From a virus (Duplodnaviria; Caudoviricetes), in the IMG/VR virus record IMGVR_UViG_3300025429_000009, positions 1 through 64,000 of that record: a stretch of 64,000 bases of DNA. One strand, 5' to 3'. Under the pieces are notes generated by a model, which did not search any database, was not told the origin of the DNA, and saw only the letters and a list, made by a program, of their open reading frames with translations. This document shows, piece by piece, positions 1-64,000 of this stretch (the stretch's first letter is position 1; the number at the start of each line of letters is the position of its first letter). The translations under genes and the position numbers were made by a program.

Positions 1-1
1 A

Positions 2-1777
2 AACTTTATTTGCACAGTTAATGGTTGGTACGGTGCTGTACAGAGAATGGGTCTTTTCAACCAAGAGAACGGCATGTTCTTCGAGTACGATGGTCAGCAA
101 CTTTACGCTGTTCTTCGTAGCTCAATTAAGCAGATTGCTGGTCGTGTAACCGTAACAAACGGAAGCACAACAGTTACTGCAACCGATGGTAATTTCCCAA
201 CCATTTTTAGCAAGCAGCTGACCCCTGGTCAGTACATTGTTATCCGTGGTAGCTCTTACCGTGTTACTGACATTGCTAGTGACACACAGCTTACTATTAG
301 CCCTGCTTACCGTGGTATTACTGCTAACTACGTGACTGTTACAGCCACTGTCGACAACCGTGTGCCACAGTCACAATGGAACATCGACAAGCTTGACGGA
401 ACTGGCCCTAGTGGTTACAAGCTTGACTTGACTAAGATGCAGATGTGGTACCTTGACTACTCGTGGTATGGTGCTGGTTTTGTGCGTTGGGGCCTAAGAA
501 CTACTGATGGTAACATTCTGTTCTGCCACAAGTTGGCAAACAACAACAGCAACACTACTGCTTACATGCGTTCTGGTAACCTACCGGGTCGTTACGAATC
601 ATCTACGATCCCACCTATTACTACCACTGTTTCTGGTATTGGTGCTACAGATACAACAATCTATGTTAACAACACGTTGAATCCAGCTGGTAATAGTGCA
701 TTCCCTGCTTCAGGTGTTCTTGCGATTAAGAACGCTACAACTGGTACTGAGTACGTAAGCTACACGTCTGTAACGGCCAGCAGTTTTGGTGGTTTGACTC
801 GTGGTATTGCCACCCCTGCTTCCCTGACGCTTTCTCTAACATCTGGTAGCCCAGTTGGTAGCGGAACGATCACTGGTGTTGCAGTCGGCTCTAAGGTTAC
901 TGCACCGACTTTGTTCCCTGATGGAACATACGTTGCTTCTATTAGCGGTAATTTTATTACGTTTAGCAATTCTTCTGTGTCCACCAACGCTAGCGCAACA
1001 GTGCCAGTGCAGGCTATGGGGCTTGCAGGGACTGCATTTGCATACTCTGCTACCGCACCCACTTCGGTTGAGTTGTCAATGCCTACACACAGCCCGTACT
1101 TTAGTCACTGGGGTACTGCTGTGACAATGGACGGTGGTTTCTCACCTGACGCCAACCTCTTGTTCACGTATGGTCAGACTACGCCAATTACGCTGGCTTC
1201 TGGTCAGACAAAGGCTCTAATGTCGATTCGTATTGCCCCTAGCGTTGACAACAGCCAGACAAGTTCTATCATTGGGTCCCACGAACTTGCTAACCGTGTG
1301 CAGCTTCAGCTCCAAACACTTGACGTATCAGTTACGGTTACTGGTTCACAGGGTGTTGGTGCCGGTAACGTTCTTATTAAAGCCTACCTTAATGGTGTAC
1401 CACAATTGATTAATGGTGGTAGCTTGCCCCAGTGGACAAACGTCGTATCAAACAACAACTCACCTAACTCATCACTTAGCCAAATTGCCGACTTTTCATC
1501 GGTACAGAATGGTGTTACCGTAGCTAGCGGTTTGTTCTCTGGTGAAGTTACTGGTGGTTTCTTTGTAGATACCACGCAGGAAGTTAACGTTGCTGGTGTT
1601 CGTGACCTTGGCAATAGCATCCTCAACGGTGGTACTTCTACTATTGCAGCACTCGCTACACCTGATAAGAACATTTACCCAGATGGCCCCGACACATTGA
1701 CATTGGTTGCCCAGAACCTTAACGGTGTTGGTGTGCAGCTTCTTGGCCGTATTTCTTGGATCGAACCTCAAGCCTAA
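2..1777 (+). CDS. Large virion structural/fibre-like protein, 5' partial (frame open from the window start)
   Basis: No stop upstream of ATG47 in frame. T/S/G-rich beta-type composition. Segments GLFNQENGMFFEYDG, WYGAGFVRWG and YMRSGNLPGRYE resemble lectin-like domains of large-phage structural proteins. Confidence 0.6.
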   Translation, partial: NFICTVNGWYGAVQRMGLFNQENGMFFEYDGQQLYAVLRSSIKQIAGRVTVTNGSTTVTATDGNFPTIFSKQLTPGQYIVIRGSSYRVTDIASDTQLTISPAYRGITANYVTVTATVDNRVPQSQWNIDKLDGTGPSGYKLDLTKMQMWYLDYSWYGAGFVRWGLRTTDGNILFCHKLANNNSNTTAYMRSGNLPGRYESSTIPPITTTVSGIGATDTTIYVNNTLNPAGNSAFPASGVLAIKNATTGTEYVSYTSVTASSFGGLTRGIATPASLTLSLTSGSPVGSGTITGVAVGSKVTAPTLFPDGTYVASISGNFITFSNSSVSTNASATVPVQAMGLAGTAFAYSATAPTSVELSMPTHSPYFSHWGTAVTMDGGFSPDANLLFTYGQTTPITLASGQTKALMSIRIAPSVDNSQTSSIIGSHELANRVQLQLQTLDVSVTVTGSQGVGAGNVLIKAYLNGVPQLINGGSLPQWTNVVSNNNSPNSSLSQIADFSSVQNGVTVASGLFSGEVTGGFFVDTTQEVNVAGVRDLGNSILNGGTSTIAALATPDKNIYPDGPDTLTLVAQNLNGVGVQLLGRISWIEPQA

Positions 1778-1786
1778 GGAGACAAA

Positions 1787-1972
1787 ATGGAAAGAGAACA
1801 AAACATTAGACAGGCTTCTGTCCGTCGTGTAGGGGCTAACTTTGATTTCAATGGAAATCCTATCACACAGAACTCTTCAGGTGGTATAGTTAGAGCTACA
1901 CGTAGTGTTAACTACCCATGTGGTCACCAAGCTATTCCTGGTGTTGATTCTTGCAGCTGCATGGCATTCTAG
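1787..1972 (+). CDS. Small hypothetical protein with a Cys/His C-terminus
   Basis: AAGGAG SD upstream; fills the gap before the portal gene. Confidence 0.6.
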   Translation: MEREQNIRQASVRRVGANFDFNGNPITQNSSGGIVRATRSVNYPCGHQAIPGVDSCSCMAF

Positions 1973-1984
1973 AAAGAATTATAA

Positions 1985-4321
1985 ATGGCGTCAAATGACT
2001 GGAGTGCTTCTGCGGAATTTAGCCGCATGAGATCAGCCGGTATCACCCTTCCTAAGAACCCTATTGCTGGTCGTGTTGCTGCACGTGACATGCTTAGCAG
2101 AGCTAAGACTAGCGGATCAATGCTTAACGACATTGGTCCTATGGCTATGGCTATGGGTGGACCACCGGAGGGTAGACAACGCCTTAATGGCCTTAGCAAA
2201 GACTTTCTTGCTGAAAATGGTATGGCTCGTACGCAGAACCGTAGAACGGCTGCTGCCACAGGTTCAGATGCTCAATGGGCTTGGCCTAAGCTCCACGACC
2301 CATTTGAGTACTGGCGTGAACGTACGTGGTGGTTCAACATGGAGGACCCGGACGAACAGACACGTAAAATTCGTGACTGGGCTCGTCTTCTCTACACAAC
2401 CCACCACCTTGTCCCTTCTCTTATCGACATCTATACTCGTTTTCCTTTGCTTGACGTAGAGTTGATTCACCCAGACAAGCGCATCTCTAATTTCTATAAT
2501 GAACTGTTCTTTGATGGTCTTAATTATAACGAATTCCTGTTTGACCTTGGTCGTGAGCACTGGACTGTTGGTGAAGTGTTCGCCATGGGTTCTTGGCACG
2601 ATGGTATTGGTGCATGGGAAGAAGATGAGATCATCAACCCTAACGACGTTATCGTTGCTAAGAACCGTGCTCTGAGAACGTACCAGTACCACATCAAGGT
2701 TCCTGAAGAAATCAAGCGCCTTATCGAGCGCAGAGATCCTCCAGAAGAATACGCCATGCTTATGCAGCTCTACCCAGACGTTGTAGCCTGGGCTAGACAA
2801 GACAAGGAGATTCCGGTCTCTGATGTCATCATGAAGCAAATTAAGTTTAAGACCAACCCTTGGAGCGAACATGGGACTCCTATTCTTCTTCGTGCTTTTC
2901 GTATGCTTATGCTCGAAGAATCGCTTAACGCTGCTCAAGACGCTATTGCTGACCGTCTTTATTCTCCACTTATTCTGGCTACTCTTGGTCTGCCTGATGT
3001 AGACCAAGACGGTCCATGGATCCCAGATGCCATGGAACTCCAGTCGTTGCGTGATGACTTGGCTATGGCTATCAACTCAGACTTCCGTCTGATGACATAC
3101 CACCATGGCTTGCAGATTCAGAATGCATTTGGTCGTGAGGCTATGCCACGTCTTGATGCTGACTTCATGCGTGTACAGACCAATGTCATGGGTGTTTTTG
3201 GTATTGGTGCTGACCTTCTTCAGGGTGGTGCTAACGGTACTTATGCATCTGGTGCTCTTAACCGTGAGCTTATTACACAAATGCTTTCGACCTATCAGCA
3301 CAAGATCGAGAGCTTCTTCCGTAGCCGTATGGAGCCTGTCGCTGAACGTCAGGGTCACTACGAATACCGCACTGTAGGTGGACAGCAAGTTCCTGTTATG
3401 GAAACTGTCCTTATGGTTGATGAAGACACTGGTGCTGAGTACGTTGAAGAGCGTCCAAAACTTGCCATTCCAGAGGTGCGATTCCGTTCGATGAACTTGC
3501 GTGACGAGACTGTTGAACGCGGTTTCTTGCAACAGCTCAGTGCTGCTGGATTCCCAATCTCTCTTAGCACTCTTGCAGTCAACATTCCTATTGACTTTGA
3601 CGATGAGATTGATGCCCGCAAGGAAGAGAAGATTAAGACGGTTATTGCTGAACAGCAGTTTAAGAGAGATCTCTTTAGCCGTCTCTTTACGCTGCAACTA
3701 CCTATCCCACCAGAATATGTGCAGGAATATCAGGCATACCTAGCCATGCTGGAGAATCCACAGCTGGGGGCACAGCTTGCTCCTGGTGCAATGGCTGGAC
3801 TCGTAACACCTCCTAGCGCACCAAACATGACTGGCAACGTGGCTGGTAACAGTGATGCTGCTGCAGGAGCACAGGTTTACCCAAGCATCAATCAGATGGC
3901 TGCACAGCAACAAGAGCGTCAGCGTCCTGAGATTTCATACGAACAACGTAAGAACCAACCTAAGCCGAACAAGAAGGGTCCTAAGAATGGACCTAAGAAA
4001 AAGACTGCATCGGTATCTGGTTGGGAAGGCGATGACTTTGACGAGTTCGAGGGTCGCGTTGAATATGGTGACCGTATGAAGTTTGCTGTGCCATTTGAAC
4101 AGAAGAAGCGTAAGCGTATGAAGCTTGCGTCTGGTATGAAGATCATTGTTGATGATTCATACGAGAAGTTCAACGAGGAAGAGTTCAAGAAGCACTTGGC
4201 ATCAATGATTGATGAACCAATGATTCAAGAACCTACCAACCTTGACGAACACAGCAGCGGTGAAGGCGGAATGGATCAGCCAGCAAGAAAACAGATAGAT
4301 CCTACAGAAGAAGATTTATAA
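1985..4321 (+). CDS. Portal protein with long low-complexity N- and C-terminal extensions
   Basis: 778 aa. Portal-like core (LVPSLIDIYTRFPL, GEVF, PWSEHGTPILLRAFR, PLILATLG). Lies upstream of the protease, scaffold and capsid genes. Confidence 0.85.
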   Translation: MASNDWSASAEFSRMRSAGITLPKNPIAGRVAARDMLSRAKTSGSMLNDIGPMAMAMGGPPEGRQRLNGLSKDFLAENGMARTQNRRTAAATGSDAQWAWPKLHDPFEYWRERTWWFNMEDPDEQTRKIRDWARLLYTTHHLVPSLIDIYTRFPLLDVELIHPDKRISNFYNELFFDGLNYNEFLFDLGREHWTVGEVFAMGSWHDGIGAWEEDEIINPNDVIVAKNRALRTYQYHIKVPEEIKRLIERRDPPEEYAMLMQLYPDVVAWARQDKEIPVSDVIMKQIKFKTNPWSEHGTPILLRAFRMLMLEESLNAAQDAIADRLYSPLILATLGLPDVDQDGPWIPDAMELQSLRDDLAMAINSDFRLMTYHHGLQIQNAFGREAMPRLDADFMRVQTNVMGVFGIGADLLQGGANGTYASGALNRELITQMLSTYQHKIESFFRSRMEPVAERQGHYEYRTVGGQQVPVMETVLMVDEDTGAEYVEERPKLAIPEVRFRSMNLRDETVERGFLQQLSAAGFPISLSTLAVNIPIDFDDEIDARKEEKIKTVIAEQQFKRDLFSRLFTLQLPIPPEYVQEYQAYLAMLENPQLGAQLAPGAMAGLVTPPSAPNMTGNVAGNSDAAAGAQVYPSINQMAAQQQERQRPEISYEQRKNQPKPNKKGPKNGPKKKTASVSGWEGDDFDEFEGRVEYGDRMKFAVPFEQKKRKRMKLASGMKIIVDDSYEKFNEEEFKKHLASMIDEPMIQEPTNLDEHSSGEGGMDQPARKQIDPTEEDL

Positions 4322-4374
4322 ACAATCTTTTAGTGCACTAATTTATAGAACGCACTATTATTTACGGAGTTTTT

Positions 4375-4563
4375 ATGAGCACTCTTTTCAACAATGAGTC
4401 ACCTCGCATACTTCCAAAAGCTGCCTTTAACAAGGCTAGTTTTCTTGACGTTGTAAGCCCGCTGGTTAAGATGGATATCATTAAAGAAGGTGAGGGACGT
4501 AGATGTCGCAATGCTCACAAGCTGGATTTGACGAATAGCATCTACGAAAAAATCGAGGACTAA
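4375..4563 (+). CDS. Hypothetical protein
   Basis: GGAG SD; abuts the next gene. Confidence 0.55.
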   Translation: MSTLFNNESPRILPKAAFNKASFLDVVSPLVKMDIIKEGEGRRCRNAHKLDLTNSIYEKIED

Positions 4564-4941
4564 ATGTTCCTCGCTACCTTCTTTAATTCATCCAACGCTT
4601 GGTTTGGATATATATCTAATTTCTTTTTTGCTGCCGCTGGCTTTGGTACCGTAGCAAGAATCATTTATAAGCTTATCACTCGTCACAGTGATAAGAAGCT
4701 AGAAGAGCTTGAAAGACAGCTTACAGCTAGCAAAGAGGATCAAGATCACAAGTTTGAATTCCTTTTTAGTCAGTTTAAAACCAATGGCGGATCAAGCCCC
4801 AAAGACCAGTGGAACCGTTTGGAAGCAAAGGTTGACCACTTGATGGGTATCGAACAGCACGTAGACAAGCTTACACAGTCTATTGATAGACACCTTGGCT
4901 ACCACGAAGGACTCAGAGCAGCGCACGAAAACGAGGAATAA
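4564..4941 (+). CDS. Membrane protein (N-terminal TM helix plus coiled coil), holin-like candidate
   Basis: Hydrophobic AWFGYISNFFFAAAGFGTVARIIY followed by a charged helical tail. Confidence 0.55.
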   Translation: MFLATFFNSSNAWFGYISNFFFAAAGFGTVARIIYKLITRHSDKKLEELERQLTASKEDQDHKFEFLFSQFKTNGGSSPKDQWNRLEAKVDHLMGIEQHVDKLTQSIDRHLGYHEGLRAAHENEE

Positions 4942-5336
4942 TGGCCAGGAGATTTAGACACCCTATTACGGGCGACCCCATCGGTCTTGGCAAGCATATT
5001 TCTTGGAAGATTCAGTTTTCTATTCGTAATTGGTATTTCATTGGGACAATTACGTTTATTACTTTGTTCTGCGCTGCTTGGGGAACAATTGACATCAACG
5101 TTATTGGTTGGTGGAACGTATGGGCTTCCTACATGGCTTTGTTTATTGAGTCTGTAGTCGGTATCAGTATGTTTGAACAGACTCGTGCAGATGCCAAGGT
5201 GCTACGTGAAAGCCTTGCAACCATTCAAGAATTGCTTTCAAAGATCAATCAAATACTTGAACTTGAGAAACAACAAAATAAAGAAGTACACAATCTTGTG
5301 GACGCTTTAGAAGACGAAATTAACTTACACCATTAA
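4941..5336 (+). CDS. Two-TM membrane protein, DUF1003-like; holin candidate
   Basis: TM1 WYFIGTITFITLFCAAWG, TM2 WWNVWASYMALFIESVVGISM, then a coiled coil; TAATG coupling. Confidence 0.55.
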   Translation: MARRFRHPITGDPIGLGKHISWKIQFSIRNWYFIGTITFITLFCAAWGTIDINVIGWWNVWASYMALFIESVVGISMFEQTRADAKVLRESLATIQELLSKINQILELEKQQNKEVHNLVDALEDEINLHH

Positions 5337-5400
5337 TTAACATATTTTTAATCGTTACAACGATGTAAAAATAATGTTAACTAATAGAAGGTTGCTGAAG

Positions 5401-6066
5401 ATGATAAAATTTGGTGCTCCCTCAATAACTCTACAAGGTAGAGAGTCCCTTGCTGGCCTCAACACAGGTCAACCCATTGAGCTGCACGATGTCACCTTTA
5501 ACGATTTTAATTTTAAGCCTGAACCTGGTTATGTTTACGCTGTTTCTAGAGCTATTAGTTCTAGAGTAAATGCTAACTACGATGGCTGGCCCGTAGACCA
5601 GATCAAAAAGAGTTACAAGACTTTTGTTGGTCGTCCAATCTACGTGGAGCACAACAACTCAGATCCTGAGCGTGCTCGTGGCGTGATCCTTGATGCTATT
5701 TACCGCGAAAGCAAGCTTGCTTCTGGCGCTACTGACGCCAGTGTTTATTGCCTTATGGAAGTTGACGCACAGAACTTCCCAAAGCTTGCTAACGCCATTA
5801 TGGAAGGCAGCCTTAACGCTGTAAGTATGGGCGCTGACGTAGAAGGCACGCAGTGCTCAGCTTGTGGTAAGTACGCTAGCAAGCCTGCTGAATACTGTGC
5901 CCATATTCCTCGCCTTAAGGGTCGTAACGTTACCGTCTACAAGGCCGGTAAGCGTGTCGAAGCTCTTGTATATGAAAGTTGCATCCGTCCTAACTTCTTT
6001 GAGTTGAGCTTTGTTTTTGAACCAGCTGACGAGAGTGCATGGCTGTTGCAGAAGAAGCGTTACTAA
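5401..6066 (+). CDS. Prohead (capsid maturation) protease with a Zn-ribbon insertion
   Basis: TFVGRPIYVEHNN (catalytic His), ARGVILDA, AVSMGA (catalytic Ser), CSAC..YCAH, FFELSFVFEPAD. Start placed at ATG5401. Confidence 0.85.
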   Translation: MIKFGAPSITLQGRESLAGLNTGQPIELHDVTFNDFNFKPEPGYVYAVSRAISSRVNANYDGWPVDQIKKSYKTFVGRPIYVEHNNSDPERARGVILDAIYRESKLASGATDASVYCLMEVDAQNFPKLANAIMEGSLNAVSMGADVEGTQCSACGKYASKPAEYCAHIPRLKGRNVTVYKAGKRVEALVYESCIRPNFFELSFVFEPADESAWLLQKKRY

Positions 6067-6785
6067 TGCCTCTTTTTAAAGTTTCAGATAATCTTGAAAA
6101 ATATGCAAGAGAGGTATTAAGAACACCTTTCACAATCATTACCAATTGCCCACAGTGCAGAAGCACATCGTATGCAGATGGTACTTGTGAAGATTGTTCT
6201 TATGAAGATCCTCGTTACTTGGCAACACTTCAAGCATGGCAAGAAGCTCAGATGGCTCAGCAACAAGGTAGCCAAAAGAAGTCTAGCTTTAAGTTGTCTT
6301 TTAATGATTATGATTTTCCTGATTTAAAGACAACTTCTGTGCCTTGCCCAAGATGTAATCAGACTACTTTCGAGATCCCAGATACTGGTAAAAAGATTAA
6401 AAAACAGGATTATTACAGAAAGGGTGGTGAATGCACCAATCCTAAATGTAATTTTTCAAAACCTCCACAAGGTTTAGGATTTAATTCTGCTGAGTTCGTG
6501 GGTATAGATCCTGAGTGGTTACAACAAGTTGGAGGAATCCGACAGAATTTTAAACCAATCAAGACGAATATCTCGGAAGTAATTGAGAAAAATAAAAAAT
6601 CATTGAAGAAGAGTGCCAAGGGTCAAATGCTTGATCCAGGTGCTTTCTTGGATGATTCAATGACCGTTTCACTGGACAAGACAACTCGTATGAAGAACAT
6701 GCTCCAGCAAAGCGCTCAACTTGAGTCACAAACTAAACAGCAACAACAAAACGACGGAAACGCCGACAGCGAGGAGCAACAATGA
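6066..6785 (+). CDS. Double Zn-ribbon head-associated protein
   Basis: CPQC..CEDC and CPRC..CTNPKC; TAATG coupling to the protease gives a start at 6066. Confidence 0.65.
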   Translation: MPLFKVSDNLEKYAREVLRTPFTIITNCPQCRSTSYADGTCEDCSYEDPRYLATLQAWQEAQMAQQQGSQKKSSFKLSFNDYDFPDLKTTSVPCPRCNQTTFEIPDTGKKIKKQDYYRKGGECTNPKCNFSKPPQGLGFNSAEFVGIDPEWLQQVGGIRQNFKPIKTNISEVIEKNKKSLKKSAKGQMLDPGAFLDDSMTVSLDKTTRMKNMLQQSAQLESQTKQQQQNDGNADSEEQQ

Positions 6786-8176
6786 GCCGTTTCGATAACG
6801 AACTGGTTAAGCACGCAGACAACGCATACCAACTGCGCGGTCTTTCTGGCCAAACCACAACCCCAAGACAAATGCCTTACGACCAGGTTAACACCACTGG
6901 TACCGACCAAGCACCTGGTGTCACTCAGGCTCCTGCGCCAGTTAATGAGACTGCCGGTTGGGTTGCTGAGATGCCTATGGTTCGTCAGCTTGACGTCCGT
7001 GACCTCGATGCAGCTGACCCACTGGGTGGCCAGGGTGAGATCATTGGTGGCCCTGGCTCTAGCGCCGTTTGGGCAGAAGGACAACCTATGTACGCAAGCG
7101 TAAAGATTATTGACGACAGCCTGTACAACGTTTACAAGGCTAGCCGTGACATCCGTAATGCAATCAACGACCAGGTCGACTTCGACTTTAGCAACCTTGT
7201 GACTGCTGCTAACGAAGCTGCTACCGTTCTTCGTTTTGCTAGTGCTGACAGCGACGTCCAGCAAGTTATTGGTACAGTTGCCAGCATTGTTCTCGACATT
7301 GAGAACGACCTCGCTGCTTATGGTGACTACCGCCAAGCTTCTGTCGACCTGAAGTCGCTCGAGGGTCTTCTGCAAGAGATCAAGACTGCTGCTACTGGTG
7401 AAGAAGAAGAGTCTGACGACGACGAAACTGAAGACGACACCAAGAAGTCAGCATCTAAGAAGTCCTGCAAGAACTGCAAGGGCAAGGGCTGCGACAAGTG
7501 CAAGAAGTCTTCAAAGGGTAAGAAGTCTGACGACGACGATGAAGATGACGACGAAGATGACGATGACAAGCCTGCTTTCTTGAAGAAGAAGAAGGCTTCC
7601 AACGGTAACCAAGAGTCACTCCAGGTTGTCGATGTTCGTGACCTTGATGACCAGGCCGGTATCTGGGACCGTCAGCGTGTGATGACGCCTGACCACCAGA
7701 CTAACGTCCTTGTTCCTGAAGAAGTAAACGGTGAAGACGCCGGTTACGTGCCATTCTACAACGATGGTGCTGAGACTGGCATTACTCCTGGCCAAGAGCC
7801 ACACAAGCAGGAAGTCTTCCCTTACGACGGTACTAACCCCGCATTCGTTCCTTACCAGAGCGTTGCCGGTGCAGTGCAAGCCAGCCGCGAGAAGCTGTTT
7901 GCAGCTATCCAAGTGGTGGATCGTCTCGAGAAGCTTGGCATGTCCAATGAAGAGGACCGTGCTAAGCACATCGCAAAGTTTGAGCAAATGTCTAATGCAA
8001 AGCTGGCAGGTTTTGTAGCAAGCATCGACATGCTCGAAGAATCTGGGGCTCGTCAACCCCGGAGCCAAAAGGTGGCAAGTGGGTCAAACCGCATGCCCGA
8101 AATGGGTCGGTTGACAACGGCCTCAACAGTTACTCGTCAGGACGTTCAGTCTGACGATTGGCTGATGACACTTTAA
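6782..8176 (+). CDS. Scaffolding protein
   Basis: Sits between the protease and the decoration/capsid genes. Acidic and Lys tracts, an internal DVRDLD repeat and helical segments. Confidence 0.7.
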   Translation: MSRFDNELVKHADNAYQLRGLSGQTTTPRQMPYDQVNTTGTDQAPGVTQAPAPVNETAGWVAEMPMVRQLDVRDLDAADPLGGQGEIIGGPGSSAVWAEGQPMYASVKIIDDSLYNVYKASRDIRNAINDQVDFDFSNLVTAANEAATVLRFASADSDVQQVIGTVASIVLDIENDLAAYGDYRQASVDLKSLEGLLQEIKTAATGEEEESDDDETEDDTKKSASKKSCKNCKGKGCDKCKKSSKGKKSDDDDEDDDEDDDDKPAFLKKKKASNGNQESLQVVDVRDLDDQAGIWDRQRVMTPDHQTNVLVPEEVNGEDAGYVPFYNDGAETGITPGQEPHKQEVFPYDGTNPAFVPYQSVAGAVQASREKLFAAIQVVDRLEKLGMSNEEDRAKHIAKFEQMSNAKLAGFVASIDMLEESGARQPRSQKVASGSNRMPEMGRLTTASTVTRQDVQSDDWLMTL

Positions 8177-8204
8177 CCAAATCCCCTACTAAGGAGAAAG
8201 AAAA

Positions 8205-8717
8205 ATGCTGCAACTTAATAGCGTAGCTAACGTTGGGGTTCACCGTACGTGCACCCCACTGTACGAAAAGTACGAGGCTACACCCTACAACACGTTCCTG
8301 GATCCTTCGGACACCACGAACATTTACTCGGGTATGGTCATGTACCGTACCGGTCCTGACACCGTCGCTAACGCTGGTAGCGCTACTGCCGCTGGTGCTA
8401 AGCCCTTTGGTTTGTCGGCTCTGGACCGTAACCCCAACATTGATGACGTGACTCAGGTCGGTGTCAACGCTTGGGCTGTCTGGCTCGGAGGTTCTAACGC
8501 CTTCTTCACCCTGACTGCTCCTGCTTTCGATACGACTCAGTCCTACACGGTGCCTACAGATGGTACTCGTAAGCTGTTGTACACCGTTTCGGGTACTGGT
8601 CAGGTCACTTCAAGCTCTGGCACTAACCTTTTCGGTGTTCCAGTTGCTGAGTTGATTGACGTCATCAGCCCAACGCAGATCGTTGTCCGTTTGATCCCAT
8701 TCGGCGCTACGGCTTAA
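8205..8717 (+). CDS. Capsid decoration/cement protein
   Basis: 170 aa beta-rich protein directly upstream of the MCP; AAGGAG SD; highly biased codons. Confidence 0.7.
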   Translation: MLQLNSVANVGVHRTCTPLYEKYEATPYNTFLDPSDTTNIYSGMVMYRTGPDTVANAGSATAAGAKPFGLSALDRNPNIDDVTQVGVNAWAVWLGGSNAFFTLTAPAFDTTQSYTVPTDGTRKLLYTVSGTGQVTSSSGTNLFGVPVAELIDVISPTQIVVRLIPFGATA

Positions 8718-8736
8718 TCCTGAAAGGAACATGAAA

Positions 8737-9750
8737 ATGTCAACAATCCTCCCCAATGGCGCTGTCGCTGAGCACCTGGCTCCCCGCACAGCTAGAAAGT
8801 CTGACGACTACGTCGCCAGCATCGTAGAGGCACAAGAGCGTCTTGCTTCGGCTACCGGTCGTAAGACTGCTACCCGTGAAGAGAAGCAACGTCGTCTTGC
8901 CGGTATCCTTGCTGACAAGGACAACTACATGGTTCGTCTGGGTCAGGGTATGATTGGTCCTATCCAGCTGAAGCTCCGTTACCAGGGTATGACCCGTAAC
9001 GTTCTCCTGGAAGACCCGCTCACCCCTGGTGTCCCAGTCATGTACGACGTCCTCGACGAGTACGGTCAGGCTTACATTCTTTCCGGTAACGAAGGTGAAG
9101 TCCGCGTGACACCCTTCGAAGGTAAGAAGGTTCCAGTCCGTTTGTTCCGTATCGCTACCTTCCCTCAGATTAAGAAGGAAGACCTGTGGTACCTCCGCGT
9201 GAACATCGTTGAGTACGCTCAGGACATGTCCAAGCAGGCAATCATGATGCAGGAAGACGCCCGTTTGATCACGGTGCTCGAAGCTGCCATCAACAACTAC
9301 GCCGTTGACCCCAACCACGTAGTGTCGCCTAACCACATCGTCAACGAGCTCTCGGGTTACATTACCCCTGACTCGATGTACGACCTCGTTGCACTCATCG
9401 AAGTCCACCAGTTGGAAGCTTCGAGACTGTTGTTCAACCCCCTCGACTACCGTGACCTCTACAAGTGGGACATCAACCAGACCGGTTGGGCCTTCAAGGA
9501 CCGCGTTGTTGCTGGTGAGCGCATCGTTCAATTCGGTGGTTTCCAAGTTCAGCGTTCGATCGAAGTGCCTCAGGGTACTGTCTACATGACCCCAAGCCCC
9601 GAGTTCCTCGGTGTGTTCCCCGTCATGTACTCGCTCGACGTCGAAGAGAACCACACGCCTGAGAAGTTCCACAAGGGTTGGGTCATGGACGAGCTCGTCT
9701 CCGAGATCGTTCTCAACCCCCGTGGTTTGGGCAAGATCGTTAAGGCTTAG
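8737..9750 (+). CDS. Major capsid protein (HK97 fold)
   Basis: About 337 aa with very strong codon bias. LRYQGMTRNVLLED, QAIMMQEDARL and EIVLNPRGLGKIVKA resemble actinophage myovirus MCPs. Start is 8731 or 8737. Confidence 0.9.
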   Translation: MSTILPNGAVAEHLAPRTARKSDDYVASIVEAQERLASATGRKTATREEKQRRLAGILADKDNYMVRLGQGMIGPIQLKLRYQGMTRNVLLEDPLTPGVPVMYDVLDEYGQAYILSGNEGEVRVTPFEGKKVPVRLFRIATFPQIKKEDLWYLRVNIVEYAQDMSKQAIMMQEDARLITVLEAAINNYAVDPNHVVSPNHIVNELSGYITPDSMYDLVALIEVHQLEASRLLFNPLDYRDLYKWDINQTGWAFKDRVVAGERIVQFGGFQVQRSIEVPQGTVYMTPSPEFLGVFPVMYSLDVEENHTPEKFHKGWVMDELVSEIVLNPRGLGKIVKA

Positions 9751-9761
9751 TCTTAACAACC

Positions 9762-9814
9762 GTACTACGGCCGGGGAGGTCGGATCCTCCGAGATCGCTC
9801 CCCGGTCATCGTAC
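9762..9814 (+). terminator. GC-rich hairpin after the MCP gene (terminator or mRNA stabiliser)
   Basis: GGCCGGGGAG (9769-78) pairs with CTCCCCGGTC (9798-9807); outer GTAC/GTAC; no U-tract. Confidence 0.6.
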
Positions 9815-9891
9815 AAAATTCTACAGATTTCCTAGATCTGTTAGCAACGTGCAAGATATGCAAGTTGCCTTGAAACAAGGAGAAAAACAAA

Positions 9892-10461
9892 ATGGCAAGA
9901 ACAGTATCAAAATCAAGCGACACAAGCTCAGAGAGTACTCCAATTCCAGTAGTGGATTTGGGTGGACACTATGAGGAACACATTCCAGATGTAGCGGACA
10001 GAGCAGCAGCACTCCAAAAGCGTGCTCCAGCTTCGTTCCAAGGCATGCAGGACATTAAGACTGCAGACTGGATTGAGAACTTGATGGCTGGTTCAACTGT
10101 GTTTACTAGCGATAAGGGCAGCTTCAAGCTGAATGGCGCTGGTTTTCACGGAAGCATCCAACCTATCGCTGAAGAGATTCGTAAGGATCCTTACCTGTTG
10201 AGAGCCGTACAACGTGGACGTATTGCCTTCATTACAGCTGAAGAGGCCGAAGGCAAGATTGCTGAGCTCAGAGATGAGAGCAGCACCAGCGAGAGTCACA
10301 TGGATCACCTTCGTGAGAGTCTTGCTGCAGGAGCTAGCGAAAACACTGGTCTGTACAAGATTCCACTGCCTGACGAAGCCGAGCCTAAGCCCGGTGGAGC
10401 TCAGACATGGGAGCAGATCTGGGCCAGTAGCACTAGCACTCCGAAGTCAAAGAACGTATAA
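9892..10461 (+). CDS. Hypothetical protein (head-assembly associated)
   Basis: AAGGAG SD; follows the MCP gene. Confidence 0.7.
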   Translation: MARTVSKSSDTSSESTPIPVVDLGGHYEEHIPDVADRAAALQKRAPASFQGMQDIKTADWIENLMAGSTVFTSDKGSFKLNGAGFHGSIQPIAEEIRKDPYLLRAVQRGRIAFITAEEAEGKIAELRDESSTSESHMDHLRESLAAGASENTGLYKIPLPDEAEPKPGGAQTWEQIWASSTSTPKSKNV

Positions 10462-10503
10462 CAACCGGTGGACTGCAAAGCTCCACCTTTATAAGGAGCT
10501 TAA

Positions 10504-10782
10504 ATGAGCGAAGAGATCAAGAACACAGTGAAGCCTGAAAAGGCCACTCAAACTGAGCCTCTTGGTGCCGTAATTGCAAGTGGTGTGACTCTTAGCGGTC
10601 AGACCATCTTCAGCCAGCCATGGTTTAACGTCTGGCTTCCCCAGACGTTTGCTGGTGCAGTTACAAACGCCAATGGTGGATCTGCAACAGTTACCATCAC
10701 CGGTAATGGATGGCAGGGTCAAAACAACACTGGTTACGTTTTCCAAAATGACCAGTACAACACAACCGTGAGAGGATTCTAA
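10504..10782 (+). CDS. Small virion protein
   Basis: AAGGAG SD; T/G/N-rich. Confidence 0.6.
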   Translation: MSEEIKNTVKPEKATQTEPLGAVIASGVTLSGQTIFSQPWFNVWLPQTFAGAVTNANGGSATVTITGNGWQGQNNTGYVFQNDQYNTTVRGF

Positions 10783-10783
10783 T

Positions 10784-11506
10784 ATGGCTACACCTAACGT
10801 CGCAACAGAACAGGGTAATAAGGCTGCACTCCGTGGGGTAACTCGCGGTGGCTTTGTTGCCTACTCAGAATACGCTGTTGACCCCACAATCATGGTCAAC
10901 GCTGCTGCTACAGCCAGTGGCCTCATCACACTCTCGGTTCCTACCGGTAACACCAGTTTTGTTATCAGTGGTAGCAATGGTCTGAACTCAACAGTTATTA
11001 CTGGTACTTCAACCGGTACTAGCGTTAACGGTCTTATCTCTGCTCTGCAGAACACGGCTCTTAGCGGTCAGACGTTCTACGTGAACGCTGGTGGTGCTAA
11101 CTACCTGAATGGTACAACGACTACCATCATTGTTCCTGGTGGTGCAGTATTGACAGTTGTTAGCGCAACTGGTACAGCCCCTACTATCGGTACAGTTACT
11201 CTTACGGGTACTAACGCTGAAGCTACAACCTACCCTAACTACGTTGGTGCTCCTAACTCTACTCCTAACTGGGTAGATGACGTTACTGTTCACTCTTACC
11301 AGGTTGGTTTCAACGGTTCTCTGGTTGTTAACAACAATGGTACGCTGAGCGGTTCAAACGTTATCCAGTCACAGGTTCGTCAGATCCTGACTGGTGAAGG
11401 TCCTGACGGTGGTAGCCAGACACAAACATACGCTGGTTACTTCGCTACATACTCGGGTAACTTGTTCGCAACTGGCCAGAAGAGAACTCAACGCCAGCAG
11501 TGCTAA
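10784..11506 (+). CDS. Virion structural protein, T/G/S-rich
   Basis: Beta-type composition, several SG motifs, GAGG SD. Confidence 0.65.
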   Translation: MATPNVATEQGNKAALRGVTRGGFVAYSEYAVDPTIMVNAAATASGLITLSVPTGNTSFVISGSNGLNSTVITGTSTGTSVNGLISALQNTALSGQTFYVNAGGANYLNGTTTTIIVPGGAVLTVVSATGTAPTIGTVTLTGTNAEATTYPNYVGAPNSTPNWVDDVTVHSYQVGFNGSLVVNNNGTLSGSNVIQSQVRQILTGEGPDGGSQTQTYAGYFATYSGNLFATGQKRTQRQQC

Positions 11507-11647
11507 ATGGATCACTTACCTTTTAATGTAAAGGTCGAAGCAGTAGTTATTAGAGCCAATGGTGACCGGGAAGAACTCGGCACCATTGGTTCTACTACTT
11601 TAAAGGACAATAGTGAACACAGTATTGACATCAACGACAAGAAGTAG
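11507..11647 (+). CDS. 46-aa protein absent from the ORF track (MDHLPFNVKVEAVVIRANGDREELGTIG...)
   Basis: ATG immediately after the upstream TAA; fills the gap; overlaps the next gene start. Confidence 0.6.
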   Translation: MDHLPFNVKVEAVVIRANGDREELGTIGSTTLKDNSEHSIDINDKK

Positions 11648-12218
11648 CCTCGTCAACGTCATCACGGGTTCTGGTTATTCCTTGAGTGAGCCAAAATACC
11701 TCTCTTGGGGAACTGGCGTAAGTCCTGCTTTACCTACCGATATTGCTCTTGGTAACCCTATTGGCAGTGTTATCTCTGGTACTGTTAGTACTCTTTCTAC
11801 CGTTACATCAGGTGATACGTACTTTTGTACGGGTACTTTCACTGCTAGTGGAATTGTTTCGGTTACCGAGGTAGGTCTTTTTACCAGTCAGTCTAGTTCA
11901 GCTGTAGGGTTAATTGCAAATCAAGTTGGACCCACGGATACCACCATCACAGTGAGCGGCTACAGCGGCTTTCCAGGTACCTTTCCGTTCAATGTACAGG
12001 TGCTTACCGAAGTAATGACAGTGACCTCTGGTAATGGTACGAATGTCTTCAATGTAATTCGTGGCGCAAACGGCTCTAGTAGAGTGACAAGTATTATTCC
12101 AACGCTTACCCCAGTTGTAGGACCAGCAGGGTATATGTTCTTGAAAAGCACATTTTCAAGTATTAACTTATACCCAGGGGATAATTTACAATTTAATATC
12201 AGCGTACAATTTTCTTAG
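11613..12218 (+). CDS. Virion protein resembling a fibre-anchor/collar domain
   Basis: PKYLSWGTG..PTDIALG and VTEVGLF motifs typical of tail-fibre N-terminal anchor modules; GTG start with AAGGA SD. Confidence 0.6.
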   Translation: MNTVLTSTTRSSLVNVITGSGYSLSEPKYLSWGTGVSPALPTDIALGNPIGSVISGTVSTLSTVTSGDTYFCTGTFTASGIVSVTEVGLFTSQSSSAVGLIANQVGPTDTTITVSGYSGFPGTFPFNVQVLTEVMTVTSGNGTNVFNVIRGANGSSRVTSIIPTLTPVVGPAGYMFLKSTFSSINLYPGDNLQFNISVQFS

Positions 12219-12225
12219 GATTTAA

Positions 12226-14667
12226 ATGGCTTACCCCACATATACAACTCCTAGATCAATCGCTGGCGCAGCTGCACCTTCTTACCTCTCTGCAACGCTT
12301 GCTAGTGGGTACTCTGCTGGTCAAACAATTACAGTTGCCAACACTGCTGGATGGTACGAAGTAAGCTCAAGCGGCACTGCTACTACAAACCCATTGGGAA
12401 CTAGCGGTGTTTTTACGTTGGTGGTCGATTACGGCCTCAGCACAGAAGAAAAGATCCTGTGCGCATCCGGTGCGATTTCTATCGGTGCTAATGCGGTAAT
12501 CCCAGTGTGGACAGACGGTACATACAACGGCCGTGGCTGGGATGGAACAAAATCAGTAGCACATGCTACGGGTATTGGCACCAATCCTAACGTATTCTTG
12601 GTTAGAACCGCGGTAGATGATCTCCAATTCAATACGTCAGCAACCACGCTAACCAACAACCTTGCCACATTATCTGGGCAATATGTGGTTACTTCCGGGG
12701 TCGTTACAGCTCAAGCTGGTTACATTGCTACGATATCAGGTAAGCAAGTTACTGATGAGACAAATATTGCTAGTTTGTCAGGCAGCTTGGCAACCCTCAG
12801 TGGTCAATATGTAATAACCAGTGGTATTGTAACCAGCCACACTGGGTCAATTGCAAGCATCAGCGGTAGCCTTAATACTTTGTCAGGACAATTTGTTGCA
12901 TTGTCAGGCGCCTATGCTGTAACCTCAGGGAACCTCAACACAACAAATAGCAACCTGTCAACATTAAGTGGTCAGTTCGTAACTCTTAGTGGAGCTTACG
13001 CAACTACTTCGGGTAACCTAAACACAACGAACACAAACGTTGCGAACCTTAGCGGACAATTTGCTTCACTGTCTGGGCAGTATCTGACTACATCAGGGAT
13101 AGTCACTGGGCACACAGGTTCAATTGCTTCAATCAGTGGCAGTTTAAATACTTTGTCTGGTCAGTACGTTGCTACAAGTGGCAGTTTAACCACGTTGAGC
13201 GGTCAATACGTTGTAACTTCGGGTAGCCTTACTACTCTTTCTGGACAGTTTGTTGTGCTAAGTGGTGCATACGCTGCCACTTCAGGTAGCCTAAACACCG
13301 TAAGCGGAGTCGCTTACTCTGCTCTGCAACGCTCAGGTGGTACTATCAGTGGTGCATTGAATATCACCAGCCCCATCCTTGGTGGTGTAACTGCTACTAG
13401 CGGACAATCTCTTGTATGGAACAGCACACAATGGGTGCCAGCAACGGTTAGTGGCGGTGGTGGAGGGATCACTTCTCTTACCGGTGACGTAACTGCAACC
13501 GGCACAGGTGCAGTCGCTGCAACTCTGGTTGGTACAACCGCTGTTAGTGGTGTGGTAAATGCCATTGTCAATAACAACTCAACAGTAACAGGAACAGTTG
13601 CAAACCTTGCCACATTGAGTGGACAATTCGTTACACTTTCAGGTCAGTTTGCGACCCTTAGCGGCGCCTATGCAACCACATCAGGCAACCTCAATACAAC
13701 AAATGCCAATGTAGCAAGCTTAAGCGGCCAATTTGCTTCATTGTCAGGTCAGTACCTAACAACTTCGGGAATAGTTACTACTGCAACTGGCAACATTGCT
13801 ACATTAACTAGCAACTTAGCTACCCTGAGCGGTCAATATGTTGCTACGTCTGGAAGTCTTACAACTCTTAGTGGTCAATTTGTAACATTAAGCGGTGCAT
13901 ATGCAGCGACTTCAGGTTCTTTGAACACACTTTCTGGACAGTATGTAGCCACTAGTGGTAGCCTTACAACTTTGTCAGGTCAGTTTGTAACGCTTAGTGG
14001 GCAATATAACACAACATCTGGTATTGTTACTGGTCACACGAGCTCTATCGCGCTAATTTCAGGCAACCTTAACACCGTTAGTGGTGTAGCTTATGCTGCC
14101 CTGCCAGGATCCGGTGGAACTATTAGCGGTAACCTTGTTATTGCTTCTGGTCTTACTGTATCTGGTACATCTACTCACATTGGTAACTCTACATTTAGTG
14201 GTACTCTTACAGTTGCTAGCGCAATCATTAACCCTATTTTGCAGGGTGCTTACGAAGTTGTATCCTATAGCGGATCAACTGTGCTCAGCGGCACAACAAC
14301 CCCAGCTACTCTAAATGCAGCAAACAGCTCATTCTACTTCTACAACACAGCCCCATCTGGCTCATTTACTGTAGCTATCACCGGAGCACCAACAGTATCT
14401 GGTAGGAGTGCTACATTCGCTTTGCTGGTTAACAACGGTGCTACAGCTTATCTACCCAACCAGATCACTATTAACGGTGTTGGGGCTGCTGCCACTGTTG
14501 CTCTACCAGCGCAGGGATCTACAACAAGTGGTATTACTACCTACTACCAGGGTGGTACCTTGTGGTCAGCAGCGGATGCAAGCACTCTTGATTCATACAC
14601 GTTTACTGTGATCTGCACGTCATCTACCCCAACATGGACATTGTTAACAGGATTGACAAAGTTCTAA
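12226..14667 (+). CDS. Long fibre protein with SG-containing heptad repeats
   Basis: 813 aa; two blocks of 7-aa repeats (TLSGQYV/ATSGSLT/TLSGAYA); globular N and C domains. Confidence 0.8.
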   Translation: MAYPTYTTPRSIAGAAAPSYLSATLASGYSAGQTITVANTAGWYEVSSSGTATTNPLGTSGVFTLVVDYGLSTEEKILCASGAISIGANAVIPVWTDGTYNGRGWDGTKSVAHATGIGTNPNVFLVRTAVDDLQFNTSATTLTNNLATLSGQYVVTSGVVTAQAGYIATISGKQVTDETNIASLSGSLATLSGQYVITSGIVTSHTGSIASISGSLNTLSGQFVALSGAYAVTSGNLNTTNSNLSTLSGQFVTLSGAYATTSGNLNTTNTNVANLSGQFASLSGQYLTTSGIVTGHTGSIASISGSLNTLSGQYVATSGSLTTLSGQYVVTSGSLTTLSGQFVVLSGAYAATSGSLNTVSGVAYSALQRSGGTISGALNITSPILGGVTATSGQSLVWNSTQWVPATVSGGGGGITSLTGDVTATGTGAVAATLVGTTAVSGVVNAIVNNNSTVTGTVANLATLSGQFVTLSGQFATLSGAYATTSGNLNTTNANVASLSGQFASLSGQYLTTSGIVTTATGNIATLTSNLATLSGQYVATSGSLTTLSGQFVTLSGAYAATSGSLNTLSGQYVATSGSLTTLSGQFVTLSGQYNTTSGIVTGHTSSIALISGNLNTVSGVAYAALPGSGGTISGNLVIASGLTVSGTSTHIGNSTFSGTLTVASAIINPILQGAYEVVSYSGSTVLSGTTTPATLNAANSSFYFYNTAPSGSFTVAITGAPTVSGRSATFALLVNNGATAYLPNQITINGVGAAATVALPAQGSTTSGITTYYQGGTLWSAADASTLDSYTFTVICTSSTPTWTLLTGLTKF
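12661..14085 (+). repeat. Two blocks of degenerate 21-bp (heptad) coding repeats, about 12661-13311 and 13603-14085
   Basis: Amino-acid repeats are near-identical but synonymous codons differ between copies. Confidence 0.8.
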
Positions 14668-15686
14668 TGCCACTCGTAACTACATTCGCAGACGATGCTA
14701 TCCAAGCACTCAATGTGTTTTCTTCGCAAACTGTAGTAGCTGTTACAGGATCACACATTTATTTTAACGCTTCAAATACTTATACTTTTACCGTTCCATC
14801 AGGTGTAACTCAAATTTCAGTTCTTGCCATAGGTGGTGGTGGCGGTGCTGCTGGTGGCGTAAACTCTGGTGCTAATGGTACTGCTTCAACCGTAAAGAAC
14901 AGTGGTGGAACGGTTCTTATTAGTGCCGGTGGTGGTTCTAGAGGAGCAAGCGGTGTCGCTGGTGCTGGCGGAACTGCTTCATTTGGAACTGGTGTCACGG
15001 GAACAGGATATTCAGGTGGTTCTGGTGGATTCCGTGGTGGTGGTGGTGCAGGTGGATACACGGGTAATGGTGGAAACGCTGGTGCTACATCGGCTTCGGC
15101 TGGTTCGGCAGGTACAGGTGGTGCTGCCGGTGGTGGTGGATCACCATCGTCAAACGGTGGTGGCGGTGGTGGAACGGGTATTTACGGATCTGGTTCCAAT
15201 GGTGCAGGTGGTAACGCAACGGTAGGTTCACCCTCAGAAGGCGGTCAACCGGGTTCCAATGTCACTTACACGGCTGGCACAGGTGGAAATGGTGGTAACG
15301 GTACTACTTCTAACGCTGCTGGTGGAGACATAGGAACTTACACATATACCGGGCTTGTTGCCGGTGGTAGTACAAACACCCTAACTACTTATTCTGGTGG
15401 TGGTGGAGCAGCAGGATCAGGAGCAGCAGGTGGTGGTGGTGGATGGCCTGGCGGTGGTGGAGCAGGGCAGAACTCCACAGGTGGTGGTGGTGGGGCTTTA
15501 GCCTACGCCAATCTTAGTGTTTCACCGGGTCAGACCTATACGATAAATGTGGGAGCCGGTGGTGCTGCATTCGGTGTTGGTGGCGGTGGAGCATCTGGCG
15601 TTGTCCGCATTGTTTGGAATACAACATCAACGCCATCATTCCCATCAACTAATGTTGCTTCAACCGCAAATGAAGTGTATAACTAA
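14667..15686 (+). CDS. Glycine-rich fibre-tip/adhesin-like protein
   Basis: TFTVPSGVTQISVLAIGGGGG...VSPGQTYTINVGAGG...GASGVVRIVW pattern of phage Gly-rich domains; TAATG coupling gives a start at 14667. Confidence 0.75.
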   Translation: MPLVTTFADDAIQALNVFSSQTVVAVTGSHIYFNASNTYTFTVPSGVTQISVLAIGGGGGAAGGVNSGANGTASTVKNSGGTVLISAGGGSRGASGVAGAGGTASFGTGVTGTGYSGGSGGFRGGGGAGGYTGNGGNAGATSASAGSAGTGGAAGGGGSPSSNGGGGGGTGIYGSGSNGAGGNATVGSPSEGGQPGSNVTYTAGTGGNGGNGTTSNAAGGDIGTYTYTGLVAGGSTNTLTTYSGGGGAAGSGAAGGGGGWPGGGGAGQNSTGGGGGALAYANLSVSPGQTYTINVGAGGAAFGVGGGGASGVVRIVWNTTSTPSFPSTNVASTANEVYN

Positions 15687-15949
15687 TGTTAGGCAACCGA
15701 GGATATTACAGCGCAAACGCCAAGGTGTATGAAGGCTACCGCGGCATACGCGCTTTGCAATCATATGCATTAAACATCTTGTTGATTGAGTCTGGCAAAG
15801 TGCAGCCTTCTATCAACGTTAATAATTACACATTGGATAACAATCAAAATCTTGATAACGTCGGTAACTTTACTGAAAATAATGATCAAAACGAGATAGA
15901 TTACGCTGAGCCCAACAACCCCCTGGGCGAAGATGTAGTACCCTCTTAA
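15686..15949 (+). CDS. Hypothetical Asn-rich protein
   Basis: TAATG coupling. Confidence 0.55.
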   Translation: MLGNRGYYSANAKVYEGYRGIRALQSYALNILLIESGKVQPSINVNNYTLDNNQNLDNVGNFTENNDQNEIDYAEPNNPLGEDVVPS

Positions 15950-15982
15950 TTTTGCTGTAGATAATAGACCAAAGGAGATAGT

Positions 15983-16534
15983 ATGAATGACACACGTAAC
16001 GCACAAGTAGCTTGGGCCGAATGGGGCGCAGCTAATCACCAGCACTTTAATTACTCAGAAGGTGCTGACCGCATGAACGCCATTGGTGTTTGGCCTCCCA
16101 AGTTTCCCATCAATACCGACTGCTCGGGTTCTTGCACCCTGTGGGCATTCCTTGCCAATGGCAATGACCCAAACGGCCTTAACTTTGACCACGAAGGCTA
16201 CACTGGCACATTCCTTAGCCACGAAGAGCACCTTGCTCTCTGGGTTAAGAATGCTAAGGGTGTTCTTGTAGAAGACGTTTTGCCAGGTGACTACGTAGTT
16301 TATGGACCCGGAACGGGCGAACACGTAGCTATTATCGTGAAAGTAAACGGCAATGACATCTTGACCGTTTCACACGGTGCTCAGGGTGGCCCTGGCTACT
16401 GCTGGGTAAACACACCGACAAAAACTCCAAACCCGGACAACTTTCCAGTCGATGGTCGTACGCCACAAACATTCCTCCGTAATGTAACTGACACGAATAA
16501 GTCTGTTCGCACACCTGCCAACCTTCCAAAGTAG
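15983..16534 (+). CDS. NlpC/P60 cysteine peptidase, probable endolysin
   Basis: DCSG (Cys), PGDYVVYG, EHVAII (His), VSHG; AAGGAG SD; no signal peptide. Confidence 0.8.
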   Translation: MNDTRNAQVAWAEWGAANHQHFNYSEGADRMNAIGVWPPKFPINTDCSGSCTLWAFLANGNDPNGLNFDHEGYTGTFLSHEEHLALWVKNAKGVLVEDVLPGDYVVYGPGTGEHVAIIVKVNGNDILTVSHGAQGGPGYCWVNTPTKTPNPDNFPVDGRTPQTFLRNVTDTNKSVRTPANLPK

Positions 16535-16545
16535 GAATAAATTAA

Positions 16546-17460
16546 ATGACAACACGTCAACGCGTTAACTTTGCTGCAGGTAATATCGCATCTCTTCAAC
16601 CAGCAACAGCTGGCCAGAATACGACTATTACTGGCAATGGCTTCCCAGTTCCTAATGCTGGATACTACATCCCGATCACCTTGAACCCAGGTTACTATGG
16701 TGCTAACAACAGCAGTGGACCTGAGATCGCTTATATTACATCAGGTGGTACAAGCACGGTTGCTAACGTAACCCGTTATGTAGAAACAACTACTCAAACA
16801 GCCAGCGGAACTAACGTTCCATGGGTCGCTGGCGCATTGGTTTCTGATTTTGATGTAAGTAATCTTACGTCTACAGGTACTCTTACCCTTAGTAATGGTT
16901 TTTCTACCAACTCCGGTGTTATTACGGGTGGTAGTAATGCTCTTAAGTTTACTGGTGCTTATGCAACAATTAATGGCTTGTATGCATTGAATTCAGCGTA
17001 TGGTGCTTTTCAACAACAAGTTACTGCTGGTGCTGGCTCAACCCCATTCCCGCTATCAACTGTTTCTGGTAGTTATGTAAGCATCTCTAATTACACAATT
17101 AGCACAACAGCTAGTGCTGTAGCAAATATTGCTATTAACCTCACAGCATCTGGGAGTTACTTGGTTGTAGGACAATTGGCCATTTCCAACGCTGGCGCAA
17201 GTACATATACTGCAACGCTTTGGTTGTCAACATCTGGAACAGCAACGCAAACGAATGCTCCAATCGCAAGCGAAGTTACAGTGCCAGCTAACTCTATTAT
17301 TACCATACCAATGAATGGTTTAGTTATAACAACTGGTTCTGCTACTTTAACCCTTTATGGTCAATCTAGTACTGGTGCGGGAACATCATTGTCCATTGCT
17401 GGTGGTATCGGTTCAACTGGCGCTACTCTCAACAACATTGTTGTTACAAGAATTGTTTAA
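16546..17460 (+). CDS. Fibre/minor virion protein
   Basis: T/S/G/A-rich; beta-sandwich-like C-terminus. Confidence 0.6.
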   Translation: MTTRQRVNFAAGNIASLQPATAGQNTTITGNGFPVPNAGYYIPITLNPGYYGANNSSGPEIAYITSGGTSTVANVTRYVETTTQTASGTNVPWVAGALVSDFDVSNLTSTGTLTLSNGFSTNSGVITGGSNALKFTGAYATINGLYALNSAYGAFQQQVTAGAGSTPFPLSTVSGSYVSISNYTISTTASAVANIAINLTASGSYLVVGQLAISNAGASTYTATLWLSTSGTATQTNAPIASEVTVPANSIITIPMNGLVITTGSATLTLYGQSSTGAGTSLSIAGGIGSTGATLNNIVVTRIV

Positions 17461-17463
17461 TAA

Positions 17464-18327
17464 ATGAGAGTACGCCCTATCCCACAATATGCTGCGGAGC
17501 CTTTGGGTATTACAACGTATATCAGTGGATCATTGGCCGATCCTGATAACCAATATGTATGGTTGAACATTACTAATTCTGACAGCGGAACAGTTGTTCT
17601 TGCCTCAGGACAAGCAACTTGGGAGAGTACGGGCACGTACCAATACACCACCAACTCTAGCCAGACTGCAATCCAAGGGAATTATGCAGCTACATGGAAC
17701 TACACAATCAGTGGTAGCCCAAGAACGTATGTAGATAACTTTGTTATTACTGATCAAATGCCTTATTGGAGCAACCTGGATACCACAACCAGAGAGCTCG
17801 TAACGGGTATTGTTCACCGTCTTGACAAGAGCTTTGACTCAACAGCTGGCGGTCCATACCTCCAAGAGCTTAACCAAAGTGGTTTTCTCATGTATGAAGA
17901 AGTCGCAATGGTCATGCAAGATGAAACCATGGACTACATTAACTTTGAATTTCAGCCTATCTTTAGCCCAGCTTATGAAGTTGGTATTAATGCTACGGTT
18001 CCATTCCCAACCACATATTACGGTGTTTTGGCCACACAGACGTATGCGCACTTCCTTAAGCACATCGCTCGTAACTACATCGAACAGCCTACCCCACAAG
18101 GTATGAATGCTGCTTGGATGGACCGCAGAGACTATTACAACCGTTGGTGGCAGCTGTACCTGTTTGACAAGGAGATCGCTGACAAGCAGCTTCGTCAGAT
18201 GAAGCGTCAATACATGGTTGGCTCCAAGCGAAGCCTTCTGGTCGCTGGTGGTCTTATCCCTCGTATGTTTGTCAACCCAGCACGCCCTCACTTCCAATAC
18301 GCTGCAGTCAATATGGGTGGAGCATAA
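17464..18327 (+). CDS. Head-tail adaptor (neck) protein with an N-terminal Ig-like domain
   Basis: Position; beta-rich N half (GTYQYT, GNYAATWNY) and helical C half (DRRDYYNRW). Confidence 0.6.
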   Translation: MRVRPIPQYAAEPLGITTYISGSLADPDNQYVWLNITNSDSGTVVLASGQATWESTGTYQYTTNSSQTAIQGNYAATWNYTISGSPRTYVDNFVITDQMPYWSNLDTTTRELVTGIVHRLDKSFDSTAGGPYLQELNQSGFLMYEEVAMVMQDETMDYINFEFQPIFSPAYEVGINATVPFPTTYYGVLATQTYAHFLKHIARNYIEQPTPQGMNAAWMDRRDYYNRWWQLYLFDKEIADKQLRQMKRQYMVGSKRSLLVAGGLIPRMFVNPARPHFQYAAVNMGGA

Positions 18328-18328
18328 T

Positions 18329-18703
18329 GTGTCGTGGTCTGAACGCTATGCAGCAGGTAGAAAAAGGGCAGTAGAGCCTACCAATGAAATAACGTATCGA
18401 GAGCAATGTGGCTCTAGATATGGCTATGACCTGCACCGTAAGAATAGCGAACCAGCTTGCATTCTTTGCCAAGAAGCTGTAAATAATTATGCTCGAGAAC
18501 GCAATAGAGCACGTGGTGTAAAAGAGTTTGAACCTGCAGCCTGTGGTACTAACGGCGGTTACATGAAACATCTTAAAGAAGGTGAAGAAGCTTGTGATGA
18601 TTGTTTGCAAGCTCACAGAGATCATGTCACTTGGTTTAGCTTGCCCGTTAAAACTAGACAGCAAATTAACCAAGAAATTAATGAAGAGTTTGGTGAACAA
18701 TGA
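18329..18703 (+). CDS. Tandem Zn-binding repeat protein (2x CG..GY..H....E..C..C..A)
   Basis: GTG18329 with GGAG SD; motif duplicated; common type of small actinophage protein. Confidence 0.65.
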   Translation: MSWSERYAAGRKRAVEPTNEITYREQCGSRYGYDLHRKNSEPACILCQEAVNNYARERNRARGVKEFEPAACGTNGGYMKHLKEGEEACDDCLQAHRDHVTWFSLPVKTRQQINQEINEEFGEQ

Positions 18704-19425
18704 GCGGAATTAACCCACAGCCAGGACCCGTTGTATCGGGCAGCGGCGGTCTTAACACGCAGCTCGAAAGTCCTTTGCTTGTTGTAAAGCAAAGAGAAAG
18801 CTGGACTCAATCAAACCAACAACGTTTTCACGATGAAGCTCTCCAATGGTTTGGAGAAGAATGTATTGTGCGTTTGTTGTGGCGTGCAGAAGATGCTGCA
18901 GCAGGTCTTGTCGGTTACTGCCAAAAGTGTCAAGATAGCCCTAACCCTTCCAGCCCTACTGCATCGATCCAAGCACGTGTAGGCAATGCATACAAGCAAA
19001 CTGGTAACAGCTACTGTACAGCTTGTTATGGCACAACGTTCTCAGGTGGTTTTCAGCCTACTTGTTATCACCTGTATATGCTTGCTTCTGATACGGACGA
19101 TGATCGAAAGAACTTGTCTACAGGTCAGTTCTGGAAGCAGAACCCTAGAGTCCAATTCTCATGGTTCCCACAGATCCGTGTAGGTGACCTTGTGGTCCGT
19201 GTGGAAAGCTGGAACAATGGTTCGCCAACGTCTACCAGTGAAAGATTCCAGGTCAGTTCGGTAGCACCGCAGACAATGAGAACTGGCCCGGGGCCATCTG
19301 CTCAATACCCCTACCGTGTTGGAACCACACAACCTTTTACCAATACTCAGATAATTGTTAACCAGCAAACAGTGCTTGAAAACCTCTGGACTGGTCACCC
19401 CTACTACAATGTGCCGATAGCATGA
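18700..19425 (+). CDS. Head closure/neck protein
   Basis: CQKC..CTACYGTTFSGGF and PQIRVGDLVVR motifs of myovirus neck proteins; synteny. Confidence 0.65.
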   Translation: MSGINPQPGPVVSGSGGLNTQLESPLLVVKQRESWTQSNQQRFHDEALQWFGEECIVRLLWRAEDAAAGLVGYCQKCQDSPNPSSPTASIQARVGNAYKQTGNSYCTACYGTTFSGGFQPTCYHLYMLASDTDDDRKNLSTGQFWKQNPRVQFSWFPQIRVGDLVVRVESWNNGSPTSTSERFQVSSVAPQTMRTGPGPSAQYPYRVGTTQPFTNTQIIVNQQTVLENLWTGHPYYNVPIA

Positions 19426-19943
19426 GCGATCCAGTACTTGCCCCAGAAGAATTAACACAACAACTATCTCGTCGTGCGGTGGAAATTGCCCAAGTTATAG
19501 GGCCACGCAAAACTGGTAAGGGTCTTATTAGTCTTGTCCCCTACTACGATATGGGCGTTGTTGGTATGGAGATACCTCAATCTGCATCGTATATTTTTGA
19601 CCTTGATCAGGGTATTAGGGCTCACGCAATGGTCGACCTCATTGGTAGGGTCATCCCAATCCGCAACCCCGGTGGCAGCATTTCTTTCAGAAGAGCTAGC
19701 CAACAGAACGTTGGTAAAATACCTATCATTACAAGATTATCTAATAGCGGTAGGCTAAAGTCTGGCGAGCCGGAGTGGTACTACCCAGAGAAAGCAGCTT
19801 TAAATTTTATGCACAAGTCAATCCAGATGAGTGTTGATGAATGGAAAAGAACTGCTCGAGCCCAAGATGTTCTAAATATGCTGCTTAAAACTGATGCGGC
19901 AGATGATATTAGTGACATTCTTTATGGAAGGCCAATTAACTAA
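19422..19943 (+). CDS. Neck/tail-completion morphogenesis protein
   Basis: Synteny; PRKTGKG pattern reminiscent of HK97 gp10-like proteins. Confidence 0.5.
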   Translation: MSDPVLAPEELTQQLSRRAVEIAQVIGPRKTGKGLISLVPYYDMGVVGMEIPQSASYIFDLDQGIRAHAMVDLIGRVIPIRNPGGSISFRRASQQNVGKIPIITRLSNSGRLKSGEPEWYYPEKAALNFMHKSIQMSVDEWKRTARAQDVLNMLLKTDAADDISDILYGRPIN

Positions 19944-20614
19944 TGTTTGTAACAGCTGTAAAAACTACAATTGTTGAGGCGTTGAACGCAGGTTTTAGCC
20001 AACTTGCTAGCTCTCCAAGTGATACTTCTTTGGAATTAACACCTAATAGTATAACTATTGAGTACCCGCTGGAGTTAGTGCAATGGCCAGCAATTTTTGT
20101 GCAATTCCGCCCAAACAAGATCCAATGGTCAGGTATAAACCCTGATACATACGTTGTTTCATCTTCTGGTTACACTATTAATGGGATTACATATTCAGGA
20201 ACAAACCCCACTAGAAATGGCTATTTTGAAGGAACTATTGACCTTCAAATCATGGCCATGCATAGTGAAGAGCGTGACAGACTCATGGACAGTGTCACAA
20301 ACTTGATACTTATGGACACAATTAGCCCAGCCAGTACAGCTTTTATTCAAAGCGTTTACAACAATACTTTGGTTGGCATGACCATGCTTTTAGACAATGT
20401 AACTTTCCTTGGAGATAGCGTTAGTGTAGGAACTCCTTGGAGCCCAGAAGAATTAACTTATGAAGCCAGTGTAAGAATTCCATGCATTGGTGACTTCTAC
20501 ACAACTAAGTACAACGTAACATTGCCTCAAATCACACAAGTTACATCAACCGGTACGCAACATCTAATACCGTTTGTACCCTCTGGTTCACAAAATACAG
20601 AGTATATTTATTGA
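19943..20614 (+). CDS. Tail terminator/completion protein
   Basis: Immediately upstream of the sheath gene; YPLELVQWPAIFV, EERDRLMD. Confidence 0.6.
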   Translation: MFVTAVKTTIVEALNAGFSQLASSPSDTSLELTPNSITIEYPLELVQWPAIFVQFRPNKIQWSGINPDTYVVSSSGYTINGITYSGTNPTRNGYFEGTIDLQIMAMHSEERDRLMDSVTNLILMDTISPASTAFIQSVYNNTLVGMTMLLDNVTFLGDSVSVGTPWSPEELTYEASVRIPCIGDFYTTKYNVTLPQITQVTSTGTQHLIPFVPSGSQNTEYIY

Positions 20615-20679
20615 TAAAACTAAAAAAAGATATGCTGTAAAAATGCAGATTAACCGCACAAGGCATTGAAGGAGAATGT

Positions 20680-22257
20680 ATGCCTATTCCTAATTATCAG
20701 ATCCCTGGCGTTTACGTCACGCAGTCCGGCACTGCATTGACTGCCGTAAACCCTACGAATCTCAACATCGCTATTGTCGCTGACCAGGTGACACCTGGAT
20801 ACAACACTGATACGTTTAGCAACGTCGTTTCTGTCAGTGGTTCAATTATTGGTCAGCTTACTGTGCCAATGGTTAACATCACTAGCACCGGTGCATATTC
20901 AACGTACTCCGGTTTCAGCCTTACTTGGACTAACTCTACTGGCGTTACAACCACTGGTACATATGGTACTAACTATCAAATCGTAACCCCAAGTGGTAGT
21001 GCGTTCAGTTACCTTACAACTAGTGGTGCGACTTCGCCTAACGTTTACCCAAGCGGAACAGTTCAGATTACATACGGTCACAACTGGGGCGCTTACAATA
21101 CATACTATGAATTTAACCCACTTGCTAGTACAATTGGTGCAGCAATTAGTGGTACTACAATTATAAATCCAGCTACCCTTGCTGCACAACTTGCATTCCA
21201 AAACGGTGCTAACTCAGTAACTATTGTGCCGGTTGCTCGAGTTTCTTCTAGCGGTCTTGGATCTTCAGCAACAGTTTCTGACTGGGTCAGAACATTCCAG
21301 CTTACACCTAGCGGTAACAATGGTAGCGATCCAACATTCTTGTCAAGCCAAAGCAATGTTGACGTGATTGTTCCTCTGTATGGTTTTATATCAGTCACCG
21401 GTACAACAGCTGGTCAACTTCTTAGCTACAACAACAGTGCAGTCGCAACAGGTATTACTAACTACTTGACGGTTCAGTCAGGTCTTGGTAACTACCAGCG
21501 CGCATTCCTTGGTGTTGACAACACAAACAATCAGGTAACTGTTACTGGTATGCAAGTACTTGCTAGCGGTTTTGGTGCTTCAACTGCTGGCACAAGAGTT
21601 AGCATTGTATACCCAGGCTCAATTAATTACAACCCAGGTTTGAGCTTGTCAACTGGATTGAGCAATGCTAACTTTAATGTTGCTGGTTACTACGTTGCAG
21701 CAGCACTCGCTGGTTTGTTCGTCGGTCAAACCGATGTATATGTGCCAATCACCAATAAAACTGTTAACGGTTTTAATTACATTCCTAACCAGATTAGCAC
21801 TAACGATGCACAGTACAGCTACTTGGCATATGGTATTACAACGGTTTACCAAAACAGAAATGGTTTGATGACTGTTTTGCAAGGTTTGACAACAAACATT
21901 CAAAATTGGATTACACAAGAGATTTCGATTAATGCTGTTGGTGACCGACTTGCTAACAACATTAAGAATGCTCTTGTTGCAACACAGCTCATTGGTGGTC
22001 CTTTGACTCAAAACACCGCTGCTGCTGCACTGGGTACGGTTCAGGCTGTGTTGACAAATTCTGTATCCAATGGTCTTATCCAGAGCTACCAGAACTTGTC
22101 ATACATAATCTACCCAAACTCACCAACCACAATTAACATCACGTTCCAATACTCTCCGACTTACCCATTGAACTACATCCAAACTGTTCTGAGCCTCAAC
22201 ACTCAGACTGGTGCTGTAGTCACGGTTAATGCTCAGAGCAACCCCGTAGTTTACTAG
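20680..22257 (+). CDS. Contractile tail sheath protein
   Basis: YQIPGVYV N-terminus, AQLAFQNGA, YYVAAALAG, ITNKTVNGF, QGLTT, EISI, YSPTYPLNYI. Confidence 0.9.
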   Translation: MPIPNYQIPGVYVTQSGTALTAVNPTNLNIAIVADQVTPGYNTDTFSNVVSVSGSIIGQLTVPMVNITSTGAYSTYSGFSLTWTNSTGVTTTGTYGTNYQIVTPSGSAFSYLTTSGATSPNVYPSGTVQITYGHNWGAYNTYYEFNPLASTIGAAISGTTIINPATLAAQLAFQNGANSVTIVPVARVSSSGLGSSATVSDWVRTFQLTPSGNNGSDPTFLSSQSNVDVIVPLYGFISVTGTTAGQLLSYNNSAVATGITNYLTVQSGLGNYQRAFLGVDNTNNQVTVTGMQVLASGFGASTAGTRVSIVYPGSINYNPGLSLSTGLSNANFNVAGYYVAAALAGLFVGQTDVYVPITNKTVNGFNYIPNQISTNDAQYSYLAYGITTVYQNRNGLMTVLQGLTTNIQNWITQEISINAVGDRLANNIKNALVATQLIGGPLTQNTAAAALGTVQAVLTNSVSNGLIQSYQNLSYIIYPNSPTTINITFQYSPTYPLNYIQTVLSLNTQTGAVVTVNAQSNPVVY

Positions 22258-22266
22258 GAGTAACTA

Positions 22267-22740
22267 ATGGCAACATCAACATTTCGCGTAGGTGGACACT
22301 ATACAGCCTTCGTTTACGATGGTAAGGTATTGGCTTACGCACAGATGATTAACGAGCGTGGTCCACAGCCCGTTAACCAACCACAACCAATTCAACCATT
22401 AGACTCAGCCTACCCAATTGAGATTGCACTTCCTGGTGCTTTGCAAGCAGGTATGCTTGAAATTACATTCTTGGAACAATGGAACGCAGAAGTCTGGGCA
22501 CAGCTGGGTAGCAACTTTGCAACAGCTTCAGACCTTCTCGACGTGTTCAAGGCACAGCTGGCTCAGGGTGAAGTCCAGTGTGTAAAGGTCATCAATAAGC
22601 CAGACGGTACTCAGAGAAGAATCGTATACCAGGGCTGTGTCGTGGTAAACGTCCAAATTGATGAGTTGGTCCAAATTGGTACCATGACAATCCCTAAGAC
22701 GATCACAATTATGTATCGTTCAAGAAAAGAACTCCTGTAG
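22267..22740 (+). CDS. Tail tube protein
   Basis: 157 aa directly after the sheath gene; YPIEI, IVYQGCVV, TITIMY. Confidence 0.85.
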   Translation: MATSTFRVGGHYTAFVYDGKVLAYAQMINERGPQPVNQPQPIQPLDSAYPIEIALPGALQAGMLEITFLEQWNAEVWAQLGSNFATASDLLDVFKAQLAQGEVQCVKVINKPDGTQRRIVYQGCVVVNVQIDELVQIGTMTIPKTITIMYRSRKELL

Positions 22741-22755
22741 GAAAGGTAATAAAAT

Positions 22756-23763
22756 ATGTCCGTACGTTCATATCTCATTCAATTGCAAGCAGGAGTCGGC
22801 CAAGCCCTTCTTCCTGACCACCGCAAGATGATCCCCGGCGTCCAGTACGTCGTTGATGCTGAGACGTTCTCAAAGATTAGCCTCGGTGCTCGCCAGAATG
22901 TTATCAAGGTTGTAAAGGTCATTACTGACTTCCCATCAACTGCTGGTACTACTGCATCTGGTACGTTTGTTCCTGCTCAATCTTCAACTGGTCTTAACCA
23001 GTTCGTTTCTGGCGGCAACAGTTTCCTTAACATCCTCACCCAGGTTTCAACCTCGTTGAGCGGTTTCCAGGGAAGCCTTGCTGGTTTTGCTGCTCAAGGT
23101 GCTTCCGCCGGTGGTGCCTTCGGCACTGGTGCTGGCGTTGGTCTTCCACAGGCTTCGCTCAGCGGTAGCGCTAACAACTTCACATTGATTGGTGCTGATG
23201 GTTCACGTTACGCACTGGTGTACAACAACGCCGGTATCACAATCTCCGGTGGTTGGGCTTCTGTTTGGGCTGACTACAATAACCGTTACATCACCGTTGC
23301 ATCGGGCGCTACGCTCCAGGTGAACGTTGATGGTCAGGGTGTTCCTTACGTGGTTAGCTCGAACGCCACTGCCCCTGGTTACGCTGGTAACGTTACCACT
23401 GTTGGTACTAAGGCCGGTGAGTTTGCTGGTGTTGCACTGACAAATATCCCAACTGGCAACTTTGGTTTCGTTCAAATCGAGGGTGTCTGCCCCACAGTTG
23501 TTGTTGCTTCAGGTACTGCTGTCGGTGCTCCTGTCGCCGTTAAGGCTAGTGACCCAAGCGGTACACTGGCTACGCCTTCTAACACAACAGTTTCTGTTAG
23601 CTCGGCTGGTGTTGTTACTGGTTCTGCTCTTGCTAACAACATGGTCGGTACGCTGCTAACATCTCCTGCTTCTGGTACCGGTACTGGTCAGTGGTTTGCA
23701 GCTGTTGAAATCCGTAGCCGCCGTGTCAAGAAGCCTTACGTCCGAGTCCTGAATAAGAACTAG
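22756..23763 (+). CDS. Virion protein, possibly a tail decoration protein
   Basis: Highly biased codons; SG-rich; C-terminal FAGVALTNIPTGNFGFVQIEG resembles decoration/cement domains. Confidence 0.55.
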   Translation: MSVRSYLIQLQAGVGQALLPDHRKMIPGVQYVVDAETFSKISLGARQNVIKVVKVITDFPSTAGTTASGTFVPAQSSTGLNQFVSGGNSFLNILTQVSTSLSGFQGSLAGFAAQGASAGGAFGTGAGVGLPQASLSGSANNFTLIGADGSRYALVYNNAGITISGGWASVWADYNNRYITVASGATLQVNVDGQGVPYVVSSNATAPGYAGNVTTVGTKAGEFAGVALTNIPTGNFGFVQIEGVCPTVVVASGTAVGAPVAVKASDPSGTLATPSNTTVSVSSAGVVTGSALANNMVGTLLTSPASGTGTGQWFAAVEIRSRRVKKPYVRVLNKN

Positions 23764-23772
23764 CATTCTGAA

Positions 23773-23809
23773 TGGGTAGGTTATACAATATGGTATAACC
23801 CTAGACCCA
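23773..23809 (+). terminator. Hairpin between the tube-region genes and the chaperone gene
   Basis: GGTTATAC/GTATAACC inner stem and TGGGT/ACCCA outer stem. Confidence 0.5.
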
Positions 23810-23817
23810 GAGGTAAT

Positions 23818-24324
23818 ATGACACAGATTAACAGTCCTGGAACTGAAACCGAAAGCAAGGACGTCAATACTTTCCCAGACGAATGGAAGGATGAATTCGA
23901 GGGGCTTCTCTTTGTGGGTTATCTTCAGAGAGAAGTCACTCGGATTCCCTTCCACAAGTTTGTTGTTAGGACCCTTACAGTAAACGAAAAGTTAGAAGTT
24001 AGCCTTATTGCCAAGCCATACATGGATACTATTGGCTATGGTCGTGCATATAAGGCAGCTGTGGTCGCAGCAGGTCTTGTCACTGTTGACGGACGTGATC
24101 TTATACCTAATAATAAGACAATCAACATTATTAGGCAAAAGTATGATTACGTTGTTAACAACTGGTATGACACTACCATTGACATTCTCTACAATGAGAT
24201 TGACTACCTTGAGAACAGAGTGCTTATGGTTCTCCAAGAGCTCAACATCATTGAACCAGTAATCCCACAATCAATCTTCGAAAAAGACGAAGAGGAAATT
24301 GATACCCCAAAAGATGGGAAGTAG
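23818..24324 (+). CDS. Tail assembly chaperone (gpG-like)
   Basis: Position before the tape measure gene; acidic; slippery C CCA AAA near the 3' end. Confidence 0.75.
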   Translation: MTQINSPGTETESKDVNTFPDEWKDEFEGLLFVGYLQREVTRIPFHKFVVRTLTVNEKLEVSLIAKPYMDTIGYGRAYKAAVVAAGLVTVDGRDLIPNNKTINIIRQKYDYVVNNWYDTTIDILYNEIDYLENRVLMVLQELNIIEPVIPQSIFEKDEEEIDTPKDGK

Positions 24325-24734
24325 ATCCTTATATTCTTGAGCAATCAGAGATTGCCAAGCTCCTTGGGGTGTTTAAGAGAGAAAACTTAAATACAGTTCA
24401 GCACCAGGTCTACATGACAGTAATTGTGAGAGAACGCAAGGCTGAGATGGAGTTGGAAGAAGCAAAGTTTGAACAACAAATGATGCTTGTCAACCCTACT
24501 ATGTATGCTGAGTATATTAAGCACAAGGAAGACAACGCCGAGAACCAAGGCGCTATCTGGAGAGTTCCTGAGTCTATTGAAGAAGAGCAAGAGCTCAACA
24601 GTATCTTTAGTGACATTCAAGAACAGTTAAAGAACGAAGAAGATGTTGAAGCTGATCAAGAGTTTGTTAACCAGCTTGGTTTAATGGGGTTGTTCCACGG
24701 TATAAACGTAGAAGAAATAGGAGGTGATGAATAA
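24309..24734 (+). CDS. Frameshifted tail chaperone extension (gpT-like)
   Basis: The -1 frame is open from the slippery site (KRWEVDPYILEQSEIAKLLGVFKRE...) into the ORF-track 24369 ORF. Confidence 0.7.
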   Translation, partial: KRWEVDPYILEQSEIAKLLGVFKRENLNTVQHQVYMTVIVRERKAEMELEEAKFEQQMMLVNPTMYAEYIKHKEDNAENQGAIWRVPESIEEEQELNSIFSDIQEQLKNEEDVEADQEFVNQLGLMGLFHGINVEEIGGDE

Positions 24735-27550
24735 TGGCTTTGGGAGATGATGAGCTTAAAATAAATTTAGGCTTTGATATAAACACAACCAATGCTGCTC
24801 AAGGTTTTGAGCAAATTCGTTCACTTGTTTCGCAGTCACGTGAAGACCTAAAACTCATGAACGACTATATGGAAGGCATCACTGATAAGGCCGACCGTAT
24901 GAGAGAATATTTCCAAGGTAACTTGGAAATTATTAGCAACATGAAAACGTTGCTAGAAGCAATCCAGACGATTAACCAAAGTTACCAGACTACAATTGGT
25001 AACAACATTACGCTTATTAGTGAGCTTTTGAACAGCGTTAAGGGTCTTAACGGTGACATCACTCACGCCATGCAAATGGTTAACGCTGCATCAGGCGGTG
25101 GTGCATTCGGTGGCGTTAACATCGGTAATACTTCTACTCAAAGTCAGTTTAGCAACACTCAACTTAGACACAATGAACGCAAGGTTGGACCAGTAGAAGG
25201 CCCAGACTTTAGTAATATTATTAGTGATCAATACGACCAAGATGCAAAAGCAATTGATCCATTCTCATCTCCCATCAACACTAGAACAGTAGTAAAAAAT
25301 GTAGACCCTGTAGACCCTCTAGCTACTGTTACACAACAGACTATTAATGCAAATAACGCTACTAACACTCCTAGTTCTGTTGTCCCTCCCGTAACACAAG
25401 CTGGTGGTACTGGTGGTAGAGGTAGACCTCCACGCGGTCCTCGTTCGACAGTAACACCACCTCCAGGAGCACCTGGTCCAAGCGGTGGTAGTGCCGATGT
25501 TCCACCAAGTATGCCTAACAACTCACAAGTTGTTGGTAGACAAGACATTATCCCAGAAGATCCAATTAAGACTACATACGAACAACTTCAGTACACCAAT
25601 TGGCTTGATAAAAACGCTCCGAATATTTATGGTGAAGGAGTTGGCGGTAGATACATTAAGCGTGGTAAAGAATACAACGCGGCTCAAACTGCCTATGACA
25701 GAATGTTTTATAACATGGAGCAAGTGGGCAATGTTCTCCCTGGTAATATGGGCAAAACTCTTATTGGTCACGCGAAGAACTTCTTAGCTCAGTATGGTAT
25801 GGCTCAATATGGTGAGCCAATAACTTCAAAAAACCTTGGTGATGTTGCTAGGAGTCAATCAATACTTACTACGGAAAGAGTTTCCGATGGAAACGGCGGA
25901 TACTACGATAAAAAAGTATGGCAAAGAGACGGCAAAAGTTATACTCCTGTTGAAGAAGCTGCCATTAAAATCGCCAATTCAGTAGCAGGTGTCATGGGCA
26001 GTGGAGCCATGCAAACATTCGGTAAGATTGGTGGCTACTTTGGCATGGCCCAGACTGCATACCATGCAGCAACCGATGTTATGGGTACAGTCCGTGGATA
26101 TGTGCAAAACTCACAGGCACAAGCACAAAACTACGGTACTGTTGACATGTCAAGAAGTGTTGGTAACTACTTAACTGCACAGTACAAAGCTGGGTTTGGT
26201 CTCAACCCAACCATCAATGCACAACAAGTTATGCAAATGCAGGCACAAGGTGCTGCACTCGGTCTTAGAGGCGCAAACCTTACTAACTTTGTAAACGCTG
26301 CTGTTAGCAACCAGGGCCGTTATGGTATGAGTGGTGCTGCTTCTCAGGCGCTCGAGAACACCGCTCTCGGTGCCGGTATTAGCACTTCTGACATTATGAA
26401 TGCTAATGCTCAAGTTCGTCAGCTTGAAGCAAGCACTCAAACCAGTACAACATATGGTTCTCTTGCCCTTGCTACTGGCGCACAAAGTGCCGCAGCTGGT
26501 GGTGCTGGTTCTGCTGCTGCTGCTGCCATGGGTGTTACTGCAGCTAAGTTTGGTGCTGGTGACTTCATTGCACAGTCGTATGGTATGACTGGCCAAGAAG
26601 GTGCTGGTACTACGTTGAATAATGCTCTTATGGCCCAAGCATTGGGTACTTCATACACTGGTTTGTTTGCAGCAGAACGCGGTGCTAAGGGGTCTACATT
26701 AGCTCGAGCTCAAATTAAAACAGATGAACAGATTCTTGGATGGGCTGGTATTGATACAACCCAACACTATAAAGACAAGAACGACTTCCTTAACAAGAAT
26801 CAGAACCAGATTATGACTTTGTCTATGATCTTATCTGACCCTCAAATGGGTTCTAAGCTAAACAATATTGGTTCTAGCCCACAAGCTTCTGCAGACTGGG
26901 CGTGGCATGTTGTAAATCAACACCAACAATTTGCCAAAGTAGACGCAGCTAATAAAGCTGAACAACAACAAGGTTGGTTCCGTCACCAATGGGCAAACAT
27001 TAGCCATGGACCACTCTCTGAGATCGACAGTGCCATCCACACTGGAAAGGTTGTTGCTACAACCATTGGTCATGGTGTGCGTAACACAGTCGATGCAGCT
27101 GGTTCGGTTATTGGCAATGTTGAGCACGCTGGTAACTATGCAACAGCCTTCGTTCAAGTAGCAGGCGGTGCTTTGTTGCAGGGGCATGACTTTAAACTCA
27201 GTCAAGTTGATGCAAGATCTGCTGCATACTCTAGAGAATATGACACATCTGCCATTAACAGAACTCTTTCACCGCTTACCGCACAGAACACCAACTGGAT
27301 TGCTACCAACACACACAACGCTTGGAACTCAGCATATGCATCCGCTACAAGAGCTGGTAGCAGCATACTAAACTCAGTTCCAAATGCTCTCAATAGCATG
27401 ATGGGCATGAATCAATCACCATCACAACAAGTTGAGATCAATTTGCACCCAGATGCTAAGAAGCTAATAACTGCTGCAGTTAAGAATGGCACCGCTGGAT
27501 TTAATAATGGCCAAGTTCCACCGAACAGACAACCTACTAGAAATAATTAA
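24734..27550 (+). CDS. Tape measure protein
   Basis: 938 aa, A/G/Q-rich and helical; follows the chaperones; GGAGGTG SD. Confidence 0.8.
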   Translation: MALGDDELKINLGFDINTTNAAQGFEQIRSLVSQSREDLKLMNDYMEGITDKADRMREYFQGNLEIISNMKTLLEAIQTINQSYQTTIGNNITLISELLNSVKGLNGDITHAMQMVNAASGGGAFGGVNIGNTSTQSQFSNTQLRHNERKVGPVEGPDFSNIISDQYDQDAKAIDPFSSPINTRTVVKNVDPVDPLATVTQQTINANNATNTPSSVVPPVTQAGGTGGRGRPPRGPRSTVTPPPGAPGPSGGSADVPPSMPNNSQVVGRQDIIPEDPIKTTYEQLQYTNWLDKNAPNIYGEGVGGRYIKRGKEYNAAQTAYDRMFYNMEQVGNVLPGNMGKTLIGHAKNFLAQYGMAQYGEPITSKNLGDVARSQSILTTERVSDGNGGYYDKKVWQRDGKSYTPVEEAAIKIANSVAGVMGSGAMQTFGKIGGYFGMAQTAYHAATDVMGTVRGYVQNSQAQAQNYGTVDMSRSVGNYLTAQYKAGFGLNPTINAQQVMQMQAQGAALGLRGANLTNFVNAAVSNQGRYGMSGAASQALENTALGAGISTSDIMNANAQVRQLEASTQTSTTYGSLALATGAQSAAAGGAGSAAAAAMGVTAAKFGAGDFIAQSYGMTGQEGAGTTLNNALMAQALGTSYTGLFAAERGAKGSTLARAQIKTDEQILGWAGIDTTQHYKDKNDFLNKNQNQIMTLSMILSDPQMGSKLNNIGSSPQASADWAWHVVNQHQQFAKVDAANKAEQQQGWFRHQWANISHGPLSEIDSAIHTGKVVATTIGHGVRNTVDAAGSVIGNVEHAGNYATAFVQVAGGALLQGHDFKLSQVDARSAAYSREYDTSAINRTLSPLTAQNTNWIATNTHNAWNSAYASATRAGSSILNSVPNALNSMMGMNQSPSQQVEINLHPDAKKLITAAVKNGTAGFNNGQVPPNRQPTRNN

Positions 27551-27561
27551 ACTTAATAATT

Positions 27562-28212
27562 ATGCCTATTACTCCCTACACTATTAATGCCAACAGCTCA
27601 ACAACCCCAATCCCACCGTTCCCACCAAATGTACCAGAAGCAGCACAGTTTACAGATTTAACCAATGGAAATGTTTATCTTTTCCCATTCAACATTAATT
27701 CGTTAAACTTTAACTACCAGTTGAATACGCAAAGCTACAGTACGCTGGGCGGACGTGTTACACAGATTCTGTCTGTGCAAATAACTACATTAACAGTTCA
27801 AGGTGAAGCTGGTAGCAGACAAAACCTTATTAACCTATACAACGCATTCACTAATATGCAAGACAACCAGAACTCATTAAAATCACCAATGAAGTTTGAT
27901 GTGCCCAGCAGAGGTCTGTCTTTTAATGTATGGTTGGAAAACTTTCAAAAGGGTTGGGGTGTCACCACCGTAGCATACGAGTACCAATTTATGCTTGAAG
28001 TAGACCAAGACCTAACAGGTTTAGTAACGCAATCAGCAACTTCAAACGCTTTGAATCATTTAGTTAACAATGATGATGGTCAGATTGGTTTCAGCGGAGA
28101 GTGGACAGGTCTGTCTACAACCGCTGCAAACTTCCAATATGTAGACATTCAGAACGCTATCAAGAGCGGTGCTCTTGTACCTAATACTCCATCTACTAGC
28201 ACAGGTCCATGA
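27562..28212 (+). CDS. Baseplate/tail-tube initiator protein
   Basis: After the TMP; FPFNINSL, YSTLGGRVTQILS, LTVQGEAG. Confidence 0.6.
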   Translation: MPITPYTINANSSTTPIPPFPPNVPEAAQFTDLTNGNVYLFPFNINSLNFNYQLNTQSYSTLGGRVTQILSVQITTLTVQGEAGSRQNLINLYNAFTNMQDNQNSLKSPMKFDVPSRGLSFNVWLENFQKGWGVTTVAYEYQFMLEVDQDLTGLVTQSATSNALNHLVNNDDGQIGFSGEWTGLSTTAANFQYVDIQNAIKSGALVPNTPSTSTGP

Positions 28213-28415
28213 TTATGAATAAGAATATGATTGTTAACCCAGCAAACAACACTGCGGCAAATTGCAGAGTATCAGGCCCCATACTGTACCCGGGCATGCA
28301 ACTAACTAGCTTCAACGGATTCGCTTGGAGTGATAAGATGGGTATGATCCATGAAGTAAAGAATCAACCTACTACTCAACAAGGATGGCAACAATGGCTG
28401 GGAACGCAACAGTAA
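28209..28415 (+). CDS. Small hypothetical baseplate-region protein
   Basis: ATGA overlap. Confidence 0.45.
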   Translation: MIMNKNMIVNPANNTAANCRVSGPILYPGMQLTSFNGFAWSDKMGMIHEVKNQPTTQQGWQQWLGTQQ

Positions 28416-29071
28416 CACTGTACCCAGCAAACGTTCCAACTACGTTTGAAATATGGGTGCAGAACGTATCAACAAGCTCACAGAATGAATTTGCTAACTC
28501 ACAAGTCCGTGCTGGCATGTCATGGAACCCCATTAGACGTGCAGAACAGTTCTTTAACTTTACTGCTGTCTGGCCGTTGATTTCTGTACCTGACTTGAAC
28601 GCAAAAAGAGACATAGGTTTTGAAGATGTTGATCCTTCTAATGGATTTAGAAAGATGAATCTTTTCCAAGACACAATCTATGCTCACTATAACTCGATAG
28701 CACAAGGGTCGACTACTCAGCCAATGACGCTGACCTACTATAACAACACTGATCCAGGTTCACCGTTGTTTAATACCTTGATTAGCAAAACAGCTATTAC
28801 AGGTATGCCAACAACATACCAAGGCTTTATAAAATCGGTAGAAAAACAATATGTTCGTTTTCAGAATATGTTTGTAACTAGCTACCAAATGAATATAATT
28901 AACCCTAACACAGCAAACACTGCACCTTCACAAATAACCAATAACGTTAGCTACGCACCTACTGCAAAAGATCAGCAGAGATATGGCAACGGATGGTTGT
29001 TGATGACTGGTAGCGGTGGCCTTGCAACAAACGCAGCGAGCATATCAGGATTGCCATCAAATGGGGCTTAA
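28385..29071 (+). CDS. Baseplate protein
   Basis: Synteny; tube-like beta composition. Confidence 0.55.
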   Translation: MATMAGNATVTLYPANVPTTFEIWVQNVSTSSQNEFANSQVRAGMSWNPIRRAEQFFNFTAVWPLISVPDLNAKRDIGFEDVDPSNGFRKMNLFQDTIYAHYNSIAQGSTTQPMTLTYYNNTDPGSPLFNTLISKTAITGMPTTYQGFIKSVEKQYVRFQNMFVTSYQMNIINPNTANTAPSQITNNVSYAPTAKDQQRYGNGWLLMTGSGGLATNAASISGLPSNGA

Positions 29072-32000
29072 CGATTACTTAGGACAATCAGGAACGTTTA
29101 TCTACTCACCCGACATCAGTGTCGCTGTGAGCACGATAGACAACGGCATTATAGATATCTCGAACGACATCATTAATTTTACCTTAGACAGAGAAATCAA
29201 CCAAGTAAGCACGTTCACTGCTACACTGAATAATCCAGGCAGAAAATACGTACTGCAAAATCAAAATGGTAATCGTTTGATTAGCACGATGGATAGAATC
29301 ACAGTGTTCTTAAAGAGAACGAACTGGGTTCAATGCTTTACTGGTTATATTACATACGCACCATTGCTGACGTTACAGCCAGTGCCAGTTACTATTACTG
29401 CTAACTGCACACTTCGCATCCTTCAGGTCACCTATTGGGATGACACACTTATTGCTTACCAGCAGTTGCTGCTAAATGCGACTGACCAGGCAGCAGTTGG
29501 ATCAGCGGCTACAGTTACAGATGGTGGTGTTGGCCAAGCAGTGGTTAATGTTTTGTATAAGGTTTGTGGATGGAACCCTAACGCCATTCACATTCAAAGC
29601 CTTCCTCCTAACTTCATTAGTTTTGCTGCTGAAACATATATTCAACAGTTGTCTAGCGGTGACTTGGATCAAAACGCCATCGCTGAGCTCAGCCAGATAC
29701 TTAGTGTTAAAGGTATCTCTAGCGGTAATAGTGTGCAAACTGGTGGTTATGCATACGGTTCAACAGAAACGCTTAATAATTCTAAAGCACCAACAGGTAC
29801 TTCTGTAACTGCATCAAAAGCAGTGCCGTTTATAACTTCTCCTATTGCTGGTGGCAAACAAAATCACCCAGGGCCAAACACATTAAATCCTGTAAACCAA
29901 AAACTTATAGAAGAAGACATTTATTATTGCTCAGCCCCATGGTCTTACCTGCAATACCAAATTACCCCTAGCCTTACACCTTCCGGCAGACAAAGCTATC
30001 AAAAGATACAAGACCAAGCTAAATCATGGCTAGCAGATAACTGGTCAACTGGAAATAATGACGGTCGTTTGCTTGTTGTGTACAACCAAAAGACTGATAA
30101 TGCTGTCGCCGTAAGAGCGACAAGCATCCCACAGGTGCCTAACACATCAGCAAATGGCTATGCAGTTTATGACGACAAAGCAGATTATTTTCAACTGCAC
30201 CCAAGCGTTGTGGCTTACTTAAACGGTACGGTATCAGAGCCATCTAAGTGGAATAGAACAGATGACCCTGGAGCTTCTTACGTAAGCTTCTCGTGGGCAG
30301 ACATGAACAAGATCAACACAGCTGGTGTTATACCAAGTCCAAGTACAACGGTGCTCAGTGGTATTGCTGGTGTTGCCAATCCAAATATTGGCGACTCATC
30401 TGACCCGTTGGTTATTACTGGTGTTCTCCAAACTCTTGTAAGCAACCTGTTGGGGCAAGTAGGTGACAAATACACAGAAAATACTGCGCCAAAACTAGGT
30501 TACACAAGAGATAACCCAGGCAAACCAGGAACGGGAACAGGATCGTTTGACTGCTCGGGTCTTGCATGGTGGGGGTACTCAACGATTGGTATTCATCTAG
30601 GTGGTACCAAACACGCTGGTACTACATGGTCAGAATGCGGGCCAGTAGATGGTAGCCAAGCTGATAAGTATGGTGCATGGACACCAAACACTCAACAACC
30701 AGCTTTGGGAGACCTTGTTTTCTGGGAAGTAACCGGAGATAGCGGAAGTGCGCCACAGCACGTATCTATTCTCATTACTAATTTTGGTGATCCAGGGCCA
30801 CAAGGCACGCATTTTGCTGGTACTCGTGGCGATCCTGATGTTGCTTACTTGATTGAAGCATCTCATGGTGGTTCTAGTAGTGCTGATCAAAATCCATCGT
30901 ATGGTGATCCTGTTTATTACAACAGCAATAACCTTGGACCCAACGTTCAGCAAATTAGATGGAGTTCTATCGCCAATGGTAAATGGTTGCCATGGGGGAT
31001 GAGAGTTATTGGATATCGTAGTCCTATTACTTTGCACCCTAGTTGGACCAGTGCACAACTTCAGCAGCTTTCAATAACTTCTTCGTCGTTAGATAACATT
31101 CAGGCAGTTGGTACTAGCACTGGTACAAACCCATCCACCACTGCACCTGGGCAGAGCAACCCCAACAATCCATCTAATCCAACAGGAACAGCGAGCTCGA
31201 GCACGCTTAATCCCACAGTTGGCACTGCTTCGGGCACTCAACAACAAAGAGTTTCCTCAACGTTTGCTGGTGCATATAGCAACCTTATGCAGCCACCGCA
31301 GTTTGACGTTAGAGCCTCAATGCTAGCTGGTACGCCAAGAGCATTTTTGCTTGACAAACCTGTCATGAATGACATTTCTCAGATCATGGGTGCTGGTTTG
31401 CGTTCATACCAGAGCGCACCAAATGGTGACTTTGTTGCTTGGTTCCCTGATTATTACGGTGTATATGGCACAGACCCTGTTATGGAAATTAGCCCAGTGG
31501 AGATTCTGGATTTCCAGATCTATCATGATGACAACCAGTTGACTACCCACGTCGGTGTTGTAGGTGACACAAACGGTATTGGTTCTCAAGTTAGCTCAGC
31601 TGACTACCTAAACACCAACGGTATCGTTAGCATCCAGGATGGCACCACTGCACAGATGTTGTTTGGTAAGCAAAGCCCCAATAGTAAAGCAAAAGGTAAA
31701 GCCAAAAAGAATGACAAGAATGGTGCTATGAACAACTTATCTGCATTGTCATTCTTGGGTAAGTATGGCATGAGACCTTTGGTCCAAGAGCAGCAGATGA
31801 TTCACAGTACAACTCTTGAATATATGTATGCTCTGTACACATTTATGAACCAATGGGGTAACCAGTTCGCAAGCAATGTTACCTTTACGTTCATGCCGGA
31901 GTTATACCCAGGCATGAGAATCTCAATAACCATGCCAAATGGCACCAACGTCCCAGACCAGTACAACTTCTATGTCACAGCAGTCACACACACCGGAGAC

Positions 32001-32087
32001 TTTACAGGTGGTTTCACCACACAAGCAACTTTGACTGCGCCAATGGCCAATGGAAATATTATGCACTACGGATTGGATCTGGCATAA
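29061..32087 (+). CDS. Baseplate hub with an inserted NlpC/P60 peptidoglycan peptidase
   Basis: Hub-like N-terminus (STFTATLNNP, MDRITVFLKR) and C-terminus (FMPELYPGMRI, FYVTAVTH); FDCSGL..GDLVFW..HVSI..IEA NlpC/P60 core. Confidence 0.8.
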   Translation: MGLNDYLGQSGTFIYSPDISVAVSTIDNGIIDISNDIINFTLDREINQVSTFTATLNNPGRKYVLQNQNGNRLISTMDRITVFLKRTNWVQCFTGYITYAPLLTLQPVPVTITANCTLRILQVTYWDDTLIAYQQLLLNATDQAAVGSAATVTDGGVGQAVVNVLYKVCGWNPNAIHIQSLPPNFISFAAETYIQQLSSGDLDQNAIAELSQILSVKGISSGNSVQTGGYAYGSTETLNNSKAPTGTSVTASKAVPFITSPIAGGKQNHPGPNTLNPVNQKLIEEDIYYCSAPWSYLQYQITPSLTPSGRQSYQKIQDQAKSWLADNWSTGNNDGRLLVVYNQKTDNAVAVRATSIPQVPNTSANGYAVYDDKADYFQLHPSVVAYLNGTVSEPSKWNRTDDPGASYVSFSWADMNKINTAGVIPSPSTTVLSGIAGVANPNIGDSSDPLVITGVLQTLVSNLLGQVGDKYTENTAPKLGYTRDNPGKPGTGTGSFDCSGLAWWGYSTIGIHLGGTKHAGTTWSECGPVDGSQADKYGAWTPNTQQPALGDLVFWEVTGDSGSAPQHVSILITNFGDPGPQGTHFAGTRGDPDVAYLIEASHGGSSSADQNPSYGDPVYYNSNNLGPNVQQIRWSSIANGKWLPWGMRVIGYRSPITLHPSWTSAQLQQLSITSSSLDNIQAVGTSTGTNPSTTAPGQSNPNNPSNPTGTASSSTLNPTVGTASGTQQQRVSSTFAGAYSNLMQPPQFDVRASMLAGTPRAFLLDKPVMNDISQIMGAGLRSYQSAPNGDFVAWFPDYYGVYGTDPVMEISPVEILDFQIYHDDNQLTTHVGVVGDTNGIGSQVSSADYLNTNGIVSIQDGTTAQMLFGKQSPNSKAKGKAKKNDKNGAMNNLSALSFLGKYGMRPLVQEQQMIHSTTLEYMYALYTFMNQWGNQFASNVTFTFMPELYPGMRISITMPNGTNVPDQYNFYVTAVTHTGDFTGGFTTQATLTAPMANGNIMHYGLDLA

Positions 32088-32884
32088 TGAGCGTTTCAGG
32101 AAAGCAATACGATCCTAACAGTGGCGTTCGTCGAGTTATATTGACGACATACCCGGAGCTTCACCCGTTTAGCAAGGTACAGGGCGCACCACAGAATTAC
32201 TACTGTAAAGCAGTAGATATGAAAGGTTTTCAGATCGAGGTTGACCTCCAGGCATACCCAGCTGGTGTAACTCTTGATCAGATTGAACCAAACCAGGTGT
32301 GGTGGGTAGAAAAGCGCACATCTTTGTACCGTTTGTACCTATACGCTGGCACGTACAACCCACAAACGCGTCAGATCGATAGCACAGGTTTGTTGCCTAA
32401 TGATACAACTGCTAAGTATTACGCTAATTACTACAGCACTGTAACCCAAACAGCCCCTTTAGCTAATACACCATATGCGACTACCTATAACGCAACATCA
32501 GATGCTAATGGTTTCAGTGTAGACTCTACGGGTAGTAAAATTACAGCACAGTATGCAGGTACATACCAATTTGTTTTTACAGCACAAGTAATCAACTACA
32601 ACTCTTCTGGTTCTGCTACAAATAATCTTTCTTTCTGGTCTAGAATGAATGGTATTGATGTACCCTGGAGTGCCGGTGAGTACACAGTTTTTTCTAAAGG
32701 TGGTGGAGTTACTCCAGGCCTTGTAGTAGGTTGGAATTTTATTACAGAAATGAATGCTGGAGATTACGTTCAATTAATGTGGGGTGTAGATAACTCCAGT
32801 AACTATCTACAACTTGTAGCTCAACCAAGCCCTCCATATGGTCCAGCAATACCATCTGTAACAATTACAGCACAGCAAATATAA
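32087..32884 (+). CDS. Baseplate spike-like protein with a C1q-like C-terminal domain
   Basis: After the hub; KITAQYAGTYQFVFTAQ and MNAGDYVQLMW motifs. Confidence 0.55.
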   Translation: MSVSGKQYDPNSGVRRVILTTYPELHPFSKVQGAPQNYYCKAVDMKGFQIEVDLQAYPAGVTLDQIEPNQVWWVEKRTSLYRLYLYAGTYNPQTRQIDSTGLLPNDTTAKYYANYYSTVTQTAPLANTPYATTYNATSDANGFSVDSTGSKITAQYAGTYQFVFTAQVINYNSSGSATNNLSFWSRMNGIDVPWSAGEYTVFSKGGGVTPGLVVGWNFITEMNAGDYVQLMWGVDNSSNYLQLVAQPSPPYGPAIPSVTITAQQI

Positions 32885-32916
32885 TGTACTACAACCTTTA
32901 TTTTGCATAAGATATT

Positions 32917-33366
32917 ATGAAGACTATTACAGTTAGCAACGGTGACATACAACTAAGCAATGGTAAGATCCAGTTTTCATATGGTTCAGACAAGCTAGTT
33001 CAAGACATACAAAGATGGTTGACTGAGCCATTGGGTACTGGATTCACAACACCTGGTTTTGGTAGCCTTTTGCCCGGCATGATTGGCCAAGGGCAAAGTA
33101 GCTCAACAATAACTAATGTTACTAGCGAAATTAATAGAGTATTGCAGCTTTACCAGGGCCAACAGATTCAAAGCCTACAGCAGTCGCAGAATACCGGTCA
33201 GCTTGCTTACTGGAACAAAAGCGAAATCATTCAAAACATCGCTTCAGTAAACGTTAGTATACAAAACACAACAGTCTATGCTAATATAAGTTTATTGACT
33301 TTAGCAAATAGCACAGTTAATCTTTCTGTGCTTATTAACAAAAATGGAGTTAACGTAAATGGCTGA
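32917..33366 (+). CDS. Baseplate wedge protein (gp25/W-like)
   Basis: NGDI, KLVQDI..WLTEPLG, PGFGSLL. Confidence 0.75.
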   Translation: MKTITVSNGDIQLSNGKIQFSYGSDKLVQDIQRWLTEPLGTGFTTPGFGSLLPGMIGQGQSSSTITNVTSEINRVLQLYQGQQIQSLQQSQNTGQLAYWNKSEIIQNIASVNVSIQNTTVYANISLLTLANSTVNLSVLINKNGVNVNG

Positions 33367-35806
33367 TACAACAGGAGTGCTAGCTAGGCTTCAGGCCGCC
33401 CTTTCTGTCTACGACCCAACCTGGGACGTTAGCGTAGGAAGCGCAACGTACAAGATCCTTGAATCAGTTGCACAAGAAATCGCTATTGCTAATAATAACT
33501 CTGTCCTGCAGTCATACAGCTATGACATTACAACCAAGGCTGGTTCTGATCTTGACTCGTTTACCAGCCTGTTCGGTGTGTACAGACAGCTTGGTAAAAG
33601 AGCAACTGGTATTGTAACTTTTAACATTGGTGCAGCAACCAACTCAGTTATTGACATCCCAATTGGTACGCAGGTTGCTGTCCCAATTGGCAATGGTTAC
33701 ACATCAGCCATCTATTTTTCTACGATTACACCCGCTATCATTGGTATTGGTGATACTTCTGTAGACGTTCCAGTTTCTTGTACGATCGCTGGCATCGTTG
33801 GTAATGTTCCAGCTGGTGCAATCACCACACTTGTAAGCAGCCTTATGAGCGTTACTTCGGTGACCAATTCTAACCAAACTTCTGGTGGGCTTGAGCCAGA
33901 GAGCGATACAGCACTAAGAGCAAGATGGCAAAATACAGCATTTAGCAACACAACTGGTACATACGGCAAGTACAACCTTACAGCACAGCAGAACCCCAAC
34001 GTAAATCTTGTTAACACAGTTGGAACTCAGATGTATTACAGCGAGCAGTTGCAAGTTTTAGCTTCTGTCAGTGGCACTGGTCCAGCAACCTTCTGTTACG
34101 TTGCTTACAGCGGTATGACAGTGAACACTAGCTCAGGAACTGTTACGTACTCAGGTGCGCCAACCGTTGTTGCTTACAGTGGTTTCTCTTCAGGTGCAAG
34201 CAGCACTGCCGTTGCCTCTGGCCTCCAAGCCCTGCTCAGCGGTATAGCACCGTCATACTACATTACTATATCTTCAACAAATCCATCGAACACTATTACG
34301 AACGGCTTCAGCCTTTCTTACAGCAATACTAGCCCGTACCGTTTGATCCTTGGTAGTGGTAATACGATTCCTGGTAACAGCGTTACAACTAGCGGTGTTA
34401 CTACCATCAGCGGTACGTCATTCACCACGTATGTCCAAAGTGCTAACCCAGACATCGGTGTGTCGGGAACGATGTCTTACAATGGTGCATTCAATGGGGC
34501 ACTGTACCCTGAAGGCAATGAGCTCGTTGGTGTAAACCTTAACTCATTTAATCAAGCTACGTTTGCTCTTACAACTGATTATGTTTACCCAAACAACCCA
34601 ACGCCTCAGTTGACTATTAACTTGCCAAACGGCAGCAATAATTCAGCAATGTTTGTTGGTAGCAACATCCAAGTTATTTCTGAGTACATTCCTGCTTGCA
34701 GCAGATCTACTTCAGTTGCTAGCGGTAATTATGTTGATATTTTTATCAATGGTACAACATCTTCATCGGCATACGAACAAGCAGTGTTCAACCCATCTTT
34801 TACACTGTCGTCAGGCAACAGCAACCCCATGCTGAATACGGTGAACTATACAGTTGCTAGCGGTAACGTTGCTGCAACTATCACCGGTACAACAGGTGAT
34901 TACTATGTGCCATTGGATGTGCAACCAGTGATTAACTTCCCATCACAGTTGAACTTGTCTACCAGTGGTGTAGCGGATACATTCTTCTTGTTCAACAACA
35001 CAACTGGTAGCGGTTACACATACCCAATTGCTTTGAACAAGTATCCATATGTTGTTTTTTCTGGGACAGCAGCTAGTGGAACAAACTTTATTTCTGTAAA
35101 CAACGCCAGTGGCTTTCTTTACCCAGGTTTGGCTTTGGCCAGCGGTATTGCGACATCAGGAACGCAGTACTTTATTAGCAGTGTAAGTAGCAGCGGTGTG
35201 TATCTGAACCAAACTGTTTCAAACAATGGTGCCCCCACAACTACTACTTTCAGCGGTAAAGCAATAGCGTATCCAATCTATGACACCACGGATAATAAGA
35301 ATAGTACCCTACAAACCACAGCAATTGCTATTGACTCGACTACGCCACCAAACGGTTGGCCATCTTTGCCAACGAATGCATCTGTTGTTACATACAACCA
35401 TGGGTACAATAGCGACGTCGTATCTGTTGGAACACTAATTCAACAGAGTAGACCTTTTGGTACTAATACTCTTGTGCATCAAGCTAGTTTCATACCGCTA
35501 ATAATCAATGCAAATATTGTGTTTAGTAGCAACTACACACCAAGCATTGTTCAAACAAATATTAGCAACCAATTGAGCAACTACTTTGGTAATTTTAACT
35601 ATCTGGGCACAATTTCTTTCAATGCAATCGCCAACCAGATTCTTTCTGCCCCAGGCGTTGCTAACGTAAAAATCACTAGCATCAACACAACATCTGTTGA
35701 TGGTACTATCGTTAACACATTCGCTAAGGATTTTATCCTTGCAAGCAATCAGCTGCCATCACTTTACAACGTTGTATACACAGTCAAGGGAGCTAGTACT
35801 TTCTAA
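33359..35806 (+). CDS. Baseplate J-like protein with large central insertions
   Basis: GSDLDSF, RATGIVTF, IPIGTQV, GNVPAGAI, GGLEPESDTALRAR; C-terminal ILSAPGVANV. Confidence 0.85.
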   Translation: MADTTGVLARLQAALSVYDPTWDVSVGSATYKILESVAQEIAIANNNSVLQSYSYDITTKAGSDLDSFTSLFGVYRQLGKRATGIVTFNIGAATNSVIDIPIGTQVAVPIGNGYTSAIYFSTITPAIIGIGDTSVDVPVSCTIAGIVGNVPAGAITTLVSSLMSVTSVTNSNQTSGGLEPESDTALRARWQNTAFSNTTGTYGKYNLTAQQNPNVNLVNTVGTQMYYSEQLQVLASVSGTGPATFCYVAYSGMTVNTSSGTVTYSGAPTVVAYSGFSSGASSTAVASGLQALLSGIAPSYYITISSTNPSNTITNGFSLSYSNTSPYRLILGSGNTIPGNSVTTSGVTTISGTSFTTYVQSANPDIGVSGTMSYNGAFNGALYPEGNELVGVNLNSFNQATFALTTDYVYPNNPTPQLTINLPNGSNNSAMFVGSNIQVISEYIPACSRSTSVASGNYVDIFINGTTSSSAYEQAVFNPSFTLSSGNSNPMLNTVNYTVASGNVAATITGTTGDYYVPLDVQPVINFPSQLNLSTSGVADTFFLFNNTTGSGYTYPIALNKYPYVVFSGTAASGTNFISVNNASGFLYPGLALASGIATSGTQYFISSVSSSGVYLNQTVSNNGAPTTTTFSGKAIAYPIYDTTDNKNSTLQTTAIAIDSTTPPNGWPSLPTNASVVTYNHGYNSDVVSVGTLIQQSRPFGTNTLVHQASFIPLIINANIVFSSNYTPSIVQTNISNQLSNYFGNFNYLGTISFNAIANQILSAPGVANVKITSINTTSVDGTIVNTFAKDFILASNQLPSLYNVVYTVKGASTF

Positions 35807-36762
35807 TGGCTGGTAATAACTTCCCCGTACAGCTGCACTCTACCTTCTTCAAGAAGGTAAGTAATTTCCCAGTTGATATCTACAACTTCAATGACGGTGA
35901 TAATTTAACCACATTGATGCAGATACTTTTGGGTAACAGTGGTACAGGCCAGCTTAGAAACATCCAAACAGCAGCAAGAATTACACAAGAGATTCTTGAG
36001 TTTAGCGACCTAGATCAAATTTTGGGCACTTTGCTTAATGTCAGCAGAGTATCATCAGAAGTGTATAGCTTTCCTACCAATCCTTTTATTGATCAACTGA
36101 CTAGCTCTCAATGGCAAGAGATCATTACTAAAGACGCTAGTTACAGAGAAAGACTACTGGGTGCAGCTGAAAGCTACCAGCTTGGCCCAAATCTTTGGGG
36201 TCTTCTTACCCTCTGCGAAGCACTAACACAAACCAAGTTTTATGCAGTAGAGTCATGGAGAACGCCCGGTTACGGCAGAACCGGTCTTAATCCAGCTAGA
36301 GAAATTGTATTTATCCCATTGCTTGACAGTGCTACTGCTAGTGGATTCTTTTCTTTTAATCAGTACCAAAAGCAAACGATCCTTAATACAATGCAAAACC
36401 TTTTGCCAATGAACTACCAAGTTAGTTTTGGCAGCCCAATACAGACGTTTACACAAGTATCTGGTTCGTACACAACAGCAAGCGGTTACTCAGAATCATA
36501 TTACCTTCAGCCAACAGTAACAACTTCTACCGTTAATTCACCTTCTAATATCCAGCTTGGCAGTGCAACTAGATATTGGATTAAGAACAACAATCAAAAT
36601 GTTGCACCAAACTTTGCACACCTTCAAACAGAAGAAACTTCTATTGACTTGACAGGAAATATTATTTCTGTCACTAGTACTTCTGACACGACTGGCAACT
36701 TAGTGTTTAGCGTTGCCCCTCCTTCTATAACTGTTACATCAACAATATATGGTGGACAATAA
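35806..36762 (+). CDS. Baseplate wedge (tail protein I-like)
   Basis: After J; DLDQILG, DASYRERL. Confidence 0.6.
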   Translation: MAGNNFPVQLHSTFFKKVSNFPVDIYNFNDGDNLTTLMQILLGNSGTGQLRNIQTAARITQEILEFSDLDQILGTLLNVSRVSSEVYSFPTNPFIDQLTSSQWQEIITKDASYRERLLGAAESYQLGPNLWGLLTLCEALTQTKFYAVESWRTPGYGRTGLNPAREIVFIPLLDSATASGFFSFNQYQKQTILNTMQNLLPMNYQVSFGSPIQTFTQVSGSYTTASGYSESYYLQPTVTTSTVNSPSNIQLGSATRYWIKNNNQNVAPNFAHLQTEETSIDLTGNIISVTSTSDTTGNLVFSVAPPSITVTSTIYGGQ

Positions 36763-39700
36763 TGCCTATCCTGCCCAACACATCTAACCCACTAAAGCAA
36801 TACGTAACAGCGGGAAGCCCACCGCCATTGACAGTTGATGGGCTTGTATACAGCAGCATCTATGCAAATACTGGTGTTGTTGACTCGCTTACCAATACCA
36901 ACACTACTGGCTATACAGACCCAAATTTTAATACGCTTAGCCAGTCAAATGCTTCTACCACTTTTGACAAATACCAAACAGGTCAATGGTTCTCGAGCAC
37001 TGATTTTGGTGGGCCAAACAGCGCACCAATTGTTATCACGTACAGCCTTGTAAACACAACGTATTATAATTTAATTAGTTTTGCAGCACTCAACGTACCC
37101 TGTTTTATTGAATTGCTTGATCAAAACTTGAATGCTTTGCCAGGATCATCAACGTTTATTGTGCCTGGCGGTAGCGACATCTTTACTACGACTGATTGGT
37201 TAAACCTTCAATACAGTGCACCGAGTACGTTGACTGGCGTTACGAGCATTAACCTGCGCATTACTCGCAATAAGACCGTTCAAGTTAATAACCCAATCTA
37301 TGGTCTTGCTGACGTAGCTTATTCTGTTGGCCTTAAGGGTTTTAGAATCAAGCTAAACGTCCAAAGCATTACAGACATCCCATCTGCAGTCGTTAGTGGA
37401 ACAACAAGCATCGTTACACAAAACAAATGGGGGCTTGTAGAAAGTTATTCTTACCAAAAGAATGCTGTATCTAACATCTTTTCCAATAATTCATCGTATT
37501 GGAAGAGTGGACCTCAGCCAGTAGCTGATGCTGTTGTTTTCTTCTATGCACAGGTTAGCGACCCCAACACTACAGCAATAAATCGCCTGTATATTGACCC
37601 TATCTATAGTGGTTGCAAATTTAATATCTACTACACAACTGCATCAACTTCAGGGAATACTATTGATCCAGGAAACTTTACGTGGACTCCTATCAATAGA
37701 GACTTTACCCTTAGGAAGGGTATATACGATATCCCCACCATCAACTGTACGTACCTAAAGTTTGAGTTCACTCAACTCATTCCTGAAGTATATGACTTGC
37801 CGTTTGACTCTATTCAACGAACAATCAATGTTTTCCCGCTGGACGTAGAAAATTTTTATCAGTCTCTTGAAAACAGCATTATAGACGCTAATTCTGTAAA
37901 GTACTCAACACTTACAAGTAAGATGGCTAACCAAACCGGTAATAATGGACTAAACATCTCAACACGTTTTGGTGTTTCTTCTAGCACAATGGCAAATAAG
38001 AACACATGGCCTAGTATCGGTGCACTTAACCAATCACAACTTGGTGCAGCTGTGACACAAGGCTTGAACAGTTCTTCGCAGATTATTGATCCAAGTAAAA
38101 GCTATAAGTTACTTGATCAGAATGGTAACTATAACGGGTCTACTTACACGCAATTCCTTCAAAGAAGATTCCCATACGCTGAGCAACACAGCTATAACCA
38201 GATCAACATAAACCAAACATGGCACCAAGCATATTTTACTGGCATACGTTATCTTACGTTCTTTTTTGAAAACACTTATGATGACCTGCGCGGTACGCCG
38301 TACAACCTTTTTGCTAAGAACGGAACAAACAGTGGTTTTTCCACACAAGATGTAAATTATGTAGGTCTTAATCTAGATGACACTGCAACAACCCCATGGT
38401 TCTCAACCATTGATTCGTTTAAAAGCTTTAACATAGGTGGTCTTACAACCGACTGGAGAAGCTTCCTCACGCAGGGCAACCCAATTTCGTTAGACAACAC
38501 TCTAATGAACAACCTCAACTCTGCACAGCTTGCTAGCATGCAGATCTATTCAACACTAACCAAATATGGATCGCTTGGTAAGTCTACGGTATATACAGTT
38601 AGCGGTATATCAGGTACACAATATGGTCTAAAATCAGCACCATATCAATACGGCAACAACATCATGAATTACTATGATGCCAATTTTATACCTGTATCAG
38701 GTTCTCTCAACTGGAAACCTGTAGGATCAACTAATGTTACTAGCACCGCTGTTGCTTGGGTTAGCGGTACGGCCAGCGGCACAGTTAGCGGTATAACCGT
38801 ATCCGGTGGATCAAATGCTGCAACGTATAACTTCACTATCCCCACTGTTTATACGCCCAGTGGTTCTACAGCTTGGACTGTTCAGCTTGGATCGCAAGCT
38901 TACGGTACTGTTGGTTACGCTTCATATGCACCAGGTAGCGGTGTAAACTACTACTTCCTTGCGACGTTGCAGTCTTCTGGTATAACAAACGTGTCAATGT
39001 ACACACAATTTATCAATGCAACAACCAGTGGAGTAATTCCAGGGACTACCGTGTCCGGTGGTCTAGTGCAGTTAAACAATACTGTATCGGGTCTGGTTAC
39101 GATCACAGGAACTAACTACACAGTTAGTGGCCTACCCAGCAATACTATTCAAGTTGTTCTTAGCGGTAGTGCCAACAATGTTCCTTATCAGGTATATGAA
39201 GCAGGTGTTTTTCAGTCGCCAACATCAACATGGGTAACACCATCTGACAGAACAAAGATGCGTGTAAGTGGTGCTGTCAGAGTGTTCTTGCCAGGTACAA
39301 ACAAAGGCACATATAGAGCAAGTCTTTATGGAGTTGACACATACGGCAACACCACTGAGATAGCGTATAAGACCTACGGGTCCTTTAACATGCCATTGAA
39401 TACGTGGTTCGATATTGAACTACAATCGTACACAACATATGACTACGTATCGTTCTATACACAACTTATCCAGACAAACACATCTGTACAAGAGATAATC
39501 TACGTTAGTATGATCGCACCGTTCTATCACCCAGTTAGATATGAGTTCGCCACCACTAGCGGTGGTACAGGTGGTTGGTATCCAATCGTCGAAGGTGTGA
39601 ACAACCCCAATTACTTCATCTCAACAACATCAGGTCTGACTGCCAGCGGTATCCAAATCCGTATGACAGCACTGGATCCAAATGTTTTTATCTCAGGCGT

Positions 39701-39902
39701 AAGTGTTGTGCCAAACTACAAGCAGAACCCTTACTATGCCAACCTTGATATAGACTACCAAGGCAGTAGCAAAACAAACGAGAACGATTCACGTCAAAAC
39801 ATTGAGCTCAAGCCGTTCTTTCAGCTCAATCAAAACATTTACCCAACAGCGTTCTCAATCAAGAATGTAGCCGGTACTGTCATCTCCTACCAGGCGGATT
39901 GA
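36762..39902 (+). CDS. Large baseplate/tail protein
   Basis: 1046 aa, beta-rich; YWKSGPQP, RLYIDP, YLKFEFT; last gene of the structural operon. Confidence 0.65.
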   Translation: MPILPNTSNPLKQYVTAGSPPPLTVDGLVYSSIYANTGVVDSLTNTNTTGYTDPNFNTLSQSNASTTFDKYQTGQWFSSTDFGGPNSAPIVITYSLVNTTYYNLISFAALNVPCFIELLDQNLNALPGSSTFIVPGGSDIFTTTDWLNLQYSAPSTLTGVTSINLRITRNKTVQVNNPIYGLADVAYSVGLKGFRIKLNVQSITDIPSAVVSGTTSIVTQNKWGLVESYSYQKNAVSNIFSNNSSYWKSGPQPVADAVVFFYAQVSDPNTTAINRLYIDPIYSGCKFNIYYTTASTSGNTIDPGNFTWTPINRDFTLRKGIYDIPTINCTYLKFEFTQLIPEVYDLPFDSIQRTINVFPLDVENFYQSLENSIIDANSVKYSTLTSKMANQTGNNGLNISTRFGVSSSTMANKNTWPSIGALNQSQLGAAVTQGLNSSSQIIDPSKSYKLLDQNGNYNGSTYTQFLQRRFPYAEQHSYNQININQTWHQAYFTGIRYLTFFFENTYDDLRGTPYNLFAKNGTNSGFSTQDVNYVGLNLDDTATTPWFSTIDSFKSFNIGGLTTDWRSFLTQGNPISLDNTLMNNLNSAQLASMQIYSTLTKYGSLGKSTVYTVSGISGTQYGLKSAPYQYGNNIMNYYDANFIPVSGSLNWKPVGSTNVTSTAVAWVSGTASGTVSGITVSGGSNAATYNFTIPTVYTPSGSTAWTVQLGSQAYGTVGYASYAPGSGVNYYFLATLQSSGITNVSMYTQFINATTSGVIPGTTVSGGLVQLNNTVSGLVTITGTNYTVSGLPSNTIQVVLSGSANNVPYQVYEAGVFQSPTSTWVTPSDRTKMRVSGAVRVFLPGTNKGTYRASLYGVDTYGNTTEIAYKTYGSFNMPLNTWFDIELQSYTTYDYVSFYTQLIQTNTSVQEIIYVSMIAPFYHPVRYEFATTSGGTGGWYPIVEGVNNPNYFISTTSGLTASGIQIRMTALDPNVFISGVSVVPNYKQNPYYANLDIDYQGSSKTNENDSRQNIELKPFFQLNQNIYPTAFSIKNVAGTVISYQAD

Positions 39903-39927
39903 CCCCTACGCATTAATATGCTAGTGT
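39899..39927 (+). promoter_or_regulatory. Housekeeping-sigma promoter TTGACC-N17-TAGTGT with extended TG, probably leaderless
   Basis: -35 at 39899-904, -10 at 39922-927, ATG 7 nt downstream with no SD. Confidence 0.7.
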
Positions 39928-39933
39928 GTATGT

Positions 39934-41787
39934 ATGGCTATGGACAACGGTGTATACGTACAGAAGAGCGAGCTTTTAAACGGCGTGCTCCGTTACAGTT
40001 CGCTTGACGGAAGCATTAGCAGGTCAAACCTACTCGACGCTTATGGTACTTTGCGCAATCGCGACAGAATACATGAGTTTCAGCGGTATGTAAAAGACTG
40101 TGATTACCAATTTGTCTTTGAAGATGAAGAGGCAGAGCGCCTGCACAACGAACTGCTTCAATGCAGCGCAGAACCCTACGAGGTAAATAGCCCCTTCTTG
40201 ACTGATCACCAGCTCTTTCCCTTCCAGCACGTTGGATTGAACTACGTGTGGAAACAGATGCACTCAGACAACCCAAGAGTGTTGGTACAGTGGGACACCG
40301 GAGCTGGCAAGACGCTGCTTAGCTGCATGACTAGCCAGAAGCTCTTTGACAATGGCGACATCGACATCGTTCTGGTGTTCTGTAAAAAGATCAAACAATA
40401 CGACTGGGAACAAGAGTTCCGTAGGATGACCTACCTTGATGTAGATCGTGTCAAAGAGAACATGACACGTGCCAAGCGTCACGCATTCTACAAGCAGACC
40501 AAGGCTCAAGTCCTGGTCATGAACTATGAGAAGGTACGTGATGGCAACAAAGTACCGAGAAAAAAACAACGTTCCTATGACCGCACTGATCTTCTCCAAG
40601 TGCTAGAATTGGTTAAAAACAAAAAAGTACTAATCATCATCGATGAAGCACAGAAGATCAACAGCGGTGTAAGCCTTCTTGGTGAAGGTTTCTTTCAGCT
40701 AATAAACAATCCAGATTCACAGACAAAAGCATTAGCATTAACCGCTACTCCATATACAACTAGCCCAATCAATATCCGTAACATCTTCTCAGTTATAGAA
40801 CCAGAATTACCTGGTGTAAGCGACATGGATAGAGACATGTTCAAGAGAATGTACGGCAAAGAGTTCGGTTATTACAACGCTGGTTATTCACAAGAGCTTT
40901 ATGTAAAAGAGTGGGATAGGGGTAAACTTCCACTGCTTGGCAAAAAACATGAGAACTGGACTCATATTGCTATGAAGAGTGACCCAATCATCGCTGCTCA
41001 GTTCCCAGAGAGTATGCCAAAAAAAATTGTGTTTGAGCTTTCTGACATTGACCGTGCTATTTACGATTGGGCAGAAGAGCAAGCTCAAATGAACTACAAC
41101 CCAGACAACCAAGTGCTCAACTGGTCATATATTGACACGTTACGAATGCTGTGTAACACCTCTGAGGGGCTAAAGAACAGTGAAAGTAAGTTCGCACGTG
41201 AGATTGTTGATCAATTTGGCGATGATATCAGCATCAAAAACAGTGCCAAGTACCAGCTAATTGAGAGCAACCTCGAGGTGTACGCCGAAAGCGGCGATAA
41301 GGTTGTTCTGTTCACGTACTGGACCAATGGCACGCTGTTCCCATACTACGAAGCGTTGAAGGAAAAGTTTGGTGCTGACTTCCCCGTGCTCCCCATCTGG
41401 GGAGTTGGTATGGATAGTGATACAGTTACAAAGAACATCAGCACGTTCAACTCGACTAAGAGCCCTGCTATCCTTATCACATCAGACGTGGGTCAAGAGG
41501 GCCTAAACCTCTATGCACCCTACCTTTGGAACATTGAAGTACCTAGGACATATGCTGCATACAAGCAGCGTGCTAACCGCATCAACCGAGCAGACTCAAA
41601 ATCAAAGGGTATCTCACACACCTGGATCTACAGAACTGTTGCGAGCAACACCATCGAAGAGCGAGTTGATGCTAAGGTGCTTAGAAGACGAGACGAAGCG
41701 GAAGCAATCCGTGGAGTAGTTGACGAGCACGTAGACATGTATGATACGATCGATATGACCCCACGAGGGTTCCTATTCTATAAGTAA
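39934..41787 (+). CDS. SNF2-family (SF2) helicase
   Basis: LFPFQ, DTGAGKT, IIDEAQ, LTATP, SDVGQEGLNL, QRANRINR. Confidence 0.9.
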   Translation: MAMDNGVYVQKSELLNGVLRYSSLDGSISRSNLLDAYGTLRNRDRIHEFQRYVKDCDYQFVFEDEEAERLHNELLQCSAEPYEVNSPFLTDHQLFPFQHVGLNYVWKQMHSDNPRVLVQWDTGAGKTLLSCMTSQKLFDNGDIDIVLVFCKKIKQYDWEQEFRRMTYLDVDRVKENMTRAKRHAFYKQTKAQVLVMNYEKVRDGNKVPRKKQRSYDRTDLLQVLELVKNKKVLIIIDEAQKINSGVSLLGEGFFQLINNPDSQTKALALTATPYTTSPINIRNIFSVIEPELPGVSDMDRDMFKRMYGKEFGYYNAGYSQELYVKEWDRGKLPLLGKKHENWTHIAMKSDPIIAAQFPESMPKKIVFELSDIDRAIYDWAEEQAQMNYNPDNQVLNWSYIDTLRMLCNTSEGLKNSESKFAREIVDQFGDDISIKNSAKYQLIESNLEVYAESGDKVVLFTYWTNGTLFPYYEALKEKFGADFPVLPIWGVGMDSDTVTKNISTFNSTKSPAILITSDVGQEGLNLYAPYLWNIEVPRTYAAYKQRANRINRADSKSKGISHTWIYRTVASNTIEERVDAKVLRRRDEAEAIRGVVDEHVDMYDTIDMTPRGFLFYK

Positions 41788-41843
41788 AGGAGGTATCTAT
41801 GGACCCAACCAAAGCGCATTTATAACCTTAGGATTGGAGAATC

Positions 41844-42170
41844 ATGATAAAGAAAGCGATAACATCGTTAGTAGTATTTGCAAGTTTGTTTTTAACTGCC
41901 CACACAGCCTCAGCTACCACTAAGATTGTTCTTAGTGCAGCTACAATTGCCGAATGGCAGCGAGTAGCTATTTGCGAAGAGGGTGGGAATTGGAAGCATT
42001 TTAGTTATTGGTACCCAAATGCTCTGGGGATTGATAGACCAAACTGGATTCAGTTCGGGGGTAGCGTTACGAAAGTTAGCAGCAAGATTACACAAATTCT
42101 TGTAGCTGAACGGTTCATAAAGCACTATGCTATGAGCGTACCGGATCAATACGGTTGCCACGCATGGTAG
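41844..42170 (+). CDS. rpf: Secreted resuscitation-promoting-factor-like lytic transglycosylase
   Basis: Signal peptide (MIKK-hydrophobic-ASA); WQRVAICEEGGNW with catalytic Glu, NW..FGG, QILVAER. Confidence 0.75.
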   Translation: MIKKAITSLVVFASLFLTAHTASATTKIVLSAATIAEWQRVAICEEGGNWKHFSYWYPNALGIDRPNWIQFGGSVTKVSSKITQILVAERFIKHYAMSVPDQYGCHAW

Positions 42171-42183
42171 AAAGAAGATAAAA

Positions 42184-42399
42184 ATGGCTATTAATAAGTA
42201 CGACCAGATCCACAGAGATATTATGGACCTGCTCCTAGGCGGAGAGATCCACAGTACACTGGTCGGCAAGCAAGTTACACTCGGCGGCTCTGAGGAAAGC
42301 ACTACAAAGCAATCTGAAGAATTTGCAGAATACATTGTAAACCTGCTAAAAAAAGCAGAACAGTTTCGAAAGGACAATGTAAAAAAGAGCAGAAAGTAG
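42184..42399 (+). CDS. Hypothetical protein
   Basis: ORF with GAAAG SD. Confidence 0.55.
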   Translation: MAINKYDQIHRDIMDLLLGGEIHSTLVGKQVTLGGSEESTTKQSEEFAEYIVNLLKKAEQFRKDNVKKSRK

Positions 42400-42405
42400 C
42401 TTTAG

Positions 42406-42509
42406 ACAGTGAAGAGGGCTGAACTCTATCGCCCCTTCCTGTAGGGCCTGGTCTTCCTCGGGGGTCGTAGTCGGCGTCAATGCCTTGACTCCCCCCGAGG
42501 CCCTACCAG
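42406..42509 (+). ncRNA. Candidate structured RNA (two hairpins) upstream of whiB
   Basis: GAAG-A-GGGC/GCCC-CTTC hairpin, then GTAGGG..CCTCGGGGG..AGTC-GGCG-TCAA-TGCC..GACT..CCCCCGAGG-CCCTAC. Confidence 0.45.
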
Positions 42510-42528
42510 ATCTGCTAACATAAATATT

Positions 42529-42927
42529 ATGGGAAGATCCTTAAATCTACAATGGCAAGATGAAGCTGCATGCAAAAGCATGTCCATCGAAAACTACGAT
42601 GACTTTTATCCAGATAGGGGTAGGTCAGCAGAGAAGCAGCTCAATGGCATATGCAGCTCATGCCCAGTAAAAGATGATTGCTTAAACCACGCATTGAGCT
42701 ATGAAAAATATGGCTATTGGGGTGGCACCAACGCTAAGCAACGTGATAAGATGCGCAAACAACTAGGCATAGAGTTGCTTGATATTGATTACGAATTCAT
42801 CATGAAATACGCTGAAGAAAAAGCTAGAATTGAAGAAGCTATTCAGGCTAACAAAATGAAGCGTGGCCCTAAGGGTCCTAGAAAGAAGAAGGAAGTATGC
42901 GAATCGGACTTGTTGTCCCAGTTTTAA
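42529..42927 (+). CDS. whiB: WhiB-family Fe-S transcription factor with a basic C-terminal tail
   Basis: WQDEAAC..ICSSCPVKDDC..GYWGG; KRGPKGPRKKK tail. Confidence 0.92.
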   Translation: MGRSLNLQWQDEAACKSMSIENYDDFYPDRGRSAEKQLNGICSSCPVKDDCLNHALSYEKYGYWGGTNAKQRDKMRKQLGIELLDIDYEFIMKYAEEKARIEEAIQANKMKRGPKGPRKKKEVCESDLLSQF

Positions 42928-43586
42928 ATAACTTTGATCAAGCTATCGACTTGATCTACTCAGCCAAGAGCAAGAATGATCTTAAGATCTACATCCGCCC
43001 TCAGTATCGCTACCAGGTTCCATTGGCAGCAGCTTGGAACAAGGGCATACGTGAAGCTATTGCGGATGGATGTGATGTAATCATTGTAAGCAATGATGAT
43101 GCTATCTTTGCGCCTAACACCATTGATCGGTTGGCTGCAGAAACAATGGTTATGCAAGACAAGTTTGTTATGGCATTCCCAGTTGATGTTATGGATGAAT
43201 TAGATGATCCATCAGACATCCTATTCGTAGAAGAAGAAAATTTTTCTGGAAGCAGCAACAAAGAGGACCAGAGCTTCTCTTGCTTTGCTATTCGGTCAAA
43301 CTTCTTTGAATTGTGCGGTACGTTCGATGAGAACTTTGACCCTGCATGGTGGGAAGATGCTGACATGAAGTATCGCATCAAGCTACTAGGCTACACGACT
43401 CTTCAGACAAATGTGCCTTATGTACATCTCCGCCACCAGTCAACAAAGAAATTAACTTTGCCTTTGAACTCTATCAAAGCTGGAGAATATTACGTAAGAA
43501 AATGGGGAAGTGCTAAGAAAGACTTGCACGAACTATATAGAACCCCATATAATGATATTGAATTAAGTCCTAAAGACTGGAGATAG
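42897..43586 (+). CDS. Glycosyltransferase family 2 (GT-A)
   Basis: VVPVLN, AAAWNKG, SNDD, GTFDENF..WWEDAD. Confidence 0.85.
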   Translation: MRIGLVVPVLNNFDQAIDLIYSAKSKNDLKIYIRPQYRYQVPLAAAWNKGIREAIADGCDVIIVSNDDAIFAPNTIDRLAAETMVMQDKFVMAFPVDVMDELDDPSDILFVEEENFSGSSNKEDQSFSCFAIRSNFFELCGTFDENFDPAWWEDADMKYRIKLLGYTTLQTNVPYVHLRHQSTKKLTLPLNSIKAGEYYVRKWGSAKKDLHELYRTPYNDIELSPKDWR

Positions 43587-43588
43587 TT

Positions 43589-44857
43589 GTGAGCAAAATT
43601 AGAGTACTGGCATGGGGTGACTACGCATGTGGCACCGGTTTCGGAACGGTGATGAAGAACATCATGTCCGAGATTAATAACACTGGTAGCTATGACATCG
43701 ATGTTGTTGGTGTTAACTATGATGGTGGTCCTTATGACACTGAAAAGTGGCCAGGTAGACTGTGGCCAGCTATTAGTGCATTGCGCACACAAGGACCATA
43801 CGGGGACGTATTCGGTCGACAGGTGTTCTTGGACCTGCTTGCACAGGGTGACTATGACATCGTCTTTATTGTGCAAGACACGTTCATTGTTTTGCCTATT
43901 GTTCCTCAGATTCTTGAGCTGCAACGCAACAAGCCAAACACGTTCTCTACAATTTACTACTACCCATTTGACTGCACACCACGTGAAGAGTGGGTAACAC
44001 AGTGTGTAGCAGCGTTCGACTATCCGGTTGCATACACTGAGTACGCAAAAAACGAAAGCCGTAGATTCATTGGCAACCTTGCTGACAAGCAACATGTAAT
44101 CTACCACGGTACAAACACCAGCGACTTCTACCCAATCAGCAAGGCTGACCAGAAGATTGCTAAGGCAAACATTTTCCCTGCAGTTCAAGATAAGTTTGTT
44201 ATCCTTAACGTGAACCGCAACCAGGGACGTAAGGATATCTCGCGCAGCCTTATGGTTATGCGTCGTTTGCTTGACATGGGTGTGGAAGATGCGTTCCTCT
44301 ACATGCACATGCAGGAGACAGACTTTGGTGGTAGCGTTATCCAGATGGCTAGAACGATTGGCCTTGACCCTGCTAAGCACTATGCTGTGCCAGACCCACG
44401 TCAGTTTGGTGCACACAGTGGTTTCCCAATCGAGTTCCTTAACCAGATCTACAATGCAGCAGACGTTTACCTGACCACAACGCATGGTGAGGGTTGGGGT
44501 CTGAGCATTACCGAAGCAATGGCTACCAAGCTGCCTGTCGTTGCTCCCAACAACACATCAGTGCCTGAGATCCTGGGTGATGACCGTGGTTGGAGAATTA
44601 ACAGTGGACACACGCCTAGTCATTGGATCATCAAGGAAAATGACAACGAGCGTATGCGTCCGTTGATGGATGTTGAAGAGGCTGCTAACACTATCAAGTA
44701 CATCATGGACAACCCTGACGAAGCTGCTCGTCGTGCTGGCAATGCTTACGATTGGATTCAGAAGAATACTTGGGAAGAAATCTGCAAGCAGTGGATCAAT
44801 GTCTTCAACAAGGCAACCAACAAGGCTCGTACGGCTCGCAAGTTTAAGGCACTGTAA
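43589..44857 (+). CDS. Glycosyltransferase family 4 (GT-B)
   Basis: TGFG, HG, NRNQGRKD, YNAADV, GEGWGLSITEAMA. Confidence 0.9.
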   Translation: MSKIRVLAWGDYACGTGFGTVMKNIMSEINNTGSYDIDVVGVNYDGGPYDTEKWPGRLWPAISALRTQGPYGDVFGRQVFLDLLAQGDYDIVFIVQDTFIVLPIVPQILELQRNKPNTFSTIYYYPFDCTPREEWVTQCVAAFDYPVAYTEYAKNESRRFIGNLADKQHVIYHGTNTSDFYPISKADQKIAKANIFPAVQDKFVILNVNRNQGRKDISRSLMVMRRLLDMGVEDAFLYMHMQETDFGGSVIQMARTIGLDPAKHYAVPDPRQFGAHSGFPIEFLNQIYNAADVYLTTTHGEGWGLSITEAMATKLPVVAPNNTSVPEILGDDRGWRINSGHTPSHWIIKENDNERMRPLMDVEEAANTIKYIMDNPDEAARRAGNAYDWIQKNTWEEICKQWINVFNKATNKARTARKFKAL

Positions 44858-45642
44858 TGCCAAAGATAATTAGCATTACTCCGTTCTGGAACGAGGTGCA
44901 CATTCTTGATCTTAGGATTGGCATCCTGGAAGGTGTTGTTGACCACTTCTACACGATAGAAGCTGACAAGACATTTACCTTCCATGATAAGCCGATGCTT
45001 GCCAGAACAGTTGTACACCCCAAGCACACAGTGGTAGAGATCAAGATGCCAGAAGATGTTAGTTTCTGGGGCCGTGACTCAAATTGGGGTCGTGACTACT
45101 ACCAACGTGACTACAAGGTTGACTTGTCATCATATGATGATGATGACATCGTATTGATTACTGACCTTGATGAGGTGCCACGACCAGAGTCTCTCGAGTT
45201 CCTGCGAGACAACTTTGATCCAGAATTTTCTTATGCATTCCTTATGCTCACTCATCAGTACTACCTGAACAACCAGAACATTGGTGAAGGTTACATTGAC
45301 AGAGCTAGAGCATACAGCGTTAAGCAGTATATGGATCCTGAGTTCCACCCATCGTATTCACGTTTTCACACTATTGCTGATATAATTATTCCAGAATCAG
45401 GATGGCACTGGACATACATTGGTGACCCGGAGTGTATTAAGGAAAAAATTGAAGCGTTTGCCCACAGTGAGTTCGACAACGATGAGACGAAGAGTCAGCT
45501 CCAAGAACGTATGGATAATAATCTTGACACGCTTGGTCGATCGTTTGAATTAAGAGTTGCCGAACTTGACACGGATTTCTACCCAAAGTATCTTAGAGAG
45601 AACAAAGATAAGTACGCTAAGTACATTAAGGAGTTACCATGA
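44857..45642 (+). CDS. Glycosyltransferase family 17-like (MGAT3/GnT-III-like)
   Basis: FWNE..LDLR..L..VVDHF..IEA..TF, R..YQR, ITDLDEVP, GWHWTY, KIEAFAH. Confidence 0.8.
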   Translation: MPKIISITPFWNEVHILDLRIGILEGVVDHFYTIEADKTFTFHDKPMLARTVVHPKHTVVEIKMPEDVSFWGRDSNWGRDYYQRDYKVDLSSYDDDDIVLITDLDEVPRPESLEFLRDNFDPEFSYAFLMLTHQYYLNNQNIGEGYIDRARAYSVKQYMDPEFHPSYSRFHTIADIIIPESGWHWTYIGDPECIKEKIEAFAHSEFDNDETKSQLQERMDNNLDTLGRSFELRVAELDTDFYPKYLRENKDKYAKYIKELP

Positions 45643-45821
45643 CATTTGAAGAGTGGCTTGAGTATGGATTTAAGCAGGGCTATTGCAGCGAACAATTCTG
45701 CGACACCCACGACGGTCCACCCATGCATGAGAGCGAAGAACTAGCGTGGGAAGAAGGCAGTGATCCTTGCATGCATATGGTGCGTTTAGGGCAACCATCT
45801 GATTGGGATATCGGAGAATAG
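45639..45821 (+). CDS. Small Cys/His phage protein
   Basis: TFEEWLEYG..C...C.THDG.P..DPC. Confidence 0.65.
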   Translation: MTFEEWLEYGFKQGYCSEQFCDTHDGPPMHESEELAWEEGSDPCMHMVRLGQPSDWDIGE

Positions 45822-45827
45822 CAGTAC

Positions 45828-45899
45828 GCCTCTGTAGCTCAGCGGAAGAGCAGCTGATTTGTAATCAGCAGGTCGGGAGTTCAAGTCTCTCCGGAGGCA
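45828..45899 (+). tRNA. tRNA-Thr(UGU), CCA not encoded
   Basis: GCCTCTG/CGGAGGC acceptor stem, GCTGA-TTTGTAA-TCAGC anticodon arm, TTCAAGT T-loop. Confidence 0.93.
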
Positions 45900-45901
45900 C
45901 T

Positions 45902-46129
45902 ATGAATTTAAAACAAGCAGCAACAATCATGCTAGAGTTGTGTAAGATCCCAGCTGAACCAAAGCTGGTGGCAGCATTCAGCAACTACTCAGCGAATAGT
46001 ATGTGGATCAAGTCTGTTCTTAAGGGAGCAGCACCAGCAGCAAACACTCTCAACAACCCGTACTACGAAGAAGCATTGAACGTGTTGCGTGAGAATGGAA
46101 TTGATGTTAACATCTTTGACACCAACTAA
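45902..46129 (+). CDS. Hypothetical protein
   Basis: ATG directly after the tRNA; GGAGG in the tRNA 3' acceptor strand could act as the SD. Confidence 0.55.
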   Translation: MNLKQAATIMLELCKIPAEPKLVAAFSNYSANSMWIKSVLKGAAPAANTLNNPYYEEALNVLRENGIDVNIFDTN

Positions 46130-46140
46130 AAGGAGTAAGT

Positions 46141-46317
46141 ATGCATCACGAGACCTGGTGGACAATTCTCACTGATCCCAACCACCTCATTGCAGAAGCA
46201 ATAGTAGGGTTTGTGGAAGAACTTCTCGTTCTTGGAATCGGCTATGCTCTTGGTCGCAAGAAACTTTGGCAAAAGATTCACAAGCAGTTCGATGAAGAGC
46301 ACAACATCGAGCACTAG
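46141..46317 (+). CDS. 58-aa membrane protein absent from the ORF track (MHHETWWTILTDPNHLIAE...)
   Basis: AAGGAG SD; one TM segment followed by RKK. Confidence 0.65.
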   Translation: MHHETWWTILTDPNHLIAEAIVGFVEELLVLGIGYALGRKKLWQKIHKQFDEEHNIEH

Positions 46318-46322
46318 GATTG

Positions 46323-46395
46323 GCCCCAGTAGCTCAGTGGACAGAGCAGGTGGTTTCTACCCATCTGGCCGGGGGTTCGAATCCCTCCTGGGGTA
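46323..46395 (+). tRNA. tRNA-Arg(UCU), CCA not encoded
   Basis: GCCCCAG/CTGGGGT acceptor stem, GGTGG-TTTCTAC-CCATC anticodon arm, TTCGAAT T-loop. Confidence 0.92.
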
Positions 46396-46419
46396 CGCAG
46401 TTAACAAGTAAGGAGAAAT

Positions 46420-46821
46420 ATGGGACGTAATAAACTGTACAGTAGCAGTAGCAAATATGACATACCATTTAGAGACAGCACAAGCACAGCTAAGTTAGGC
46501 AAGCAGCTTGTCAAACGCGCTGCATTGTTTACTGCTAGTTATGAAGCTGTAGCTATCAGCAAAGCCATGGAAAAGGTAAGCAAACAAAATAAAATGACAG
46601 AAGAAAATCAAGAAGCTATAGAAAGAAAAAACTTTGAGTTCCTATTGAAGGAGCAAGGGGTGGTATCTATCAAAGAAACTTTGAACTCTTTGTTGGAGTT
46701 ACTAGTCACCAACAGTGTTGCAATTGATGATACACTGATAAACAACGCAACAACAATAATGGGTGCAATGGATTACCTATTACAACTAAAGGAAGAACAC
46801 GAAAATGGAAATCAAGCTTAG
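46420..46821 (+). CDS. Hypothetical protein
   Basis: AAGGAG SD. Confidence 0.6.
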   Translation: MGRNKLYSSSSKYDIPFRDSTSTAKLGKQLVKRAALFTASYEAVAISKAMEKVSKQNKMTEENQEAIERKNFEFLLKEQGVVSIKETLNSLLELLVTNSVAIDDTLINNATTIMGAMDYLLQLKEEHENGNQA

Positions 46822-47113
46822 TGTAAACATTGGGGCAACGCTCCAAGTAAAGAACTCACGAGGTGAGTGGGACTGGATTAAGCCAGAGGTTGGTTGTGAG
46901 ATCAAGCTCGTTGACGGTGAAATTAAGGTAGAATCATTGCCTACGCAATTCGCTGTCATGTGGGATGAAGTCGTAGGACCTCAGTTTGCAGCTGTAGTCC
47001 AAGAGCTCATCAATGAACAGGCTCCAAAGCAGGAAGAAGTCGAAGAGGCTACGACCGAAGAGACTCTGGTTGAAGACGAGAAGCCAAACGTAGACGAGGA
47101 TGACTATTACTAA
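46805..47113 (+). CDS. Hypothetical protein with an acidic tail
   Basis: Coupled ORF. Confidence 0.6.
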   Translation: MEIKLSVNIGATLQVKNSRGEWDWIKPEVGCEIKLVDGEIKVESLPTQFAVMWDEVVGPQFAAVVQELINEQAPKQEEVEEATTEETLVEDEKPNVDEDDYY

Positions 47114-47247
47114 TGGGAGACTTTGACGATTTCGACGCTTTCGTAGAGAAGCACAAAATCAAGGACGACGAGATCGGCGCAGCATTCGCAGCCTGGATGT
47201 CAGGTGCTACTGGTTGGGACGGAAACTTTCAGAAGGTAGAAGAATGA
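47113..47247 (+). CDS. 44-aa protein absent from the ORF track (MGDFDDFDAFVEKH...)
   Basis: TAATG and ATGA overlaps at its two ends. Confidence 0.6.
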   Translation: MGDFDDFDAFVEKHKIKDDEIGAAFAAWMSGATGWDGNFQKVEE

Positions 47248-47795
47248 CAGTCGTCGCTGCAGCTGTTACAAAGAAGCATGGTGTCGCTCTTGTTAGCGAC
47301 TCATCTCTAGAATCTCAAACCAAAGATAATGATGGTTACAGCAAGGTTTGGGTTGACAGCAGCATGAACATGGCTTTTGGTGGTGCTGGTGGTCTGAGAG
47401 AAATCCAGATCATCAAACACCACATGGAGTTGCCATACTATCCACCATATATGGACGTAGAAGTTTTCGTTGTTAAGGAAGTGGTACCACGCATGCGTGA
47501 AGCACTTAACGAACATGGTGCCAAGATGGAAAACTACGAGACTTCGTTCATTATTGCCTGGAAGAACACCCTGGTTACAATTGATGAAAGCTTTGCCGTG
47601 TTTACACCAACCAGTGGCCGGTATGCTATAGGATCAGGACAGAGCGAAGCGTTTGGCAGTCTAGGCAACGAAGGTCCTTGGACCAGAGAAGATGTCATAG
47701 AAGCTGCGCGACGTGCTACAATAACAGCACTGGGTGTTGGTGGTCCGTTGTGGGCAGTCGACACACGCAACCTAACCCCAGAACAAATACAATAA
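47244..47795 (+). CDS. Ntn-hydrolase, HslV/proteasome-beta-like peptidase
   Basis: Starts M-T-V-V (N-terminal Thr nucleophile); SDS, KVW, GGAG, YAIGSG, VGGP. Confidence 0.8.
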   Translation: MTVVAAAVTKKHGVALVSDSSLESQTKDNDGYSKVWVDSSMNMAFGGAGGLREIQIIKHHMELPYYPPYMDVEVFVVKEVVPRMREALNEHGAKMENYETSFIIAWKNTLVTIDESFAVFTPTSGRYAIGSGQSEAFGSLGNEGPWTREDVIEAARRATITALGVGGPLWAVDTRNLTPEQIQ

Positions 47796-47810
47796 CAGTA
47801 AGGATAAATC

Positions 47811-48500
47811 ATGAAACAGAATTACATTATGCCACCAAAGAAGACACCAGCTACACCAAAGCTTCAGGAAGTAACTGAGCCTACGTATGGTGAGCCAACC
47901 AAAGCACCAACTCGTGCCGATACACGTCGTGCTTCTGGCACTGGTAACAACATTGCCGAAGCAGTAGAGACCATGGAGAAGCTCAACGAGGTCCTCTACA
48001 TGAACGAGCTTGGTGAAGTACAGCCATTGTCTCCTGTACAGATCGACAACATCGCTGCTGAGTTTGTTGCAGTCCGTAAGGCCAAGGACATTGTTGAAGG
48101 CCGTGAGGCTGCTATCAAGAACTACTTGACCGAGGTCATCAACCTCAAGATCAGCATGGAAGGTGAAGACCCAGCAGCTACCAGTGGTTACCTCGTTAGC
48201 CCTGAGAATGGCGTCAAGCTTTCTAAGGAAGTCTCTGGTGGCAAGCTCACCGTTGACATCGACTTGCTCGAGCAGGTACTCGACGCTGACCAGTTCCGCT
48301 CAGTCGTTAACCTTGTTGAGACTCAGATCACCACTACTCGTCCTGACGGTAGCAAGGTGGTAGAAGTCAACAAAGCGTACGAGCTTAACGAAGAAGCACT
48401 CGAGAAGGAACTAAAGCTCGGCAACGTTGGTATGGAGCAGGTCGTCAAGGCAACCACCCCAGGTAAGGTTCGCTCAGCCTTCTATGTCCGAAGCCTCTAG
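47811..48500 (+). CDS. Hypothetical protein with strongly biased codons
   Basis: Coiled-coil segment plus beta C-terminus. Confidence 0.65.
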   Translation: MKQNYIMPPKKTPATPKLQEVTEPTYGEPTKAPTRADTRRASGTGNNIAEAVETMEKLNEVLYMNELGEVQPLSPVQIDNIAAEFVAVRKAKDIVEGREAAIKNYLTEVINLKISMEGEDPAATSGYLVSPENGVKLSKEVSGGKLTVDIDLLEQVLDADQFRSVVNLVETQITTTRPDGSKVVEVNKAYELNEEALEKELKLGNVGMEQVVKATTPGKVRSAFYVRSL

Positions 48501-48822
48501 GTATAAATTACCATTACGTGACGATGAGCCACTATTCTCAGTGGCTATGGCTGCAGCCTTCTTTGATGTGAGTGCTCACGCATTCAGACAGAAGGAACCA
48601 TACTTCATTGGCTACAATGGTGAACCACTAGAGATCACTAGGACAAGCGGTGGTAGGCGTAGGTATAGTCTGAATGACATACTTAAAATAGCTCATGCTT
48701 TGCGTAGAGCTAATAAGATGACAGACAGACAACTTCGCCTTATAATATTGCGGGTAGATGCATTCAAAGAACCAGTGAAGAAGCATCGTAAGAAATACAG
48801 AAAAGGAAACAATCCATTATGA
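48484..48822 (+). CDS. MerR-type winged HTH protein
   Basis: FSVAMAAAFFDVSAHAFR..RTSGGRRRYSLNDI. Confidence 0.75.
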   Translation: MSEASRYKLPLRDDEPLFSVAMAAAFFDVSAHAFRQKEPYFIGYNGEPLEITRTSGGRRRYSLNDILKIAHALRRANKMTDRQLRLIILRVDAFKEPVKKHRKKYRKGNNPL

Positions 48823-49769
48823 AGAAGTCAACACTGCTTCTATTCGATGGTCACAATGTATTCATTCGTAGCTTCAGTGGTTTGATGAGACAAGGGTTGA
48901 GTGCACCGGATGGTTCCGGAACATGGGGAGTGTTCGGTGCATTCAACGTAGTCTCTAGCCTTATCCGTAAGCATCAGCCATCGCATGTGATGATCGCTTT
49001 CGACAAGGGGCGTAGCGCCAAGCGTCTAGCAATCGACCCTGGGTACAAGGCTAACCGTGATAAAAAGCGTGAGAAGCCACAGCCCATGGAGAATGCTTTC
49101 TCTCAAGACTTTAAGCCACAGCTTGAATCATTCATGGCGCTATGTGCTATGAACGGTATTCCATACCTTCGGATCCAAGACGTAGAAGCTGACGACATCA
49201 TTGCTACGGCTGCGCTTAGGTTCTCACCTGTCTTTGACAAGGTAGTTATCGTCAGCGCAGATCACGACTTACATCAGTTGATTAGGCCAAACATATTTGT
49301 CGTGAAGCCAAGCATTAGCTATAAAGACATCAACGAAGAGGTGTACGACACGTCGACTGTCATGGATGAGTGGGGTGTGGAACCTTGGAGACTGCCAGAG
49401 ATTTGGTCTTTGATGGGAGATAAGGGTGACAATGTAAAGGGTATCCCAGGCATTGGCCCCAAGAAGGCAACCAAGCTCATAAGCGAGCACGGTGACTTGG
49501 ACACAGTACTTAACCTTGATGATCCTAAGATCTCCGAGCATGTAGACACGGTTCGATTGGCTAAACGCCTCATCGAGCTAAGCATTGATGAAGATTTGCC
49601 GTTCCCACCACTGGGCAACTTGCAGTTCAATCCAGTAGCACCAGGAGATCCTGGGGCAAAAGACATCGAGCTGGCTTATGATGCCCTTGGGTTCGCACAA
49701 ATTAAAGATCGTTGGAAGCACAGAAATCTGTGGGATGATGTCCCACACTTTGGTAAGAAGCTTAAATGA
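48819..49769 (+). CDS. 5'-3' exonuclease/flap endonuclease (Pol I N-terminal family)
   Basis: LFDGHN, AFDKG, YKANR, EADDIIA, SADHDL, GDKGDNVKGIPGIGPKKA. Confidence 0.93.
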   Translation: MKKSTLLLFDGHNVFIRSFSGLMRQGLSAPDGSGTWGVFGAFNVVSSLIRKHQPSHVMIAFDKGRSAKRLAIDPGYKANRDKKREKPQPMENAFSQDFKPQLESFMALCAMNGIPYLRIQDVEADDIIATAALRFSPVFDKVVIVSADHDLHQLIRPNIFVVKPSISYKDINEEVYDTSTVMDEWGVEPWRLPEIWSLMGDKGDNVKGIPGIGPKKATKLISEHGDLDTVLNLDDPKISEHVDTVRLAKRLIELSIDEDLPFPPLGNLQFNPVAPGDPGAKDIELAYDALGFAQIKDRWKHRNLWDDVPHFGKKLK

Positions 49770-50839
49770 GCAGATGGATAATCAACCCTGAAGTCGATAT
49801 GGTCAGCACGCTGGCACAGTACGGTCGATTCCTGGAAAATGATTATCGTATGATCATCGAGCATCTAATCATCCCACAGGTATTTGAAGAGTATACAGAG
49901 AAGACAAACCGCAAGTTTGTAATCGTAGGTGCTAAAGACAGTCCATGGATACTTGCTAAGAGTGCTTACTTGTGCCTAAAGCTTGCTGGTCCAGATAGTG
50001 TTGTGGTCAAGACACCGAACCTGGATGAAAGCTTTATGGTTCAAAACGTTCTCGAGTACCACGCCGATGATGTTCGCTACAAAGTATTTGTGTCACAGCA
50101 TGACGAGATCAAGCTCAGCAACGAATGGCGAGAAGAGGTAGAAAACGCCACTGACATCATAGTGTTTGGCAGCAAGAACGCCATGGAAGCCTTCCGTGAA
50201 TACGAGATGGTTGACCGTAGGGTGTGGGAGCACGGGTACCGTTTCAGCTTTGGCATTGTGCAAGAAGAACATCTCACCGCTAGCACCATAAACAATATTT
50301 GTTTTGATTTCTTTTCGTTCTACGGCGAAGGGAGCCTAGCTCCAAAGTTTTATTTTGTTGTTGGCAAGCTAAAAAAGAAGATAGCTAACCAGTTCAGTAA
50401 AAACATGAGAGCAATTTATGGTAGCTTGATTAAAGAGTACCGTGAGAAGCTGCCGCTTACCAGAAAAAGCGAGCTCACTGAGCAGATGATCAATAGTGAT
50501 TATGCTGCAAAGTTTGTACGCATCAACGATTTGCATGACGATGAGCTGTTTGATACACTCTACGGAGACATTAGGCTGGTGCCCGTTGATGACATGGAAA
50601 GCGTTGAGAATTTCATCAACAAACATAGGGATAACATCAGCACCGTCGCCATTAACATTGACGACGATGTAAAGACTCTAGACCTACTAGAGGAAAAAAT
50701 GATCGTAAGAATCTGTGACATTGGTAGTATGCAATTCCCAGATTTTTTTGAGCAGTACGACAACGTAGATGACTACAACATTTACGTTGGCGAAGAAGAA
50801 GAGGACATCGCTTCTATACAGGGCGATGATTTTATATAA
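49766..50839 (+). CDS. LuxC/acyl-CoA reductase-like (ALDH-fold) protein with an altered active site
   Basis: VVVK, DIIVFGS..AM..FR, HGYRFSFGIV, DFFSFYGEGSLAP, ISTV, RICDIGSMQFP..YD. Confidence 0.65.
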   Translation: MSRWIINPEVDMVSTLAQYGRFLENDYRMIIEHLIIPQVFEEYTEKTNRKFVIVGAKDSPWILAKSAYLCLKLAGPDSVVVKTPNLDESFMVQNVLEYHADDVRYKVFVSQHDEIKLSNEWREEVENATDIIVFGSKNAMEAFREYEMVDRRVWEHGYRFSFGIVQEEHLTASTINNICFDFFSFYGEGSLAPKFYFVVGKLKKKIANQFSKNMRAIYGSLIKEYREKLPLTRKSELTEQMINSDYAAKFVRINDLHDDELFDTLYGDIRLVPVDDMESVENFINKHRDNISTVAINIDDDVKTLDLLEEKMIVRICDIGSMQFPDFFEQYDNVDDYNIYVGEEEEDIASIQGDDFI

Positions 50840-50848
50840 GGAAGAGAT

Positions 50849-51145
50849 ATGTTGTTAGCAGATAAACGACGTTCAAACTATGTCAATATGATTGAACGGT
50901 GGTCTGATAGCACTCGCTTTAAAGTGTTCTTGACGATCGCTTTTTCAATAGGTGTTATTATCGTACTACCGTTGATCGTGTTGTTTAGTCCGTTCATAAT
51001 TGCTTGGGATCTCGCGGGTGCTTTCATCCAGAAGATCAACAGCAAAGCACATGAAGAAAATAAGCTTGACTTCAGTGAGTTCTTGAACAAGACAAACAAG
51101 TGGGATAAGATTAATTTTGGGTTCAACTCCTGGAAAGATGAATAA
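50849..51145 (+). CDS. Membrane protein
   Basis: Long hydrophobic stretch. Confidence 0.6.
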   Translation: MLLADKRRSNYVNMIERWSDSTRFKVFLTIAFSIGVIIVLPLIVLFSPFIIAWDLAGAFIQKINSKAHEENKLDFSEFLNKTNKWDKINFGFNSWKDE

Positions 51146-51517
51146 ATGGATAAGTTAGCACAGACCGGTGAAGTAATGTTTGAAAGAAACATTGCTATTA
51201 TTGCGAGTAGAAAGCAAGAAGTACAAGTTTTCAGCGATGAATTCGTGTATGAAGGGTTCGTATGTGGCCTAGACGATGGATGGTTGCAGATATACGGCCA
51301 CGAGGAGAACGACAGAGACAACACTGATACACAGTGGCGTTTCCTTCTCATCGGTAAGCACAAGATCTCAGCTGTTGGTCCGACAGGGCGTGGTTTGCAC
51401 GACTATGATGACGTTACTAGAGAATGGATTACCAAGAAGATTCAGATCTTCTCGGATATTTGTGAAAAGTTCCTTGCAGCGAGAGGTATCAAGAGTGATA
51501 GAAGAGAAAAGCTTTGA
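51146..51517 (+). CDS. Sm-fold/Hfq-like protein
   Basis: Helix, then RKQEVQVF..YEGFVCGLDDGWLQI (Sm1-like) and LLIGKHKISAVGP (Sm2-like). Confidence 0.55.
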   Translation: MDKLAQTGEVMFERNIAIIASRKQEVQVFSDEFVYEGFVCGLDDGWLQIYGHEENDRDNTDTQWRFLLIGKHKISAVGPTGRGLHDYDDVTREWITKKIQIFSDICEKFLAARGIKSDRREKL

Positions 51518-51959
51518 TGGTCCACTATCGAACTACGACGATGACAGCTATGACGAAGTCGTAGAGGTAGTACCAGCTCAGAGCAAAGAAGACCTTGTTA
51601 AGGAGCTCGACCTCACTAGGGCCGACACCAAAGAGTTGCTGATGTACTTTTGCACTAGGTTCAAAGAGACCCATGGGTACGACTACAACGTAGAATGGGT
51701 CAAAGAGATGGCTATACTTAAGTCCTTCAAGGAACGTTACGGTGCAGACTCGGGTCCAATGATTAAGCTCTTGTTCGATAAGCGCAAGGGTAAGGTCAAC
51801 GACCAGGTGATGACAATCACAGCTTTTAGCAAGGGTAGTAAGTGGATTCAAGATACGCTGTATATTGAACTCCAGCAAGACAAGATCAAAGAAGAAAACC
51901 GACCAAGTTCAGAAGGGTTAATGAGTACAGATGACTTCCTTAAACGATTCGCTGTTTGA
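51495..51959 (+). CDS. Replication-associated helical protein (initiator/loader partner)
   Basis: GTG51495 with GAGAGG SD; overlaps the DnaC-like gene. Confidence 0.55.
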   Translation: MIEEKSFDGPLSNYDDDSYDEVVEVVPAQSKEDLVKELDLTRADTKELLMYFCTRFKETHGYDYNVEWVKEMAILKSFKERYGADSGPMIKLLFDKRKGKVNDQVMTITAFSKGSKWIQDTLYIELQQDKIKEENRPSSEGLMSTDDFLKRFAV

Positions 51960-52731
51960 TTGGCATAAAGACTACGTCAATCTTAAGTATGAGTTTCTAG
52001 ACGACGACGAGATCGACTACCTAGAACAGAAGTACCCACAGTTTGAGTCATTCAATAAGCGTGGTTGCCCAACGTGTGAAGACCACACGTGCGGTGACTG
52101 CAAGACACAGCTCCAGTTGTACAAGCACTACCTGCGTGCAGGCATCGGCCTGAACTACCAGAAGCTTGACTGGACTGACTTCAACGGTGACGAGAAGGCA
52201 TCCGACCTCGCTCGCATCTACCTGGGGCAGCACAAGGACTTTGTCAAGGGTGGCATGGGTCTCTTGTACCACGGCACATGGGGTACTGGTAAGACGTTGC
52301 TCACCAGTCTTATCGCCAAGGAGCTTGTCAAGCTGGGCTACAAGGTATACTTCGCCACGTTCACCCAAATGGTTGACGAGTTCACTCGTGGGTGGGGTAG
52401 CAACGATGACAAGGCACGCTTTGAGAGCAAAGTCGTTAAAAGCGACGTGTTCTTCTTGGACGACATTGGTAAGGAGTTCCGCACCAAGAACAACCTGAGC
52501 GAAGCAACCTTTGACCACGTGCTGCGTCAGCGTGCATTGGACAACCGCCCAACGTTCATCACCACAAACATGACGATTAACGAGTTGAACGAAGGGTATG
52601 GTAGTGCTATCTTCTCATTGCTCAAGGAACGCATGATTGTGCACGAGATGACTGGCATCGACTACCGTGAGTATGCAAGAGACCGAACGCTTGATGAAAT
52701 CAAGAGTGGTTTAGTACGTAAGATTATCTAA
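51931..52731 (+). CDS. DnaC/IstB-like AAA+ helicase loader
   Basis: CPTC..CGDC, GTWGTGKT, FFLDDIGKE, PTFITTN, DYR. Confidence 0.88.
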   Translation: MTSLNDSLFDWHKDYVNLKYEFLDDDEIDYLEQKYPQFESFNKRGCPTCEDHTCGDCKTQLQLYKHYLRAGIGLNYQKLDWTDFNGDEKASDLARIYLGQHKDFVKGGMGLLYHGTWGTGKTLLTSLIAKELVKLGYKVYFATFTQMVDEFTRGWGSNDDKARFESKVVKSDVFFLDDIGKEFRTKNNLSEATFDHVLRQRALDNRPTFITTNMTINELNEGYGSAIFSLLKERMIVHEMTGIDYREYARDRTLDEIKSGLVRKII

Positions 52732-52745
52732 CAGAAAGTAAGAAG

Positions 52746-54029
52746 ATGGACATTGAAAAGTCATTAGTAAAGCATTTTGCCGACCTCGAAAGCTTCAACG
52801 TAATCTGGAACAAGGGTATCCGTAGTGAGCACTTCTTTGACCCGGGTGTGCGTGAGATCTTCGACTACAGCCTTGACTACTACGTACGTAGCGAGTTCAA
52901 GCAGACAGTAGACCAGGACTTCCTGGAGACCAAGTTCGATGATTACTTTGCTCGGAACGAGTGGCCACAAGAGAGCTACCTGGTGGATGTTCTTGTGGAA
53001 GAGATGGTTGCTAAGTACCGCAAGGCAACCACGCAAAGCGTACTGCTCAAGGCAGCTAACGCACTAGACACTGACCCCGAGGAAGGCATTGCCATTGCGC
53101 TCAACAGCCTCTCAAAGATTCAGCACGACACTAGTACTCGTGAACGTATTGAAATCTATGGTGAGGGTTACGAACGCCGTGTGAACGACTACATCGATGA
53201 GATCGCTAACCCCATGCGAGACAAGAAGGGTATCTACCTGGGCTGGGACCAGCTCAATGACCACATGTATGGCATCCAGAAGGGTGAGCTTGCTGTGGTC
53301 GTAGGTATCCCCAACGTGGGTAAGTCGTGGGTGGGTTCAGTCATCGCTCTAGAAGCAGCACGCCGAAAGAACAAAGTGTACTTCGCATCACTGGAGCTCC
53401 GTAAGGAACTGACGTTGATGCGCTTGGACTGTCTCGCCAGTGGTGTACCATACAGTCGTTACGAGCGTGGCCAGCTGACACCGAATGAGCTCAAGCGTCT
53501 CAAGGAAGCACGTGAAGAGATCATGGAGTTCGGTGAGTACCTACTCATTGACTCGCCTAGCAAGAAGTCTGAGCGTAGTGTCATGGAGCTGTACTCCAAG
53601 GCTAAGCACTGGGGTGCTGACCTCATGGTCGGTGACCAGCTGTCGTGGATCACCAGCGAGAAAAACTTTGGTTCCTCAAGCAATTACCAGTCGCTCCAGA
53701 TGGCTGAAGTTATCAACGACGTTGCGTCTACCAACCGTGAAATGGGCATGGCTTCTGTATGGCTAGCTCAGTTCAACCGTGAAGCAACCAAGAGCAAGAA
53801 GGGCCGTGGTGGTCTGGGCAACATTGGGCTAAGCTCTCAGGTCGAGCAGGTCGTTGACATTGCTCTGGGTATTGGTGCTACAGCTGAGATGAAGCGCCAA
53901 GAGGCCCTGGTCATGGACATCATGAAGTCTCGTCGTAGTGACCTCAAGTCATGGATGATGGGGTTCGAGTTGCGCGACCGTACCAGTTTGAGTATTGTTA
54001 GAGAGTACGAAGAAGCAAGTGGAGAGTAA
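52746..54029 (+). CDS. dnaB: DnaB-like replicative helicase
   Basis: GIPNVGKS, FASLE, GDQLS, LAQFNR, KSR. Confidence 0.88.
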   Translation: MDIEKSLVKHFADLESFNVIWNKGIRSEHFFDPGVREIFDYSLDYYVRSEFKQTVDQDFLETKFDDYFARNEWPQESYLVDVLVEEMVAKYRKATTQSVLLKAANALDTDPEEGIAIALNSLSKIQHDTSTRERIEIYGEGYERRVNDYIDEIANPMRDKKGIYLGWDQLNDHMYGIQKGELAVVVGIPNVGKSWVGSVIALEAARRKNKVYFASLELRKELTLMRLDCLASGVPYSRYERGQLTPNELKRLKEAREEIMEFGEYLLIDSPSKKSERSVMELYSKAKHWGADLMVGDQLSWITSEKNFGSSSNYQSLQMAEVINDVASTNREMGMASVWLAQFNREATKSKKGRGGLGNIGLSSQVEQVVDIALGIGATAEMKRQEALVMDIMKSRRSDLKSWMMGFELRDRTSLSIVREYEEASGE

Positions 54030-54031
54030 GT

Positions 54032-54460
54032 ATGCAAACATTCGTCCCGTACGCAGACTTTAAGGAGTCTGCTCGAGTACTAGACCGTCAACGTCTTGGT
54101 AAGCAGCGCGTAGAAACGTTGCAAGTCATGAAGGCGCTTAACGACCCCGCCTACGGCTGGAATAATCACCCAGCTGTAAAGATGTGGCGTGGTCACCGTG
54201 GAGCTTTGATGCAATACCAGCGTGCTATCTGCGATGAATGGACATCACGTGGCTACAAAGATACATGCCTTGAGAAGACAGAGGCTTTGGTAGTAGAAAT
54301 CCCATCTTCAGAATGGGAGCAGCCAGCATGGCTAGGCAACTATGCACTGCACGAAAGTCACCGTAGCAACTTGACACGTAAAATGCCAGAGTGGTATGGT
54401 CAGTTCTGGGATGAGCCAAATGACCTTCCCTATGTATGGCCAGAGGAGGAACTGGTATGA
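54032..54460 (+). CDS. Pyrimidine-dimer DNA glycosylase family protein (MSMEG_6728-like)
   Basis: MQTFVPY..SARVLDRQRLGKQRVETLQ, HPAVKMWRG, HESHRSNL. Confidence 0.85.
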   Translation: MQTFVPYADFKESARVLDRQRLGKQRVETLQVMKALNDPAYGWNNHPAVKMWRGHRGALMQYQRAICDEWTSRGYKDTCLEKTEALVVEIPSSEWEQPAWLGNYALHESHRSNLTRKMPEWYGQFWDEPNDLPYVWPEEELV

Positions 54461-54741
54461 TTGTTTGTTCAGATTGTTTGCAACCTGTAGGGCTACACAA
54501 AGACACTAGTAACTATTACCATTTGCCGCCAATGAAAGATCACTGTGATGTGAGTTTTGTTTTCGGTCTCGACATTGGTAAAACTCCTAAGGGAACAGTC
54601 AAGATCATGAGAGAGATGGCAGAAGAAACCAACGAACTCTCAGAGCGCATTGATCGTGCCATCCTTTATCTAAAGAACAAAGACTATGATGATGCTCTTG
54701 CAGTGCTCCAAGACAACTGGGACGATTTAGAAGATGAGTAG
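54457..54741 (+). CDS. Hypothetical Zn-binding protein
   Basis: GAGGAGG SD; CSDC..H..C. Confidence 0.55.
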   Translation: MIVCSDCLQPVGLHKDTSNYYHLPPMKDHCDVSFVFGLDIGKTPKGTVKIMREMAEETNELSERIDRAILYLKNKDYDDALAVLQDNWDDLEDE

Positions 54742-54756
54742 ATTCAAGGAGTTCAA

Positions 54757-54909
54757 ATGACTCGTGAACAGTTACATGAGAAGCACCATCCACTCTTCCA
54801 GAACCAGGGTAGAGTTGGCGTAGTTAATTACTGTGTAGGGTGTAAAGGACCCAACGGCACACTGATCAATCTGTGGCCGTGTGATGTGATAAGGGCATTA
54901 GATGCTTAG
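54757..54909 (+). CDS. 50-aa H.P..CxxC..WPC protein absent from the ORF track
   Basis: AAGGAG SD; motif typical of small actinophage proteins. Confidence 0.6.
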   Translation: MTREQLHEKHHPLFQNQGRVGVVNYCVGCKGPNGTLINLWPCDVIRALDA

Positions 54910-55072
54910 GGTAAGACATTACAACGTTAGAAAGCGTCGTTACCCTGACATGACAAAGCGTTACGGCATTGTTTATGCAAAGCCTAGGCGCTTACCACGA
55001 AGCGTCGATATCTACGTACGCAACCACGTATGGTCATTCTGGTCGGAAAAGATAAAGAAAGCATGGGATTAA
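54902..55072 (+). CDS. 56-aa basic protein absent from the ORF track
   Basis: Overlap-coupled; fills the gap. Confidence 0.45.
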   Translation: MLRVRHYNVRKRRYPDMTKRYGIVYAKPRRLPRSVDIYVRNHVWSFWSEKIKKAWD

Positions 55073-55236
55073 TGATGCGTAAGAATGAACAAGGTTTCTG
55101 GGAGTGTAGACTACCCATCAACCCAATGAAGCACCCAAGTAAGCTGCATGAGCAGGCATTGAGCGACCTCAGCCCAAGAGACCGTGAGCTCATGGAAAAC
55201 ATTAAGGACGACTTGAAATGGCTGAAGGACAACTAA
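55072..55236 (+). CDS. Hypothetical protein
   Basis: TAATG coupling. Confidence 0.45.
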   Translation: MMRKNEQGFWECRLPINPMKHPSKLHEQALSDLSPRDRELMENIKDDLKWLKDN

Positions 55237-56234
55237 AGGAGATCTTCGCAGGTCTCGATGTTCACGTAGTACTCCAGGAGATGCTGGGCGTGGGTGAAAT
55301 CGTGGAGAGTGGTGACGAATATATCCACTCATGCCCACTGCCCTTTGGCAACCACCGCAATGGGGATAAGAACCCCAGCGCAAGTCTTAACAAAGAAACA
55401 CTACTCTTCAACTGCTTTACCTGCGGTGGTGGGTCAGTCATCTGGCTAGTCCAGCACTGCCTCGAAATCACCCGTGAAGAAGCAATCGCAATGCTCAAGA
55501 ATGAGGTGATGGGGCTATCCCTCATTGCCATCGAAGACTTCATCAAGCGTCTAGAAAGCGTCTTTGAGCCCTGCCACCCAGAGAACCTGGAGATACCTGT
55601 CTACAGTGACACGCTACTCAAGCGGTGGGAAGGTACATGCGATTACTTGACCAACAGAGGGGTCTCAGAGGCCGTACAGCGGTCGATGCGCACGGGGGTG
55701 GAAACACGCTCCGAATTTTCAAAATCCTTGACAGGAGAGCATATGGTGACCCTCGATAGGGTCATCCTGCCACACTTCATGAACGGCAAGCTCGTAGGGT
55801 GGGTAGCTCGCAAGATTCAAGAGATCGATGGGGTTCCCAAGTACCGTAATTCCAAAGGGTTCCCACGTGGGGCATGGTTGTATAATTTGGACAACGCCCG
55901 TGCGTACGACGAGGTGTACGTTGTTGAGAGTCCTATGAGCGTGCTCGTGCTGAAGAGTAGAGGAATTGACAATGTGGTGGCCACGTTCGGCGCAAAGGTC
56001 GATAAACAGCAGCTCAACCTGCTCCGCAATTTTTCAAAGGTCAATGTCTTTATGGACGGTGATAACCCTGGTCGGATGGCGACGGAGCACATTACGCAAG
56101 AGCTACAAAATTATACAAAAATTGGTGTAATTTTGACACCGGACGACGAAGATCCTGCTACACTGTTGTCTGTGCCTAGCACAATAAGTTCTTTTGAGTA
56201 CCAGTTACAGCACTGCTTGACTCGCAGTAGTTAG
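55218..56234 (+). CDS. dnaG: DNA primase (CHC2 Zn finger plus TOPRIM)
   Basis: CPLPFGNH..D..PS, FNCFTCG, YL..RG, VVES, DGDNPG, DPA. Confidence 0.88.
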   Translation: MAEGQLKEIFAGLDVHVVLQEMLGVGEIVESGDEYIHSCPLPFGNHRNGDKNPSASLNKETLLFNCFTCGGGSVIWLVQHCLEITREEAIAMLKNEVMGLSLIAIEDFIKRLESVFEPCHPENLEIPVYSDTLLKRWEGTCDYLTNRGVSEAVQRSMRTGVETRSEFSKSLTGEHMVTLDRVILPHFMNGKLVGWVARKIQEIDGVPKYRNSKGFPRGAWLYNLDNARAYDEVYVVESPMSVLVLKSRGIDNVVATFGAKVDKQQLNLLRNFSKVNVFMDGDNPGRMATEHITQELQNYTKIGVILTPDDEDPATLLSVPSTISSFEYQLQHCLTRSS

Positions 56235-56246
56235 AGCTGCTACACT
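56217..56246 (+). promoter_or_regulatory. Promoter TTGACT-N18-TACACT with extended TG, upstream of the SSB gene
   Basis: -35 at 56217-222, -10 at 56241-246; a second TGCTACACT lies at 56156-164. Confidence 0.65.
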
Positions 56247-56309
56247 CATAAGAAGCAGTAACAAACACCAAAACCACAGCCCTAGGGCTTCTAACAGAAA
56301 GTAACTACA

Positions 56310-57134
56310 ATGGCATTAGCAAAAGGCATGGCTGCCGTAAAGGCCAGTATCGAGCGTTCCCAGCAGGGTGGCTCGGGTCCTAAGACGTACGACCAGACCA
56401 ACTGGTTCTACTGGACCGCAGGAGAGGCCAAGGCCCTCCGTTTCCTCACGGACTCAAACGACATCTTCGTTGTTCCAGTTCACGAGAATGTTCCTACGCA
56501 CGACGGTAAGAAGAAGACATTTGTCTGCCGTTCGGTGTTCGACGCTGCTTGTGAGCTTTGCGCTCGTGAGAAGGGTGCCCCTGGTGCCTACCGTCGTGAC
56601 GTGGGCTACGGCGTTGCCGTGCTCCGCGAAGAAGTAAAGGTTGACGGTAAGACCACTGGCTACCGTGACGTGACTTCAGAGTACACGGACACTGTTGACG
56701 GTAAGGTTGTCACCAAGAAGAAGCCGTACGTGGGTATTATTGCCCAGGGTATGCGCAACTTCTGGAACCAGATTGCTGTCATCTCGGAGAAGTACGGCTC
56801 ACTGCGTGACCGTGAGATTGAGATCCTGCGACAGGGTGCCGGTACCGACACGACTTACATGGCGTTCGCTTTGCCCGAGAAGGAGATCGAGAACATCGAC
56901 ACTCGCTACGCAAAGTTCATGCCGGACGTCGAAGCGTTCCTCAACCGTATTGGTAGTGAAGAGTACTACCAGGCACAGCTGCACGGTATCGTGAAGCCTA
57001 AGGCCAACGGTGTTGCATCAAACAGCACCAACTCTTCTTTCAGCGATGACGACGAGTACGCTGAAGACGAGTACGTCTCTATTGATGAAGAGACGACTGC
57101 TGACCGCCTCAAGCGTAAGCTGGCTGCTCAGTAA
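56310..57134 (+). CDS. Single-stranded DNA-binding protein (gp32-like, Zn-binding, acidic tail)
   Basis: LRFL, H..C..CELC, RQGAGTDTTY, acidic C-terminus; between primase and polymerase. Confidence 0.75.
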   Translation: MALAKGMAAVKASIERSQQGGSGPKTYDQTNWFYWTAGEAKALRFLTDSNDIFVVPVHENVPTHDGKKKTFVCRSVFDAACELCAREKGAPGAYRRDVGYGVAVLREEVKVDGKTTGYRDVTSEYTDTVDGKVVTKKKPYVGIIAQGMRNFWNQIAVISEKYGSLRDREIEILRQGAGTDTTYMAFALPEKEIENIDTRYAKFMPDVEAFLNRIGSEEYYQAQLHGIVKPKANGVASNSTNSSFSDDDEYAEDEYVSIDEETTADRLKRKLAAQ

Positions 57135-57169
57135 CAAGTTTGCTTAATACCCTCCTCAGGTAAGCAAAT

Positions 57170-57224
57170 GACTGGTACACCCAGGGTGTTCTTGATGACA
57201 CTCTGCACCCTGGGTGTGCTAGTC
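57170..57224 (+). terminator. 19-bp stem hairpin between the SSB gene and dnaE
   Basis: GACTGGTACACCCAGGGTG pairs with CACCCTGGGTGTGCTAGTC with two G-U pairs. Confidence 0.65.
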
Positions 57225-57244
57225 GACTATAGTAAGGACTCGTT

Positions 57245-60200
57245 ATGACAGACAATCTTGTTCACCTTCACGTTCACACCGAGCACTCATTCTTGGACGG
57301 TCTCTCTACCGTCGATCAATTGGTCAACCGAGTGGTGGACCTTGGCCAAAGTGCAGTGGCCATTACCGACCACGGCGAATGCTCTGGTCACCTGCGCCTA
57401 CAACACGCTGCCGATAAGGCTGGCATTAAACCCCTGTTCGGTATGGAGGGATACTTCACCGAGAACCGTTTCGACAAGAGCGGTAAGAAGGGTGAGAACT
57501 ACGACCACATGACCATTGTGGCCATGAACGCCCAGGGACTAGAGAACCTCTGGGCACTCTCGAGCTTGGCGTACATCGAGGGTAGCTACTACTCTAACCC
57601 ACGCTTTGACTGGGAACTCTTGCAGAAGTACAACGAGGGACTCATCGTCACTGGTGGCTGCATGGGTGGTTGCATTGGTAAGAGCCTCAAGGATGATGGC
57701 AACTACGAGAAGGCTGTGGAGCGCATTGGTCGTTACCAGGCCATCTTCGGTGACCGTTTTCACTTGGAGCTACACACTTACCTCGACCCTGAGAGCAACG
57801 AATGGAACTTGCGAGTGGCAGAGGCTGCCCTTGACTTCAGTGTTCCGATGATTACCGTGAGCGATGCTCACTACGCTAGCCCAGACCAGTGGTATGCCCA
57901 TGAGCTGATGACCGCTGTGCAGATGGGTAAGACCATGAACGACCCCACACGGTTTAGCTATGGTCCTAACCAGCTGTGCATCTTCTCTGAGGAAGAGACC
58001 CGCAGCAGACTTAGTTATTTGCCCGAGAGCATCGTTGACCAAGCCATCAAGCGCACGTCAGAGATTGCGGACATGTGTGATGCTCGAGTGCCTGGTGCTC
58101 GTAAGATGCCGGTGTTCTACAACACTGCCAAGATGGACGAGCGCAAGCTCCGTGAGACTGCCGAGGAAGGCTTTGCTCGTAAGATCGTTGGCCAGGTGGC
58201 CGATGACCTGCTGCAGAAGTACCGTGACCGCCTTGAGTATGAGATGGATGTTATTATCACTCGTGGCTTCCCTGGTTACTTCCTAACCGTACAAGACATT
58301 ATTAATTGGAGCAAGAATGAGAACTTATTGGTCGGCCCTAGTCGTGGTTCAGTTGGCGGTAGTCTGCTTGCTTATGTTATGGACATTACAGAAGTCGACC
58401 CTATCCCAAGTGGTCTCATTTTTGAGCGATTTCTTAATCCTGAACGCGTTTCTATGCCTGATATTGACATTGACATGCCAAAGGATGAGCGTATTCTGGT
58501 TCGTCAGTACCTTGAGCGTAAGTATGGCCGTTACAATATCGCTTCGATCGGGACGCTGAACACACTAGGACCCAAGCAGTCCATCCGTGATGCCTGCCGT
58601 GGCCTGGGCATTAACAAAGAAGACACCCAGCAGATGATTGACATCATCGACGACGACTGGAACATCAAGAACCGTGGAGCTGAATGGAAGGACGTAATGC
58701 GTCAGTACGGCTCAGAGTACTCCGTGTGGATGACTAGGTATCCCAAGCTGTTTGAGAATCTGCCTGAGTTTGTTAATCACATTCGCCACGCTAGTGCTCA
58801 CGCTGCCGGTATTGTTGTCAGCAAGGACTCACTCATTGGTGCTATGCCGTTGAGATACAACCCTAGTAACGATGATATTAGAACACAGTTTGATATGGGA
58901 GACGTGGACGAACTTGGCTTCGTGAAGATCGACTTGCTTGGTCTGCGCACGCTGAGTACGCTCATGGTAGCCCTCGACCTGATTAAGGAGACCAACGGTG
59001 GCACCCTACCTTTCCGTCATTTCTACGAATGGAACTACGAGTGGGACAAGTATTACGACGACCCAGCTGTATGGGACTCCATCAGCACCGGTCACAATAT
59101 TGGACTCTTCCAGATTGAGACAGGTTCCCTTAGAAGTTTGGTTAAGCGATTCCAGCCAAGAAGCATAGAAGACCTATGCACCATGATTGCTATCTACCGC
59201 CCTGGTATCACCAGAGCTGTGGACTCAGAGACAGGTTTGAACCTGCTCGAGATGTATATGCAAAAGCGTGAGGGAAAGCGCCCCGTAAAATTTAAACACC
59301 CACGACTTAGTGCAATACTAGGTGTATCGTACGGAAGCTTTGTTTACCAGGAACAGATCATGGAAACGTGTGTTGAGCTGGCTGGTTACACCATTGTTGA
59401 GACTGACCGTGTCCGTAAGGCAGTAGCTAAGTCCAACTACGAAGACATGAAGGACGAGGCTGAGATCTTTGTGCAGAAGTGCATTGAGAACGGCGTCGAC
59501 AAGGCCACAGCTGAGTCAATTTTCGATGACATGCGTGCGTTTGGTATGTATGGTTTCAACAAGTCACACGGTTATGGCTACTCCATGCTCTCCTACTGGA
59601 CTGCCTGGATGAAGCACTATTACCCACGTGAGTACATGACTGCTCTGTTCCGTACCAACCCAGCTGACAGCGTGGTGTACACCCGAGAAGCTCGACGCAT
59701 GGGTATCGAGGTGCTTGGACCAGACATCAACGAAAGTGGTAGCAACTTCACCCTGACGAAGAACGGTAGCATCCGCTACGGTTTGAGCAGTGTCAAGTTC
59801 GTAGCTAACGCTGCAGCTGAGATTCACAAGCTTGGGCCGTACAAGAGCATGGATGAATTCGTTGCTCGAGTCCCGACACGACGCATCAACAAGCGTGTTA
59901 TCATATCGATGATCCGTGCGGGTGTGTTTGATAGCATCTGTGGGGATTCAAAAACAGCACTATACGAGTACTGTAAGGACCGTAAGGAGTTCAAGAAGTA
60001 TGTCAACACTACATGTCCTCCGGAATGCGCTTACTGCGCTGGACGTGATAACTATTTTGATTGTTATGCGATTAACGTGGAACACATCCTCGACCGTGGT
60101 GCCAACGAACAAGAGCTTCTGGGCACTATGGTTAGTATTGATCCTCTTGCTGACTACATAGAAGTCATCGAAGAAGAGCACAACTTTCCTGGAGAAAAGA

Positions 60201-60538
60201 AGATGTTTAAGGGTGAGAAGGCTATGCTCGGTGGTATAGTGACAATGATCAAACCATTGGTTACCAAGAAGGGTAAGAACCCAGGCTCAGAGATGTGCCA
60301 ACTTTGGGTAGAATTGCCTATAATGTCTGTTGAAGAGGATGGATTGCTTGACGAAGAGAGCGAAGAGAGTTCTGCGAAAGATGAAAGCGTTCAAATCGTG
60401 GCGTTCCCCGATACCTATAAGAGAATCAGAGAAAGTCTTGAAGTCGGCACGCCAGTCCTGGTGGAAGTCGAGAGACTGAAAGACGGTCTGAGTCTTAGGA
60501 ATCTTTTCCGACTTGACAAGCTAAAAGAAGCAGTGTAG
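57245..60538 (+). CDS. dnaE: DNA polymerase III alpha subunit
   Basis: HLHVHTEHSFLDG, TDHG, GPSRGS, FERFLNP, PDIDID, HAAG, KIDLLGL, YQEQ, FNKSH. Confidence 0.96.
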   Translation: MTDNLVHLHVHTEHSFLDGLSTVDQLVNRVVDLGQSAVAITDHGECSGHLRLQHAADKAGIKPLFGMEGYFTENRFDKSGKKGENYDHMTIVAMNAQGLENLWALSSLAYIEGSYYSNPRFDWELLQKYNEGLIVTGGCMGGCIGKSLKDDGNYEKAVERIGRYQAIFGDRFHLELHTYLDPESNEWNLRVAEAALDFSVPMITVSDAHYASPDQWYAHELMTAVQMGKTMNDPTRFSYGPNQLCIFSEEETRSRLSYLPESIVDQAIKRTSEIADMCDARVPGARKMPVFYNTAKMDERKLRETAEEGFARKIVGQVADDLLQKYRDRLEYEMDVIITRGFPGYFLTVQDIINWSKNENLLVGPSRGSVGGSLLAYVMDITEVDPIPSGLIFERFLNPERVSMPDIDIDMPKDERILVRQYLERKYGRYNIASIGTLNTLGPKQSIRDACRGLGINKEDTQQMIDIIDDDWNIKNRGAEWKDVMRQYGSEYSVWMTRYPKLFENLPEFVNHIRHASAHAAGIVVSKDSLIGAMPLRYNPSNDDIRTQFDMGDVDELGFVKIDLLGLRTLSTLMVALDLIKETNGGTLPFRHFYEWNYEWDKYYDDPAVWDSISTGHNIGLFQIETGSLRSLVKRFQPRSIEDLCTMIAIYRPGITRAVDSETGLNLLEMYMQKREGKRPVKFKHPRLSAILGVSYGSFVYQEQIMETCVELAGYTIVETDRVRKAVAKSNYEDMKDEAEIFVQKCIENGVDKATAESIFDDMRAFGMYGFNKSHGYGYSMLSYWTAWMKHYYPREYMTALFRTNPADSVVYTREARRMGIEVLGPDINESGSNFTLTKNGSIRYGLSSVKFVANAAAEIHKLGPYKSMDEFVARVPTRRINKRVIISMIRAGVFDSICGDSKTALYEYCKDRKEFKKYVNTTCPPECAYCAGRDNYFDCYAINVEHILDRGANEQELLGTMVSIDPLADYIEVIEEEHNFPGEKKMFKGEKAMLGGIVTMIKPLVTKKGKNPGSEMCQLWVELPIMSVEEDGLLDEESEESSAKDESVQIVAFPDTYKRIRESLEVGTPVLVEVERLKDGLSLRNLFRLDKLKEAV

Positions 60539-60568
60539 TATCGTATGCAGTTAGAAGAGGAGGGCTTT

Positions 60569-60703
60569 ATGGCCAAGATGAAAGAATGGCGTTGTCCCAA
60601 GTGCAAGGCAGAAGTCCAAGCACTTGCCAGCGCAGTAGCACACCGTTGCCCAAGCAACAAGAACACATTCACAGCATTTGAACAAGTAGAGGAGAAGAAA
60701 TAA
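60569..60703 (+). CDS. 44-aa Zn-ribbon protein absent from the ORF track
   Basis: GAGGAGG SD; WRCPKC..HRC. Confidence 0.55.
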   Translation: MAKMKEWRCPKCKAEVQALASAVAHRCPSNKNTFTAFEQVEEKK

Positions 60704-61008
60704 TGAAGTACGCACGCCTAGAACACACCAAGATTGACCTGAACGCACACGAAGAAGGTGAGTGCCAGAGCCCTTATGCCTGTGCCATCCACAACCGTAC
60801 TAACCACCACATGCGTCACTTCAAGCAGTTCTACCGCTTTGAACGTGGCATAATGGAGCGCATCTGTTCGCATGGTGTGGGCCACCCAGACCCAGATGAC
60901 ATCAAGACCATCAACGGTACGGACGATGGTGTTCACGGATGCGATGGCTGCTGTATCCGCTTTGCAACAGAAGAAGAATACCTAGATTCACAGAAGAACG
61001 GTGAGTAA
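60703..61008 (+). CDS. Cys/His-rich phage protein
   Basis: CAIH..HHM, MERICSHGVGHPDPD, HGCDGCC. Confidence 0.65.
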   Translation: MKYARLEHTKIDLNAHEEGECQSPYACAIHNRTNHHMRHFKQFYRFERGIMERICSHGVGHPDPDDIKTINGTDDGVHGCDGCCIRFATEEEYLDSQKNGE

Positions 61009-61130
61009 TGCGTATCGAGATCGAAATTGATCCAAGAACATATGCAAACATGATGCGTGATGCTGTATACTACAGAATAGATAACATCGAAGAATTTATC
61101 GAAACAAAATTGGAGGAGCTATATGGCTAA
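61008..61130 (+). CDS. 40-aa protein, possibly ribbon-helix-helix, absent from the ORF track
   Basis: TAATG coupling; MRIEIEID strand followed by two helices. Confidence 0.45.
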   Translation: MRIEIEIDPRTYANMMRDAVYYRIDNIEEFIETKLEELYG

Positions 61131-61491
61131 AGATGACAACCACCCATACGAAAAAGCACCATGGAAGGATCCATGGTACTCTAAGACATGCCCTTGTAAG
61201 GAATGCAAAACTAAAGAACGCTGCGGTAAGTGCAAGAAGGATAAGAGCATGAGCGTTCACCCAAGCGTGAAACCATTGGAAGAAAAAACACCTTTGCTTA
61301 CCGTAGAAGAAGCCATTGAGTTGTATCGCAAGGCCAAGGCTGACAAGGTTACTATGGAGCTTGCTTTGCGTCATGCCCAGGCAAAGGTTATTGAAATCGA
61401 GGCAAAGACTATCTCGGCAGCCAAAGAAGAGAATCGTGCCAAGTTGACTCTGGAGCGTGCATTCGAGAATGAGGCACGTAAAAATGGCTAG
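61123..61491 (+). CDS. Hypothetical protein (Cys motif plus coiled coil)
   Basis: GGAGG SD. Confidence 0.55.
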   Translation: MAKDDNHPYEKAPWKDPWYSKTCPCKECKTKERCGKCKKDKSMSVHPSVKPLEEKTPLLTVEEAIELYRKAKADKVTMELALRHAQAKVIEIEAKTISAAKEENRAKLTLERAFENEARKNG

Positions 61492-62599
61492 AGGTACTGA
61501 CGCTATTGACAAGCTCATCGCAGATCTAAACAAGTTCACACCAGAGGGATCAACCAAGCCGTTGGTCCTACGAGGTAACGACATCGAGAAGGTGAACGCT
61601 ATCCCTTGCTTCACACCAGCACTAGCTTATTTGCTAGGCATTGGTGGTTGGCCTGAGGGGAAGCTCATCGAGTTCTTTGGTAAGGAGCACTCTGGTAAGA
61701 CTTCGTTCGCCATCATGGCACTGAAGGACTGCTACGACTACTACAATGGCGAGAAGATGGTAGCTATCATCGACCTCGAGCACCGCTTTAACCCTGAGTG
61801 GGCAGAGAAGCTTGGTCTGAAGATCGATGAGAACCTCATTGTGGTACAGCCACCAGACGCCGAGACAGGCACTGACATGATGGTTGCCCTCATCAAGAGC
61901 AAGCAGATTGGTGCTATTGTCTGGGACTCCGTTGGTGCAGCAGCTACCAAGCACAGCATGCAGCAGCTCACAGACAAGAACGACAAGATGGGTGGCAACG
62001 CTGCAGTGATGAAGCGTAACGTCCAGACAGTTGCTCCTTTGGCTAACCTCTACGGTGTTACCTGCTTTTACCTGAATCAGCTCCGTGCTGACATGGATGG
62101 TTACAACCGTCCTATGACCCCAGGTGGTCACGCAGTCAAGCACGCAATGAGCGTACGTATCTACCTACGCCCAGGAAGTGATAAGTACTTTGACAAGATC
62201 AATGGCGAGAACACTCAGGTTGGCAATCCTATCGTTGTTAAAACGGTAAAGAATTCCTATGGACCTCCCTTCCGTGAGGGTTGGACTGACTTCTACAGTC
62301 AGCCATGTGCATTCCTGGATCACCCAGGCATTGACACACGTAGAGACCTCGCACGTATGGGTATTCTCCTGGGGGTAGCTAACCGTGCAGGAGCCTGGTT
62401 CACTTGGCGTTACATCAAGGCACAAGGCCGTGACGCTTTCTTTGAGTCGATCTGGAACAGCGGCATGGCAGACGAGTTCGAGGCAGAGATTATTGCTGCT
62501 ATCAAGAAGGGCTCAGGTATTACAGAGGTTGAAGGCGATGAGTTCTTTGGCCGACCACTAACAGCAGACACAGATGATCTGCACGACCCGGAGGTATAA
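61484..62599 (+). CDS. recA: RecA-family recombinase
   Basis: GGWPEGKLIEFFGKEHSGKT, IDLEH, VWDSVGA, LNQLR, TPGGHAVKH, KN, AGAWF. Confidence 0.93.
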   Translation: MARGTDAIDKLIADLNKFTPEGSTKPLVLRGNDIEKVNAIPCFTPALAYLLGIGGWPEGKLIEFFGKEHSGKTSFAIMALKDCYDYYNGEKMVAIIDLEHRFNPEWAEKLGLKIDENLIVVQPPDAETGTDMMVALIKSKQIGAIVWDSVGAAATKHSMQQLTDKNDKMGGNAAVMKRNVQTVAPLANLYGVTCFYLNQLRADMDGYNRPMTPGGHAVKHAMSVRIYLRPGSDKYFDKINGENTQVGNPIVVKTVKNSYGPPFREGWTDFYSQPCAFLDHPGIDTRRDLARMGILLGVANRAGAWFTWRYIKAQGRDAFFESIWNSGMADEFEAEIIAAIKKGSGITEVEGDEFFGRPLTADTDDLHDPEV

Positions 62600-62601
62600 C
62601 A

Positions 62602-62793
62602 ATGCAAGTTGGAGATTCAGTAGTATCAGTATCGTCAGTTGGCACTATTGTTGGTGTAGCTAAGTCTGGTAACCCAGTCATTGAATGGTCTGGAACTTAC
62701 TCAGAATTTGAAGAGGTGGCACCAGAAGACCTTATTGTTGTTGAGCTTCCTAAGCCAACCGAAGAGCTCGACCCATCAAAGGATGCAGAATGA
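62602..62793 (+). CDS. Small SH3/KOW-like protein
   Basis: MQVGDSV..GTIV..IEW; GGAGG SD. Confidence 0.55.
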   Translation: MQVGDSVVSVSSVGTIVGVAKSGNPVIEWSGTYSEFEEVAPEDLIVVELPKPTEELDPSKDAE

Positions 62794-62960
62794 CTGACCA
62801 CGAAGACGAGTACGAAGGCGTAACCCTATACGTTGATGCAGAAGGCTGGCCCGACAACCTCGCTGGTGTGCGTTTGTTAGAGCAGACAGCTATGCGCATG
62901 GAAGATGGTCGAGTCAAGATCATTGGTGACCCAGTGTGGAGTCTTGAGGCAAATGACTGA
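62790..62960 (+). CDS. 56-aa acidic protein absent from the ORF track
   Basis: ATGA overlap. Confidence 0.5.
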   Translation: MTDHEDEYEGVTLYVDAEGWPDNLAGVRLLEQTAMRMEDGRVKIIGDPVWSLEAND

Positions 62961-63129
62961 GTATGTCCCAAAGAAATCCACGTGCAAAAACTGCTACCGC
63001 AAGTTCGGTGAAAGAAGAGAAGTCTTACAAGGCGCCGATGGCACATGGGTTCACACCTTCAACAACGGTCAACACTACCCAGTCAAATGCAACATATGGG
63101 AGCAATGGGAAGCCGAACCTGATGACTGA
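62953..63129 (+). CDS. Small Zn-binding protein
   Basis: CKNC..WVH..C. Confidence 0.55.
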   Translation: MTEYVPKKSTCKNCYRKFGERREVLQGADGTWVHTFNNGQHYPVKCNIWEQWEAEPDD

Positions 63130-63421
63130 GTTTGAAAAGGTTTTGCAGGAGATCTATGATCTTCATAGCAAAAAGCAATCTGATTACGGACGCCCAGAAC
63201 AGGGGGACCCCTTTGCCAATGTACGTGCCAGCGAAGACTTTGGCATCCCTGGATGGCTGGGCGCCGTAATCAGAGCAAACGATAAGGTACGACGCATCCA
63301 GAAGTATGCACGTGGTGGTACCATGGTTAATGAGTCGGTAGAAGACTCGTTGCTTGACGCAGCTGTTTATTTTATGATAGCATTGTGTTTATTTAGGGAG
63401 CAAAATGGAATCAGCACGTGA
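63122..63421 (+). CDS. DUF1599/nucleotide-modification-associated domain 1-like protein
   Basis: KKQSDYG..DPFAN, IR..DK..R, NESVEDSLLDAAVY. Confidence 0.75.
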   Translation: MTEFEKVLQEIYDLHSKKQSDYGRPEQGDPFANVRASEDFGIPGWLGAVIRANDKVRRIQKYARGGTMVNESVEDSLLDAAVYFMIALCLFREQNGIST

Positions 63422-63668
63422 GAACATTGCCAAGTGGGTTAAAGAGTTCAGAGCTCGCGACAAAGCACATACTATTTCTATTGATGTAGACTTCTCAGAA
63501 GAAGAGCATGCTTCAACGCTCAGAGCTGCTACCTCATTGGGTATGACTTTTGATGAGTATTGCAACTATGCTCTAGAGAAGGCTTTGTTATCTTATAAGT
63601 GCCCAACATGTTTGCAATACAGACCAGATAGATCAAAAATCTGTAAGTTCTGTGGGGAGATTGACTGA
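63405..63668 (+). CDS. Ribbon-helix-helix-like plus Zn-finger protein
   Basis: ISIDVDFS..AATSLGMTFDEY; CPTC..CKFC. Confidence 0.55.
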   Translation: MESARENIAKWVKEFRARDKAHTISIDVDFSEEEHASTLRAATSLGMTFDEYCNYALEKALLSYKCPTCLQYRPDRSKICKFCGEID

Positions 63669-64000
63669 TGAAGCGTAACCTTTGGAAGAAGATTGAACGT
63701 GAAGGAGACTGCTGGGTATGGACTGGCAGCACTGCCAACCGTGGCTACGGTAGCATCCACCACAACGGACGTAATGGTTATCTACCACACCGATTGGTGT
63801 GGGAACTGCTGCGTGGACCGATCCCTGATGGATTGGTACTTGACCACATGTGTCAGAACCGTCGTTGCGTAAACCCTAAGCATCTTGACCCAGTAACTAA
63901 CCGAGTAAACATTCTTCGTGGTAAGAGTGTTGCTGCTCTTAACTTTATTAAGACTGAGTGTGTCAATGGCCATGCATTTGACAGCAAGAACACAAAGATT
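63668..64000 (+). CDS. HNH endonuclease, 3' truncated by the window end
   Basis: CWVWTG..GYG..HR..W..GPIPDGLVLDHMCQNRRCVNPKHL..VT..N. Confidence 0.88.
   Translation, partial: MKRNLWKKIEREGDCWVWTGSTANRGYGSIHHNGRNGYLPHRLVWELLRGPIPDGLVLDHMCQNRRCVNPKHLDPVTNRVNILRGKSVAALNFIKTECVNGHAFDSKNTKI

Follow-up and report, generated by a model that had tools for sequence, protein, structure and literature searches.

In an uncultured phage of freshwater actinobacteria, and in its whole clade, the tail, baseplate and fibre proteins that face outward contain two to four times too many Ser-Gly (SG) dipeptides, and this excess is most simply explained as a structural building motif. We analysed a stretch of 64,000 nucleotides of the phage sequence (hereafter, the window), for which a previous sequence-only reading had proposed that SG is an O-glycosylation sequon served by three glycosyltransferases (GTs) encoded in the same genome. 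The manual SG counts of that reading were all reproduced by exact counting, and its interpretation is supported in part.

SG dipeptides in exterior tail proteins

Expected dipeptide numbers were derived from composition-preserving shuffles, with shuffling inside 40-aa blocks as a second control, under which the SG excess persists. Among all 400 dipeptides, SG is the top substantive outlier in the fibre, the baseplate J-type protein, the 1046-aa protein and the sheath (Table 1), and again in the other tail proteins when pooled (76 SG versus 50 expected, z 4.2). In the exterior protein set of the window, SG outnumbers GS 171 to 67 (p 1e-11), and, as predicted, the excess over both the shuffled expectation and GS holds outside the repeat-containing fibre (108 SG versus 52 GS, p 1e-5). 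GS and TG match the expectation in the dipeptide test of SG-rich proteins, and TG, NG and DG are not enriched in the SG-rich tail proteins. SG is flat across head and replication proteins, and the buried or non-virion controls are as low as originally counted, with no SG in the tube, 4 in the tape measure protein (7.3 expected), only 2 in the MCP and 4 in DnaE (5.0 expected).

All six serine codons are used at SG sites, indicating that the bias acts at the protein level. The residue preceding the serine is A, V, L, T or I, and Thr is enriched threefold at position -2 of SG, in the fibre and non-fibre proteins alike. At least ten unrelated proteins share the dipeptide, with homology between their SG-rich regions being undetectable. 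The fraction of D+E+K+R in the tail proteins is only 1-10%, compared to 19-21% in relatives and 22-28% in the other proteins of the phage.

Table 1. Features of the window, with SG and GS counts, shuffled expectations and profile matches
Feature	Position (nt)	Strand	Evidence in the window	Relatives pooled
92-aa neck/tail protein, SG excess	10504..10782	+	SG 2, GS 1	eight relatives: SG 33, GS 6, expected 6.5
240-aa tail-region protein, SG excess	10784..11506	+	SG 5, GS 4	SG 58, GS 12, expected 17.4
201-aa tail-region protein, SG excess	11613..12218	+	SG 7, GS 3, z 2.2	SG 48, GS 18, expected 20.6
813-aa tail fibre	12226..14667	+	SG 63, GS 15, expected 15.1, z 14	
287-aa structural protein (phrog_2791)	17464..18327	+	SG 5, expected 1.1, z 4.1; PHROG match	SG 21, GS 14, expected 6.6
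223-aa tail protein, SG excess	19943..20614	+	SG 4, expected 1.4	SG 31, GS 11, expected 9.5
Tail sheath	20680..22257	+	SG 11, GS 5, expected 4.9, z 3.2	
335-aa protein after tube, weak SG excess	22756..23763	+	SG 9, expected 4.7, z 2.2	SG 11, GS 3, expected 5.7
Baseplate J-type wedge protein	33359..35806	+	Pfam Baseplate_J; SG 25, GS 6, expected 9.3, z 5.9	
Baseplate J insert, ~420 aa, clade-specific (residues 226-645)	34034-35293	+	24 of the 25 SG of the protein	
1046-aa minor tail/baseplate protein	36762..39902	+	SG 25, GS 14, expected 9.0, z 6.0	
WhiB-like gene, head of GT operon	42529..42927	+	Pfam Whib E 6e-15; overlaps GT2 start by 31 nt	
229-aa GT-A (GT2-like) glycosyltransferase	42897..43586	+	Pfam GT2 21.1 bits; PHROG galactosyl transferase E 5e-12	
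422-aa GT4-family (GT-B) glycosyltransferase, conserved cassette core	43589..44857	+	Pfam Glycos_transf_1 E 1.3e-11, 44.8 bits	
261-aa GT17-like glycosyltransferase	44857..45642	+	Pfam Glyco_transf_17 52.1 bits (cut-off 26)	

Within the proteins, SG is confined to peripheral or inserted regions and placed at turns, in agreement with the earlier prediction of exposed sites. All SG sites of the sheath, in which charged residues amount to 3.6%, lie inside residues 16-296 (11 SG in residues 1-310 versus 3.9 expected, and none in residues 311-525), and five of them are invariant across the clade. The baseplate J protein carries 1, 24 and 0 SG in residues 1-225, 226-645 and 646-815, respectively, and solved wedge proteins (350-390 aa) match its core only. 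In the 1046-aa protein, 15 sites cluster in residues 614-801; the C-terminal half (residues 591-1046) is clade-specific and SG-rich (20 SG, 5.1 expected), compared to 5 SG (3.9 expected) in residues 1-590, and minor tail proteins of relatives lacking the GTs match only at residues 55-400. For the proteins starting at 10504, 10784, 11613, 17464 (where SG is located in the N-terminal 140 aa) and 22756, also listed as SG-rich by the sequence-only reading, the signal is marginal in the window alone (p 0.001-0.1) but becomes clear once relatives are pooled.

The fibre consists of two blocks of S-G-x-φ-x-x-φ heptads (residues about 141-400 and 460-640) followed by a tip domain. The SG spacings are multiples of 7, and only 1.0% of the repeat residues are charged. 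In the fibre orthologues (813-2058 aa), the heptad is kept and the SG position is fixed, with copy number being variable. The fibre matches the Pfam PF21300 beta-roll over four stretches (E 5.7e-23), and its repeat shows weak matches to gp26 and phrog_1219. The L010 adapter-fibre protein carries the SGGTISGNLxVASGLTVSG module of the window fibre (SG 29, GS 8).

SG and glycosyltransferases among relatives

The SG excess is retained in about 40 metagenomic relatives, and GT4 and SG-rich inserts co-occur in every member of the clade. By contrast, in four cultured relatives without these GTs, SG and GS both equal the expectation in the orthologues of the sheath, baseplate J and minor tail proteins, as had been anticipated for GT-less phages. 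In the beta-rich tail proteins of these four relatives, no X-Gly pair is favoured, and the positions aligned to the sheath SG sites are occupied by PA, TD, GG, GD, SN or DT. However, the association between GT4 and SG is a single event at the level of the clade, and habitat, GC content and domain insertions are confounded with it. A sister phage lineage encoding a GT4 with 50-53% identity and a rich sugar cluster is free of the SG bias, and this includes a 688-aa protein that is S/T/N-rich and low in charge (SG 10, GS 16). In L008, a relative with all three GTs, SG is not in excess in an exposed, uncharged module of 500 aa. In phage TJE1, which has a GT4 homologue, the distal tail proteins contain 21 SG and 7 GS (about 9 expected).

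SG as a proposed structural turn motif

With moderate confidence, we infer that SG forms turns or corners in the protein structure and is selected for this role, not as an acceptor site. The freshwater actinophage clade may have grafted uncharged modules, rich in beta structure and facing outward, onto an otherwise cluster-C-like myovirus tail, and SG would be the pair of residues with which these modules preferentially make a turn or corner. They comprise the heptad shaft of the fibre, the hairpin-rich insert of baseplate J, the outer part of the sheath, the C-terminal half of the 1046-aa protein and a number of small neck/tail proteins. Gly would give the turn its conformation, and Ser would serve as a small uncharged polar strand-ender on surfaces that hold almost no Asp, Glu, Lys or Arg. 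The modules are mosaic and swapped between fibre genes.

Several lines of evidence point in this direction. In one medium-confidence AF2 model of baseplate J (pLDDT 60), strand C-ends account for 11 of the 20 SG placed with confidence (background 28%, p 0.008), and SG is located in or next to 8 of 9 short hairpin gaps. In the fibre, the register of SG within the 7-residue repeat is fixed. The heptad is widespread: other phages, spirochaetes and a green alga have it in unrelated proteins of normal charge, and in further heptad families SG is replaced by TG, EG or QG, so that Gly is the constant. Among relatives, S was lost and G kept at SG sites 50 and 40 times, compared to 15 and 26 cases of the reverse; SG serines change to Thr at about the same rate as other serines (0.33 versus 0.33; 0.22 versus 0.25), and their replacements show a preference for the turn-formers N and G and an avoidance of Ala. 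A turn residue accounts for these substitutions better than a hydroxyl acceptor does. Furthermore, SG is module-specific (rich in the L010 module, without excess in that of L008), the GT4-bearing sister lineage lacks the bias, and GT2 and GT17 are dispensable for it.

The structural motif leaves unexplained why at least ten unrelated proteins share a dipeptide that is specific for Ser, why the tail proteins of GT-less relatives show no X-Gly preference and why heterogeneous loop dipeptides take the sheath SG positions in these relatives. In addition, conservation is much higher for the Ser of SG (0.63 and 0.57) than for other serines (0.36 and 0.40), and roughly half of the SG columns are specific to a lineage, with SG density being maintained, which resembles selection on the motif itself.

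The glycosyltransferase operon

As the sequence-only reading had stated, the three GT genes (42897-45642) are tightly coupled. Its family assignments are solid for GT4 and the GT17-like enzyme, whereas GT2 falls below the Pfam cut-off (23.3 bits) and is supported by PHROG galactosyltransferase families. The GT4, preceded by whiB in every relative, further matches the GT4-conflict family (33 bits) and phrog_2170 (E 5e-50), contains E-x7-E at residues 301-309, and retains 60-83% identity in every relative reaching the locus, compared to 33-63% for the putative substrates. A tblastn search of the GTs against 50,697 phage records yielded homologues only in TJE1, cyanophages and Flavobacterium phages; the cultured-phage homologues of the GT17-like enzyme are cyanophage genes only (24% identity). 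None of the three GTs has TM segments.

GT2 and GT17 are variable and missing from at least eight lineages in which SG is undiminished, so the motif does not follow the fixed set of three initiating and elongating enzymes that had been proposed. Elsewhere, the cassette neighbours include a GT25-like enzyme, a GT10 fucosyltransferase, a sugar C-methyltransferase, and epimerases or oxygenases. We consider the whiB-GT2-GT4-GT17 operon as probably separate from SG. The combination of a clade-universal soluble GT4 with putative hypervariable elongating and sugar-tailoring enzymes suggests that an exposed, diversifying glycan is being built, for which the candidate acceptors are a virion protein, a host envelope polymer or, less likely, DNA.

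Alternative explanations

Tentatively, SG, in the extended form T-φ-S-G at exposed turns, could instead be a portable candidate O-glycosylation sequon, a possibility to which we assign a lower probability than to the turn motif. The soluble GT4 would add the first sugar to SG serines in the cytoplasm during tail assembly, and the variable neighbours (here, GT2 and GT17) would elongate and tailor it, so that the phage would sugar-coat its sheath, baseplate and fibres with a dense, lineage-specific glycan. This fits the restriction of the excess to exterior parts of unrelated tail proteins, sparing tube, tape measure, head and replication proteins; its absence from the orthologues of GT-less relatives, with sheath SG in place of heterogeneous loop dipeptides; and the selective conservation of Ser with site turnover at constant density. 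It is also consistent with a clade-universal GT4, better conserved than its putative substrates, at the head of a hypervariable cassette of tailoring genes such as is known for exposed glycans, with the lack of TM segments in the GTs and of recognizable DNA-hypermodification genes in the 93-kb contig, and with the SG surplus in TJE1. Moreover, of two unrelated SG-heptad proteins, one adjoins a GT4-methyltransferase fusion and the other an NDP-sugar epimerase, and there are precedents in mycobacteriophage virions (in the available text of PMC11256854 and PMC10877033) and TibC (PMC4358343). However, the association with GT4 is a single confounded event, the sister lineage and the exposed module of L008 lack the bias, the heptad occurs in an alga and spirochaetes, no GT is visible near 4 of the 6 SG-heptad proteins from outside the clade, Ser shows no preference for replacement by Thr, and Gly persists longer than Ser. 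Of the proposed virion glycan coat, the exterior SG bias and the contrast with GT-less relatives stand, whereas the link between SG and the GTs is circumstantial.

It appears unlikely that the cassette modifies the host envelope (a wall glycopolymer or glycolipid precursor, as do TarM, TarP and PimA-type enzymes) with SG being unrelated, which would mask receptors against superinfection or stop progeny from sticking to debris. Actinobacterial and firmicute GT4 enzymes mostly act on envelope precursors, the GT4 has weak NCBIfam similarities to MshA, BshA, and glycolipid and EPS enzymes, source annotations read 'cell wall biosynthesis', the operon lies beside host-directed whiB and Rpf-like transglycosylase genes outside the virion module, and hypervariable cassettes are typical of surface-antigen loci too. 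Yet, all three GTs are soluble, genes for a membrane-anchored GT, a flippase or a polyprenyl-phosphate transferase are absent, the phage, in whose contig no integrase was recognised, appears to be lytic, and the sister lineage makes its own tailored NDP-sugars from genes next to chaperonin and packaging genes.

Glycosylation of phage DNA against restriction, as in T-even phages, again with SG unrelated, is improbable. Although the GT4 matches the Pfam family of GT4 in conflict systems, the cassettes of the sister lineage and L057 have DNA methylase, ParB-N and Mom genes as neighbours, and DNA protection was proposed as the role of the GTs of the first isolated Nanopelagicales phages (PMC10202952), the contig contains no recognisable gene for a dCMP/dUMP hydroxymethylase, a TET/JBP-type enzyme or another kind of base hypermodification, and the fucosyltransferase, sugar C-methyltransferase, aminotransferase, acetyltransferase and sulfotransferase-like partners suit a complex glycan rather than known DNA sugars. 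The least probable explanation is a passive by-product of charge purge or of the spread of one ancestral repeat module, with no selection on SG, because, despite the low charge of the tail proteins and the demonstrable swapping of modules between fibre genes, the shuffles control for composition, GS is not enriched, equally uncharged S/T/N-rich proteins elsewhere lack the bias, the SG-rich regions share no detectable homology and SG serines are selectively conserved.

Comparison with known systems

The Ser-Gly acceptor of animal proteoglycans, invoked in the sequence-only reading, shares the dipeptide and the Ser acceptor, but the analogy fails on its defining context: the xylosyltransferase sequon requires acidic flanking residues and a GT14-family enzyme of the secretory pathway, whereas here the flanks are T, A, V or L with nearly no acidic residues, and a GT14-type enzyme was not found. 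SdgA and SdgB are GT4 enzymes that glycosylate Ser-Asp dipeptide repeats, SdgB being an example of a GT4 enzyme that recognises a Ser-containing repeat of two residues; the similarity of the window GT4 to the SdgB model is at the generic GT-B level (15.7 bits, cut-off 800), as is that to its best PDB match, B736L (3OY2; acceptor putative; E 2e-6, 30 bits), which belongs to the glycan machineries that chloroviruses encode.

The fibre repeat resembles those of PF21300 (Lolium ice-binding beta-roll) and the P22-type tail needle (gp26/phrog_1219) in its 7-residue period, hydrophobic positions 3 and 4 apart and fixed Gly, but the solved ice-binding protein gives no significant match (E 0.15-0.24).

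Virion O-glycosylation has been described for mycobacteriophages Che8 and Rita (Freeman et al., 2023, Cell Host Microbe 31:1216, via PMC11256854 and PMC10877033). Going by the available text of these sources, they too are actinobacteriophages with their own soluble GTs, and methyltransferases and enzymes for sugar tailoring occur in related cassettes; a glycan shield on the virion proteins would likewise be the proposed outcome here. Unlike here, where tube and MCP are SG-poor, the targets reported in that text are capsid and tail-tube subunits, it reports no SG-kind sequon, and the Che8 and Rita GTs are not homologous to those of the window by the tblastn search described above. In BAHT systems (TibC/AAH acting on TibA/AIDA-I), many serines of a repetitive beta-solenoid are modified in the cytoplasm, and in the TibA beta-helix the residues that TibC heptosylates are Ser rather than Thr, with one of the mapped sites being part of QNSGG (PMC4358343). 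The BAHT enzyme, a dodecameric heptosyltransferase of the iron-finger type, has one dedicated bacterial substrate, whereas the window encodes GT4, GT2 and GT17 enzymes and a dozen viral proteins would be concerned; nevertheless, by analogy, autotransporter hyperglycosylation provides the best mechanistic parallel for a putative Ser-specific sequon at solenoid turns.

Phage and relatives

The window covers the initial 64 kb of one phage contig of 92,998 bp, on which nearly all genes occupy the plus strand. The major capsid protein (MCP) shares 64% identity with its counterparts in the cluster C mycobacteriophage myoviruses (Myrna, Phabba, Bxz1/Catera types), and the gene order sheath, large minor tail protein, helicase is the same as in Rhodococcus phage Finch, Mycobacterium phages Phabba and Catera, and Gordonia phage SCentae. 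The phage has a G+C content of ~46% and encodes a WhiB protein and an Rpf-like transglycosylase; it is read as an uncultured actinobacterial phage. The host is probably a freshwater one, as suggested by the low G+C content, by the presence of whiB and by a study of phages infecting Nanopelagicales, a freshwater order (PMC10202952). IMG/VR holds ~40 related contigs, the longest of 133 kb, which together with the window phage are referred to as the clade. In relatives L086-L097, the MCP is 97-99% identical to that of the window, whereas the tail proteins are only 45-75% identical, a gap that apparently indicates either strong head/tail mosaicism or very different evolutionary rates.

Ser-Gly excess in exterior tail proteins

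According to the sequence-only reading, the Ser-Gly dipeptide (SG) is an O-glycosylation acceptor spread over exposed virion proteins. Every one of its SG counts was reproduced exactly, and the excess over composition-preserving shuffles remained unchanged when residues were shuffled within 40-aa blocks, a control for regional composition (Table). Among all 400 dipeptides, SG is the top substantive outlier in each of the main SG-rich proteins as well as in the rest of the tail proteins taken together (76 vs 50), and GS, TG, NG and DG occur at expectation in the tail proteins of the window. No SG bias was detected in the head proteins (24 vs 17), the non-structural proteins (27 vs 22) or the part of the genome between 64 and 93 kb. 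Since SG sites draw on all six serine codons, the signal resides at the protein level, and a DNA-level motif is ruled out. For the smaller proteins on the original list, the excess was weak one by one but became clear after pooling non-identical orthologues of eight relatives. Such motif-level selection in at least ten unrelated exterior proteins favours glycosylation. As had been claimed, the sites are peripheral: in baseplate J, residues 226-645 hold 24 SG (6.2 expected) and the flanking core regions 1 and 0, and in the sheath, all 11 fall within residues 1-310, with 0 in residues 311-525. In the 1046-aa protein, residues 591-1046 hold 20 SG (5.1 expected). The limitation of the bias to certain modules, however, counts against an acceptor motif.

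The 189-aa protein encoded after the capsid gene displays the opposite bias (orthologues pooled: SG 5, GS 19, 10.7 expected). The 350-aa protein, whose gene shares 34 nt with the end of the fibre gene, is 30% Gly, with GGGG, GAGG and GTGG runs, is symmetric in SG and GS and is similar to glycine-rich minor tail proteins of actinophages.

The tail is also largely stripped of charge. Charged residues (D+E+K+R) account for 3.6% of the sheath, 1.0% of the fibre repeat, 4.0% of the baseplate J insert and ~10% of the pooled baseplate, compared to 22% in the head proteins, 27% in the replication proteins and 19-21% in the counterparts of the tail proteins in Finch, Phabba, Catera and SCentae. Ser, Thr and Asn together reach 30-39% in tail proteins, and the sheath core, which lacks SG, is likewise uncharged.

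Table. Features of the window and of relatives' loci (L-handles, with contig coordinates). SG/GS/expected counts are for the window protein or pooled over non-identical orthologues of eight relatives.
Feature	Position	Window SG/GS/expected	z	Pooled SG/GS/expected	Remarks
MCP	8731-9750	2/ / 
189-aa protein	9892-10461
Tail module	10504-39902
Protein 10504	from 10504			33/6/6.5
Protein 10784	from 10784			58/12/17.4
Protein 11613	from 11613			48/18/20.6
Fibre	12226-14667	63/15/15	14
Fibre repeat	12646-14145
350-aa protein	14634-15686	10/11/ 
287-aa protein	from 17464	5/3/1.1	4.1
Protein 19943	from 19943			31/11/9.5
Sheath	20680-22257	11/5/4.9	3.2
Tube		0/ / 		0/4/2.1
265-aa baseplate protein	32087-32884
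Baseplate J	33359-35806	25/6/9.3	5.9
1046-aa protein	36762-39902	25/14/9.0	6.0
Rpf-like transglycosylase domain protein	41844-42170
WhiB gene	42529-42927
GT2	42897-43586 (+)
GT4	43589-44857 (+)
GT17-like	44857-45642 (+)
265-aa orthologue, tail-collar and His-x-His module	L004:8225-9523
265-aa orthologue, fibre-like module	L010:7006-8841	 	 	 	SG 29, GS 8
265-aa orthologue, collagen-like	L021:5260-8748
265-aa orthologue, fibre tip domain	L008:6050-8302
Cassette after GT4	L037:11284-15885				GT25-like and GT10 fucosyltransferase
Cassette after GT4	L058:11286-16691				sugar C-methyltransferase and epimerase
Cassette after GT4	L036, L059, L061				NDP-sugar epimerases
Cassette after GT4	L057:9176-13831				two P4H-type (prolyl-hydroxylase-type) 2OG oxygenases and sulfotransferase-like gene
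Tetrasphaera phage TJE1 GT4 locus	L027:5388-10731

Distribution in the clade and in relatives lacking the glycosyltransferases

The SG excess is kept in ~40 distinct relatives at 33-63% identity (z 3.5-9 for baseplate J and 2-7 for the 1046-aa orthologues). In the four cultured relatives, Finch, Phabba, Catera and SCentae, no homologues of the three glycosyltransferases (GTs) were found, either at the locus or by tblastn. The bias had been predicted to be missing from such GT-less phages, and in their sheath, hub, wedge and minor-tail proteins SG and GS indeed both equal expectation (totals 46/46, 41/53, 45/51 and 54/51), which favours glycosylation. Their tail proteins have no favoured X-Gly dipeptide, and the lack of X-Gly enrichment rules out a simple swap of DG or NG for SG. 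However, this comparison is confounded in three ways. Most of the SG-rich sequence was added within the clade: nothing outside it matches the baseplate J insert, and the clade and the GT-less relatives have in common only residues 55-400 of the 1046-aa protein. Furthermore, G+C content, and probably habitat too, differs between the two groups. Searches with a protein query and then with an alignment query found no clade members without GT4. Finally, because GT4 and the SG-rich exteriors co-occur in every clade member, their association represents a single evolutionary event, and all clade-level evidence for glycosylation shares this limit.

Placement and evolution of SG sites

Baseplate J (PF04865, 99 bits) has a core matching the wedge proteins of phi812, phiCD508, A-1(L) and Mu over ~200 columns (Foldseek E 3e-9). 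In an AlphaFold2 model based on a 14-sequence alignment (mean pLDDT 60; insert sub-domains 65-83), 11 of the 20 confidently modelled SG are located at C-terminal ends of strands, which comprise 28% of positions (Fisher p 0.008), and eight of the nine short inter-strand gaps of the insert hold or adjoin an SG. SG sites share a context: Thr is 3-fold enriched at -2, both in the fibre and in the other proteins, the residue at -1 is small or hydrophobic, and the Gly is followed by T/S/Q; this is the out-in-out-turn pattern of a surface strand. We give about even credence to SG being a structural turn or corner motif; placement at beta-turns is sufficient by itself to explain the preference for S-G without glycosylation.

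In the alignments, serines followed by Gly are far better conserved than the remaining serines (0.63 and 0.57 vs 0.36 and 0.40), and about half of all SG columns are lineage-specific. The substitution spectrum leans towards structure. Replacement of SG serines by Thr is no commoner than at other serines; replacement by Asn or Gly is seen more frequently and by Ala less frequently (p 7e-5, 1046-aa protein). Cases in which Gly is kept after loss of Ser outnumber those in which Ser is kept after loss of Gly (baseplate J, 50 vs 15; 1046-aa protein, 40 vs 26). The longer persistence of Gly and the lack of a preference for Thr speak against glycosylation. In the sheath, five of the 11 SG sites are invariant within the clade, and the corresponding positions of the GT-less relatives, in an alignment at 20-30% identity, hold PA, TD, GG, GD, SN, DT, VG or gaps; heterogeneous loops have therefore converged on one dipeptide, a point in favour of glycosylation.

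The fibre repeat and exchangeable fibre modules

The fibre SGs form a strict heptad, S-G-x-φ-x-x-φ. The fibre matches the ice-binding beta-roll profile PF21300 (LbR_Ice_bind) in four stretches (81.3 bits, cut-off 30; E 5.7e-23), a profile also flagged on SG-heptad proteins outside the clade, and its repeat weakly matches a P22-type tail needle. As for the beta-roll fold itself, the AlphaFold2 monomer model is unusable (pLDDT 28.5), and the phmmer match to ice-binding 3ULT is insignificant (E 0.15-0.24). The PDB phmmer matches of the repeat were mostly RNA polymerase II CTD heptads and were rejected as a low-complexity artefact. No match was found by tblastn of the fibre against cultured phages, to which the BLAST low-complexity filter may contribute. 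Fibre orthologues range from 813 to 2058 aa owing to differences in repeat number.

A library-wide phmmer search with the repeat recovered 447 cluster representatives, many of them unrelated, normally charged proteins with the heptad (QRIDISG; RAVSGQV in the alga Closterium; TSGRINH in spirochaetes; AELSGDY; GNLDSVS), and in other heptad families TG, EG or QG replaces SG. Given that the heptad is widespread in unrelated proteins, the best reading of the 51 SGs in the repeat is that they belong to a shaft repeat, and its occurrence across life counts against an acceptor role. Near-perfect arrays are present in cellular proteins, namely, P0137 (Closterium, RAVSGQV) and P0164/P0277 (Pillotina, Treponema STAS-domain protein, TSGRINH), and a Q-G variant, TTLQGNV, occurs in the Paraburkholderia protein P0183; S-G-x-φ-x-x-φ looks like an uncharacterised, widespread repeat class. 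Among six non-clade SG-heptad proteins inspected in context, one adjoins a 1009-aa GT4-type/methyltransferase fusion and another, located directly after gp23 in a T4-like phage, adjoins an NDP-sugar epimerase; for the other four, no GT is in view. Sugar genes beside two of six such proteins are suggestive, but there is no base rate for comparison.

In orthologues of the 265-aa baseplate protein, mosaic fibre modules follow a charged adapter of ~100 aa that is conserved. That of L010 carries a module clearly homologous to window fibre segments, whereas that of L021 carries collagen-like GXY repeats; a tail-collar and His-x-His module is also among the receptor-binding modules swapped on this adapter. 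The orthologue in L008, which possesses GT2, GT4 and GT17, ends in the window fibre tip domain and shows no SG excess in its 500-aa uncharged, S/T/N-rich middle.

The glycosyltransferase cassette

The SG sites had been linked to an operon of three GTs. GT4 is present in every relative (60-83% identity), whereas GT2 and GT17 are absent from at least eight lineages and are irrelevant to the SG bias, which weighs against an SG sequon. Judging from its C-terminal Glycos_transf_1 domain (PF00534, 44.8 bits, cut-off 26.4; PF13692, 37.9 bits), E-x7-E motif (EGWGLSITE, residues 301-309) and match to phrog_2170 (E 5e-50), GT4 is a bona fide GT-B/GT4 enzyme; it is predicted to be soluble, and its closest solved match, chlorovirus B736L, is weak. 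The GT17-like protein matches PF04724 (Glyco_transf_17; 52.1 bits, cut-off 26) over profile positions 81-274 of 348, with no solved relative found by sequence. GT2 is borderline for PF00535 (21.1 bits, cut-off 23.3), matches PHROG galactosyl transferase families (E 5e-12) and has one DAD, at residue 154.

Most lineages without GT2/GT17 carry other genes after GT4 (Table), and a few have GT4 alone. In L030-L063, this hypervariable cassette extends 0-6 kb downstream of the GT4 orthologue, with NDP-sugar epimerases/dehydratases among its genes; an N6/N4 DNA methylase lies just upstream of it in L057. Such an arrangement, in which the first enzyme is conserved and those after it are hypervariable, suggests a glycan that is exposed and diversifying, and a universal GT4 bearing this signature of a surface glycan would favour glycosylation. 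The Rpf-like and WhiB genes are directly upstream of the operon; 31 nt are common to whiB and the first GT gene, and the whiB-GT4 linkage is found in all relatives. Between 39.5 and 47.3 kb, promoter and terminator scans yielded hits at or below shuffled expectation.

The sister group of GT4 (50-53% identity) is found in small siphovirus-like genomes (L078-L085, 35-38 kb) and Tetrasphaera phage TJE1. There, GT4 is the end of a large sugar cluster (chaperonin, GT2s, methyltransferases, epimerase, DegT aminotransferase, acetyltransferase) adjoined, after GT4, by DNA methylase, ParB-N, Mom and terminase genes. The GroEL-like chaperonin gene is directly upstream of the 6-8 genes for sugar tailoring and GTs. 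Structural proteins of the small genomes lack SG bias (distal tail proteins, SG/GS/expected 13/12/8.5; low-charge 688-aa protein, SG 10, GS 16), and this GT4-bearing lineage without the bias counts against an SG-reading GT4; the distal tail proteins of TJE1 show a modest bias (21/7, ~9 expected).

As the target of the cassette, a virion protein, modified at any site, falls slightly short of an even chance. The host envelope is a less plausible target, although a substantial one, and some other target is improbable. Modification of DNA is more improbable still; no hydroxymethylase or other DNA-hypermodification gene was recognised in the contig, many ORFs of which are unassigned and which may be incomplete.

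Significance of the SG bias

A less probable alternative to a structural role is that T-φ-S-G at exposed beta-turns would be a portable, Ser-specific O-glycosylation sequon, read by the clade-universal soluble GT4 and extended by lineage-specific enzymes into a hypervariable glycan coating the sheath, baseplate and fibres. The remaining probability falls to passive or other causes of the SG excess. If the sequon exists, a short motif on a dozen exterior tail proteins would allow one conserved enzyme to coat fast-evolving receptor-binding machinery, and swaps of downstream enzymes would alter the coat, with effects on host recognition, defence evasion, grazing and virion persistence in lakes; the tag and enzyme would also be a compact pair for glyco-engineering. 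If SG is structural, S-G-x-φ-x-x-φ would still be a widespread uncharacterised shaft repeat of phage fibres, found also in cellular proteins, and the near-complete loss of charge on the clade's tail surface, as in the sheath, would still be an unexplained adaptation that merits structural study. Claims of SG-type sequons require a structural null model before a glycosylation reading.

Comparison with known glycosylation systems

To our knowledge, a few mycobacteriophages are the only phages in which glycosylated particles are established, and the sugars are confined there to the capsid and tail tube. The analogy with Ser-Gly acceptors of proteoglycans breaks down: SG is flanked by T/A/V/L/Q/S, the SG-rich regions contain 1-4% charged residues, acidic flanks are absent, and Pfam scans of the GT genes returned GT2, GT4 and GT17 only, with no GT14-family xylosyltransferase. 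The virion glycans of mycobacteriophages (PMC11256854, PMC10877033) are a real precedent. They decorate capsid and tail-tube subunits, whereas here, on sequence alone, the tube has 0 and the MCP 2 SG; furthermore, no mycobacteriophage homologues of GT4 or GT17 were found by tblastn among 50,697 phage records. The BAHT (TibC/AAH) system has a heptosyltransferase gene next to its substrate, unlike the window, in which neither the three GTs nor any other scanned ORF matched a heptosyltransferase family. Nevertheless, TibC performs Ser-specific heptosylation of a beta-helix, an NSGG site included (PMC4358343), and, together with the mycobacteriophage virion glycans, this precedent favours an SG sequon.
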